DNA of 64,000 bases from Botryllus schlosseri (GCA_051294905.1 CM119371.1:22074001-22138000); one strand, 5' to 3'. Positions 1 through 64,000 are shown, counted from the first letter of the stretch. The notes: generated from the sequence alone by a model not told the origin. Numbers and translations are program-made.

Positions 1-468
1 TTACTGAGCCTCGTAAACGCTTTTCCGAATATCTGACATGTATAGTTTTCAACTCCGGTATGTGCATTCACATGTCTTTTTTCATGTCACTATGCCGGGT
101 AAACGCTTTTCGACAGACCTGCTACTGGTAATTTTAGACTCCAGTATGAGTATTTCCATGTGTTTTCAAGTGACCAAGCCGGCTAAATACTTTTCCGCAG
201 GTCTGACATGCATATTTTTTGACTCCGGTATGTATATGCCCATGTGTTTTCAAGTACCTGAGCTGACTTAACGCTTTCCCTCATATCTGACATGCATAGT
301 TTTTGACGCCAGTATGTGTATTTCCATGTCTTCTCAAGTCACCAAGCTGGGTAAACGCTTTCCCACAGATCTGACACTCATAGTTTTCAACACCAGCATG
401 CTTATGTCTGTGCCTTTCTAAGTCACTAATACCAGTGACTGCTTTTCCGCAGATCTGACATGTGTAGT
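1..468 (-). pseudogene. C2H2 ZNF fragment (about 5 fingers), near-identical copy of 12640-13107
   Basis: ORF 281..472 encodes CQICGK...HTGVKNY fingers. The sequence matches 12640-13107 except at about 2 positions and shares the same in-frame stop. It ends abruptly at 468. Confidence 0.85.
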
Positions 469-3224
469 GCAATAACGAAGCAGATCATGAATAAAAAGAT
501 CCAAGAATAACAAACATATGACTTCAACTTGAAAAGAAATTGATACTGATATGCGCAAATTGCTAATGACCAGAGAATATGCTAAAATGGATATCACTGG
601 TCATCACATATTTTGGTGTCAAGAAAGTTTCAATTGATTTAGCGTAATTGCATGTTGCTGAATCGAAAAATGAATTCCGAATTGGCTCAATTTTTTGAGA
701 TATTCTATATTTTATTAAAAAAAAACTGCTAAATATACCGAATTTTGACGAAGGTGAATTTTTTTTTCAACAACTTTGACGAATCTATATCTGTCTTCAA
801 GCATGTGTATACCGTATTCTTCTAGTTCTGAAGCGATATAGTTTAACACGCAATCGGTAACACAGATATCCTTGTAAATGGGAATCATGTTTCACGTGAA
901 GATCAAGCAAAAACTAGGCGATATTAGCAGTAAACAAACACAGCTGACGTCAAAGCACAAGCACTACTTTTTGTAACCCTCGAAGTACATTTAGTAAGGT
1001 GTCAAAAAAAAGAACCTTACACAGTTATTGAACTACGATATAGCTTTAAAATGATATATTGATGTCATGTGATAACTGTAGGGAGTACTCGACATTGTAG
1101 ATATGATTAACAATACAAAGAAACTGCATCTTATCAGAATATTGCTTATACTTTTATCCTACGATCGCCTGATTTACTGTATGATGCTGTACAGTTTGTA
1201 GAAAGCTGAGGAAATCACTCATAGCGGTAGAGATATAGAGAACAGAAAACAGAGAACAGAAAATATTGGGTATAGGCTGCAGCTCAATATCTTGTGCTCT
1301 CCAAAATGGAGTCTTTTCAATGTCTGCGTTCTGAAATAATGGGATGCTACAATAGCAAATAGACATAGTGGAGTAGCCTATCTGGTCCGCAACTTAAAAT
1401 GTTTGTGTGATAAAGTATAGCATTAGATCATCGCTGCTCATCACACTGTGATACAAAAATTTAAACATTCACATCCAATTGCTCTGAACAACAGACCAAG
1501 CGCAAATTACCATATTATATGTGTTTCTTACCATATTTATAAGTTTCCATACCACGGCAACATTCTACCATACCATATTTGATACTTTTCCCATATTTCC
1601 CAAGTTGTCTAACACTTTTCAAATAAATGCTATTTTTGATGCGTGGAAATTTCCGACGTTTATATTCCGATTATTTTGAATGAAATTATCCATTTAAACT
1701 GCCCAATGCACCAATTCCGTCGTCAATTTCTTAGTGTCGTATTATGTCGGTGATGCCATAGACTAACCATCGAAGAAGAAACGTAAATTATATACCGGTT
1801 TACTTTGAAATCTCAAGGAAAGACCATGACATGAAATAGACTGGAAACCCGCTGCTAGCAGTAATATTGCGATATCATCTACAAAATTAGATTAAACAAA
1901 AGTATTGTCTCATTAGAATATATCTTGGAACACAATAACACATCGCTGCAATCATTAGCGGTTTTGCGTCAGCGGATCAAATGTCAGATTCCTTCGCCAA
2001 TGTGTGGATTATATACTCAGTAGCTACATTAACCAACATTGGGCATCTTTTATCAGAGATAGGCATACTTATTGAAGTTACAATTCATGTTGGAGGCCTG
2101 CATAGCATAACGCTGCTGCAAGACAAAGCTACATATTTTGAATTACAATGGTGGTTTTGTAAAATTGTTGGTGTCTGATGATCATCCGGGCAAAGCGCAG
2201 GAAATGAGTTCTAAGCTCAACAAATTGATATTATATATTATTATAGATCGCTATCTACAATTGAATAGTATATTCATATTGAAATGAACCCGAATATTTC
2301 CGACTGACTATTCAATTGCATATTGAAGTTCTGTACCTCCAAGAAGCTCTTCAGATCGCTATCTCTAATTCATGTGACGCAGTATTTCACCTAGCAGTAT
2401 ACCTGACTATATACTTCAATTGGATATAGATAAAAAAAATACCTATGTATGCTGTTTTAGTCGTCATTGAGTTTCTTAGTCTCAAGATGGGGGTTAACGA
2501 GTTAATATTTCCTTTACACATAAGCCTTGAATAAATTTAGGTGAATGTGCAGATCATTTTTCTAGTGATCAGAGCACCAAATTGAGAAGTGGGATTGCGC
2601 AACATTTTGAAATCCACATTTAATACTTGCGACCATAAAGAGTCTGGGAACCCTTGCTATAACATGACAGCCGTCGACAAATGGAAAGGAGAATTATTGT
2701 CATGGTTCCGGCAAAATTGCGAAAGTATGGAAAAAAATTTCCATGCCATATTTTGAAATTTCCATACTACAACAGGAAAAATACTTGACATTCTCATCTA
2801 GAAACAGATAAGCGTAAAAACAATATGCACTGAAAATGGCTGCGGCGACGAAAAATTGACGTGTGAAAGAGTCTTAGTGACACAAAGATACAAGGCCAAC
2901 TGCATTTCTACAATCCAAGCCCACGAATCGTGCATCATGAAAGGTTATTCATAGATATATGCGCTGTGTAGTTGTACAGATTTGATCGTAATATTATATC
3001 ATGTTTATATGGTGGCAGAGTGAATGGACGGCTACTTCGAGTACCAGCATAATTTATTATATGGTATTTCTGCTCATATAACTGTATCATGTTCAAGATC
3101 ATAATTCTAACAAATTGACTTGTGTTTCGCTATTTCTTTGCCTATTTCAAGTAGTCCTACATTTTTGTATCAGCAGTAACATTTACCACCTGAATGTAGG
3201 GTCTTTAGCTTTTCAACAGAGGTG

Positions 3225-4180
3225 TGCGCATTTCCATGTCTTTTAAAGGTGACCAAACCGGGTAAAGGCTTTTTGAAAGATCTGATATGCACGGTTTATT
3301 GACTCCCGCATGTCAGGTATGTGTATTTCTATGTCTTTTCCAGTCACCAACCGTTTGAGAACGCTTTTCCACAGATCTGGCCTTCATGTTTTTTGACTCC
3401 AATGTGTATATTTCGATGTGTTTTCAAGTCGCTGATTCGCACAAACTATTTTCCACAAATTTGACACTCATTGTTTCCCGTATAGTGGCAGAGTGAATGG
3501 AGGACTCCGTTGGGTAACAGCATACTTTGATACGGAGTATTTCTGTTCATATTACTGTATCATGTTCAAGATCATCACTGCGAGGCGAATTAGACTTGTG
3601 TTTTTCTATTTCTTTGTTCATTTTGAAGTAGTCCTACATTGTTGTATCAGCAGTAACATTCAAGAAACAAATACAAATCGGTTCTTTAGCTGGATGTGTA
3701 TTATCGTGTTTTCCCAAGTAACTGAGCTGACAAAACGCTTTTCCACATATCTTACATTCATAGCTTTCAACTCCAGTATGCATATTTTCATGTTTTCAAA
3801 TCGCTGAGGCGCGCGAACAATTTCCCAGAGGCCTGACACTCATGGTTTTTGACTTAAGTATGTTAATGTCCATGTCTTTTCAAGCCGTGCAAACGCTTTT
3901 CTGCAGATCGGACATTCATAGTTTTTGATTCCAGTATGTGTATGCCCGTGTTTTTCATGATACCGAGACGAATGAATGATTTTCCGCAGGCCTCACATTC
4001 ACAATTTTAGACTCCAGTGTGTGCTGTTCGATGTGCTTCAAACGCCGCCGTTGTAGTGAAGGCTTTACCACAGATATGGAATTCATATCTTCTCTCTTCA
4101 ATGTGGGATTGCAGGTGGGTGTTCATTCCGCCATGGCGATGGACGCATTTCCCACAGATCCAACACATCTTTCTTGTCAT
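3225..4180 (-). pseudogene. C2H2 ZNF pseudogene (type C N-terminus, MTRKMCWICGK...HLQSH)
   Basis: Manual translation from the ATG at 4180 gives MTRKMCWICGKCVHRHGGMNTHLQSHIEER...HTGV* (stop near 4008). Decayed fingers follow at 3690-4000 and 3225-3475. Confidence 0.8.
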
Positions 4181-5149
4181 TCTTCTTCTAATCTACTCCT
4201 TCAAACATCAATCATTCTTTGTGCAATAGCAGATATCGTACCCTTGCATTGCATAGGCTATTACGCTAGTATGCTACTTGTTATATTATAACATCGGTCT
4301 GAAAATTAATGTGATCAAAAAATATAAATCCATATGTGACGAATACTTTGATTATGAACAAAATACAATAAATTCCAAAATCAGCAACATATGATATATT
4401 GATAGGCATTTCCTTGAATACATTTCTGTATCGTACTGCTCTGTAACCAGACACACTGATACGAAGTAACCGACACACATTCTCCAGAACAGGGTGACCT
4501 TGGTGGTATCTGGTGACTTTGAGAATATATCGTAGATGACCAAATTTTCAACCTTGTATTTGTTGGAAGTTGTCGATGCATAAGCTGATGAATACAATGG
4601 TCATTGTGGTTGTGATTGCGGTTGTGTCAGTTCTGATAGGTCAGTTTTCAGTCTCAGCTCGTTTAAATAACAAATGAAATAGAACTAATTCATAAAAAGT
4701 AGTGTGGTTACCATGAATCAAATTTCATTGTAGCCGTCTGTGTCACTTTTAAATCGAAACACGTACTTCGCAGGGTCACCGTAATAATCGGTATATTTAA
4801 ATATACTCGATACGTCAGCACAAGAAATAAAATTCGGACTGTTGGGTATTTAGTTGATAGTGGAATGGTGATAGTTGCAGAAGGTCTACTTTTAAACAGA
4901 AACATGGCACACAAGATAAATCAAATGTGGTGCACTTGGTAGTTAGCTTGGTTATCACAATACGAAAAAAATACCTGTGTTAGTAGTTACAGAAAGACCA
5001 TGTGAATCAAAGCAAACGTGCCAATGAATCATTCAAAACAATTATACTTTTTTCATGCAAGACTTAGACAGCCGTACAAGGCTATATATTCAGTTTCCCT
5101 GTCCAGCGGCTTATGAGCAATGAGCATCATGTGCCCATGGTATGCATAT

Positions 5150-5353
5150 GCACAGATATCACACTCATGGTTTTTCAAACCTGAGTGAGCGGTTCTATGT
5201 TCTATGTGCTTCCAATGCAGTCATTGCAGTGAAGGCTTTCCCACAGATATCACATTCATCTTTTCTCTCTTCGTTGTGGAATTGCAGGTGAGTTTCAATT
5301 TCGCCAGGACCATTGACGCATTTCCTACAGATCCAACAAGTCTTTTTAGGCAT
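5150..5353 (-). pseudogene. Truncated C2H2 ZNF 5' fragment (type C)
   Basis: MPKKTCWICRKCVNGPGEIETHLQFHNEERKDECDICGKAFTAMTALEAHRT*. Homology stops near 5150. Confidence 0.8.
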
Positions 5354-6539
5354 TCTTCCAGGTTACATGTAATACACTCCTTCAAGCATTATACATCAAC
5401 AGTTCTTTGCCCAATAACGAATATTGTCTTCTTGCATGACATAGTATATTGCATAGTATCGTACTTGTTATTTTAGTACATCAGTCTAAAATGCAATATC
5501 ATAACAGAAAAATTGATCAATGATGAATCCGTTTGACGATGAATAAAATACAATAAATTCCAGAACCATCAACATATGATATATTGATAGACGTCACTTT
5601 CAATGCACCCCTCACAAGTTATGAGCCTTAGTTGCCGAAAACAACTTGACTAAATATTTAAATGGAATGCATAAGATGACAGTATAATTGTACTATTGCC
5701 AGATATACCAAAGCTTTAACAGGTAGAGCGTCAACATGAAACAACGATACTATGTGAACATGTTATCATCGATTCTTGAAGCACAGCAAACTGTTTAATC
5801 TGCAAGTCTTAGCAGTGCGATCTCAGCATAAGAGGAGAGGAAAAAAACAAGAGAAGAAAAACCATAAAACGCTTGCAAAACGCCCAGTGGAATCATTCTG
5901 TGCCCGTCTAATGAAATTAAAATGGCAAATACGGTCAAGCATACCATTGAAACACCGAACTACAGGGATGAAATACAAATCGAAACACAAGACGATACCA
6001 TCACATATAAGAGCCACCGTGACATTAAAGGTCAAATCCCCTGCAATAACACCAACAGCAAATGACCTAAAATAAACTTATGCACAAACAGTTGAATACC
6101 ACATACTACATACCATGCTATAAACAGCAATCTAAATCGTCGACACACTGGCCTGCAAACAAATCAGCAAGGCACTGTTATGGGTAGAATAGGCCAAAGT
6201 CAGAGGGTTTGAGGGCACAACGAGGGCACAATACAAATACAGCAAAAATCATGATGATCAATTTCATTTGGGCCATTGGATTTTCCCTCGATGATAAGCT
6301 GTTGCCAATACTTGCCATCGCTAAAGCCGTTTCGGTTAGTGAGGAATAGTAATGTTGGGCACAGGAAAAAAGTTTATTTTGAAACAAAAACAACAATATG
6401 TTGAAACTGTAAACAATTTCAGCATTTCAAAATGCTTTTCTTAGCATTCTTCCGAAATCACAAATCAAGTCGTGGGCCGTAGAATATAACCTGGCGGGCC
6501 ACATTTTGGAGACCTGGTCTATTAAATGTACCCTTGCAA

Positions 6540-7160
6540 TTAAACGTTTTACCGCAGATCTTGCATGCAAAGTCTTTCACAGTTTGACTGCAGTGTGATT
6601 AATCATTATATGATGCTAACTTTGCCATTCTGACAACGGACTTCCCACAGATCTCTCAAGCGTATTTTTTTTTGGCTCCAATGGTCTTTCAGTAGGCCGA
6701 GAGGAGTAAACGCTTTGCCACAGTTCACACGGTCATGATTTTTGAAACCACTGTGTGTTATTAGATGAGTTTTCAATGAAGAGTTCGCAGTGAAAGCTAC
6801 ACTATATACCTCACATTTACAGTTTTCAACTCTGTATTCGTACTCGTACTTGTGTATTCGTATTACTTTTAATTGGCTAATCTGTGTAAACACTTTGCAA
6901 CAGATCCCACACTCAGTTTTTGAGTCCGGTGTTTACTAGAATATGATGCTCTATGTTTGTCTTTGAAGCGAAAGACATTCCACATATTCCACATTCATGG
7001 TTCTTGAAACCGGTGTGGATCATGAGATGTACCTTTGTAGCGAAGGACTTAACACACATCTCAGATTCACAGTTTTTCACTCCAGTGTATATTCTCATGT
7101 TGTTTCAAGTCACTCTTCGCAGTGAACACTTTCTCACAGATCAAACATTCATAATTTCTT
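6540..7160 (-). pseudogene. Decayed finger tail downstream of the 7163 stop
   Basis: ORFs 6913..7098 and 6606..6893 contain frameshifted fingers paralleling fingers 8-13 of the 7163-8335 protein. Confidence 0.75.
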
Positions 7161-7162
7161 AC

Positions 7163-8335
7163 TCAAGTATGTCTATTCATATGTCTCTTCAAGTGATGAA
7201 GCCGACTAAACGCTTTCCCGCAGGCCTCACATCCATAGTTCTTAACTTCAATGTGAATATCAAGGTGGGCAGCTAAAGATTGCTTCGTAAGACCGGACTT
7301 CCCGCAGATCTCACATGCGTAGTTTCTAGCTCTAAGATGTGTGTTCCAATGGTTTTTCAACATGTCGACAGAAGTAAACGCTTTGCCACAGATCATACAG
7401 TCATAATTTTTGAAATCACTGTGGGTTAAAAAATGTGTTTTCAATGAAGACTTCACAGTAAATGCTTTACCACACACTTCACATTTATAGTTACTGACTC
7501 CGTCATGTGTATTCGTGTGAGTTTTCAATTGGCCAATCTCTGTAAACACTTTGCCACAGATCCCGCACTCATAGTTTTTTACTCCAGTGTGAACTCGCAT
7601 GTGACGCTCTAAATTCGTCCTTGAAGTTAACGACTTACCACATATTTCACATTCATGATTCTTGAAACCAGTGTGGATCATCATGTGTGTCTTTAATGAA
7701 TGCTTCTCAGTTAAGGTTTTACCACAGATCTCACAATCATGACTTTTGCTTCCTGTATGTGTATTCTGATGTTTTTTCAAGTCACTCATCCTCATAAAAG
7801 TCTTACCACATATCCAACATTCATAGTTTTTTATTCCAGTATGTATATACATATGCTGTTTCAAGTTGGTGATCCGACTGAAGGCTGTACCACAGATCTC
7901 ACATTCGCAACTTCTGATACTGTGAATATGAATGTATTTTGCCAAATATTGCTTTGTAGCAAAAGACTTTCCACACATGCCACATTCATAGTTTTTCACT
8001 GCAGTGTGTGTATTCGCATGTCTCGTCAATGCTGCATTGTCAGAGAATGATTTTGCACAGATATCACATTTGTGGTTTCTGACTCCAATGTGAATATGAA
8101 TGTGTCTTGCTAAGTGCGGCTTAGTAGCAAATGACTTCCCACAGGTCTCACATTCGTGGAATTCGACACTGGTATGTCTGTAAACATGTCTTTTCAAGCC
8201 AACAATTGAAGTGAATGCTTTTCCACAGATTTCACATTCGGCTTTTTTCTCATCAATGTGGAATCGCAGGTGGCTTTTCATTCCACCATAACGATCAAAG
8301 ATTCGTCCACAGATCGAACATTGGATTTTTCTCAT
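7163..8335 (-). CDS. Multi-finger C2H2 zinc-finger protein (type D), 14 finger units, about 390 aa
   Basis: Tandem CxxC-x12-HxxxH repeats. The likely start is the ATG at 8335 (MRKIQCSIC), in the GAAGA-ATG context seen in most paralogues, not the GTG at 8374. The stop falls where the HTG linker Gly would be. Confidence 0.85.
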   Translation of the reverse strand: MRKIQCSICGRIFDRYGGMKSHLRFHIDEKKAECEICGKAFTSIVGLKRHVYRHTSVEFHECETCGKSFATKPHLARHIHIHIGVRNHKCDICAKSFSDNAALTRHANTHTAVKNYECGMCGKSFATKQYLAKYIHIHSIRSCECEICGTAFSRITNLKQHMYIHTGIKNYECWICGKTFMRMSDLKKHQNTHTGSKSHDCEICGKTLTEKHSLKTHMMIHTGFKNHECEICGKSLTSRTNLERHMRVHTGVKNYECGICGKVFTEIGQLKTHTNTHDGVSNYKCEVCGKAFTVKSSLKTHFLTHSDFKNYDCMICGKAFTSVDMLKNHWNTHLRARNYACEICGKSGLTKQSLAAHLDIHIEVKNYGCEACGKAFSRLHHLKRHMNRHT

Positions 8336-8899
8336 TCTTCCAGCATATGTGGAAATTAATTCTTCAAGCCTCACACCTCAATGGTTCTTTTTTCGTCGAT
8401 TTCCAACACTTGTATGGACAATGCCGTGCTACTGTGCAGTATTTGAATTGTTATCATAGAATAGCAATCTGCAAAGCAATGTGAGAACAAATAAAATGTT
8501 GACCGATCAGTTCGAAAAAAAAAAATCATCATTCCAAAATAATAAAAAGGATAATCAATATCATTGTCGTTGAACATATTTCAGCATCGTAATGATCAGT
8601 AACCAGATAATTAGGATATTGACCGCTACGGATGTTCAACACATATTTTGAACATCGTGATTCCCATGTCTCATATTTGCCTAGGACAGGCGTTGGGAAC
8701 ATGCATATCATGGTATGTAATCACATGTCATATCTAGTAATTGTACATTTTGACTCAAGTCACTGGATTTTCTGAGGTGACTCGAATTATTGAAGTAGCC
8801 GACAAGGCATTGTAATTTGCAAAATTATTGAAGTACTAATTGAGTCAGCATTCATTCATAACACCGGTCAACACAATTTTTGTTGGCCTTTATCGACAC

Positions 8900-9840
8900 C
8901 TTTTTTCCTGACTTTTCGGCGCTGAATTAAAAAATGACCAGTGACCACATTGTCTCAAAAATCCAATATAATAGTACTACTTTTAATATTTTGTGTTTAT
9001 TGTATAAAACGTTTCAAATCCACAAGCAGCCGAAAGTAAATCAATTGACTTCAAATAAACATTTTCACTGCTTTATTTGGTCGATTTAAACTGATATTGC
9101 TTCTGCAGGTCAAATAAAGTGCGAGCTTCAGGGTCCAAATTTATGCCAAAAACTCATATTTCTGTCAATCTGTGGGTTGTCTCGTATGATACTGGAGCAA
9201 TAGTCTGCTAACATGTGAAAGCTCCAATCTACTCTTGTATCGTACCTCTAACCTCTTTAGATATTATGTTACACTTTCTCCTTGCTGACTATGCCAAGGT
9301 TTTCCAGTAAATTATTTCGATACTTTAGCTTTTTTTAATGTCTCCAGTACGACATAAACATATGGAAGTGGACATCAGGGTTACATGTGCATCCTCATTA
9401 CCTGGCCACTAAGATACACAATATTTCCAAGGTGACAAATATGATCCGATCGTGCTTGTGATATTGCAACAATTCAACCTTTCTTTATTATTCACAAAGA
9501 CTGAGTGTGAAATTTTCACTACACTTAAGAAGTTGCTAATTTGGAGAATGTTTCACTTTAGGGTCCTTTTTGAGCGACCAACAGACATTTTCCATTTACT
9601 CGAGTTGTAAATCAGGATTCCTAACTCCTCCAGCAACCTACGGTAACAGTATCATGCCAAACCCACTATCACAGCTATTCACATAGCTATCGAAAGTAGC
9701 CCTACGATGAAAACGTCGTTTCTCATGATCGAAAGTGAGATATCCTCTCAATTATCAACCATGATAAAAGTTCCGAATATTTTGATTTCAAGTCCCAAAG
9801 CCTACGTAGGATCATTTAATTTGTGTCGATGGACTTACTT
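8900..9840 (-). mobile_element. Highly decayed Chapaev3-like (CMC) transposase fossil
   Basis: Frameshifted minus-strand peptides occur in the expected order: LNDPT*ALGL (near 9800), LGILIYNSSKWKMSVGRSKRTLK (near 9600), and ENLG..QGE...LEVRYK..WSFHMLADYCSSIIR (9180-9310). They resemble Chapaev3 motifs LNDLVRDL, EWRLFIDSSKxSLK and GERFHQD..RYQGxW..MLADYCW. Confidence 0.6.
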
Positions 9841-10561
9841 TACGATCTGAATCACCTTCGATTTCAAAATCTTCATCATTAGGCCTGCTATCCCTATGAC
9901 CTTCATCTTGATTCAAATTATGTAGCGATAGGAGTTTAAAGTTACACCAGATAAGCTGAATGGGGCATTTGAATAATAGCTGTTAGTAAACGTAATATTT
10001 ATTTATTTTTGCCATATCCTGCAGATTCATCAAACATGTGTCTGAAATATCCTCGGATGATTACGTCCTCCAACCAAAAATGGATGAAAGCATCAGCCTA
10101 GATCGATACGAGTACTTTAAACTGAGAGACGAGTACCTTCTTAATAATTCAATTAGGCCCTTAGCTATATAACTTATCATATGATAAAATTGTGGATTTC
10201 TATACGGTATGGAAAAGTGATATGGAAAAATTCATGAAAATTTACATATTTTCAGCATATGACATAGCAAAAAATCTTGACGTAATAGAAGGAAACCAGC
10301 GGAACATTTGGAACCAGAAGCCAAAATTAGCCTAAATCAAGTGAAAAATCAAAGTCAACAATTCTTTGTTCGGAAATGACGCTTGTGTAACTAAGTTGGT
10401 TACAGTATTTTTATTTGTAGCAATTGCACTGTTGAACTACTAATTTGCTTCTGAGACAAATACGGTCGAGCATGGCTCATTTTGGAAATCTGTTGGATTA
10501 TCTCTAGTCAATGAGATGTGGCGTCATGCCAAAATGTGCTGACCACGGACACACACCATAG

Positions 10562-10620
10562 CAGGGGTGGGCAAACTGCGAATCGCGTGCCGCATTCGGC
10601 TCTTTCAGCCTTTGATTGCG
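10562..10620. mobile_element. hAT (Charlie/Buster-like) MITE end fragment
   Basis: CAGGGGTGGGCAAAC terminus similar to other CAGGGG-ended elements in the window. No partner end was found. Confidence 0.45.
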
Positions 10621-10749
10621 GTTCTTTATTGATTTCACTCGTGTTTCGCCATTTTGCAAATAGGTCTAACCTCATTATAAATTGATGCATTCTGGCGCGA
10701 ATTAACAATGTGCATTTTGTTTACGTATCGTTTCTTTTCTTGTGATTTA

Positions 10750-10831
10750 CCGTAATTTTCCGTCAGAATTTACACGCCATTTTAAGGGTGCGTATTATAC
10801 ATGGGGGCGCACTATATCCGGAAAATTACGG
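10750..10831. mobile_element. Tiny Tc2/pogo-like MITE
   Basis: TA-flanked inverted ends CCGTAATTTTCCG...CGGAAAATTACGG. Related internal sequence occurs near 27310, 51395-51490, 58290-58390 and 62780-62870. Confidence 0.7.
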
Positions 10832-11214
10832 TACACAAAATTTAGGGGAAGGTGGCACTGTGGCTAGAACTTAGCAATTGAACTCTCGAATCGAGTTCAC
10901 ATAAACATTTTACTCACAACAATGGTGCCTGGTCATCAATCAATGATAAATCTGAACTTGTTTATTGCAAATTCCTACACTAGTTCATCCCAACGGTCCT
11001 TGTGCATGTTTTCCAGTAAAACTATTCGGACTGATCTTAACATGAATTCAAACCAAAGGTCGGCAGAGTCACATGATCAAGTCATATTTCAGCACGTCTC
11101 GCTCATTGGCTACAGTACCCAACACAGTGACCTTGGATATGTAAGAACTATCGCAGGATTTTTGCAATCAATTCAACAAATATTACACATACATATCAAC
11201 AGATAGCTCTAGGC

Positions 11215-11590
11215 ACCAGGTCGACAGGATGAACGCTTTTCCCCAGATCTGACACTCATAGTCTTTGAATCCAGTATGTATATTTCCATATGTTTTCAGG
11301 TCACCAAGCAGCACAAACAATTTTCCCCAGATCTGACAGCCAAGGTTCTTGACTCCAATGTGAGCAGTATGTGTATCCACACGTCTTTTTGAGTGACCGA
11401 TCAGATTATACTCTTTGTCAATGACCCAGCATTCATGATTTTTTAAGCCAGTGTGGGATAGCATATGTTTTTGAAACAAAGGCTTTTCCACAGTTCCCAC
11501 ATTCGGTATTTCTATCATCAATGTGGAATCGCAGGTGAGTTTTCAATTCGTCATGACGATGGAAGCTCTTTTCACACATCGAGCAGATCA
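11215..11590 (-). pseudogene. Truncated C2H2 ZNF pseudogene (type A)
   Basis: ORF 11183..11521 (KHMLSHTGLKNHECWVIDKEYNLIGHSKRRVDTHTAHIGVKN) parallels the N-terminus of 30432-32126, but is frameshifted and truncated. Confidence 0.8.
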
Positions 11591-12619
11591 TCTTCGTCAG
11601 TTTTCAGGATTATCTATAAATCACGTTATTTCTTCGAGTATCACACATCAACCGCTCTCTGCTTGAAAACAAGTATTTAACGATAGCTTGAAATTCATGA
11701 GCTATTACGTAATGGTAGAATTTTTATATTATAGCAACCCTGTCTGAAATACAGAAGAAATTAACAAGAACGATTGTATGATCTATTATTATCAGTTCAG
11801 TAGAAGTTTTAGGCATTGTAATGATCGGCAACCAGACAATCCCGATGAGTAGTTCCTAATAGATATTTCGCACTTATTTTCGAGATCACAATTACATTTC
11901 AGATTCACTTTCGGTTATTTCTTGCGGATAGATCATTTAGGACGTTCATGTTTCAACAGGATCGTACCATAGATTTCAGCACCTAGACTTGTTAATTTAC
12001 TAAGACAATTCATCAAATGCAAAATGTTCAACGATGCTTGATGATTCGAAAAGTTCCATGAATGGGCATGTACTAAAAATAAGCTGTAAGTAAAATGTAA
12101 AAACAACATGAAAACACTCACATTCTGCTACACAAACAGATAAGTTAATATGGTGGCAGAGTAAATGAACGACTTTTTCGAGAAACAACATATGTCAATG
12201 GGTATTTCAGTCATTTCAGGGCTAATTCTAATTTAACAATTTATCACATATAAAATGTTTTATGATGCTTGACAAAACAAACACCTCTTCGATTATACAA
12301 TCGAATTCGAAGTAACCAAGTCTAAGTTATGGCGAATGTAAATGCCGCTTTTCCTCAATTCACTTGTTCGTAACCTTTAATAGCCAGGATTACCCTTACA
12401 ATATTGTGAAAGCCATCGAGGGCGGGGGGAGTCATTACACACTCATAACACTCATCCTTTACAGTAAAGAGTGGTTTCGCCATCTTTTGGAAATTTGATG
12501 CAAATAGAACATTTGGGACGTTCAGATTTCAACTTGACAGTCTAATAGAATTCAGCTCCATGACATTGAACCGTAAAGTTACTCTTTGACATTCATTCGC
12601 TTGTGATTCCGATAAAGTT

Positions 12620-14738
12620 TGTTCTCATGCGCTTTCAAGTTACTGAGCCTCGTAAACGCTTTTCCGAATATCTGACATGTATAGTTTTCAACTCCGGTAT
12701 GTGCATTCACATGTCTTTTTTCATGTCACTATGCCGGGTAAACGCTTTTCGACAGACCTGCTACTGGTAATTTTAGACTCCAGTATGAGTATTTCCATGT
12801 GTTTTCAAGTGACCAAGCCGGCTAAATACTTTTCCGCAGGTCTGACATGCATATTTTTTGACTCCGGTATGTATATGCCCATGTGTTTTCAAGTACCTGA
12901 GCTGACTTAAAGCTTTCCCTCATATCTGACATGCATAGTTTTTGACGCCAGTATGTGTATTTCCATGTCTTCTCAAGTCACCAAGCTGGGTAAACGCTTT
13001 CGCACAGATCTGACACTCATAGTTTTCAACACCAGCATGCTTATGTCTGTGCCTTTCTAAGTCACTAATACCAGTGACTGCTTTTCCGCAGATCTGACAT
13101 GTGTAGTTTATGGCTCCAATATGTGTATTTATGTGTCTTTTCAAGTGACCAAGCTGGGTAAAAGCTTTTCCGCAGATCTCACATGCCATGTTTCTCACTC
13201 CAATATGTGTATTTCCACGTCTTTTCCAGCTACCAAGATGACTAAAAGCTTTTCCGCAGATCTGACAATCATAGTTTCTGACTCTGGTATGTGTATTACC
13301 ATGTACTTTCAAGTTACTGAGCCATTTAAACTCTTTTCCGCAGATCTGACATACATAGTTTATGACTCCGGTATGCGTATTTCCATGTGTTTTCATGTCA
13401 TCAAGCCGGGTAAACGCTCTCCCGCAAATCTGACATTCATAGTCTTTGACTCCGGTATGTGTATTCTCATGTGTTTTCAAGTTACCAGGCTGACTAAACG
13501 CTTTTCCGCATATCTCGCACTCATAGTTTTTGACTCCAGTATGTATATATCCGTGTGTTTTCAACTCCCCAAGCTGCACAAATGATTTAGCACAGATTTG
13601 ACAATTATAGTTTTTCACTCCAGTATGTGCATTCCAATGTCTTTTCAAGTCACCAAGCTGGGCAAATGCTTTTCCACAGATCTGACATACATATTGTTTG
13701 ACTCCAACATGTGTATGTCCATGTCTTTTCAAGTTGCCAGCATGGGTAAATGCTTTTCCGCAGATCTGACATTCATAGTTTTTGAGTCCAGTATGTGCAT
13801 GACCACGTGTTTTCAAGTTACCGAGATGATTGAATGATTTTCCACAAATCTGACATACATAGTTTTGGACTCCAGCATGTGTGTGACCATGTCTTTTCAA
13901 GCTATCAGGATGATTGAATGATTTTCCACAGATCTGGCACTCATAGTTTTTGATTCCTGTATGTGTATGAAAATGTATTTTCAAGGTACTTAATGACTGA
14001 ATGATTTTCCACAGATCTGACACTCGTGGATTTTGACTCCAGTATGTGCATGACCATGTGCTTTTAAATTACCGAGATGACTGAACCATTTTCCACATAT
14101 CTGACACTCATAGTTTTTGACTCCCATATGTGTATTTCCATGTCTGTTCAAGTTACCAAGCTGGGTGAACGGTTTATCACATATCCGACACTTATATACT
14201 TGGATTCGTCTATGTGCATTCTCGTGTGTTTTCAAGTCACTTGGATGATTAAAAGTTTTCGCACAAATCTCACATTTATAGTTTTTGACTCCGGTATGTG
14301 TATTCATATGTGTTTTCAAGTCACCAACTAGACTAAACGTTTTTCCACAGATCTCACATTCATGGTTCCTCGGTGTAGTGTCTTTTTGTGTGTTTTTGAG
14401 TCATTGAATCGCATAAACGATATTCCACAGATCTGGCGCTCATGGTCTTTGAGTCCAGTGTGAGTTATAGTGTGTTTCGCTAAATATGTCATCCTAGCGA
14501 AGGACATCCCACACATCTCACATTTATAATATTTTCCTTCAGTGCATGTGTCCCTGTTTCTATTCAAGTTGCCGCTTTTCAATCCAGTTGATGATAGTTT
14601 ATGTTCTTTCAGTGTATATAATGCAGCAAAAGCTTTCCCGCAGATATCACATTCGGTACTTTTATCTTTAGGGTGAAATCGCAGGTGAGTTTTCATTTCG
14701 TCATGATTGCGGAAGCTCTTTCCACTGATCGAGCACAT
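12620..14738 (-). pseudogene. Long C2H2 ZNF pseudogene (type B), more than 20 finger units
   Basis: Three consecutive ORFs (14328..14780, 13990..14319, 12920..14023) are joined by frameshifts, with a stop at 12920 and further fingers to about 12620. An 8-nt deletion removes the MTE start present in the paralogue at 37632. Confidence 0.85.
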
Positions 14739-15046
14739 CTTCTCTTCTGGATTATCTGAAACTATTTCTTCAAGAATCACACATCAACAGTTCTCTGCTT
14801 GAAATCGAACATTCAACGATAGCTTGGAATGAGCTATAGCATTTAAATTCTTGTATTGTAGCAACCCAGTCTGTAACACAGAAAATAACTTAGCAATATC
14901 GGATCAGTTTCAAAACGTACATAGTTTAGCAGATGCAAGAAAATCAAACACACAGCAAATGTCTAGCAATATAGTTAAATTTTTAGACCTCGTAGAGATC
15001 GATAAGCAGACAATTCCCGCAGTCGTACATTAGACAAGTCATTCCT

Positions 15047-15200
15047 GACCGACAAGATAGCGTATTGCTGAAGCGTCCGGCTGCTTGATCGGTAGATCGT
15101 GTGTTCAAACCCCACCCGGGTTAGACCAGAGAACTGATTAATACCACAGGCGTCCAGGACTTCCCTGCCTGGCGATCATGAATTAGGGGGATAGCATGGA
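15047..15200 (+). mobile_element. tRNA-derived SINE, possibly Meta-domain type
   Basis: Degenerate A box (TAGCGTATTGC) and B box (GTTCAAACCC), followed by CCGGGTTAGACCAGAG...CTTCCCTGCCTGGCG. Paralogues lie at about 37937-38090 and 47113-48640 (split by an insertion). Confidence 0.55.
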
Positions 15201-16349
15201 GGGTGATGCAAGACTTAGCAAGTTCTACAAGGCTATATCTGTAACTCCTCTGCCTACTAGTGGCATATGCATATCATGCACTCATGGTATGCATAGGCAC
15301 AGATCGTCTGTATGTATATAATGATTCAGCGTATATGCCGCAAAAACATTAACGACAAGAATAAACTATGTCCTTTTCCTTAACATGTCCTTTCATGAAC
15401 TATTTTAGATAAAAGGGCCACTTTGTTCTTGACCATCATGCAAACTTCATATCGCATTTGACAGGTTAGACTTGTCCGATGTATAGTCCTACATATCTTG
15501 AAGCTACAGTATCTACTCTATAATAGAAAATCAATTATCTTGGACTGATAAGCAATTATCAGCATCAATAGTTGGCATAAATTCTAAGATGAGAATGGAT
15601 GTTCAAGTCCCTAATTCTCTAGATGCAGGACTGTCTGGACTCTACCGCTACCGCGGTGGATATACACCTGTTTGGACACTTAAGGCCGTATCAGACGAGG
15701 CGATGTCGGCGATGCGTTAGTGTTTGTTTTATCATTTCTGCCATCGGCGTAATCGCCACCGATTTTATTTGGCAGTATCAATTAACTCGGCGCCATCGCC
15801 GGCGATGAGAGAAGTGGAAGATGCGCTTATGCATATCCATTTATAAACCAGTGCCGAGACTCGAATAGCGTCACTTTTGCTCAAGCCGTTTGGCGGACGG
15901 GTCTTCTGGCAAGGCATTGCGAAACGAATTACTGCGATGTAGTACTAAATTATTGAGCTGCTTAACTTACCCAGTATAGGCTATCGGATGCACCCACCAC
16001 CTTCGAGTTGCACCAGCACGCGCACATTCTTCAGCAGCTATCATGGCAGTCAAAACTCGTGCTGCTTTCAATTTATTTCACCTAACATTACAAATACCAT
16101 GCTACCATGGTTCCGAGATGGTTTCATTCGACAAGACATTGTAGCATGACCACATTGGACAGGCATTATAACCATCGGCATCGCCTCGTCTGATATGGCC
16201 TTAAGAGACATGTCTCAGCTACTGCAGGAATAATGATACCGGCCGGCATGAAAATTTTTGAAAAACCTGCGGCAATTTTGAGAAGTAAGATGAGAATAAG
16301 GATCCATATTTTATCAACAAAAGAGCCATATGTGCCTTGCGAGCCATAG

Positions 16350-16477
16350 GTTCCCGACCACTGCGACAAATTCTTTCCCACAGGTCCGAAATTCTGCTTT
16401 TCTCTGTTTTATGTGGAATCGAAGTCGAATTTTAATTCCGCCATTACTATTGAAGCTTTTCAACAAATTGAATACAT
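16350..16477 (-). pseudogene. Relic of ZNF N-terminal finger pair (type D-like)
   Basis: Translates with a stop/frameshift to MYSIC..FNSNGGIKIRLRFHIKQRKAEFRTCGKEFVAVVG, compared with CSICGRIFDRYGGMKSHLRFHIDEKKAECEICGKAFTSIVG in the 8335 gene. Confidence 0.7.
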
Positions 16478-18500
16478 CTTAACAAAACATCACTTTCCAA
16501 TCATGCCCGAATGTATAGTGATGATTTTCCACGCGTTAACATCTTGAGAAAGGCCTGTGATAGAGTTTTGATTTACAGACGGCCGATAAGTATTACAACT
16601 TTGCCAAAATGTTCCATAGCGCCCAGCACACTTCTTCCGATAGGGAATTGTATGTAGCCCGCAACTTTGATCAAATTAAAGTAACAGTGCATGACGATTT
16701 TAATCATTATACACCTCCATACTGTCAGATTGTCACTGAAGATTAGTGATCAGTTCTCAGTACAATAATTCATCACGTTTTGCGCAAAATACCATGATTT
16801 GCCAAAACATGTTGGCTAGGGACAGACCTACCAAAAGTGAGTTTATGTATAGCCTGCAGCTATAATCGACCAACCCCCCCCCCCCAGCATTCCCAGAAAC
16901 ATCGGTAGCTCTGGGTAGTTCAATTGACATATTGATATGCCTAATGATTATTCATATCACGATTTACCTCAGTTTGTCTCTTAAGTAAACAGGTTCAGGA
17001 GTTTTTCGCTGCAGCTTCAAGGGTTCATCAAACCAAACAAGTTTAAAGAGCACTGTAGTGCAGTGTTGTAGCACTATGATTTACATGTGATCTGAATGAA
17101 ACAAAATCTTATAAAGGAACGAAATTGTTGACAAGACGCACCGAGTGTATGACAGAAATACACACAGAATTCATCATAATCAATCGATTTCAAAGCGAAA
17201 CAGAATAAAAATGATATGTGCTGATGCTAACTGTTTATCATCACATCAACACAGTGGATAGCGGTCAATGATGTGCTTATCTCCTGTATCACAAATCATA
17301 TGGGGATCCATTTCACGTCGTGTTTGTAAGGATGCTGGATGCTGCATACTGCAGGAAATAGGAGATACTACTAGCGTGTAAAGCTGGCAAAACATCATAT
17401 CAGATTATATATATCAGATCTTGCTATTGTAGCGCTTTGATCTACCATTAATTTGAACAAATTGAAATCTCATGAAGGGGCGAAAATGTAGAGGTAATGG
17501 ATGGCATAAAAGACATATTTACCAAAGGGCTACAACAATATAACTTGAAACGAAATGGAAAATGATACGCGCAGACTGCTGATAACCAAAGAATATGATA
17601 GAGGATAATGCACGTGCAGCTTAAAATTCGAGTGAAATAAACTATATTTTAGCTCATCACACTGTGATATAAGGATATCCACATCAAACTGCTCTTATTA
17701 ACAGACCCAACGTGATTATTGAAACTGGTTCATGCAGTGGAAACCAAATTTTTCAGGTACTAATCATAGGATATAATTGAAATATGGAAACAAGAAAACC
17801 ATTTTCACAATTAGGAGAAAAAACAAAGTACACTGAAATTTTTTTTGATATGTGGAAGAGGCTTAATGACACAAAGACACAAGCACATCACTATTTCTAC
17901 AATCTCAGTCTCGGAATTAAGCAGCCTGTATGGTGATTCAAACATATATTCGCTATTTACTTATAAAGATTTGATCACAGTACTTGATCATAGTGATATG
18001 GTGGCAGAGTGAATGGAGGACTCATTCGAGTAACAGCATATTTTAATATAGGGTGTTTCTGGCTATGGTACTGTGTCATGTCCCAGATCATTATCACAAG
18101 ATGAAATAGATTTGCGTTTTGCTAGTGCTTTGCTCATTTTTGTCCTAAATTTATGTATCAGCAGTAATGCAAACACTGTTATGCAAAAACAGTTCTTTAG
18201 CTGGACAACACAAACGATTCAAAGATTTTGAATACAAAAAGCTAACGATGTTATAGGACTAAAAAATTCCGGGACACTGGATCATTCTGGTGTTCGCGAA
18301 AATGTGCTTTTAAACTGGAGTGACTTTCTAGAGATATCCCACGATAAATTGTCATCTCCGGCAATAATATTTACACATACTCCTAAAATACTAGTAGGTA
18401 AACGCTTGTCCAAGGGTCCAACTCGAAGAGTTTCTGACTCCAGTATGTATATTCTCGTGTCTTTTCAGGTGTTCCATCAAAGCAAATGCTCTTTCGCAGA

Positions 18501-19949
18501 TCAGACATGCATAGTTTTTGAATCGGTATGTGTATTTCCATGTCTTCTTAAAGAACCAAGATGAATAAAAGTTTTCCCGCAGATCTGACATTCATAGTTT
18601 TTGTGTCCAGTATGTGTATGATCATGTGATTTTATGTGACCTAATTGACTGAATGATTTTCCACAGATCTGACACTCATAGTTTTTTATTCCAGTATGTG
18701 TATGACCATGCGTTTTCAAAGTACAGAGATGACTGAATGATTTTCCACATATCTGACAATCATAGTTTTTGATTGCAGTATGTGTATGACCATGTGTTTT
18801 CAAGTTACCGAGATGATTGAATGATTTTCCGCATATCTGACAATCATAGTTTTTGACTCCAGTATGTGTATTTCCATGTCTTTTCAAGTTACTAGGATGA
18901 TTGAATGATTTTCCACAGATTGGACACTCATAGTTTTTGACTCCCGTATGCATATGACCATGTATTTTCAAGGTACTTGAATGACTGAATGATTTTCCAC
19001 ATATCTGACAATCATAGTTTTTGACTCCAGTATGTGTATGTACATGTATTTTCAAGTGGCCAAGCTTAATAAAAGCTTTTCCGCAGATCTGACATGCATA
19101 GTTTTTACGTCCAGTATGTACATTCTCATGTGTTTTCAAACTACCAAGACATCTAAACACCTTTCCGCAGATCTGACATTCATAGCTTTTGGCTCCAGTA
19201 TGTGTATTCTCATGAATTTTCAACTGACCGAGCTGACTAAACGATTTTCCACAGATCAGGCATGCAAATTGTTTGACTCCGGTATGTATATGTACATGTC
19301 TTTTCAAGTAACCAGTATGGTTAAAAGCTTTTCTGCAGATCGGACATGCATAGAGTTTGACTTCAGCATGAGTCATCTCATGTGTTTTCAAGTTACTGCG
19401 TCGAATAAACGCTTTTCCACAGATCAGACACTCATGTTTTTTGACTTCAAGGTGAGAGCTAATGTGTTCCGATAAATATGTCTTCCTACGGAAACACTTT
19501 CCACAAATCTCACATTCATAGTTTTTCATTCCAGTGTGAATATGCAAGTGGTGTGTTAAATGTGCCGGTCTAGAGAAGGACTTTCCACAAGTCCCACAGT
19601 CATAGCTTTTAAATCTAGTATGTGTATTCCGATGTGTATTGTAGTTACTGAGCTCAGTAAACCATCTGCCACAGATATCACATTCATGGTTTTTCACTCC
19701 AGTGTGTGTGTTCCAATGTATTTTCAATTTACTGATTCCAGTAAACGTTATGCCACAGATATCGCATTCATGGTTTTTGGAACCAGTGCGAGCTGTTCGA
19801 TGAGCTTCCAATGCAGCCATTACATTGAAGGCTTTCCCACAGCCATCAAATTCATCTTTTCTTTCTTCAATATAGGATTGGCGGTGAGTTTTCATTTCGC
19901 CATAACCATTGACCCATTTCCCACGGATCCAACAAGTCTTTCTAGACAT
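18501..19949 (-). CDS. Multi-finger C2H2 zinc-finger protein, 482 aa (15 canonical plus 2 degenerate fingers)
   Basis: Long ORF of tandem fingers. A small deletion near 18525 puts the last finger (ORF 18391..18591) out of frame. Confidence 0.85.
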   Translation of the reverse strand: MSRKTCWIRGKWVNGYGEMKTHRQSYIEERKDEFDGCGKAFNVMAALEAHRTARTGSKNHECDICGITFTGISKLKIHWNTHTGVKNHECDICGRWFTELSNYNTHRNTHTRFKSYDCGTCGKSFSRPAHLTHHLHIHTGMKNYECEICGKCFRRKTYLSEHISSHLEVKKHECLICGKAFIRRSNLKTHEMTHAEVKLYACPICRKAFNHTGYLKRHVHIHTGVKQFACLICGKSFSQLGQLKIHENTHTGAKSYECQICGKVFRCLGSLKTHENVHTGRKNYACQICGKAFIKLGHLKIHVHTHTGVKNYDCQICGKSFSHSSTLKIHGHMHTGVKNYECPICGKSFNHPSNLKRHGNTHTGVKNYDCQICGKSFNHLGNLKTHGHTHTAIKNYDCQICGKSFSHLCTLKTHGHTHTGIKNYECQICGKSFSQLGHIKSHDHTHTGHKNYECQICGKTFIHLGSLRRHGNTHTDSKTMHV

Positions 19950-20203
19950 TCTTCCAGGTTACTTCTTCAAGCATTACACATCAACAGTTCTTTGCCCAAT
20001 CACGAATATTCTACCGTTGCATTATATAAGCTATTGCATAGTATGTCCAGTCTAAAAAACAATATCATCAGAGAAAACATTGATCAATGCCGAATAAGTT
20101 TGATGATGAATAAAATACAATAAATTCCAGAACCACCAACATATCAAATATTGATAGGCGTTTCCTCGAATAGACGAAGACATTTCGGTATTGTAATGAT
20201 CTG

Positions 20204-20650
20204 TAAGTCTGGACATAATGATTCAAGTAGTCAAATCTGAATCGAGTATTAATTCAATTGATTCGAGTCGAGCAGTAAAAGACGATCTTTTCGAGTACAC
20301 AAATTATACGCGTCTCACCACTGAAAGTTGATTTATCAATGAAAATTATAATTTTGATACTAATTTTCACTGTTGAAGCCTCGAAACATTGATTGGCGGT
20401 ATCGTAGCATACAAACATATAGTACAAATCTACAAAGCTTACTACACGTACAACATTTCCGAAAAGTCATGGCTATCCCGCAACATTGTCACCAAGTGGA
20501 ATGAAATCGTTATGGGCCGAAAAATTACCAAAGCTTTGACGTATTACATTCTGTTATGTTACGGGTGACACTCAATTACTTGACTCAACTCGTAGCAGAT
20601 TATGTGATTCGAAATCGAATCACTCAGGTACTCGATTCTGCGCAGCCCAA
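20204..20650. mobile_element. Degenerate hAT-like MITE with TCGAGT-type subterminal repeats
   Basis: Absent from the paralogous region near 50800. Flanked by ATGATCTG/ATGATCAG, with degenerate inverted ends. Confidence 0.5.
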
Positions 20651-20867
20651 ATGATCAGTGACCGGACAACATTCTTATGAAGTAATCAATAGACTTTCCC
20701 CTGCGCTGCAGTTGTGGACAATCAAAAATACCGGAACAGTGAGACCTTGGAGGGATCTTGTGGCTTGGCAAAAATAAATAAAATTTTCAGAATAGATCTT
20801 CGATGACCAAATTTTCATTTCTGTACCTGTTGGAAGTTGCCGATGCATATGCTGATACGATGGTCAT

Positions 20868-21060
20868 TAGGGTTGTACAAAATTTGGAAAATGATCCATT
20901 GTAATGTCTCATTCTATAGATTATGATTAAAAAAGAAGCCTGCAATAAGCTCACAGGAAACTTGTTAAGATTGAGGAATGCGTTTTAAAGTAGCTGAAAA
21001 GTGGGCATGTGACTGACCATAGAGCCGTGAGAAGACTAGTAATCACGAAACCTCAGTTCC
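20868..21060. mobile_element. Old diverged hATm-like terminal repeat
   Basis: TAGGGTTGTACAAAATTTG...TTGTAATGTCTCATTCTATAGATTATGATTAAAA...AAAGTAGC aligns by eye with the TIR of the 22343 element. Confidence 0.75.
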
Positions 21061-21340
21061 TACAATGTCATTCTGTTTTGCGATGTCACTGTCGAACAAT
21101 CATGACATAACCATTGCTAATCATTATAGAATTACCGGCATTGTCTCTAAACGATAGTAGATTGATAGCAGCCAAAGCCTGCGAGGCTGGCGACACGATA
21201 GTTCAGGCCAGCAACACGATATCTTGCGCACGAGGCCTGATACAGATGAAATTGATCAGGCAAATGGTTATGTTGTGCGCACCAGGCCTGATGGAGATGC
21301 GACTGTTTACACAAGCGATCAGATCTTGCGCATTTTTATG
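21060..21340 (+). repeat. Dispersed repeat with about 50-bp AGGCC..GCGAT subunits
   Basis: Copies at about 51530-51960 (+), 58080-58260 (-) and 62920-63210 (+). More diverged versions at about 22000-22120 and 26165-26360. Confidence 0.75.
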
Positions 21341-23045
21341 ATCAGATCATATTTTCCTAACCGTTTTTCTGTGTGTCTCTCTTATTGGCTATTGGCTTGG
21401 CAAATCAGGCTGAGTAGCACACCAGGCAGGCGCGTAGCCAGCCGAAAAATACGGAAGGGGTTTTAAAATAGAAGGGCGGGGTTTCGATGTTTTGCGAATT
21501 TACTTAATATAGCGTCAATTCATTAGGGTTAAGTACATGCGTAAATGACGATTATACATTATACAATCTCCTCGTGTTCGCGATTATACGCGTTTGATAA
21601 GCTTGTCGACGAGTCCGGAAGTACTGTTAATTAGCGACTCCCTGATCTGCCGTCAACAATTAAATACCTGCGCTTATCAAAGCGTCGAACAATTAAATAC
21701 GCGCGCTCATCAACGCAGCCTCGACGACTATTTGCGCAAGTCGAAATGTCCGAGTTTTTTGGGAATATGTGCCATAATGACGCCGATTTCAGGTGCTTCA
21801 AACCTGTCCTATTTTATAACTCAAGTCGATACACATATTCTGATGGTTATGTTTAAATACTAGCGGAGATATATTACGCACGCGTCGCACATGTTTACGG
21901 AAATTCGATGTTTTTCAGTTTCGCGATGTCACTCTTTAATCACAATCGCTAATCAGCATACAATCAACGGCATGGTCTCCAAGCCATCGAGAGATAGGAG
22001 CCAAACCATGCTAGGCCCGAGACGCGATAGTTAGGCTAGCGATGATCTATTGATATATCGTTCGTATTAGGCCTATTGTAGATGCGATTGTGTAGGCCAA
22101 CCAATGATATCGTGCGCTTACCAATGCGTCGAACAACTAAATACACGCGCTTAGCAATGCGTCTTAAGTCTTACATAGCCTCTGCGACGATTTGCGCAAT
22201 TCAAAATGTACGAGTTTTTATGGAATACGGGCTATAATGACGCCGATTTCAGGTGGTTCAAACCTTACCTCTTTGTAGCCTTGACACACAGCTGTTGATG
22301 GTTATGTTCAAGTATTAACGGAAATCAATTACGCATGTACGTTAGGGTTGTCCAAAATTTGAAAAATTTCGAAAATGCTGCGTTGTAATGTCTTATTCTA
22401 TAGATTATTGATTAAAAACATCAACAAGCCTGAAAGAAGCTCTCAGGAACGTCGTTAAGATTTCTTACAAAGCGTTTGAAAGTAGCCGTCTGCATGTGGG
22501 CGGGGAATCGATGAAGTGGGCGGGCAATCACGAACCTAGAATTTTGATTGGTTGGAACCTGTAATAATAAGCTACTGATTGGCTGAAATACTGATTTTGT
22601 GATCATTGCTGGTCACGATTTCGTTCTACTCTGTTGTGTTGGTTTGCAGCCATTTCTGTTCGTGGCATTGGCGATATGGTAAATTGACGTTGTTAATGCT
22701 GCCATCGACAACAGCATAACGATCCAGTAATATATTTTCTACCTGAACACTGTGTATAACAGTTTTGTTACTTTTTGCACAGGAGCTTGGCCAATTAAGA
22801 TAAGAATGAACTAGATGCATGCATCGTGCTACCTTCGAGCCTTCTAAAACATACCAGTTGACAACGACTGTAACTCATAAATTGCAAACCAGTAGTCAAT
22901 TTCTCCTTATGGCTTGTTATGGTAAGTCGACGTCTCTCTCTAAAACGAACGCATATTACACTTTTTATTCAAGATTTAACAAAGGCAAAAATGCTATTTA
23001 CAAAAGGCATCATTAAAAAGTATATCGCAGGGTCAGTGTTGCAGA

Positions 23046-25360
23046 TCACTGGCCTTTGATAAGAGTAGACTTCCTGCTGTCTCCAAAAATCTTCCTATGC
23101 TGTTCCACAGCTTGAAGCAAACTGTCTCTTTGCTGTTCATTGTCAGTCAAGATTGCAGCATAGTCTGTGCTTAGCTTGACACCTCTTTCTGCGGCATCAT
23201 TAACGACTTTGACAGAACTAACGTAGCAATTCATTTTATTGAATGAATCTGAAAAGTGCCAATCATCAACCGGTTGACGCAGCCAATCCCCAGAGCATTC
23301 AAAAACTTCAAATATGTACCACGACTGGGGCCCAATAAGGTCAGACAACGTACTGTCCTTGTTGATCTGTATAGTTGCATTCAATGAGGGTGGGCCCCTT
23401 CTGAAACTGGAAGTTCGCTCTACTTGCAGGAGCGCCTTTGCCATATTTTCCCGGGTTTCCTTGCTTTCCGTCGGTGAAAACAAGGCGTATACAGCGGTTT
23501 CCTCAACAATATACCAGTCGTGCTTCAAAAGCTTTCGTGAAGCAGCTGTGGAAACTTGCTCATCATATTCCTTATAACTCAACATGTGCTGAACGAATCT
23601 CAAGTCATTACCAGCTGCATCACGACCAATGCTTGAATCCACCCACGCAGGGATATAAAAGAGAACCAAAAATAAATTGAAGCGGCGCAGCAGTTCAACT
23701 TCTTCAGATTTGTAATCTAATTGGTCGGCCCACATGAACATCTTTTGAGCATACAGAATTGTACCCATCCATCTCGCATGGTGTGCTGCACCAGGTTTGT
23801 GATGACGTATATCTTCATCTGCACCGAGAAGAGCAAGAGCATTAGTCACACATTGCTTGTAGTCATCCCGTGTGAAAAAATCTTTTCTGTTCAACAGTAG
23901 CTTGAACTTATCAACTATCATTGCAGCTCGTTCAGCAAAACATAGAGGAATAGTCAGAGTCTTGAATTGCTGTTCCCTGTCAAGACTGCTCCAGTTCCTT
24001 TTAAGGTGGGCAAACCATGCATTCTCTGGTCCAGTTGTGGCCTTTCCAAATAAAGATTTCCAAACGTCTTTCACTACCAGCTCATACACATGGTGCCGAC
24101 ATGCATGGTAGAACACCTTCCTTCCTAGAAGGTCTTCAAGAATCTTTGCCGCACCCTTCTTCCAGCCGCTGTTGCTTGCTGTAGTGTCAAAAACCAAAGC
24201 TGGTACAGCATCTTTTATATTCCAACTTTCAATTATGTTGAAAGTGGTTTCTGCTTGCGTCTGACCTGCAGCATTTTGCATCTTTTGAATGCCAAGTAGT
24301 TTTCCTTCTGAGTATTGAGGATGACAAGATAGGACAATTGACAGAGCCTCATACCGATTTCCTAATCTATCCTCTGTGAGCTTTCCATCCCAATGAATAG
24401 CAACATGTTGAGGTTTATTTTCTGCAAATTTTTCTGAAATATCCTTGGAAATTTCAAGACGATTTGTTTCCCTGGCTCTCTTTGTCGAAGATCTTGACAG
24501 AGAGAACATTGCTATGTCACCGCCACAAGCCGTAATAAATGTGTTGCCTTGTTGTCTGTTATTTGCAATCGATCCAGAGCTTGGGACACATGGGTATTAT
24601 TCATAATATTTTTAGGTGCCATCAGCTTAATGGCTGTCGAGGTGCCAAGACCAACATCAGCATCATAATCAGAACTTGAACTCAAACTATCACCCTCTTT
24701 TGAAGATGAAGAAGATGCTAAAACAACATAGTCATCACTTGAGTCATGTTGAATGTTTTTAACAGTTCTATCCGCCATGGTTGCTGTTTTCTTTTCGATG
24801 TCTTTAGCGAGAATCTTGTCTCTTCCCAACATTATGCATTTGCGAGATTGCTGTTGATCTTCATAGAATGCAATGTCTTCGAGCTTTCTATCGTGTGATA
24901 GATAAATGTCATTTTGTATTATTGCTATCGCATCTGTACTTCCAATATCCCACAACTTGTCCAAATCTTCCGTGAATTTTTTCCTCTTACCCTTGGGATC
25001 ACTTTCCCGTTTCATGGTCGCCTTCAGAAAAATATATTTTTTGTTCAGTTTTTCAAGTAATTTCACCGCATTTCCTTTAAGTATTGTGGCAATTCTCGCC
25101 ATTTGCCACACTGTCATGACATCATGAACCACCACATTACATAGCTCACGAGTAGGGGTTGACTGAGGGCAATGGTCTTTCAGATGCAGAAAGTAACTCA
25201 TTACTTCTCGCAAGGTTGGTAATCTCGAGCCACAGATGTAATCGCAAGCATATCCGACCAAGTAATGCTCAGATCGAGATCTTGTTCTTCTCTGTGGCAA
25301 GTGCACAGTCTTCCGCCGTTTTGCCTCTGCCATGACAGTAATATTTTTGCCTTCTATCAT
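23046..25360 (-). pseudogene. hATm-type transposase split by one frameshift (ORFs 24512..25360 and 23046..24509)
   Basis: Motifs HWDGK, FDTTASNSG, ACRHH (CxxH), HHARW and VVNDAAERG are intact. The -1 frame reads FITACGGDIAMFSLSRSS across the junction near 24540. Confidence 0.85.
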
Positions 25361-25394
25361 AAATTACAGCTACGCCTAAAACATTTAAGTAACA

Positions 25395-25740
25395 AGTGTT
25401 ACATTACGACTATTAACTCACCAACCCACAATGCCCTTGTACATAACCACAACCACTACTAACAAAATCGACCTCATCAGAACAGAAAATGCTGCTGCAA
25501 CTAAAACATTGAGCAAGGAACAAGTGTTGCATTACAACTATTGATGCATCAACCCACAATGCGCTTTACAAATTCCCGTCTCTACTAACAGACTCGACCT
25601 CCGCAAAACAGAAACTACTGCTACAACTGATACATTCGAAGAACCACTGTTACATTACTACTATTGACTCATCAAACCACAACACGCTTTTACAGTATTA
25701 CAGCCGTCACCAACAGACTCAGCAGCAGCAAAACCTACTC
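25395..25740 (+). repeat. Three diverged tandem units of about 125 bp in the hATm 5' region
   Basis: TGTT(A/G)CATTAC.ACTATT...CCACAA recurs near 25395, 25523 and 25646. Confidence 0.7.
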
Positions 25741-28700
25741 CTTCTGTCAAACACGGTGAAGCACCCAAATCAGAGCTGACAGCCGCCGTCATCATTGAAG
25801 CATAACCGATTACCCAATCAAGAATCGTGGTTTCGTCATTGCCCGCCTAGTTGCAATTTCGCCGTCGGTGGCCCGCCCACTCTTTGGCAGCTACTTTCAA
25901 ACGCTTTGTAAGAAATCTTAACGACGTTCCTGAGAGCTTCTTTCAGGCTTGTTGATGTTTTTATTCAATAATCTATAGAATAAGACATTACAACGCAGCA
26001 TTTTCGAAATTTTTCAAATTTTGGACAACCCTAATGTACGTACGCACGCGTCGCATATGTTCGCGCACATTAGATGTAATTCAGTTTCGAGAAGTCACTC
26101 TTTAATCACAATCGCTAATCAGCATATACTTAACGACCATTTTATCCGAGCCATCGGGAAATATGAGCTAAAGCATGGTAGGCTCGAGACGCGGTAGTTA
26201 GACTAGCGATATCTTTCGTATACTAGGCCGCTTGCAGATGCGGTTGTGTAGGTCAGCTATGATATCGTGCACACCGGGCCTATAGCAGATGAGATTATTC
26301 AAGCCAGCGGAACTAGGCTTGTTGGAGAAGCGACAAATCAGGCTAGCAACTATTGCCGAGCACGCGGCAATGAATGACCTAATTTCGCAATCATCTCAGC
26401 GGATGATCGTGTCGCGTTACATTGTGCAGTGCATCGCGGACGGACGGTAATTGGCTACACGCCTTTCGCTAAATGGCCGCACTCAACACTGATAATACGA
26501 CTTACGACTTATTGAATTGCAACCGACCATTAGCGTCAGAACGATCATTTCAAAAGAAAGGGGTTTCGCGTTTAAGAAGGGGGTTTCACGCTTCTAAAGG
26601 AGGGGGTACCGACCCCCGAAACCCCCCCTCTGGCTACGCGCCTGACACCAGGCATAATCCTATTTTGATCTTGAGGGGTTTCTTATGAAATCCGTAAATG
26701 CCCCAGTCTGATCTTAAAAGTTTCGGGTTAAAATGCATTCAGAGTTAACTGAATTGCAGTGCTCTGCCGACAGGAAAGGCACTAGTATCCATACACAACA
26801 TGTGTATATGCAGAAGAATAACTTGCTATTGATACCGCATATTTCACAAATCAAACTGGGATCTCTTTCAGGTCGTCTTTGTAAGGATGCTCCATACTTC
26901 TGCAATCGGGAGATATTACCAGCGAAAAGCAGGCAGAACACCATATAAGACCATGAGGAGCTTCCAATTGCAGCGCTATGATTTACTAGTGATCTGAACG
27001 AAACCGCATATCATGAAGGAGTGAAAATGTCAACAAGTTGCTTGAAATGGATGGCAGAAACAAACACATATTTACAAGATAGCCACAAGACTACAATTTG
27101 ACACGGAATTGAAACTGATATGCACAGACTAATAATTACTAGAAAATATGGCACTGGATAAAGTACTCGCAGCTTAAAATGTTTCTGTGATAAATTATGA
27201 TACGAGCTCATCATACTGCGATACAAAAATTTGAACAAACTGATCTCTTAACAACACCTCCAGCGCAATTTACCATATTATAACGTAATTTTATAAATAT
27301 AGTACACTGTAATGTATAATACGCACCCTTAAAATGGCATGTAAATTCTGGGATCAAGCATGTAGGGCAGGGGTGTCAAACTCAACTTCGGACACGGGTC
27401 GGATTCAAAAGTTTTAATTCCAATACGTTACCTCCAAATCCATACATTTGTTCTTCACTGGAATGCTATATTATCTACCTACGATATAGAAAATAGTATT
27501 ATATATTATATCACGGATTATGTGGGCCACAGTTCAAGTCATTTCCGTATTTCGAGAAAATGACAGGAGTCACGTCGAGACACTAGAAAATCGTGACTCG
27601 AATCAAGTCATGACAACCCCGATGCTGAGGCTGACTGATTGTAATCACATCATCACATTGCATAGCGATCAATGATGTGCGTATCACAAATCATGCGGGG
27701 ATCCATTTCATGTCGCCTTTTGTAAGGATGCTAGATACTGTTGGAAATAGGAGATACTACTAGCGAAAAAAAGCTGGCGTAACAACATATCAGACAACAG
27801 AGAGCTTGATATTGTAGCGCTCTGATCCACCATTAATTTGAACAAATTGAACTCTCACGAGGAGTTGAAATGTCGACCGATTGCATGAAATGGATGGCAA
27901 AAAACACATATTCATAAAATGGCTACAGCAATACAACATGAAACGAAATTGAAAATGATGTGCGCAGACTGCTAATTACCAAACATTAGGACAAAGGATG
28001 ATGCACGCCCAGCTTAAAATTAAAGTGAAATAAACTATAGTATCAGCCCATCACACTGTATTACAAAGATTCCAAAATCCATAACAAACTGCTCTGAACA
28101 ACAGACCAAGCGCAATTATTGAAACTGATTCATGCAGTGAGAACCAAATTTTTCAGGTACTAATCATGTGCCATAATTGAAATGTGTAAACAGGAAAATC
28201 ATTTTAATACAGAAACAATTAGGCGAGAAAAACAAAGAATACCGAAAATATTTTGTGGTAGCGATGAATGGATATGTGCGAGAAGCTTAGTGACACGAAG
28301 ATACAAGCACATCACTATTTCTGCAATCTCAGTACAGTAATCATGCAGCCTGTAAGGTAATCCAAACATATGTTCACTATTTACTAGCAAAGATTTGATC
28401 ACAATACTTAATCATGGTGATATGGTGGCAGAGTGAATGGAGGACTCATCAAGTAAAAGGATATTTTAATATAGCGTGTTTCTGTCGATGTTACTTTATC
28501 ATGACCCAGATCATCATCGTGAAACAAACTAGACTTGTGTTTCGCTAGTCCTTTGATCATTTTTGAGTTGTCCTAAATTTATGTATCAGCAATAACATTC
28601 ATCATCTTAATGCAACAACTGTTCTTTAGCTTGACAACACGAAAGATTCGAAACACTTCATACAGATGAACGAAAGATTTGAGAGTCCGACAATTCATTG

Positions 28701-28890
28701 AATATAAAATGCTAACGATGCATATACGATTCAAAAATTCCAGGACACTGGATCATTCAGGTGTTCACAAAAGTGTGCTTTTTGAGGGAATGGATTTCTT
28801 GAGATATTCCATGATTAATTGCCATCACCTGCATGAATATTCACACATACTTCTAAAATACCGGAAAGTAAACGCTTTTCTACGGGTCTA

Positions 28891-29617
28891 ACTAGGACAG
28901 TTTGTGACTCCAGTATGTGCATTCTCATGTGTTTACAGGTGATCTATCAAAGCATATGCTTTTCCGCAGATCAGACATGCATAGTTTTTGACTCCGGTAT
29001 GCGTATTTCCATGTCTTTTTAAAGCTTTCAAGGTACCTAAATGATTGAATGATTTTCCACATATCTGACACTTCTAGATTTTGATTCCGGTATGTGTATG
29101 ACCATGCCTTTTCAAGTTACCGAGACGGCTGAAAGATTTTTCACAGATCTGACATTCGTAGTTTTGACTCCAGTATGGGTATTACCATGTGTTTTCAAGG
29201 ACCTTAATTGACTGAATGATTTTCCACAGATCTGACACTCATAGTTTTTTATTCCAGTATGTGTATGACCATGTGTTTTCAAGTTACCGAGATGATTGAA
29301 TGATTTTCCACATATCTGACAATCATAGTTTTTGACTCCAGTATGTGTATGACCATGTGTTGTCAAGTTACTTAAATGACTGAATGATTTTCCACATATC
29401 TGACAATCGTAGTTTTTGACTCCAGTATGTGTATGACCATGTCTTTTCAAGTTACCTAAATGATTGAATGACTTTCCACAGATCTGGCACTCATAGTTTT
29501 TGACACCAGTATGCGTATGACCATGTATTTTCAAGGTACCTAATTGACTGAATGATTTCCCACATATCTGACACTCGTGGTTTTTGACTCCAGTATGTGT
29601 ATGAATATGTAGTTTCG
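28891..29617 (-). pseudogene. 3' half of a type-B ZNF gene, with its 5' part lost at the foldback junction
   Basis: ORF 29112..29687 has fingers SQLGTLKIH and NHLGNLKRH. It is frameshifted near 29165, and its terminal finger and stop match the 43983 gene. Confidence 0.85.
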
Positions 29618-29622
29618 AAGTC

Positions 29623-30295
29623 TTTGGAGAGACATATATTAGGGTTGGAGGTGGGTTAGGGCCAAAGTTGGGGTTACGGTATCCCAAGATTATTGTTGGG
29701 GGAGGGGGTATTAGGGAAGAGGAAGGAGGGATATTAGGGTTGGATGTGGGTTAGGGTCAAAGTTGGGGTTAGGGTATCCCAAGATGAGGGTTGGGGAAGG
29801 GGGATATTAGGGTTGGGGGAGGGGTGTAAGAGTTGGATGTGGGTTAGGGTCAAAGTTGAGGTTGGGGTATCCCAAGATTAGGTTTGGGGAAGCGGGATAT
29901 TAGGGTTGGGGAGGGGGGTCTTAGAGTTGGATGTGGGTTAGGGTCAAAGTTGAGGTTAGGGTTTCCCAATATTGCGGTTGGGGGAGGGGGTTCGGATGTG
30001 GGTTAGGGATACCTTAACCTAAACTTTGACCCCAACCTTAACCCTAACCCACATCCAACCTTAATGCCCCCCTCCCCAACCCTAATATCCCCCTCTCCCC
30101 CAACTCTAATCTTGGGATACCCTAACCCCAACTTTGACCCTAACCCACATCCAACCCTAATATCCCTCCTTTCTCTTCCCTAATACACCCTTCCCCCAAC
30201 CGTAATCTTGGCATACCCTGACTCCGACCTTGACCCTAACCCAAATCCAACACCATTATCTCCATTCCCCCAACCCTAATATCCGTCTGTTCAAA
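29623..30295. repeat. Foldback/palindrome of about 94-bp TTAGGG-rich units (G-rich arm, then C-rich arm)
   Basis: About 4 units of GGATGTGGGTTAGGGTCAAAGTTGGGGTTAGGGTATCCCAAGAT are followed, after about 30010, by about 3 reverse-complement units. The outer ends TTTG.A.AGAC..ATATTAGGGTTGG are inverted. Confidence 0.9.
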
Positions 30296-30431
30296 TGCAA
30301 AAAAAAAAATATTTTGATGTTTATAAAATTTTATCGTGTTCATGGGAAAACATTTATGGGTGTCATGGGGGGCACTGCTTTGATCTCGGGCGTATATCGA
30401 AGAAGCGCCGCTCTACTGGTAGTCCTACAGA

Positions 30432-32126
30432 TCACAACACATATGGTGTGCACACATTGGTAGACTTTTGTTTTATGACGAACTGGACATCTGGGCATTT
30501 ATTGGCCGGCAGAGAGAATATCCCAGCGTGAATATCCATATGTCTTGTTAAATGTGCATTTCGAGCGAAGAACTTTCCACACATCTCGCATTCATAGTTT
30601 TTGAACCCAGTATGTGTATTTCCATGTCTTCCCAAGTTACCAAGGTGATCAAAAGTCTTTCCGCAAATCTGACATGCATACTTTTTTACTCCAAGATGTG
30701 TATTTAAATGCATTTTTAAGCTACGAAGCTGGGAAAACACTTTTCCGCAGATCTGACATGCATAGTTTTTTATTCCAATATGTGTATATACATGTGTTTT
30801 CAAGTGACCAAGCTGGCTAAACGCTTTTCCGCAGATGTGACATGCATATTGTTTGACTCCGGTATGTATATTCGCATGTCTTTTCAAGACACAAAGCCGG
30901 GTAAACGCTTGTCCACAGATCAGACACTCATAGTTTTTGATTCCAGTATGGGTTTTCCCGTGTTCCTTCAAGTTACTGAGATAACTAAACGCTTTTCCAC
31001 ATATCTCACATTCATAGCTTTTGACTGCAGCATGTATATTTCCGTGTGTTTTCAAATCGCTGAGCCGCGCAAACAATTTCTGACAAATCTGACACTCATA
31101 ATTTTTTACTCTAGTATGTGTATATCCATGTGTTTTCAAGTGACCAAGCTGGCTAAACGCTTTTCCGCAGATGTGACAGGCATATTGTTTGACTCCAGTA
31201 TGTGTATGCTCATGTCTTTTCAAGTCACCAAGTCGGGCAAACGCTTTTCCACAGATCTGACACTCATAGTTTTTGAATCCAGTATGTGTCTTTCTGTGTT
31301 TTACCATGACATCATGCCGGATAAATGCTTTTCCGCAGATCTGACATGCATAGTTTTTGACTCCAGTATGTGTATTTTCATGCTTTCTCAAGTCACCAAG
31401 CCAGGTAAACGCTCTTCCACAGATCTGACACTCATAGTTTTTTATTCCTGTATGTATATTTCCATGTGTTTTTAAACTGTCGAGGCGCGCAAACGATTTA
31501 CCACAGATCTGACACTCATAGTTTTTGACTACAGTATGTGTATTTACATGTCTATTCAAGTGACCAAGCTGGCTATAGGTTTTTCCGCAGATCTGGCATA
31601 CATATTGTTTGTCTCTGGTATGTGTATGTCCATGCGTTTTCAAGTCACCAAGACGGGAAAACGCTTTTCCACAGATCTGACACTCATAGTTTGTGACTCC
31701 TGTATGTGTATTTCCATGTTCTTTCAAGTGAGCAAGCTGGGTAAACGCTTTGGTGCAGTTCTGACACTCATAGTTTCTGACTCCAGTATGTATATTTCCA
31801 TGTGTTTTCAGGTCGCCGAGCCGCACATACGATATTCCACAGATCTGACAGTCATTGTTTATCACTCCAATGTGAGCAGTATGTGTATCCGCACGTCTTA
31901 CCAACTGACCGATCAGATTATCCTCTTTGCCAATGACTTTGCATTCATGATTTTTCAGACCAGTGTGGGATAGTATATGTTTTTTCAGTGTAGAGATAGC
32001 AGCAAAGGCTTTTCCGCAGATCTCACATTCTGTATTTCTATCCTCAAGGTGGAATCGAAGATGAGTTTTTAATCCGTCATGACGATGGAAGCTCTTTCCA
32101 CAGATCGAGCACATCTTCTTTGACAT
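30432..32126 (-). CDS. Multi-finger C2H2 zinc-finger protein (type A), 564 aa (18 canonical plus 1 degenerate finger)
   Basis: Open tandem finger array. After ...HMDIHAGI (near 30520) it reads into unrelated DNA, so the native 3' end appears lost. Confidence 0.85.
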   Translation of the reverse strand: MSKKMCSICGKSFHRHDGLKTHLRFHLEDRNTECEICGKAFAAISTLKKHILSHTGLKNHECKVIGKEDNLIGQLVRRADTHTAHIGVINNDCQICGISYVRLGDLKTHGNIHTGVRNYECQNCTKAFTQLAHLKEHGNTHTGVTNYECQICGKAFSRLGDLKTHGHTHTRDKQYVCQICGKTYSQLGHLNRHVNTHTVVKNYECQICGKSFARLDSLKTHGNIHTGIKNYECQICGRAFTWLGDLRKHENTHTGVKNYACQICGKAFIRHDVMVKHRKTHTGFKNYECQICGKAFARLGDLKRHEHTHTGVKQYACHICGKAFSQLGHLKTHGYTHTRVKNYECQICQKLFARLSDLKTHGNIHAAVKSYECEICGKAFSYLSNLKEHGKTHTGIKNYECLICGQAFTRLCVLKRHANIHTGVKQYACHICGKAFSQLGHLKTHVYTHIGIKNYACQICGKVFSQLRSLKMHLNTHLGVKKYACQICGKTFDHLGNLGRHGNTHTGFKNYECEMCGKFFARNAHLTRHMDIHAGIFSLPANKCPDVQFVIKQKSTNVCTPYVL

Positions 32127-32912
32127 TCTTTGGGATTATCTGTTATTTACTTCACTTTTTCAAGCATCACATATGAACCGCCCTCTTCTTGAAAATGAGT
32201 AATCAATGACAGATTGGAATGAGCTAGTATATAGTATTAGAATTCTTATATTACAGGAACCTGTCTGGAATACAGAAGCAATTAGAAATAAGGAAGCAGT
32301 TTGATAAATAACAAAATCTTAGAATAACAAATATATGATCTATGAATACCAGTTTAGTAGAATCATTAGGCCTTGTAGCAAAATCGGTAACCTGACAATC
32401 CAGACGAGTACTTCGTTATAGATGGTTCACAATACTTTGGAGATCACTTCCATTTATGATATTGGCAGCAGATAGGACATTTGGCAAGTTCAGGTTTCAA
32501 CTTGATTGTGCCATATATTTCAGCTTCAAGACACCATACTGTTAATTTTCTCTGTTTTAAACAAGTCCCAGGATGAAGGAATATTCAAAACAATCCTGGA
32601 GCAAGTGCGACACCATCAGCCCGGTTCGGCTAGGCGATAAGGGGAGAATATCTGGTTCGGAGTAGGCCCTATGGCCCTGGTCATGTTGGACACATGCTCC
32701 CTCCGATAGCACGAGCCAACAGAGGAATGTGTTCGGCAGTATTTTGGAGATCAATGTTTTTTCAACATTTACGACAGTGGTTCTCGAACGTTTTGGCAGC
32801 GAGGTCCTCCTATGAACTGTCATGGACCACTGCGGACAGCCAAGTGTTAGTTGAAATTTAGCATTATTATCGCGCACCCGTCATCTGTACCATGAAAATA
32901 TCAACTGTCTAG

Positions 32913-33095
32913 CAGTGTTGGGATGACTCGAGTCATGACTTGACTCGAGTCAGACTCGAGTCAACTTTTTCGAATGACTTGACTTGACTCGAGTCACTTT
33001 GCAAAAATGACTTGACTTGACTTGACTCGGCGCTTCAAAATGTGGATTGACTCGTGACTCGGAGCAAAATTTACGAGTCAATTTCAAGTCATCAA
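32913..33095. mobile_element. hAT-like element end with GACTCGAGTC/GACTT subterminal repeats
   Basis: CAGTGTTGGG start followed by clustered GACTCGAGTC palindromes. A related end occurs near 27590-27627. Confidence 0.55.
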
Positions 33096-33480
33096 GTAAA
33101 CGGTGTCGACTAAATCAATGTATTTTGTGCATGTTCGGATTATTCACGATATGCCGTTGTAACTTGTAAGAGCAACCAGTCATTCACTGATTTACGTTTC
33201 ACTGATCCTACATTGTTACATCACAAATACACTGACCGCAAACGAAATGATCACAGCTTGCGTTGTCGTAGTAGCAGATTAATTTAATAGCAACGTATCG
33301 CTGTTTATTGGACGGCTCTTTCCTTACATTGCACGGCGCTCACATTTACCAACTTGTATGACTTAAATCGGAAAATATATTTTGTGCATTTATATCCTCA
33401 CGGATGTGTATAGATGGCTAGTGTGTTGTACGATACAATCTCTTTCATGTTCTCGAGGCTTCGTATTCGATCCTCTAAGA

Positions 33481-34410
33481 CAGTGGTCCTTAACCTTGCC
33501 CCCAGCGCCCCCCAGGGGGCGCTGGCGATTTTGAAGGGGGGCGGAAACGCTCAGGAGGCGATATGGGGGGCGCTGGGCTCAGGGGGGCGGTATGGGGGGC
33601 GCTGGAGAAAAATGGCTTCGCGTAGATAATGTGGTGATAGGACATATCCTTAATGAGTATTCAGAGCAAATTAACACCGAAAACTTCGTTACATATAGCC
33701 TTCAAAATACATATAAGTTTAATTGTCCATGGGCGCCTAAATGACTGACACCAAATGCTCCTGTCTTGGCAATCTGAACCCCAGAAGACGAATTCCATCT
33801 GGCAGGGAAAAATTATATGTCAGTGAAGAAATACCAATCTGAAATCGTGTGCGTCTTTTTTAGTACGATTGGGCGACAGGGATATTTCTGTTGGGCGATA
33901 TCCCCGTTGAGCGATTCTTTTTTTTTGATATTGCAGACAGGGGTCACGAAATAACATCAAGCAACGAAGTCATACCAACGGGTTCGCCCGCCCGAATATG
34001 TTTAATTATTAGTAATGGGCCCTACAGTTTCCAAGAAACCTCACAATGTTCGCTTTAGGTTTTGATGGGTCTGCGCACACTCAACAACTCACTGCGCTGA
34101 CCCTTGGACAACAGTGCGTAACGACTAAAAAAAGGTAATAACTACGGATTTGTTGTACGCAACGTAGATTTTCTGTGCGCAGAGACTTTGCTGACCATCA
34201 AAATCACGCCACGAACCCCTCAGAAGTTCGATTTATCACGCTATGGGTGCGCACGGCAATCGTTTTTAGGGGGGTTGACGAAGTGCTGTTACGGCCCTGT
34301 CTCTTACTCATCGTCTTTATTACATTCCTTACAATATGAAGTTGGGGGGGCGCTGGAGCACGATAATTTTTGAAAGGGGGCGCTGGAAGAAAAAAGGTTA
34401 AGAACCACTG
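33481..34410. mobile_element. hAT Charlie/Buster-type MITE (930 bp)
   Basis: TIR CAGTGGT(C/T)CTTAACCTT, perfect TSD CTCTAAGA and GGGGCG subterminal repeats. Confidence 0.9.
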
Positions 34411-34433
34411 CTCTAAGAGAATGTAGCATAGCT

Positions 34434-34814
34434 CAGAGTTGTCAAACTCAACTGACGTCGCGCGTCGAATTCAAATATTCAGATCAATCGCGGGCCGCAC
34501 CAGTCAAATTATTCCAAAATTTTACTAACTCTTAACTCAATATATGCACTTTTTCGCATTCTCGGAATTGGGTGTCCATGTCAGCGATTTTCTCCTGACG
34601 ATGACTACAATCACAACTCCGCTGTCAGGTGGTTGTAATGTGGCCTATGAACATACTCGAAATTTGCTATCTTGAAGGAATATTTATTAGTAGTATTTCT
34701 TACTACAAATTCGAGAAATGTGTTGGATAAAATCACGCAATTTTCAACATATACTCAGAATTTCTTCGCGGGCCGAATGAAATCATTTGGCAGGTCGTAT
34801 GTTTGACACCCCTG
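34434..34814. mobile_element. hAT MITE
   Basis: Ends CAGAGTTGTCAAAC...GTTTGACACCCCTG with GCGGGCCG subterminal motifs. The TSD is imperfect (GCATAGCT/ATGTAGCT). Confidence 0.65.
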
Positions 34815-34949
34815 ATGTAGCTATTCAGTTACTGACGTATTTTATTAGCAGTTCTATGTGTGCGTGAGCGATACAATGCATTTTTGCATGTGTCTTTAAC
34901 TTTATATTCGTTATTTGATTCAAGAGAAATGACCAATTGATCTCTTTAA

Positions 34950-35800
34950 CCCAACTAGAACGGCCGGCCTCGAGTCCAAATTTCAATGCATTTAGAAAAA
35001 TGTTCATAAAATCTGAACCACGAAGAAAAATGTTCATAAAATCTGAACCACGAGAGTTGAACCGACACGCAATATATCGCTGTAATCGTGAAACAGCCGC
35101 CTAACCAACTGAGCTACTCTCAAAGCGAGAGAGAAACAGGTGATGCCACTATACCAAGAAGTGTTCTTAATTTTTTGAAAATAAAAGAGAATTTGATTTT
35201 TGAATTTGCGACTACGTCATACATAGACGTGCTCGGGATAGAATCATCGCCTGACTGATTTCACAGCAATATCAGGATTCCAAAATGACCTGAGTGAGGT
35301 TCTTATAATACAATCGAGTGTAACGACCGTTGATATACCGATGGCTACAGTTGGCTGTAGCGCGATTGATGCCAGGCGTCTCGCATTCATCGCCGCACAT
35401 ACACGCGCCGCGTGTTATTGTAGTATCGACGGCGTTCAATGATTCATTTCACAGTGCCGATGTATCGCTTTGTACGAGTTACTAAGTACTAGATAGTGCT
35501 TTGTCGAAACACACCTTGCTCTTGTACAACAACTAGATCTGAATATATAGTGGTTGGATTGACAGGTAGTCATACCTGCAATATAAAATACACTGTTTCA
35601 CTGATATTTTACTGGGCATTTACCGGACGTTCAAATGATTCATTTCATAACGCCATGTAATCGCCTATCCATCCTTTGTACGAGATAGTGGTATGTGCTG
35701 AATCGAACCTCGCTGCTGTACAACAACTAGAACTGAATATTTAGTGGTTGAAATGACAGATAACAACAAATAACAACAAACCACATCTAACACTAACAAA
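34950..35800 (-). mobile_element. Truncated piggyBac-like non-autonomous element with a tRNA-like segment
   Basis: TTAA-CCC end. The reverse complement of 34950-34990 and 35057-35120 matches 60970-61011 and 60872-60935. Contains an internal direct repeat of about 190 bp. The far boundary is uncertain. Confidence 0.55.
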
Positions 35801-36762
35801 CGGAACACGGACATTTATTGCCTCTCTCAGCCGAACAGCGCAATAGTGAGACTGTCGTCTAGTATATCAGGTAGGCTATGCATATCGGCATATGTAGCAA
35901 TGACATGTCGAGTCGCGTCACACAATATATGAAATAATGCATCACACGTGTAATACAACAGCAAATCGAAATAATAACAAGCCGGCACATCTAGCACCAA
36001 CACATGGAAAAACGTAAGAAACCATTATAGCATTGGCAACTGAAGGTATTGCAATTATATTCGTTGCCCACACTGCAATGATAATAGGTCAACTGCTTTG
36101 ACAGAGTTACGCCGAATTTTCGTGCCTCTCTCGTGAATCATGGACGAATAAAATACTTTGAATCAAGAAAGTGCATTGATTAGATGGAACCGGGATTTGA
36201 TGCCTGGCTTTGCTGGTCGTCAAATTTTCATAAATGACCTGCGCGTTGTAGAGCAGACATGAAAATACCTTTCAATACCAGAATCGCGACCGGAGCTTTG
36301 ATGTGCCGGTGCATTTCTTTTTATTCGCTACTACGGGAAAGACGTGAAACATTTCCACCAGAAGTGAAACCATTTACGGACATAAATTTGCTGTCATATC
36401 AATAGCGGAGATCTTGTAGCTCGCTGAAGAACATCATGGCAGTATTGGTGTATTAGTATGAATAGCAAAAATATTCAATATGCGTAATCTTCAACAGCAA
36501 CAGAAAATACATTGCTAAAACCCGCGCATGTTATTTCGTAACATATTTTTACTTCCAGTTCGAAGAATCTTCTGTGCGACTAATTTTTGATTATAAGTAT
36601 TCCAATACATGGGAAATGGGCATAACCAACACATGTTAGGAGAAAAGATCTGCAAATGAATTTGATGTCTCGGAGATGCGCTGATTTAGGTCACGGGCGC
36701 TGGTTTATCTCACGCGCGCACATTCACGCGAACGCAAAACGTTTTTATGTATTCAATCTGCA

Positions 36763-37632
36763 TTTTCAAGCTATCAGGATGATTGAATCATTTTCCACAG
36801 ATCTGGCACTCATAGTTTTTTAATTTCCTGTATGTGTATGAAAATGTATTTTCAAGGTACTTGAATGACTGAATGATTTTCCACAGATCTGACACTCGTG
36901 GATTTTGACTCCAGTATGTGCATGACCATGTGCTTTTAAATTACCGAGATGACTGAACCATTTTCCACGGATCTGACACTCATAGTTTTCGACTCCCATA
37001 TGTGTATTTCCATGTCTGTTCAAGTTACCAAGCTGGGTGAACGGTTTATCACAGATCTGACACTTATATACTTGGATTCGTCTATGTGCATTCTCGTGTG
37101 TTTTCAAGTTACTTGGATGATTAAAAGTTTTCGCACAAATCTGACATTTATAGTTTTTGACTCCGGTATGTGTATTCATATGTGTTTTCAAGTCACCAAC
37201 TAGACTAAACGTTTTTCCACAGATCTCACATTCATGGTTCCTCCGTGTAGTATGTATCTTTTCATGTGTTTTCGAGTCATTGAATCGCATAAACGATATT
37301 CCACAGATCTGGCGCTCATGGTCTTTGAGTCCAGTGTGAGTTATAGTGTGTTTCGCTAAATATGTCATCCTAGCGAAGGACTTCCAACACATCTCACATT
37401 TATAATAATTTCCTTCAGTGCGTGTGTCCCTGTTCCTATTCAAGTTGCCGCTCAGATTTTTCAATCCAGTGTGTGATAGTTTATGTTCTTTCAGTGTATT
37501 TAATGCAGCAAAAGCTTTCCCGCAGATATCACATTCGGTACTTTTATCTTTAGGGTGAAATCGCAGGTGAGTTTTCATTTCGTCATGATTGCGGAAGCTC
37601 TTTCCACTGATCGAGCACATCTTCTCTGTCAT
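36763..37632 (-). pseudogene. Type-B ZNF, 3'-truncated (ORF 36820..37632, 270 aa)
   Basis: Near-identical to 13894-14738. Frameshifted near 36825, with homology cut at 36763. Confidence 0.8.
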
Positions 37633-37936
37633 TCTTCTGGATTATCTGAAATTATTTCTTCAAGAATCACACATCAACAGTTCTCTGCTTGAAATCGAAC
37701 ATTCAACGATAGCTTGGAATGAGCTATAGCATTTAAATTCTTGTATTGTAGCAACCCAGTCTGTAACACAGAAAATAAATTAGCAATATCGGATCAGTTT
37801 CAAAACGTACATAGTTTAGCAGATGCAAGAAAATCAAACACACAGCAAATGTCTACCAATATAGTTAAATTTTTAGACCTCGTAGAGATCGATAAGCAGA
37901 CAATTCCGACAGTCGTACATTAGACGAGTCGTTCCT

Positions 37937-38090
37937 GACCGACAAGATAGAGTAGTGCTGAAACGTCCGGCTGCTTGATCGGTAGATCGTGTGTTCAAAC
38001 CACACCCGGGTTAGACCAGAGAACTGATTATTAACACAGGCGTCCAGGACTTCCCTGCCTGGCGATCATGAATTACGGGGATAGCATGGA
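37937..38090 (+). mobile_element. tRNA-derived SINE (duplicate of the 15047 copy)
   Basis: Collinear paralogue within the segmental duplication. Confidence 0.55.
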
Positions 38091-38499
38091 AGGTGATGCA
38101 AGACTTAGCAACTTGTACAAGGCTATATCTGTGACTCCTCTGTCTACTAGTGGCATATGCATATCATGCACTCATGGTATGCATACGCACAGATCGTATG
38201 TATGTATATCATGATCCAGTGTATATGCCGCAAAAACATTAACAACAAGAATAAACTATGTCCTTTTCCTTAACATGTCCTTTTATGAACTATTTTAGAT
38301 AAAAGAACCACTTTGTTCTTGACATATCGCATTTGACAGGTTGGATTAGTCCGATGTATAGTCCTTCATATCTTGAAGCTACAACATCTACTCTATAATA
38401 GAAAATCGATTATCTTGGACTGGTAAGCAATTATCAGCATCAATAGTTGGCATAAATTCCAAGATGAGAATGGATGTTCAAGTCCCTAATTCTCTAGAT

Positions 38500-39999
38500 C
38501 AGGGGTTCTCAAACCGCAGCCCGCAGACATTTATTTTGCGGCCCGTGAGATCTTTTATTACGGAAGCAATTACTATACTGGCACAGAATTGTTACATATT
38601 AATTTAGCTACTTAGCTTTCTTATCGCACTGTCTGTATCGTTTGATTACTCATTCTTTGATCTGTTCTGGTTTCTCGATATAGGCCTATGCTGAAGTTTA
38701 GATTGTTATTGTTTTGAATTGTATTCGGCTGCACTCCGCTTCAAGGGAATCCTGCTGCGTAGAACACTTTTAAAAAGTGTTTCACACACCGTGAATGGTT
38801 TGAGCAAAACAAGTACTAGAAAGGAGAACGTCGAAAGCTGGGTTTGTACCTCTGCGTCAAGCAATGAATTTGCTTTCCTAGATATAAATGGAAAATCGAT
38901 GTGTCATATTTGTCAAAGAACAGTTGTCGTACCGAAGCTTCGAAGCTTGAAATGATACTAGCCTACGCATGTTCCTTCTGGCGTTTCACATATCGCCTGA
39001 TTTTAGAAAAAAACGAAGCTAGCTTGGTGGCTAGCCCAGCAATCCATATGTCGGGCATTGTTAAAATTGGAAGCGACGTTACAGACGCGTCTTTCAAAAT
39101 TGCTTAGAATATCGCTAAACCACAGAAATCTGCTAGAGACGGTGTGATTTCAATAAGACTTCAACATACTGTGCGAATATTCGCTGTTTACAGAACTTAG
39201 CAGCGAGTTAAACATGACCTCACAAATTTCGAAGCTACACTTGTGTGATTCAACGGTGACAAGAAGAGTAACAGCAATGCCAGGTGATCTTTCATCGCAT
39301 TTTCTGAACCATGTTGCCGCGTACACTGCTTTAGCTTAGCATTGGACGAATCTACCGACTCCACAGACATGGCATAGCTAATTATCTGGGTGCATTTTAT
39401 CAGAGTAGACATATTTGCAGAGGAAATCCGAAAAACAACAAATTTACAAAGTTGACTCATCATCAGCATTATTGGCGCAGGGCTCCATCAGCCAGGGAAA
39501 GAATGGAGAAGGGTTGAATAGTTTTCTCAGAAATGACCCCGAACAACAGACTTCTTCTCATATCACTGAGAGCTGAAATTCATGATAATGGCCTCTGTAA
39601 CGAAGGGGTGACTGTTACTTCATACTTGCTCAATGCACACTCACGCATCGAAACAGGGAGTTCAGTTCTATGTTGGAAGGGTTTGGGGTGCATATAACTA
39701 CTTAGATACGAATGCAATGCAGGCTCCGTATTGGGATTTACTTGCGCTGCTGGAAGATACATATTCTAACCAAAAAAAAACAGCCAATGTAAATTTACGA
39801 ACGCTGTCCATTAATGCTTTAGAATGCATGAAAATGTACTAAATGCCAGTATACTGAGTAGAGTACAGTAGACTGGTATAATTGTAGTAGCCTAAATTTA
39901 ATAGTAGCCCACAAATACATGATAATAATATTCAGCGGCCCGCAGCGTCTTTATTTGTAAAAATGCGGCCTTTAGTAAAAAGGAAGTTGAGAACCCCTG
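38500..39999 (+). mobile_element. Internally deleted Buster/SPIN-type hAT element (1500 bp)
   Basis: TIR CAGGGGTTCTCAA, perfect TSD CTCTAGAT, and an empty site in the paralogue near 15617. Decayed peptides GKSMCHICQRTVVVPK (BED-like) and FSLALDESTD are present. Confidence 0.9.
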
Positions 40000-40734
40000 C
40001 TCTAGATGCACGACTGTCTGGACTCTACTGCTACCGCGGTGGATATACACCTGTTTGGACTCTTAAGGCCGTATCAGACGAGGCGATGCATTAGTGTTTT
40101 TTTTATCATCGCTGCCAACGGCAGAATGGCCGCCAAATTTATTTGGCAGTATCAATCAACTCGGCGCCATCGCCGGCGATGAGAGAAGTGGAAGATACGC
40201 TCATGCGTATCCATATATTATCCTGTGTCGAGACTTGAATAGCGTCACTTTTGGTCAAGCCGTTTGGCGGACGGATCTTCTGGCGAGGCATTACGAAACG
40301 AATTACTGTGATGTAGTACTAAATTATTGAGCTGCTTCACTTACCCAGCATAGGCCAGCGTTGCAAAATCGGATGTAACCACCACCTTCGAGTTGCACCA
40401 GCACGCGCATATTCTTCTGCAGCTATCATGGCAGTCAAAACTCGTGCTGCTTTCAATTTATTTGACTTACCATTACAAATACCATCCTACCATGATTCCG
40501 AGAAGGTTTTATTCGACAGGACATTGTAGCATGACCACATTGGACAGGCATTATAACCATCGGCATCGCCTACTCAGATATGGCCTTAAGAGACATGTCT
40601 CAGTTAACGCAGGAATAATGGTACAGGCTGGTATGAAAATTTTTGAAAAACCTGCGGCAATATTGAGAAGTAAGATGAGAATAAGGATCCATATTTTATC
40701 AACAAAAGAGCCATATGTGCCTTGCAAGCCATAG

Positions 40735-40862
40735 GTTCCCGACCACTGCGATAAATTCTTTCCCGAAGGTCCGAAATTCCGCTTTTCTCTGTTCTATGTG
40801 GAATCAAAGTCGAATTTTAATTCCGCCATTACTATTGAAGCTTTTTAACAAATTAAATACAT
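40735..40862 (-). pseudogene. Relic of ZNF N-terminal finger pair
   Basis: Paralogue of 16350-16477. Confidence 0.65.
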
Positions 40863-42626
40863 CTTAACAAAACATCACTTTCCAATCATGCCCGAATGTA
40901 GAGTGATGATTTTTCACACGCGTTAACATCTTGAGAAAGGCCTGTGATAGAGTTTTGATAAAGGCATTGTAATTATTGAAAAATAATTTCCAAGGAAATT
41001 AGCTAGAAATTAGTCAACGTCTTGAAATAGCCACGTATTACTGTCTTAATAAACATGCTTCTGGCTAATTTCAAACCGATTGGTGCATCGATTGCAACGT
41101 TGCGTTGACTTGGTTCTAGTGACTAATAAACATTACTTCCACCTCTTATATTTTCCGATTACGAATATATTAAATATATATTTGTTGAGCCTGTTGGAAA
41201 GTTGATGCAGACTGACACACAACTGAGGACTGGCAGCTGAGAGCCACTGGTTAATGTGAGGCAATTAACAAGCGGCCGATAAGCATTACAACTTTGCCAA
41301 AATGTTCCATAGCGCCCGACAAACTTCTTCGGATAGGGAATTCTATGTAACCCGCAACTTTGATTAAATTAAAGCAACAGTGCATGACGATTTTAATCAT
41401 TATACACCTCCATACTGTCAGATTGTCACTGAAGATTAGTGCTCAGTTCTCAGTACAATAATTCATCACGTTTTGGGCAAAATACCATGCCTTGCCAAAA
41501 CATGTTGGCTAGCGACAGACCTACCAAAAGTGATTTTATGTATAGCCTGCAGCTATAATCGAACACCCGCCAGCAGTCTCAGAAACATAGGTAGCTCTGG
41601 ATAGTTCAATTGACATATTGATATGCCTAATGATTATTCATATCACGATTTACCTCAGTTTGTCTCTTAAGTAAACAGGTTCAGGAGTTTTTCGCTGCAG
41701 CTTCAAGGGTTCATCAAACCAAACAAGGTTAAAGAGCACTGTGATGTAGCACTATGATTTACATGTGATCTGAATGAAACAAAATCTTATAAAGAACAAA
41801 ATTGTTGACAAGACGCACCGAGTGTATGACAGAAATACACACAGAATTCATCATATTCAATGGATTTCAAAGCGAAACAGAATAAAAATAATATGTGCTG
41901 ATGCTGACTGTTTATCATCACATCAACACAGTGGATCGCGGTCAATAATGTGCTTATCTCCTGTATCACAAATCATATGGGGATCCATTTCACGTCGTGT
42001 TTGCAAGGATGATGCATACTGCAGGAAATAGGAGATACTACTAGCGAAATAAAAAAAAGCTGGCAGAACACCATATCGGACTATGCGAAGCTTGCGATTG
42101 TAGGGCTCGGATCTAACATTAATTTGAAAATGCCGGGGAATTACATGAACTGGATGGCATAAACACACATATTCACAAAATGGCTACAACAACTTGAAAC
42201 GAAATTGAAAATGATATGCGCAGACTCCTAATTACCAAAGAATATGACTGAGGATAATGTACTCGCAGCTTAAAATTTAGGTGAAATAAACTATAGTATT
42301 AGCTCATCACACTGTGATACAAAGATTTGAACATTCACATCAAACTGCTCCGAACAACAGACCCGGAGCAATTACTGAAACTGATTCCTGCAGTGCGAAC
42401 CAACTTTTTCAGGTACTAATCATACGATACAATTGAAATGTTGAAACAGTTAAAACATTTTCATACAGAAACAATTAGGTGAAAAAAACAAATAATACGG
42501 ATTTTATTTGATACGTGCAAGATGCTTAATGACACGAAGACACAAGCACATCACTATTTCTACAATCTCAGTCCAGGAATCATGCAGCCTGCAAGGCTCA
42601 GTCCAGGAATCATGCAGCCTGCAAGG

Positions 42627-43443
42627 CAGGAGCAGGCAACATACGGTCGGTGGCAGGATCCGGCCAGCGACAGGATTTTGAGCGGCCCGCGGAGAGTTTC
42701 TAACCTGAAAGTGACTTACTAATCTGATAATATTGACAAATTCATGCGTCACAGTATGAATTCAAGTTAGCCAACCCGAGAAAGATGGTCATGAAACTAC
42801 TTGTACCGTTCCGGTCTACAATACATACATTTGCGAGCAAACCTTTTCGACCATGAACATTAACAAGACACGGCTACGTTCCAATATAACTGATGTTCAC
42901 GTGCAGTCTTTACTAATGGTTTCGACATCTGACTTGCAGCCAGATTTCAAAGAACTTGCTCATAACTTTGATTGACCACAGATGTCTGATTGACCTATAC
43001 AGCTATGAAGTAGCCTACACTAAGTTAATAAATTCAGTAAATACTGATTTGGGTCTCTGCTTCGAATTTAAAGTTTACATGAATTAGGGTTACCATATTT
43101 TGGAATCGGGAAAGAAGGACATTTTTTCAAAACATTGTAGTTAGTTTATCGAACTTGAAAACAGCTGATTTTGAAATACTTTCTGGGAATCTTGCTTTGT
43201 TAAAAAAAAAGGACATCATTTTGACTCTACTCCCGGATTACCCACTTTTTAACGATACATCTCTGGTGTTGACTACAAAAAATTCGTCATCACTCTGTCT
43301 CAAATGGCCTGCTCAGACTTCTGCATTACATATTTCGCGTCATGCATGGATACGCGATTATTGTATCAATTCTGTAATCCGGCCTCTCAACCTACTTCAG
43401 TTTCCCATATCCGGCCGCCGGTCAAAGAAGTTGCCCACCCCTG
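42627..43443 (+). mobile_element. Buster/SPIN-type hAT deletion derivative
   Basis: Ends CAGGAGCAGGCAAC...GTTGCCCACCCCTG, TSD CTG(C/T)AAGG, and an empty site near 28350. Remnant ICEQTFSTMNINKTRLRSNITDVHVQSLL...PDF resembles the hAT C-terminal dimerisation region. Confidence 0.85.
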
Positions 43444-43982
43444 CTGTAAGGTGATCCAAACACATGTTCGCTACTTACTTACACAGATTAGATCCCAATA
43501 CTTAATTATAGTGATATGGTGGCAGAGTGAATGGAGGACTCATTCAAGTAAAAGCACATTTTAATATAGGGCATTTCTGTCGATGTTACTGTATCATGAC
43601 CCAGATCATCATCATGAAACAAAATAGACTTGCGTTTCGCTAGTTCTTTGCTCATTTTTGAGTTGTCCTAAATTTATGTATCAGCAGTAACATTCATCAC
43701 CTTAATGCAAAAACTGTTCTATAGCTTGACAACACGAACGATTCGAAACACTTCATACAGATGAATAAAAGATTTCTGAGTCCGACAATTCATTGAATAT
43801 AAAATGCTAACAATGCATATAAGATTTAAAAATTCCGGGACACTGGATCATTCTGGTGTTCACGAAAATGTGCTTATCGAGGGAGTGGATTTCTTGAGAT
43901 ATTCCACGATTAATTGCCATCACCTGCATGAATATTCACACATACTTCTAAAATACCGGAAAATAAACGCTTTTCTACGGGT

Positions 43983-45746
43983 CTAACTAGGACAGTTTCT
44001 GACTCCAGTATGTGTATTCTCATGTGTTTTCAGGTGATCCATCAAAGCATATGCTTTTCCGCAGATCAGATATGTATAGTTTTTGACTCCGGGGTTTTCG
44101 ACTCCGGTATGTGTATTTCCATGCCTTTTTAAAGAACCAAGCTGATTAAAAGTTTTTCTGCAGATCTGACATGTATAGTTTCTGACTCCGGTATGTGTAT
44201 GCCCATGTCGTTTCAAGTCACAGAGCTGAGTAAACGCTTTTCCACAGATCTTACATACATATTGTTTGACTCCAGTATGTGTATGTGTATGTCCATGTCT
44301 TTTGAAGTTACCAAGATGGTTAAATGCTTTTCCGCAGATCTGACATTCATAATTTTTGAGTCCATTATGTGTATGAACATGTGCTTTCAAGGTACTCAAA
44401 TCATTGAATGATTTTCCACATATTTGACACTCATAGTTTTTGAGTCCAGTATGTGTATGACCATGTCTTTTCAAGTTACCGAGACGGCTGAATGATTTTC
44501 CACAGATCTGACATTCGTAATTTTTGACTCCAGTATGGGCATGACCATGTGTTTTCAAGGAACTTGATTGACTGAATGATTTTCCACAGATCTGACATTC
44601 GTAGTTTTTGACTCCAGTATGGGTATGATCATGTGTTTTCAAGGAACTTAAACGACTGAATGATTTTCCACAGATCTGACACTCATAGTTTTTGAATCCA
44701 GTATGTGTATGACCATGTATTTTCACGTTACCAGGACGATTGAATGATTTTCCACAGATCTGACACTCATAGTTTTTAACTCCAGTATGTGTATGACCAT
44801 GTATTTTCAAGGTTCCTAATTGACTGAATGATTTTCCACATATCTGACACTCGTGGTTTTTGACTCCAGTATGTGTACGACCATGTATTTTCAAGGTACC
44901 TAATTGACTGAATGATTTTCCACATATCTGACACTCGTGGTTTTTGACTCCAGCATGTGTATGACCATGTATTTTCAAGGTACCTAATTGACTGAATGAT
45001 TTTCCACATATCTGACACTCGTGGTTTTTGACTCCAGTATGTGCGTGACCATGTTTGTTCAAGTTACCGAGATGACTGAATGATTTTCCACAGATCTGAC
45101 ACTCATAGTTTTTGACTACCGTATGTGTATTTCCCTGTCTATTCAAGTCACCAAGCCGGGTGAACGGTTTACCACAGATTTGACACTTACAGTTTTCGAC
45201 TCCGAAATGTGCACTCTCATGTGTTTTCAAGTCACCCGGATGATTAAAAGCTTTTCCGCAAATCTGACATTCATAGTTTTTTACTCTCGTATTTGCATTT
45301 ATATGTGTTTTCAAGTCACTGACTAGAGTAAACGTCTTTCCGCAGATCTCACATTCATGGTTTCTGAGTCCAGTATGTATCTTTCCATGTGCTTTCCGGT
45401 CATTGAATTGCACAACCGATTTTCCACAGATCTGGCGCTTCTGGTCTTTGACACCAGTGTGAGTTATGTGTTTCGCTAAATATGTCTTCCTAGCGAAAGA
45501 CTTCCCACACATCTTATATTTATAGTTTATTCCTTCATTGTGTATGTCCCTATTTCTATCCAAGTTGCCGCTCCGATTTTTCAATCCAGTGTGGGATAGT
45601 ACATGTTTTTTCAGTGTACAGATGGCAGCAAAGGCTTTCCCGCAGATCTCACATTCAGTATTTATATCTTTAACGTGGAATCGCAGGTGAGTTTTCAATC
45701 CGTCATGACGATGAACGCTCTTTCCACTGATCGAGCACATCCTCAT
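43983..45746 (-). CDS. Multi-finger C2H2 zinc-finger protein (type B), 587 aa (about 14 canonical plus 6 degenerate fingers)
   Basis: Uninterrupted ORF. The stop position is shared with the paralogue at 28891. Confidence 0.88.
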   Translation of the reverse strand: MRMCSISGKSVHRHDGLKTHLRFHVKDINTECEICGKAFAAICTLKKHVLSHTGLKNRSGNLDRNRDIHNEGINYKYKMCGKSFARKTYLAKHITHTGVKDQKRQICGKSVVQFNDRKAHGKIHTGLRNHECEICGKTFTLVSDLKTHINANTRVKNYECQICGKAFNHPGDLKTHESAHFGVENCKCQICGKPFTRLGDLNRQGNTHTVVKNYECQICGKSFSHLGNLNKHGHAHTGVKNHECQICGKSFSQLGTLKIHGHTHAGVKNHECQICGKSFSQLGTLKIHGRTHTGVKNHECQICGKSFSQLGTLKIHGHTHTGVKNYECQICGKSFNRPGNVKIHGHTHTGFKNYECQICGKSFSRLSSLKTHDHTHTGVKNYECQICGKSFSQSSSLKTHGHAHTGVKNYECQICGKSFSRLGNLKRHGHTHTGLKNYECQICGKSFNDLSTLKAHVHTHNGLKNYECQICGKAFNHLGNFKRHGHTHTHTGVKQYVCKICGKAFTQLCDLKRHGHTHTGVRNYTCQICRKTFNQLGSLKRHGNTHTGVENPGVKNYTYLICGKAYALMDHLKTHENTHTGVRNCPS

Positions 45747-46049
45747 TTTCGTTCTTCTGGATTATCTGTAAATTATTTCATCAATCATCACACGTCAACA
45801 CTTCTCAGAGAGAAAACGAATATTCAAGAATAGCTTGGAATGAGCTATTGCATAGTATTCAAATTCATGTATTGTAGCAACCCAGTCTGTAACACAAAAA
45901 ATAAATTAGCAATTTCGGATCAGTTTCAAAAAGTACTGAATCCAACCGATGTTAGACAATCAAACATACAGAAAATATCAACCAGTTTCGTTTAATTTTT
46001 AGGCCTTGTATTGATCGATAAGCAGGCAATCCAGACAGTGACCTATTAA

Positions 46050-47093
46050 CCCTTTTAAAATCGGATTCCGTATACGGAATCGGTCAAGCGGTCATCGGGC
46101 AATATCTTCATTCTTGTACAGAATGTACACGTCCTAGCGGCTTCATTTTGGTTTGTAGGGAAAGCTAGCAATCTTCTGATTCATATGATACCAGGTTTAT
46201 ATGTATAAGTCGAATATTTTTTTTAATACCAACGATTTTACACGAGATGGTCGGCCGAAAATGGTTGAGCCTATGACGCTACTGAATACGTCAGCCAACT
46301 TTATGTGTTAATTTCTCCATCGATATACGGCTATTTCACAGTCTGTGTACGTAGAGCATATGTCCCATGGTAATATATGCAAAGACGTTGATCCACTGAT
46401 ATATTTGAAACCAAAATTACAAATATACGTCGCAGACTGTATGAATACTATAGATTTTACCACAGGAGGACGTTGAAGCAAGTTGTTTGGCCGGCTGGCA
46501 TGTTGTTGCACAGTAAACTTGGCATGTAAGTAGCTTGTATACAAAGAGTCACAATAGGTCATATTGCTTTGTTTCACAATTACTATACTGCTTGATAGCT
46601 TAGCCATCAGCAGTTGACAAATGCAAAAGACACAGCGTCTAGGCATTGTGTAATTACTATTACCAGCCGTGTTCACTCAGCCGTGATAAGCCGGCATCGC
46701 CGTCCGCCTACCGAAATTCTGAACAGTCAGGTCAGCATTTCCTACGTAAAAACGAGATGAATAATGCTAGAGCATCGAGTGATGTTTTGTTGAAAAGAGA
46801 ATATCATTATCTCTGAAGTAGGTTATGTTCGAGAACGCAGAACGAGGCTACCAGAGTTCACACCCGCTCATAAAAACAAAACTGCTGATCAAAACAGACA
46901 CTTTTCGCCCTTCAGCAGACCATGGCACTATGATACCTCTTGCGGATAGTTGTTTCATAGGCGTAAAACGCTAGAGGGCAATCTTCTCGTTACTATGATA
47001 CCAAACACGCCTCGATTAAGCGTATATATTTGACTTTATCGCAATTATGGTGAACCGATTCAAATTCGGGGAAAAGTCCCGATTTTGAAAGGG
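46050..47093. mobile_element. piggyBac-like MITE (1044 bp)
   Basis: TTAA TSD on both sides and 15-bp TIR CCCTTT(T/C)AAAATCGG. Absent in paralogues near 15030 and 37920. Confidence 0.88.
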
Positions 47094-47219
47094 TTAAGAT
47101 GAGTCGTTCTTGGTTGACAAGATAGCGTAATGCTGAAGCGTCCATCCACTTGATCGGTAGGACGTGGGTTTGATCCTCGGCTGTGTCAGATCAAAGACCT
47201 GATTAGTAACGCTGGTATC

Positions 47220-48585
47220 CAATGTTCCCTCTGAATTTGCATGAGTCTGCACAAACACGCCAACTCACTGCGCAGGCCCTAGGGCAACAGTGCGCAACAA
47301 GGCCCCATATAAGTTGATAAATCAAACTTCTTGGAGGTCTCGCCCAACAGACCCATCTCTGGCAATGCAATTTTTGCCGCTGCTTATCATCTAAATTGGT
47401 GTCCTTTTAGTGGGTGTGTGCTCCGACAACCATTCCATGTTAAACGGATAGAACTTCTTTGTTAATTTGGCTTGGTCAAGGGATGAGCATGAGAAACTAT
47501 CCATTCGTTTTGTCATCATTAAAAGCGATCAGTATAAACAGTGACAAGCAGAATTAGCGAGTAAAATACTCAACGTTGGTCACACAGGCAAGCAGATAGC
47601 CAAAAAACTCGTAGCAACACAAATGGACGCAAGTACTATAGACGGTCAATCGTGATTTTGTGCGACCATCTGTGACGCCACAATAAACCCGTGTACATAG
47701 TGACATATATAATACTAGTAGACATACACCCACGATGACGCACTTCAAATCAATACATACCATCGATGTAGGCCTACCACCGCATTAAAACACTGATGTG
47801 ACGTCTTAATACCGGCAATGAACTCATTACTACCAAGATATACAGTCATAAATATTTATACAAATATTCAAGTCTGACTAAAGCAAGAACAGTATTAGCG
47901 TATGACCTTATCGACATAAGATTCCCGTTCAAACGAATCTAAACAAATTTAAAAACAAAATGTTTGCTGCTGATAAGCTGATGTAATTCAACGCTCTACA
48001 GTGCGCAGTTGAAGCATTTCCCGATCAACGTTTGCAAGGGGATGGATTTTTTTCAACAATATTCGTGCTTGTACTTGCATATCCTGCATATAATCCTATC
48101 TCACCATATGTGATCAGATTTGCCTAACGGAAGTGATGACTTCGAAAATTCATGGCATGTTATCGTAAAGTTAATCTTATGCAATGTTCATTCCACACAA
48201 AGAATACTATTCGTTAGTTTCTCGCAGATTACCTTCCACCTAGACCATTGTTATATATAACTTTGTTAAACCATGTTATTTCGCCATTCCCAGAAAAGAT
48301 TGCGCTATGGAAATGATGTCAGTGTCACTTGATGAAAAATCTCTTTAGTGAGGCGCAAATTATCATTTCTTCACAGAGCGCAATATTTACCTTTCCGGGC
48401 CTCACGTACCTCGGTTTCAGACGAAAACACTATTTTGCCCTGGCACTAATTTTTCACGAATATGCGCGCCTGCGCGGTCTGTTGGAAAACAGTGCGCGAC
48501 GACTAAGAAAGTCATCACTTCAGATTTTTTGTGCGCAGCTTAGATTTTCAGTGCGCAGAGACCGATTCAACACTGCGCAACATTA
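47220..48585. mobile_element. hAT non-autonomous element inserted in a SINE
   Basis: Left end CAATGTTCCCTCT, degenerate right end, TSD CTGGTATC on both sides, and TGCGCA subterminal motifs. Confidence 0.75.
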
Positions 48586-49209
48586 CTGGTATCCACCACT
48601 TTTCCGCTTGGCGCTTAGCACTACCAGGATGGCATGGAGAGGTGTTGCAAGACTTGGAAGGTCGTACAAGGCTGTATATGTATCTTCCCTGTCCAGTGGC
48701 ATATGCGCCTCATGCACTTATGGTATGCATATGCACAGATCGTGTGATGTATATCATGAGTTGGTTCATACGTCGCAAAAACAAACTATGACATTTCCCT
48801 TAACATGAATTTTGACAGATTAACAATTTTCGATAAAAAAGACATATTGTTTTTTACCATCATTCAACTTCATATCGCATTCGACATGTTAGATTTGTCC
48901 GATGAATACCCCTATATAACTTCAAGCAACCATATTTACCCTATAACAGAAAATCAATTATCTTGGACTGATAAGCAATTATCAGCAGCAATAGTTGGCA
49001 TAAATTCTAAGTTGCCGAGAATGGATATTCAAGTCCCTAATTCCCTGGATACACAACTGTTTGGACTCTTAGAGACATGTTTCAGCTACCGCAGGAATAA
49101 CGATACCGGTATGAGAATTTTTCAAAAACCTGCGGCAATATAGATGAATGAGGATGAGGATCCATATTTCATTAACAAAAGAGCCATATATGCCTCGTCA
49201 GTCATAGGT

Positions 49210-49320
49210 TTTCGGCGATCCCACTGGTCCAAAATTCTGCTTTTCTCTATTCTATGTGAAATCAAAGTTGAGTTTTAACCCCGCCATTACTATTGAAGCT
49301 TTTTAACAAATTGAATACTT
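49210..49320 (-). pseudogene. Relic of ZNF N-terminal finger pair
   Basis: Third paralogue of 16350-16477. Confidence 0.6.
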
Positions 49321-49615
49321 CTTAATAGTTTTTCTTTTAGCTTCTATGTAACTTACTTCTTTAGGCATGACACACCGACAATTCCTAAGCCAATAACAAA
49401 TATCATTTTCTTGTAAAGAACAGGCTATTGCGTGGCATGCAAATTGCAATATTATAGCAGTGTTGTCTGAATCACAAGCAGAAATGAAATATAACAATGA
49501 AGGATTCGTTTGAAATAGAACAGAAAGTAACTAATACCAGAAAAACCGGGATCACAAAGTAATAGTTTTCTAATTCACTGAGAATAAGTTTGTCTAATTG
49601 ATCTGATGACCAATT

Positions 49616-50545
49616 TCATACTTCAATATGGACATAACCATGACTTTTCAGTGAACCAGGGAATGTGAAAGATTTCCCACAAATGTCACATTCATACTTT
49701 CTGATTCCTGTGTGAATATGAACGTGTTTGGCTAAATATCCCTTTCGAGCAAAGGCCTTTCCACAAACCTCGCATTCATAGTTTCTTACACCCAAATGAG
49801 TTTTCTTATGGGTATTCAAGTAACCCATCTTGAGAAACGCTTTTCCACAAATCTGGCAAGCATCGCTTTTGACTCCAGTGTGAGCATGCATGTGTCCAGC
49901 TAAACTATCTTTTCTAGTGAAAGACATCCCACACATCTCACAATCATAGTTTTTTACTTTGGTATGTGTATCAGCATGTCTTCGTAAGTTACCAATCTGG
50001 GTGAAGGCTTTGCCACAGATCTCACATGCATACTCTCTGACTCCAATATGGACGCTCACATGACTTTTCAATGTTTTGCTGTCGGCAAACGCTTTTGCAC
50101 AGATCTCACATTCATAGTTTTTTATTCCAGCGTGAATATCCATATGTCTTGTTAAATGTTCATTTCGAGCGAAGAACTTTCCACACATCTCACATTCATA
50201 GCTTTTGAATCCAGAATGTGTTTTCCGATGAATATTCAAGTTACCGATTTGAGAAAATTTTTCGCCGCAGATATCACATTCATGGTTTTTCACTCCAGCA
50301 TGTGTATCCTTGTGCATTTTCAAATCACTGATCCCAGTGAACATTTTTCCACAGATAACGCATTCATGGTTTTTCAAACCAGTGTGAGCTTTTCTATGTG
50401 CTTTCATTGCAGACATTGCAGTGAAGACTTTCCCACAGATATCACATTCATCTTTTCGCTCTTCAATGTGGGATTGCAAGTGACTTTTCATTGGACCATG
50501 ACCAATGACGCATTTCCCACAGATCCAACAATTCATTCTAGACAT
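49616..50545 (-). CDS. C2H2 zinc-finger protein (type C), 309 aa, 11 canonical fingers
   Basis: All Cys/His ligands are intact and the ORF has a clean start and stop. It is the best-preserved member. Confidence 0.9.
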   Translation of the reverse strand: MSRMNCWICGKCVIGHGPMKSHLQSHIEERKDECDICGKVFTAMSAMKAHRKAHTGLKNHECVICGKMFTGISDLKMHKDTHAGVKNHECDICGEKFSQIGNLNIHRKTHSGFKSYECEMCGKFFARNEHLTRHMDIHAGIKNYECEICAKAFADSKTLKSHVSVHIGVREYACEICGKAFTQIGNLRRHADTHTKVKNYDCEMCGMSFTRKDSLAGHMHAHTGVKSDACQICGKAFLKMGYLNTHKKTHLGVRNYECEVCGKAFARKGYLAKHVHIHTGIRKYECDICGKSFTFPGSLKSHGYVHIEV

Positions 50546-50905
50546 TCTTCCAGGCTACACTTCTTCAAGCATTACACATCAACAGTTCTTTGCCCAACAA
50601 CGAATCTTGTACCCTTGCATTATATAGGCTATTGCATAGTATGGTACTCGTTATATTAGTTCAACAGTCTAAAAAGCAATATCATCAAAGACAAAATTAA
50701 TCAATGACGAATCAGTTTGATGATGAACAAAATACAGAACCTCCAAACTATTATATATTGATAGGCGTTTCCTCGAATAGATGAATGCATTTCCATATTG
50801 CAATGATCTGTAACCGGATACATTGTTAATAAGTATGACTAATCAATACACATTTTTGCATTTGTGGGCGATGAAAAAATTTTCGGAACAGGATGACCTT
50901 GGAAG

Positions 50906-51099
50906 CAATGTTCCCTCTAGGCTGCGCACGTGCGCAAATGTGCAGTGCTTTTATGGTCTCTGCGCACAGAAAATCTAAGTTGCGCACAAATAATCCGAAG
51001 TGGTTACCTTTTTTTTGGTAATTTACGCACTGTTTTCCCAGGGCCTGCGCAGTGAGTTGGTGAGCGTGCGCAGACTCGTCAAAATTAGAGGGAACATTG
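50906..51099. mobile_element. hAT MITE (194 bp)
   Basis: TIR CAATGTTCCCTCTA and perfect TSD CTTGGAAG. Absent from paralogues near 4500 and 20748. Same family as 47220-48585 and a fragment near 34044. Confidence 0.92.
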
Positions 51100-51222
51100 C
51101 TTGGAAGGATCCGGTATCTTGGCTAGGATAAAAATAAATTTTCGGACTATATCGTCTATGAAAAAATTTTAAATTCTTAATTTGCTGGAAGTTTTTGATG
51201 GACATGCTCATACGATGGTCAT

Positions 51223-51392
51223 TAGGATTGTCCAAAATCTTAAAAATGCATTGTTGTAATGTCTTATTCTAGATTATTGATAAAAAAATATGAGCTTGCA
51301 ATAAGCTCACAAAAAAGTTATTAGGATTTCGGGCAGAGCGTTTAAAGTAGCTGAAGAGTGGGCGTTCTACTGACCATGGAATGGCGAGAAGA
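51223..51392. mobile_element. Old diverged hATm-like terminal repeat (paralogue of 20868)
   Basis: TAGGATTGTCCAAAAT...TTGTAATGTCTTATTCTAGATTATTGAT, following the same ATGGTCAT flank. Confidence 0.75.
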
Positions 51393-52427
51393 CTACCGTA
51401 ATTTTCCAAGTATAGTACGCCCACATGTATAATACGTACCCCTAAAATAGCATGCAAATTCTGGGAAAAAGCCTGTACCCATACATAGTACACACCTGCA
51501 TTTCAGTACATGAATAGTTATAATTTCGTATACGATGTCATTCTGTTTTGCGACGTCTCTCTTGAACAAATGAACAGTCATGACACAACGATCGCTAACC
51601 ATTATACAATTGTCTTTAAACGATAGTAGGTAGCAGCCAAAGCCTGCGAGGCGGGTGGCACGATAGTTCATGCTACCGACACGGCATCTTGAGCACGAGG
51701 AGACCTTTCACAGATGCGATTGCTAATCATAATACAATTACCAGTATTGTCGCTAAACGATAGTAGATAGTAGTCAAAGCCTGCGAGGCCGGCGGCGAGT
51801 TAGTTTAGGCCAACGAACCGACAATCCGACATCTTGCGCACGATGCCTATTAAAGATGCGATTGCGCCTTGGGTAATGGTTATTTCATGCGCAACAGGTC
51901 TGTTGGAGATGCAACTGATTACGCAAGCGATTATATTTTGCGCACATGGCATGTCGTTGAAGCGATGAATTATCAGGATTGCACCTTGACAATGTCAAAA
52001 ATGTTACCTGCTCTGTAATAAAAGTTTGCTCGACATATTCAGCTTTCTGTTTGTGGGTGCTGTGCGCTTGATCCGCAATCATGCAACATCAAGATTGAAA
52101 TACATGCTGGTATCAGCGAATGATGCTTATTCAACCAATCAATTAAACTGATATCGTTGTCTGATGTTGAAAATCTCACAAGCGTACGGGATCCATCTCG
52201 ATTTCATATGCTTATTGTATCATAAAAAACAAATCCGTGCGATTCGGGTGTTGGCTACTGTTGTATAACATCAGAGATGACGCGCGAACTTGCGTAGCAT
52301 ATGTCGTCACTCACATGGGGCATGGTGCGGTGAATTACATCAATGCAGCTGTGAGCGCCGACTTTTATTTTTGCGTGGGGTGGCGGCAGGTGCATCGCCA
52401 GGAGATGTCAGAAACCCCTCCTTTTAA

Positions 52428-54085
52428 GGGGGCGCACCTCTTTAAAAATGATTTTTTTAGGTGTTCACGTTTGTAGTCATAAATTCGTAAAGGTAGATGC
52501 GAGCCCCATGATTAATGCATTGCTGGAAAGGGCAGGAAATTTCCTTTCCAAATATGGTCTTTATGTTGTACCATGAGCATGTACCCCACCGGTACACTTA
52601 CTCACAAAAACATGAAAATATTGAACACGCGTATTAAAAATCCTAAAAACTCAAAAGTCTTTCAAGATTTTCCTTCAAATATTGCTGTAGTATTAGTACA
52701 TATATATATCTACAAAACAATTGAGGGATTTTCAAAAATAGGTTTTCTAACAAAATTTATGATATTTTTTGTCAGCGAACCCTAAATTTTCATTTTTTCA
52801 AAATTCTTTCCTCTGTAAAAATTTTTCTGGACAAAATTTTTAGAAAACGCTCAATTATTTTATTATACATACCCTAACCATCATTTGTGCAAAATTTCAG
52901 ATGAATCGAACAAGCAGGTGCCAAGCAGATACAATTTTTGTGCAGAAAAAGTGTATTTTGAGAAAATCGCGTTTGAAAAAATAAAACCACTATAACTTCG
53001 AAAAACAAGGATATGAACACTGATCATGACATCAATGGCCACATTAGTTGATTTGCATCACACATTGAACCATATATAACACAACCTGAGCATTAATAGC
53101 CGCCAGGCACATAGTCTGATGTGTCTTAGGACTCTTGAACTCTTTCAATTTTTCACAGCGAAAGAGCGTCGAGATGCAGTCTTTCTTTTTTGTCCTTCAA
53201 ACCAGCTTGATTTTTTTGAAGGTGTTCACTGGCAAGTTTAGGCTTTCAAGAACACTCAAGTATCCACTACATCCAATATTCCAGTTCAGTACGGACGTAG
53301 CTACAGCACGTTTTACTGCCATAGTTCATAAGTACCTTTTCTTCAGGTACCTTGTCCCTATGGTCACGACGAATGACTCATTTTGGGTTTTGGTGAATCC
53401 ATCAATGCATCTTTCCATTTCAAAGATTCTTCTAAAACTCTAAATTTCCTTGATCGACTCATTCTAGGCAAATTGATAGCTAGAAATGAAAACCAATCCA
53501 AGACAGTTATCCAGATACAATAAATATTACCCAATATTGTCAGTCAGCAGTCAATGAATAAAAACAGATGAAATAGGAAAACACACAACCTCCATCTCGA
53601 CCATTTCCTTGGTACTGAATCAATGAAGCAGCCAAGTATATGAAAGCAGACATGCTAGAACACTTATTTATAAACATACAATAAATACTAGCCAATATGG
53701 TCAGTTATCAGTCAACAAATCAAAAAATGAATGAAATAAAAACAGCCTCACCTCGCCTGTTTACTGAATCTGTGAAGCAGCCAAGTTTATGAAGGCAGAC
53801 TGGCTAGAACACTCATTTCAAGCTCTACAGCAGAGATTTCGCCAGGTGGCGCTATTTCCACCAGCAGAGGCGAATGTTGGATTAGAATGAACACGACTGC
53901 AGCAAAAATTGGGCTGTAATTCTTTTTTTCTATAAGATGGTCCCCAAAAGAAACTAGTTTTGGATAAGAAGGAGTTGTAATATCATAAAAATAAGGACAT
54001 ATTTGAAAAGAGCGTGAAATTTCCGTTCTAGATCGATGAAGAAAAAGAAAACACAAAAAAATTATTTCTAAAGAGGTGTGCCCCC
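52428..54085 (-). mobile_element. Kolobok-like non-autonomous element (1658 bp)
   Basis: TTAA TSDs and GG..CC termini with TIR GGGGGC(G/A)CACCTCTTTA. A decayed peptide MERCIDGFTKTQNESF...AVATSVLNWNIG (about 53270-53418) resembles the RCxxGxTQNxNES C-terminal motif of such transposases. Confidence 0.65.
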
Positions 54086-54847
54086 TTAAAACGCTAAACC
54101 CGTCCTTTTGAAACAACCAATATGACGCTAATATTCAGTTGCAATACAAGAAGTCGTATCAACAATGTTACGTGGGGCCGCGACCAATAAGCGAAATTCG
54201 TCACGCATATCGCATAGCACAATTAACGCGGGACGATCTCCTGCTGAGATGATTGCGGGATTAGGTCATTGATTGCCGCAGGCTCGGCATTCGTCACTGG
54301 ACTGTAACACGACAATTCTGGGACAGGAAAGACAGACAAGAATGAAATATTATATTCATATTGAAATAAACCCGAATATTTTCGGGTGACACTCATCTGG
54401 GGCAATCCTCAGCAACTAGTACAGAATTGGAAAGAACATTGTATATCAACAAGAATTATGATTACAAAGGTGCGCGGCCAATCAGTACCCATAAGGCCAA
54501 CACAATCAGTACCCATAAGGCCAACACAATCGGTTTTACTTAGTATTGAGTAGCAAGCCTCGCGACAATTCGTTGCTGATTAAAAAATCGATTTTGAATG
54601 CATTGCTTTATTTCCCGATTTACGTTCACTAAGCATAATTGGATTAATATTATGGGCACTGGAATCGATTCCAACTAACAGGCACACCCAGCCACCTCGT
54701 AATTCGGCACCTATTATTGCAATACAAAATTCTGCGGCATAAACTAAGGCTTTTGAAACACAACCGTCACGAATCAAACCATAGGCTTAAATCCCTGGTT
54801 TGCTCAATAGATTTCAACGCGAAACAGAATGAAAATGGTATGTGCAG

Positions 54848-55219
54848 TAGGGCTGTTCAAAAAAAACTTTTTTTTCCAAATCTCACTCGCCTTGTGACTA
54901 AATCGTCAGGTTGTCCAAGAAAACGATGTACACCAAATTTGATTCAATTCCAACCAGTCAAGGCCGTGCAATCTTGAATAAAAATTTTTAATTTATTATT
55001 AAAAATGAAAAAATAAAAATTCTCAAATTTTACTGTCAACCCCATGAAATTGTTGAGCTGTCTTCAAAGACGATGCAAAACAAATTTGAGTCAATTCCGA
55101 CTTGTAGAAGCGGAGTTATTAGCGTTTTTCGTTGTCGTTGATAATTGTCGGATTATCTTTGATCCGGGGATTATCAACGAAAAACTCAAATAGTTCCGCT
55201 TCTACTAGTCGGAATTGAC
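54848..55219. mobile_element. TAG-ended palindromic MITE with truncated right arm
   Basis: Starts TAGGGCTGTTC. The inverted repeat 55090-55135/55175-55219 marks the centre. The right arm is cut at the ZNF junction. Confidence 0.55.
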
Positions 55220-56694
55220 GCATCCCGCATTCATAGTTTTTGAACCCAGTATGTGTATTTCCATGTCTTTTCAAGTTACCAAGGTGATCAAAACTCTTTC
55301 CGCAAATCTGACATGCATAGTTTTTTACTCCAAGATGTGTATTCGAATGCATTTTTAGGCTATGAAGCTGGGAAAACACTTTTCCGCAGATCTGACATGC
55401 ATAGTTTTTGATTCCAATATGTGTATATCCATGTGATTTCAAGTGACCAAGCTGGCTAAACGCTTTTCCGCAGATGTGACATGCATATTGTTTGACTCCG
55501 GTATGTATATGTCCATGTGTTTTCAAGGCACAAAGCTGGGTAAACGCTTTACCACAGATCAGACATTCATAGTTTCTGACTCCAGTATGGGTTTTCCCGT
55601 GTTCTTTCAAGTTACTGAGAAAACTAAACGCTTTTCCACATATATCACATTCATAGTTTTTGACTGCAGCATGTATATTTCCGTGTGTTTTCAAATCGCC
55701 GAGCCGCGCAAACAATTTCTGACAGATCTGACACTCATAATTTTTTACTCCAGTATGTGTATTTCCATGTGTTTACAAGTGACCAAGCTGGCTAAACGCT
55801 TTTCCGCAGATCTGACATATATATTGTTTGACTCCGGTATGTATATGTCCATGTGTCTTCAAGTGACCAAGCATGGCAAAGGCTTTTCCACAGATCTGAC
55901 ACTCATAGTTTTTGAATCCAGTGTGTGTCTTTCCGTGTTTTTGCATGACATCATGCCGGTTAAATGCTTTTCCGCAGATCTGACATGCATAGTTTTTGAC
56001 TCCAGTATGTGTTTGTGTATGTATATTTCCGTGTGTTTTTAAACTGTCGAGGCGAGCAAACAATTTACCACAGATCCGACACTCATAGTTTTTGACTCCG
56101 GTATGTGTAGTTCCATGTCTTTTCAAGTAACCAAGCTGGCTATAGGTTTCTCCGCAGATCTGACATACATATTGTTCGTCTCTGGTATGTGTATGTCCAT
56201 GCGTTTTCAAGTCACCAAGACGGATTAACGCTTTTCCACAGATCTGACACTCATAGTTTGTGACTCCTGTATGTGTATTTCCATCTTCTTTCAAGTGAGC
56301 AAGCAGGGTAAACGCTCTGGTGCAGTTCTGACACTCATAGTTTCTGACTCCAGTATGTATATTTCCATGTGTGTTTCAGGTCGTCGAGCCGCACGTACGA
56401 TGTTCCACAGATCTGACAGTCATTGTTTTTTACTCCAATGTGAGCAGTATGTGTATCCGCACGTCTTTTGGAGTGAACGACAAGATTATCCCCTTTGCTA
56501 ATGACTTTGCATTCATTATTTTTCAAACCAGTGTGTGATAATATATGTTTTTTTAGTGTAGAGATTGCAGCAAAGGCTTTTCCACATATCTCACATTCGG
56601 TATTTTTATTTTTGAGGTGGAATCGCAGATGAGTTTTCAATCCGTCATGACGATGGAAGCTCTTTTCACAGATCGAGCACATCTTCTTTGACAT
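55220..56694 (-). pseudogene. Type-A ZNF pseudogene, paralogue of 30432-32126
   Basis: ORFs 56335..56694, 55773..56294 and 55119..55715. There is a frameshift near 56370, a stop at 55773, one deleted finger and 3' truncation. Confidence 0.88.
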
Positions 56695-59591
56695 TCTTAT
56701 GGATTATCTGTTATTTACTTTACTTCTTCAAGCGTCACATTTCAACTGCTCTCTGCTTGAAAATGAGTAATCAATGATCGCTTGAAATGAGCTAGTATAT
56801 AGTATTCGAATTCTTATATTAGTGCAACTTAGTCTGAAATACAGAAGGAATTAGCAACAATGAGGCAGTTTGATAAATAAAAATATAAACAAATCCTATG
56901 ATAACTAGATGTGCAACACGTGATTCACGGTTGAATACGCCGAGATGCATACTGCTTAGCCGTCTAACAGCAGCGCAATTGGTAGTCCTATAGTCAGGGC
57001 CGTAACTGCCGCACCCCAAACCCCCCAATTGAGGGAGGCCGAGATCGAAGGGGGCCCAAAATTATTTCGTGAATTAGAATAAATTATAGAGTATTTTTTG
57101 AAAATTTATGCAACTTTTTAAAAAAAATTTCGGTTCGCCACATATCTTGATTATTGGGTACTCTTCCCCAAGAAAAAATACCCAAGATTTATAGAAATGG
57201 GCATATCAGCGTTGGCCATGATCGCACCACAACGCACCAAGACATATAAAGTTTTAGGCCATGTAACACGTGACTCCAAGAAGTATGTCAGAACGATTAG
57301 CAGCGAGAAAGGCCTGGCCGTAAAGGACTGCTTTTATGCTGACCAAAAACCTTGAAATACCAAAACTTCGTTATATATACAAAATACATATAGGCGCCTA
57401 AATGTTCTTGTCTTGGCAATCTGAACCTCACAAGACAAATACCATCCCGCAGGAAAGAAAATTATACCTTATTTACCGATTTTATCATGAATTATCGAAA
57501 TATTCGCGCCCCGCGCTGTCTCACTAAAAATACAACTTTAATTTCGTCGCAAAAGCGAACAACGTGATGCGGGGTCAGGTTATCATACTATGGGAGCCCG
57601 GGGTCTTGACGAAGTGCTGTTACGTTCCTGCCAACGGGTATACCCCCAGAGATGCTTAATTACTATTGAGGGGGCCCATACCTTTTCAAACACACCTCAC
57701 TCAGCTCTACCGGTAAATCAGAATACGTGAACAGAGAAAGGATGAAAATTGATAGTAATACATGCAATTCTCGACCATATTGACCGATTCAGTCATGAAA
57801 CTAAAGAAATTTCTCTTGCTTCACGCGTTACGGCGAGTAAACCTTATTCACTCAACGAACACCCAATGTAGCAGATAAGTAGCGGTAAAACAGTATACAA
57901 TTTTGAAATCTCGCCAGGGCAATAAAACTACTCCGAAATAGCCATTATGATTGTTTGGGTCCGTTTCATAGCCGCAGTATTAGTGCGGCCCCGACCGTAC
58001 TCTGAAATCCTAAACTTGGCCCTCACAACGAAAAAGTTTGGGAACCACTGGTATAGAGGCAATATCGTTACTTGTATTATGATTAGCATTCGCATCTGTA
58101 ATAGGCCTCGTGCGCAAGACGTCGCGTCGCCGGCCTCGCAGGCTTTGACTGCTCTGTCCTATCATTTAGAGACAATGCCGTTGATTGCATCATGATTAGC
58201 GATGGTTATGTCATGATTGTTCGACAGTGACATCGCAAAACAGAACAACATCGCGTACTAAAACACAGCTATTCATGTATTGTGAATGCAGGGTGGGTAC
58301 TATACATGGGTACAGGCTTTTTCCCAGAATTTGCATGCCATTTTAAGGGTGCGTATGATACATGGGGGCGTACTATAGTTGTAAAATTCGGTTGTTATTT
58401 CTATATTGCAGCTCATATTTAAGTTATTCTGGAATGGCAGTTATGTATATCATAGGAGAAAATGGATTTTTTGCAAGGGAATTTATTCCGAAACCCTAAC
58501 AAAACATCTCTAAACAGCAGTATAATTGTATCAGTAGACTATTGGCAATTAAAATGAGTTTACACAGTAGACATTTCATCTTTGTCTGCCATTGTTTATT
58601 GAAGTCCTCAAGTTTAAGCAATAATGAAGCTAAACTGCTTCGCGATTTCTTTAATTAAAAAATAGAGGGAAGGTTATCAAACATTTTTCAAATTTGCAGG
58701 TTTCGCGGATCTCTTGAAATTGCTTCGAGGATCTCCGGTTGAAAACCATTGGTTTACGACCACGACACGAATCTGAGTGGCATTGCCATCTCGCGATGGA
58801 AAGAAAAGGCACAGGCATCAATCCATCAAAGATGCATATGCATGACGATAACTTGATATTGTTACCGCCTACTTCACAAATCAAACATGGATCCTCTTCA
58901 GGTCGTCTTTGTATAGATGCTGAATTGAGAGATACTACCAGCCAAAGGCTGGCAGACCACAATATCAGATTATAAGGAGCTTCCAACTGTAATTCTATTG
59001 TATGCATATTTTATTTTTCTTCAAAATATTCTCCGCACTTCCCCCGTATAGTCCGTAGTCTGCCCTACGTTAATCTACAAGCATTCGGGGAGCCCTTGAT
59101 TTTCAGTGAGTCACAAAACAAAAGTCTACCACATGTATTGTAATCTGTAGGACTACCAGTAAAGCTACTCAGGCATAAGGCTATACTTGTACATTGTACA
59201 AACTACCCATTTAGTTTGTTGATGGTCAACTAACTATAATTCTATGATTTAGCAGTAATCTGAACGAGACGGGATCTCATGAAGGAGAGGAAATGTTGAC
59301 CAGCTGCATGAAATGGATGGTAGAAACAAACACATATTCACAAAGACTACAACTTGAAACGAAATTGAAACTGATATGTGCACAGGGGCGTATCCAACCG
59401 AAAAACAGGGGGGCATCTTTAGAAAAGAGGGTGTTTTAAAAGGAGAGGATGTTCCTAGTTCTAACCGATTGATCAGGTTAGATGTACGCACAAATGCAGA
59501 TATTACAACGCTCAGATAATCTTACTCGTGTTTGTGACTTCTTCATTCGCATATACAAAACTACGTACAATTAAATACAACAAACCATTAA

Positions 59592-61011
59592 CCCTTTCGC
59601 CGCGGGTGGATCCTAGAGGATCCATGCACAGTTTTTCACAAACACGCTTCGATCAATTAACGACATCTTGCGTTGTAGGGGTCATAAACGGTCACAATGA
59701 TCGTCTATAAATAGCGATTGTCGATACGCATACGACCAGCTATATATAACCCATTGCCTTATGGCATAACCTGTTCAAATTGCAGATTGAATGCAGAAAA
59801 ACGTTTACCGCAAAATGCAATGTGTAGCTCAGTTCGCCTGAATGAACGCTAATCTTATAATCCCTTATATCTTCCGTTCTACACGTCGTAAGCAGACACA
59901 GTTGTCGTTTTAGAGTAGTTGTTGATCGCAAGAGTTCATTGCAACCATAATATCGGGAATTAGTTGGATAGAACACGCTTCAAATTGATGTGGAATAAAG
60001 CAATATTCTGTTACGTGAATAATGCCGCGCACGTATGACCATTGCCGCATAAGGCCATATACATTCACTTACGATTGTCTTATAGAGATGAATGTCACAC
60101 ACATAGTTAGATGCAGTCCATAACACTTCAACAAGATCAGTATCACGAAGGTTGGTCTTATATAAGTTACACGACGCCAGTGCTAAACACTGCAGACATG
60201 GGTGTGTAATTGGCACGAATGTGCGGTACTCGCGCCTGTAGTAACAACATCATACAGACCGTTGAATCATCCGTCTTATATGTTATATGAAATTACTGTA
60301 GACTTCAATGAATAGATGGTGATCATATGCCCATATACTGACGAACCTGTATCGGACATTCGATGTGTAGAACACGTTTCAAATTGATATGAAATGAAGC
60401 AAAAAGAGAAATCGCGCGCCTATGAGAAGTGTCAAACAAGGCAATATATATACTTCCGATGGCCTTGTGCAGTTGCAAATTGAACATTTTGTTAGTTATG
60501 TACAATCAATAGTATCTATAAGATCAGTAACATGGATTTGGACTTATATAACTGGACCACGCAAAGCCAAATAAACACGAATTACAACGCGCGTTGCCTC
60601 CGTCGCGATGACGTAATCAGCGGCGGCCGTGAGTAACGCTTATAACGAAAACTTCCATGTCGCGGTGCGCACGGTTGCGTAAAGATTTAAAACTCAGTAA
60701 TGTCTTGTTTGAATGCCGAAATTGATATGTAAGACAACCACGTGGTCATTCACTATGGGAAGGATTATGTATCACGTCACGTGAAAATGAAAAACAAATT
60801 TCTCTTTCACTTTTGAGAAATCGCGTAGACTGGTTTCAATATCATCGTCACCTCTCTCGCCCGAGCCTTCCGAGTAGCACAGTTGGTTAGGCTGCTATAT
60901 CCTGATCACGGCGATATATTGGGCGTCGGTTCAAGTCCCGCTGTTCGCGTTTTATGAACTTTTTGGTTGATGCATTATAATTTGGCCTGGAGGCCGGCCG
61001 CGGGAGTAGGG
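59592..61011 (+). mobile_element. piggyBac-like non-autonomous element (1420 bp) with a tRNA-like segment
   Basis: TTAA flanks, imperfect TIR CCCT....CCGCGG and an internal direct repeat of about 400 bp. A box TAGCACAGTTGG and B box GGTTCAAGTCC lie at about 60875-60939. Confidence 0.7.
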
Positions 61012-63211
61012 TTAAGCTAAGATAACAGCAGAAAGAGAGACACGGAGGTATCTAGAGCTTAATCACCAAAGCGAGGATGTTATTAAGAAAGTGCGTGCAG
61101 ATCATATTACAGCAAAGAGGGAGATCTCTCCATTTTGCGCCAAAATACTAACACTCAAACAGTGAAGATACGCAAATGAATTATAGTCTGTTGCTGTTTG
61201 ATACAGACAATTGTTCAGCCTGTTTTTGCACATGATCTGGATCAATTTTGTTTTAAATCAATATCTACTGTCTGCCAAGATGGTGTAGTATTTTTGGTGT
61301 GTGCAGATGGTAAAGACTAATTTACGCTCGAGCTTGTGCGATTGCATTACGTGAATAACAGCGGCCCGGTGCAGACTTAGGCTTGCAATCAAAATGCATT
61401 CCTAAATGCGTTTGCGCTGCAAAAGTGACAATTGCGAATTGTCCAGCCAATACTATAACTTCTCGTCGTTACAACATTACTGTTCGATTTTATGTAGCAC
61501 TATTACGTGCCACAAGTTCCAGAGCGGCCTAATTTTCCTAGCCTCCGATGTTTTTACTACTGGCCAAACGCGTTAAAACAGGACAATCAGCAGATGCGCC
61601 AGAGACCTGAGACACAAAAAAGACAGGAAATCTGAAAACCTACAAAACAATCGAACTAGATCATTGCAAATTTGATCAATACATGATAGATTCCATATCG
61701 GATTTGATTAGTATAATCTGTTTTGGTACAGTAGGGATCTGCTATCTCTAATGATACAAGCTTAGCACGCATGTTCTAAACATTTGTTGATAATAAATTG
61801 TCAAACCGAAAACCAACTCGCGTGGTATCGAAATTTCACGGCGTCTCATGCGAGTGTTATTGTAACTGGATAATAGCGTTCAGATAAGACGAGAGAGCCA
61901 TTTGACGATGCACTTTTTGGCCTTCCGTAGACGAGAGAACAATACAAGAAAAGAGCATCACTGCACTGCATGGTTTGCTCAATCGATGGCGTGATGATGC
62001 CGTTACGGCAATACAGGGATTATCGATTTAGAATAAGAAATATTAAATCAATGGAAATAGATGTAGGAAGGCGGATGCTCGAGCTTGGAAACGGGAGGGT
62101 AGCAGTCTGCTAATGAGAATACGGCAATGGATGATGTACCCCCAGCTTAAAATGTCCGTGTGATAAATTATAGCATTAGCTCATCACACTGTGCTACAAA
62201 AATTTGAGCATCCACATCAAACTGATCTGAACAACAGACCAAGCACTATTAGCATAATATATGTGTTTTATTTAGGGCATGGTATGGTATGGCATGAATG
62301 AGAAATATCCCTACTTCATACCTGACTGAATCATTCCATACCATAGCAACATTCTTCCATACTATATTTGATACTTTTTCCATACTTTCCAAGTTGCTCA
62401 ATACCTTTCAGATAACATTCTAGTATTGATGTGAGGAAATTTTGGCGCTTATATTCCGAAATACATATCATAAAGGATTGAAATTCGATCCGCGGTATGG
62501 TTGCGTTCGATAGAGTTCGTCCAGCAATGAAGTTTATTGGAACATATAAGGTTCCCGTTCGAACTAGTCGAATAAATTCAGAATTTCTGCCACTGAGAAT
62601 CAAGTGTTACATCAATATTTGACAACGTAATTCAACACTGTGCACTGCACAAAGCGTAGTATTGATAACAAATATGACACTGACAAGTGACACCGAGGGA
62701 ATACAATACGAGTGTGTAAAGATGAAAAGAATTAGTAGCCTACAGCTGACAGCAAACGAGAAAGCGCGCATCCAACATAATTTTCGCAGTATAGTACGTA
62801 TCCATGTATAATACGCACCCATACAGTACCTGCAAATTCTGGGTAAAAGCCTGAACCCATGTATAGTACGTACTGTGAATTCGCAGTACACAAATAGCTG
62901 TGTTATAGCATACGGTGTTGTTCTGTTTTGCGACATCACTGTTCATGTGTTCAACAATCATTACATAATGATCGTTAATCATTATGCAATTAACGGCATT
63001 GTCTTCAACAAAACGATAGTAGATAGCAGGTAAAGCCTGCGAGGCTGGCGACGCGATAGTTCAGGCCATCGACACGACATCTTGAGCACGAGGCCTATTA
63101 CAGATGCTATTGCTCAGGCCAACGGTTATGTCGTGCGCACCAGGTCTATTGGAGATGCGACTGATTACGCAAGCGATTATATCTTTCGCACATGGCATGT
63201 TGTATATGCGA

Positions 63212-63943
63212 CAGAGTTGGATCAATTACAATAATTCAGTTCAATTACAAATACAATTACAATTACTCAATGCTGAAAATTTCAAATTACAATTAGAATT
63301 ACTGTTAAACATGTAATTAATCACAATTACAATTAAAATTACTGTTAAACATGTAATTATTCACAATTACAATTAAAATTACTGCTGAACATGTAATTGA
63401 CTCGGTAGAGAGGTGTTCTTTGACAACCGTGGCGAAGTAATTAGCAACAATCTCAAGCTATTGATGTTTCATTCATGATACGTAGAATACCCTTTAATTA
63501 CAAAAACTCAAACGTATTCGAACTATTCCTAATCATGAGTACTGAAAACTACAACACAGAAAAATGTTTCAAGCGACTGTTAACAACCAAAAGTTTGAGA
63601 GACTAACAGCGAATAGGCTGCAGAACAGTTAATGAAATGCAATCAAACGATCAGGCTACTCAGACCTGAGTGAGGATAATAAAATGTAATTGGTAAGGCG
63701 TCATCGATCACGATGATACCGATAAGGTGTGTAAAATTGAAATAAATGCAAAAGGAAAGAAACTCCTGATAACTACGAGTTACAACATTTTGGTTCGCAT
63801 ATACATTTTCACTTGCTCGGAAACTGGTAGATTGCTTTTGATGAAGATTAGGGTGCGAAAAGTTCAATAACAATTACAATTACATGAAAAAATGTAATTC
63901 ATTACATTCAGCTCAATTACAAATTACAATTGATCCAACTCTG
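63212..63943. mobile_element. hAT MITE (732 bp) with AATTAC subterminal arrays
   Basis: TIR CAGAGTTGGATCAATT and perfect TSD ATATGCGA. Confidence 0.92.
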
Positions 63944-64000
63944 ATATGCGATTGATAAGGCCTGTCGTTGATGTGATGAATTAGCGAGGATTGCCGCCCG

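Follow-up and report, generated by a model that had tools for sequence, protein, structure and literature searches.

A tandem birth-and-death cluster of finger-only C2H2 zinc-finger genes with conserved, probably unpaired splice acceptors in Botryllus schlosseri

The window analysed here is a 64-kb stretch of the Botryllus schlosseri genome (GCA_051294905.1 CM119371.1:22074001-22138000), which holds 16 zinc-finger (ZNF) loci arranged head-to-tail on the minus strand. Searching with a finger profile derived from the window itself recovers 13 finger arrays, every one on this strand, and three decayed 5′ remnants (49071-49466, 40589-40867 and 16204-16482) make up the remainder. Five loci are open, six are broken, three are 5′-end remnants and two are 3′-end fragments. 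When the 5′ regions of 12 loci are placed on a tree, type A groups with support of 86/83, type B with 100/98 and type C with 100/99, and type D is a single gene. These figures agree with the first-pass annotation, which had described about 16 same-strand loci of four N-terminal types, about five of them open and the rest dead; its picture of birth-and-death turnover also stands, with identity among duplicates running from about 75% up to 99.6%.

The open type A gene (30432..32264, acceptor 32264, ATG 32126) has 18 canonical fingers in a 564-aa frame (30432-32126), the last ~30 aa of which are encoded by inserted DNA. It is collinear at 82-85% with a second type A gene (55236..56833, acceptor 56833, ATG 56694), which is broken by a frameshift in finger 4 and a later stop and is ended by a hairpin insertion. 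The type A gene at 11226..11743 is also broken, having lost the homologous start codon, acquired frameshifts and been truncated. In type B, the open gene (43983..45886, acceptor 45886, ATG 45746) has 14 canonical fingers in a 587-aa frame (43983-45746), including three near-identical finger duplicates of recent origin. The truncated type B gene at 36759..37760 is 94.5% identical to 13894-15629 across 1757 nt and retains a sixth frame (36820-37632, 270 aa, six canonical fingers), shortened by a frameshift. The broken type B gene at 12620..14870 has 25 finger units, but its homologous start codon is deleted and frameshifts and stops interrupt it. A B-like array at 28826..29616 is a 3′ fragment with 92% identity to the end and tail of the open type B gene. 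The other 3′ fragment (1..468) extends past the window edge, is 99.6% identical to 12640-13107 and shares its stops; it is either a very recent duplicate or an assembly duplication.

The open type C gene (49616..50668, acceptor 50668, ATG 50545) has 11 canonical fingers in 309 aa (49616-50545). Two other type C genes are broken, one past finger 2 (5149..5485) and one by stops and frameshifts (3216..4298). A chimeric open gene (18430..20051, acceptor 20051, ATG 19949) joins the 5′ end of a type C gene to 3′ fingers and a tail that are B-like, with 15 canonical in-frame fingers in 482 aa (18501-19949). The type D gene (6517..8468, acceptor 8468, ATG 8335) has an open frame of 390 aa (7163-8335) with 13 canonical fingers, after which a stop is followed by seven decayed finger units. 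Among the 5′ remnants, that at 49071..49466 retains its acceptor, while those at 40589..40867 and 16204..16482 have lost it.

Four parts make up the duplicated unit: a conserved upstream stretch of about 160 nt, the splice acceptor, a 5′ UTR of 102-143 nt that does not code, and the array of fingers. New copies arise by tandem and segmental duplication, and most are killed by a frameshift, a stop or the insertion of a transposable element (TE). Chimeric genes and near-identical neighbouring fingers show that fingers are gained, lost and swapped, for which unequal crossing-over would be the simplest mechanism.

At E<1e-3 the window contains 171 finger units, of which 121 are canonical. Each of the five open frames has 11-18 canonical fingers with an 84-bp period and 28-residue spacing. 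Pfam finds zinc-finger families in all five and no KRAB, ZAD, SCAN, BTB or SET domain in any of them, while none of the 258 minus-strand spacer frames of at least 40 aa within the window contains a Pfam family; an Rfam scan gives no matches. The absence of a known effector, as first proposed, is thus upheld for the open frames and the spacers, and the stops between acceptor and ATG described below extend it to all 12 loci with a 5′ end. Only 2-5 residues precede the first Cys. FOG and SALL proteins carry a NuRD-binding motif, and a likeness of the N-termini to this motif was considered and dropped because too few residues lie ahead of the first Cys. The proteins are approximately fingers from start to stop, the exceptions being finger 1 of the B types, which lacks its second Cys, finger 3 of the A and B types, which is degenerate, and the tail of the 564-aa protein.

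Variation at helix positions -1, 2, 3 and 6 amounts to 3.03, 2.47, 3.17 and 2.72 bits, and 89 distinct contact fingerprints occur among 116 fingers. The first-pass description of variable contacts on a uniform scaffold is correct for these positions, but the scaffold is only partly uniform and the two residues past the first His vary about equally (2.98 and 2.66 bits). The linker is TGVKN-like, keeping T in 76, G in 85 and K/R in 98 of the 116 fingers, while Pro is absent. The TGEKP linker, whose presence is reported to predict DNA binding (PMC11327367), is found in none of the 116, and Gly occupies position 2 in 55 of them, features that would suit fingers directed at RNA or proteins instead of DNA. 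This alternative is nevertheless very unlikely, given the regular five-residue linkers that retain T, G and K/R and the fact that the base-contacting positions -1 and 3 change fastest. The fingers are likely to read DNA.

Transposons sit between and inside the ZNF genes without carrying them. Of the non-ZNF DNA, about 31% either lies between terminal inverted repeats (TIRs) or recurs in inverted orientation inside the window. A hATm-like DNA transposon of 3691 bp (22343..26033, minus strand) has TIRs beginning TAGGGT, an 8-bp target duplication and TIR arms of ~180 nt that are 92% complementary; its transposase is split by a frameshift. At both of its ends six of the seven terminal letters of TAGGGTG fit, hATm elements being described as having TAGGGTG-type termini and 8-9 bp target duplications (PMC6004678). 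It is nested inside a 5218-bp TIR element (21427-26644) with an 8-bp duplication of its own. A 930-bp TIR element (33481..34410) with an 8-bp target duplication is, from its sequence, a putative hAT-type MITE. A non-autonomous element of 1044 bp (46050..47093), which we take to be piggyBac-type, has CCC..GGG ends and a TTAA target duplication and lies ~160 nt upstream of a ZNF acceptor. This element is missing from 21 reads of the single-cell run X9, indicating an insertion polymorphism. The corresponding X9 joint (46045-47094; 21 reads, 10 starts) was considered as a 5′ intron and rejected, as no shift of the cut yields splice ends, and the joint instead marks the empty site left where the TTAA-flanked element is absent.

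The cluster had been called embedded in DNA transposons, which is accurate as far as interspersion goes but not in the sense of enclosure, since none of seven single elements checked encloses a ZNF exon. That the ZNF exons are cargo of DNA transposons is largely excluded. TIR elements are common between the genes and four inverted-repeat pairs do span a ZNF exon, but three of these four are opposite-facing copies of small repeats that recur several times in the window, all four have flanking matches of only 2-4 bp, and the duplications take in long collinear flanks.

All 12 loci with a retained 5′ end have a splice acceptor 102-143 nt ahead of the ATG, and its AG is retained in every one while the UTR varies in length. 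These acceptors account for 12 of the 20 T-rich acceptor-type sites on the minus strand of the 64 kb. Between acceptor and ATG there is at least one in-frame stop in each of the 12 loci, in a UTR whose phase is not conserved, so that an upstream exon cannot contribute a domain there. The idea that splicing might use another acceptor, located after the last stop but ahead of the ATG, was rejected: the AG dinucleotides in this interval are purine-flanked and not shared between types. A strong donor consensus occurs within 400 nt upstream at only one of the 12 loci, no convincing shared exon is present in the B-type upstream block, and no conserved upstream donor was found among the paralogs, though one may lie at a distance. 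Since no shared upstream exon was found, spliced-leader (SL) trans-splicing at these acceptors is likely. Unpaired acceptors undergo trans-splicing in Ciona, where the process involves about half of the genes and outrons are most often close to 100 nt long (PMC1488885, PMC4691747). No spliced or leader-bearing read at an acceptor occurs among the 15 of 34 joints and 24 of 783 loose ends listed, at low depth.

A less likely alternative is conventional cis-splicing, in which the acceptor would join a non-coding 5′ exon farther upstream; the loci would then be separate genes or the alternative last exons of a single long gene. The acceptor resembles an ordinary 3′ splice site and every locus is on one strand; moreover, the X9 reads cross the empty TE site ~160 nt upstream of one acceptor, so that RNA starts farther upstream there. 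Against this, the paralogs share no conserved donor-bearing exon, the B-type spacers are decayed repeats back to the previous ZNF remnant, and a matching joint is absent among the joints listed in 43001-63000. One variant would place a single shared 5′ exon possibly beyond the right end of the window. Under the favoured trans-splicing reading, the loci resemble Ciona SL trans-spliced genes and intercistron-less operons (PMC1488885, PMC2760879, PMC4691747) in the apparently unpaired acceptor and short 5′ UTR. The acceptor of the 49071..49466 remnant follows the stop of the open gene before it by 150 nt, and neither AATAAA nor ATTAAA occurs in the 700 nt past that stop. By its sequence this junction, a stop and 150 nt lacking a poly(A) signal ahead of the next acceptor, may be operon-like and is a further point of likeness to Ciona. 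In contrast to Ciona, trans-splicing here is a likely candidate mechanism, and most copies are not operon-like today, since the other neighbours that allow comparison lie between about 0.8 kb and several kb from each other.

Expression is low and probably restricted by stage or cell type. X9 has one-direction reads at low depth over three ZNF loci, including the open genes 49616..50668 and 43983..45886, while two bulk RNA runs, of which ~6% and ~13% were scanned, give zero depth on both of these genes.

Contact residues change much faster than the scaffold. Codon maximum likelihood (ML) on the open-gene fingers gives dN/dS of 0.22 for the core, 0.44 for the linker, 0.74 for other scaffold and 1.31 for contact codons (likelihood-ratio test, p=0.02), with ~2.1 at position -1 and ~1.5 at position 3; the 1-468 duplicate is excluded and nine broken linkers are masked. 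Over trees and models the contact value spans 1.04-1.62 (p 3e-5 to 0.83) and the scaffold 0.19-0.75, which bears out the expected excess of contact over scaffold codons (1.0-1.6 versus 0.2-0.75). Net positive selection at contact codons is suggestive only: with one synonymous rate for all site classes p is ~0.02 (contact 1.31-1.35), but giving the contact class a separate rate brings p to 0.44-0.83 (1.04-1.17). For all 118 fingers the contact value is 1.13 (p=0.23), and for 12 collinear finger pairs of two type A genes it is 0.97 (CI 0.33-1.95). It reaches 1.62 with a scaffold-only tree, a choice biased upwards; on this tree the rate is 1.74-fold helix-wide, as expected from helix shuffling by conversion. 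Pairwise dN/dS on scaffold-matched finger pairs (contact 1.65-2.15; nine broken-linker fingers and the 1-468 duplicate excluded) was set aside, because scaffold matching deflates dS. X1 contigs over the 309-aa gene differ at four synonymous and three replacement sites, one of the latter at position 6; these differences are too few to weigh and are ambiguous between allele and paralog. The possibility that fingers 1-2 form a strongly conserved hidden effector was dropped, as the constraint on finger 2 is not significant (contact 0.61, core 0.03, n=6) and finger 1 is under no strong constraint (contact 0.8, n=11, dead copies counted).

These values bear on two rival accounts. In the first, the cluster is engaged in a dedicated TE-silencing arms race, with positive selection and recruitment of heterochromatin by a route other than a classical effector. 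The contact values obtained with a shared synonymous rate and with the scaffold-only tree are in its favour, as are the active, polymorphic TEs of the region, the precedent of fish FiNZ-ZNFs and the predicted TE binding in octopus, weevil and sea urchin (PMC10547256). Yet the test ceases to be significant once the contact rate is freed, both the scaffold-only tree and the scaffold-matched pairs err upwards, and adjacency to TEs is no evidence of targeting, so that we regard this account as possible but unlikely. The second, mostly neutral churn of an 84-bp coding minisatellite that would expand and recombine by itself in repeat-rich DNA, with a few copies keeping the fold by purifying selection while contacts drift and most products do little, seems a little less probable still. 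It would accommodate the 11 of 16 loci that are broken or fragmentary, contact dN/dS indistinguishable from 1 in conservative tests, the zero bulk RNA depth and the helix-wide 1.74-fold rate. It is harder to reconcile with five long open frames within an AT-rich repeat, core dN/dS of ~0.2 and ~2.1 at position -1, an acceptor AG kept in 12 of 12 loci despite varying UTR length, and the one-direction X9 reads.

The cluster appears to be lineage-specific, as first proposed. Among the matches listed, one full protein has 31-44% identity to its best database relatives, and the N-terminal profile query gives at most 53%; searches with the N-terminal alignment are swamped by long generic ZNFs and may miss members in sister species. 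An exact look-up of seven ZNF frames in a protein collection finds none, and only two of 379 fetched finger proteins have at least 20% xG[VILF][KR]N linkers. In the literature searched (mostly non-subscription, main texts only) no description of such a tunicate ZNF family was found, and the linker term 'TGVKN' leads to unrelated papers only.

To call the cluster an undescribed system, as in the first-pass annotation, is nonetheless too strong. The literature already contains TE-linked zinc-finger expansions of independent origin as well as TE binders that lack an effector. Wells et al. 2023 (PMC10547256) report that animal ZNF expansions track TEs independently of accessory domains, that dozens of such families are uncharacterized, and that octopus, weevil and sea urchin ZNFs are predicted to bind TEs. 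Those tandem C2H2 expansions are likewise clustered and species-restricted, with rapidly expanding and decaying poly-finger genes in TE-rich DNA and fast-changing contact residues; the Botryllus cluster is set apart from them by the lack of any accessory domain, the TGVKN-type linker and the conserved, apparently unpaired acceptor. The words 'tunicate' and 'Ciona' are absent from the main text of that paper, whose species tables may include tunicates. Cyprinid FiNZ-ZNFs likewise expanded independently and lack KRAB, and positive selection is reported for some of their clades, but they have a conserved N-terminal domain in place of the 2-5 residues here, and their repression of TEs is demonstrated by knock-down, whereas a like role of the present genes would be a prediction (PMC10547256). 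Human ZNF146/OZF also consists of fingers with no other identifiable domain and binds a TE, LINE-1, but it is a single, highly conserved gene (PMC8896011). Tetrapod KRAB clusters share tandem birth-and-death and diversified contact residues, but here there is no KRAB domain or exon, TGEKP linkers are missing and the finger exon is closed to upstream coding exons by in-frame stops. In KRAB genes, as here, the fingers all lie in one large exon behind a splice acceptor.

The reading that we favour, with moderate confidence, is that these finger-only C2H2 genes form a lineage-specific cluster evolving by birth and death. Each consists of a single coding exon, likely SL-capped, and the products are predicted to bind long DNA sites, with repeat-binding members likely among them. 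Purifying selection keeps the fold while positions -1, 2, 3 and 6 change at or above the neutral rate, and new specificities would be kept when their targets are useful, most plausibly young repeats. Lacking an effector domain, they would work by occupying their sites or by finger-mediated recruitment of partners, the latter most plausibly through the atypical, slower-changing N-terminal fingers 1-2. By analogy with the known expansions, a role in recognising jumping genes is plausible. A more far-reaching and quite doubtful version sees a tunicate repeat-surveillance repertoire built from exon-sized SL-capped cassettes that yield new specificities fast, with fingers 1-2 as a cofactor module bringing heterochromatin to young transposons. 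In such a repertoire the host SL would cap unpaired acceptors, so that a duplicated finger exon with its acceptor works without a 5′ exon; the exon could even be fed by read-through from the upstream copy.

What is new here is the shared acceptor and the in-frame stops in all 12 loci with a 5′ end. As it stands, the cluster is a further example of a pattern known across animals. Its in-frame stops allow the effector-less state to be read with unusual clarity from the DNA by itself. How non-KRAB ZNF expansions act and whether TEs are their targets is a question raised in PMC10547256, for which the cluster provides a compact test case from an invertebrate. If leader trans-splicing is true, it would explain how single finger exons are so readily duplicated as working genes.

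All of the C2H2 zinc-finger (ZNF) loci in the window lie on one strand. Six-frame translation with a window-derived finger profile recovers 13 finger arrays within positions 1-56680, 13/13 on the minus strand, and three loci reduced to a decayed 5′ end, also minus (49071-49466, 40589-40867 and 16204-16482), raise the total to 16. Five loci keep long open frames, of 309 aa (type C, 49616-50668), 587 aa (type B, 43983-45886), 564 aa (type A, 30432-32264), 482 aa (18430-20051) and 390 aa (type D, 6517-8468), while the rest comprise six broken loci, three remnants and two 3′ fragments. Canonical units account for 121 of the 171 fingers, and the 116 whose 28-residue unit is free of stops carry 89 distinct fingerprints at helix positions -1/2/3/6, the contact residues. 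N-terminal types A, B and C are recovered on a tree of 12 5′ regions; type D is a single gene. Pfam matches in the five open frames are to zinc-finger families, with none to an effector domain. The first-pass annotation, with about 16 same-strand loci, about five of them open and the rest dead, four N-terminal types and effector-less proteins, thus describes the cluster correctly.

A feature to be added to that description is a splice acceptor. At all 12 loci with the 5′ end kept, a T-rich tract and a YAG followed by AC or AT lie 102-143 nt 5′ of the ATG or of the site homologous to it. Over the whole window, the minus strand has 20 such acceptor-like sites, 12 of them at the ZNF loci, against 0.022 expected per 70-nt zone, a count that speaks for conservation and not for independence, the 12 acceptors sharing one ancestor. 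Between acceptor and ATG there is at least one in-frame stop at 12/12 loci, in variable phase, and the last one lies 3-14 codons 5′ of the ATG in the five open genes. Because of these stops, an exon spliced at the acceptors cannot add an N-terminal domain. The annotation had named a known effector domain spliced on to the fingers as one outcome that would count against its reading; the stops after the acceptor bar such an upstream coding exon at all 12 loci. No Pfam family is matched by any of the 258 minus-strand spacer frames of at least 40 aa.

Similarity across the family stops about 160 nt 5′ of the acceptor. One of the 12 loci has a strong donor consensus within 400 nt upstream, and one weak GT is shared in an upstream block of the B-type genes. 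Ciona trans-splices its unpaired acceptors, gives the leader to about half of its genes and has outron lengths that peak close to 100 nt (PMC1488885, PMC4691747), and its operon junctions mostly have no poly(A) signal (PMC2760879). The stop of the 309-aa gene is separated by 150 nt from the following acceptor, that of a dead copy (49466-49616), with AATAAA and ATTAAA absent over 700 nt, and with its short gap and missing poly(A) signal this junction resembles the Ciona type. Since unpaired acceptors are trans-spliced in Ciona and the cluster has one operon-like junction, spliced-leader trans-splicing at the ZNF acceptors is the reading we prefer. The read joints and loose ends listed for 43001-63000 include no splice joint or leader-bearing end at a ZNF acceptor.

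Four of the 24 listed sequencing runs were aligned to that stretch, at 94% likeness. Depth is zero over bins 43668-45668 and 49004-50337 in both bulk runs, X11 (about 6% read) and X15 (about 13%). In the single-cell run X9 (about 3% read), whose reads possibly come from close paralogs, depth is 0.27-1.0 at 43668-45668, 4.4 at 45669-46335, 1.2-1.4 at 49004-50337 and 1.7 at 55674-56340. These reads keep a single direction throughout the ZNF bins. Their lengths point to a 3′ droplet library, where read 2 would be sense, and the direction would then be that of the genes. Contigs of run X1, whose RNA origin is a guess, span parts of both open genes in the aligned stretch. Other X1 contigs, with sequence absent from the stretch, switch between finger scaffolds, pointing to additional members of the family elsewhere. 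The top raw-read RNA depth of the aligned stretch, in all three read runs, is at 52900-53810. Because of the many differences in its reads, this is probably a repeat with transcripts derived from other copies, and it includes a tandem duplication of 149 bp (53515-53818).

For 73 fingers of the open genes, a codon model on the finger tree gives dN/dS of 0.22 for the core, 0.44 for the linkers, 0.74 for the other scaffold and 1.31 for the contact residues. Purifying selection acts on the finger fold and not on the contact residues. Whether the contact value differs significantly from 1 depends on the tree and the model; the trees have a weak base of 84 nt per finger, with recombination. With a shared synonymous rate, 1.31 differs from 1 at p=0.02; a free contact rate gives 1.17 (p=0.44), and all 118 fingers give 1.13 (p=0.23). 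On a scaffold-only tree, a shared rate gives 1.62 (p=3e-5), and a free helix rate, 1.74-fold in that fit, gives 1.04 (p=0.83). By position, dN/dS is about 2.1 at -1, 1.5 at 3, 1.3 at 6 and 0.95 at 2, and for 12 collinear finger pairs of two type A genes the contact value is 0.97 (CI 0.33-1.95). Of the contrast that the annotation proposed to check, the excess of contact (1.04-1.62) over scaffold holds, while net positive selection at the contact residues is suggestive only.

Duplicate copies, long flanks included, range from about 75% to 99.6% identity. Positions 13894-15629 and 36763-38503 are 94.5% identical, and 1-468 and 12640-13107 are dead finger tracts with identical stops and 99.6% identity, a duplication that is either very recent or an artefact of the assembly. 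The 482-aa gene is chimeric, type C at its 5′ end and type B at its 3′ end and tail; the 564-aa type A gene has a last finger that shares 89% identity with finger 5 of the type C gene; and the 587-aa gene has three adjacent fingers at 96-98% identity. These three features suggest that unequal crossing-over in the 84-bp repeat adds and swaps fingers.

Of the non-ZNF DNA, about 31% lies between terminal inverted repeats (TIRs) or has an inverted counterpart within the window. A hATm-like transposon (22343-26033, 3691 bp) with a perfect 8-bp target duplication is nested in a larger TIR element (21427-26644, 5218 bp) with its own perfect 8-bp duplication. Its transposase is split by a frameshift and has no Pfam match. 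Since P0121 is an unbroken 775-aa version with 100% identity to the C-terminal transposase frame, the family is young. Other TIR elements with 8-bp target duplications lie at 63212-63943 (732 bp) and 33481-34410 (930 bp). The one strong X9 read joint (46045-47094) was considered as a splice and rejected, being the empty site of a TTAA-flanked non-autonomous element of 1044 bp (46050-47093) just upstream of a ZNF acceptor; the element is absent from 21 X9 reads, and the insertion is therefore polymorphic beside that acceptor. A dead type A gene is cut short by a 136-bp hairpin element (55087-55222) where one of its fingers begins; in the open paralog, the end of this finger is interrupted. No ZNF exon lies inside a single transposon (TE) in the seven elements checked. 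The TEs break up the cluster rather than carrying its genes, and their presence is uninformative on finger targets.

Upstream of all three B-type genes is a decayed antisense SINE head (47102-47221, 37922-38046, 15037-15156), which we take to be tRNA-like from a B-box-like motif and whose sequence is abundant in RNA reads originating from other copies. The upstream DNA of these genes also has a block in common (48592-49069, 38043-38499, 15189-15643), with no Pfam match, which by a motif resembles a decayed GIY-YIG (Penelope-type) fragment. A palindrome of about 650 bp (29636-30284), composed of units of about 93-96 bp rich in TTAGGG, separates the 564-aa gene's end from a ZNF 3′ fragment.

The linker is distinctive. 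TGEKP occurs in none of the 116 fingers, TGVKN being the most frequent form (21), and Asn takes the Pro position in 78. The residues T (76/116), G (85/116) and K/R (98/116), to which PMC11327367 assigns capping and backbone-contact roles, are mostly kept; the same paper describes TGEKP itself as predictive of DNA binding. Since T, G and K/R are mostly kept and TGEKP is absent, the fingers, to judge from sequence, are likely to bind DNA, although binding may be weaker per finger. Only two of 379 fetched finger proteins have at least 20% of this linker type. The closest relatives among the matches listed are 31-44% identical, so that the family looks private to the lineage within the searches made.

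The cluster behaves like other animal poly-ZNF expansions, even though its genes are not KRAB, ZAD, SCAN, BTB or FiNZ genes. C2H2 gene numbers vary widely across tunicates, from 72 to 310 (table of PMC8122590, columns assigned from the text). No published account of this family was found in a search of main texts of mostly open-access papers. The cluster, proposed at first as a candidate for an undescribed system, is real but ordinary in kind: Wells et al. (2023; PMC10547256) have already put forward TE targeting as common to ZNF expansions in general, whatever their accessory domains, and ZNF146/OZF is a finger-only TE binder (PMC8896011). The cluster has two local twists, its private linker and the closure of the finger exon, which lies behind an acceptor that is probably unpaired.
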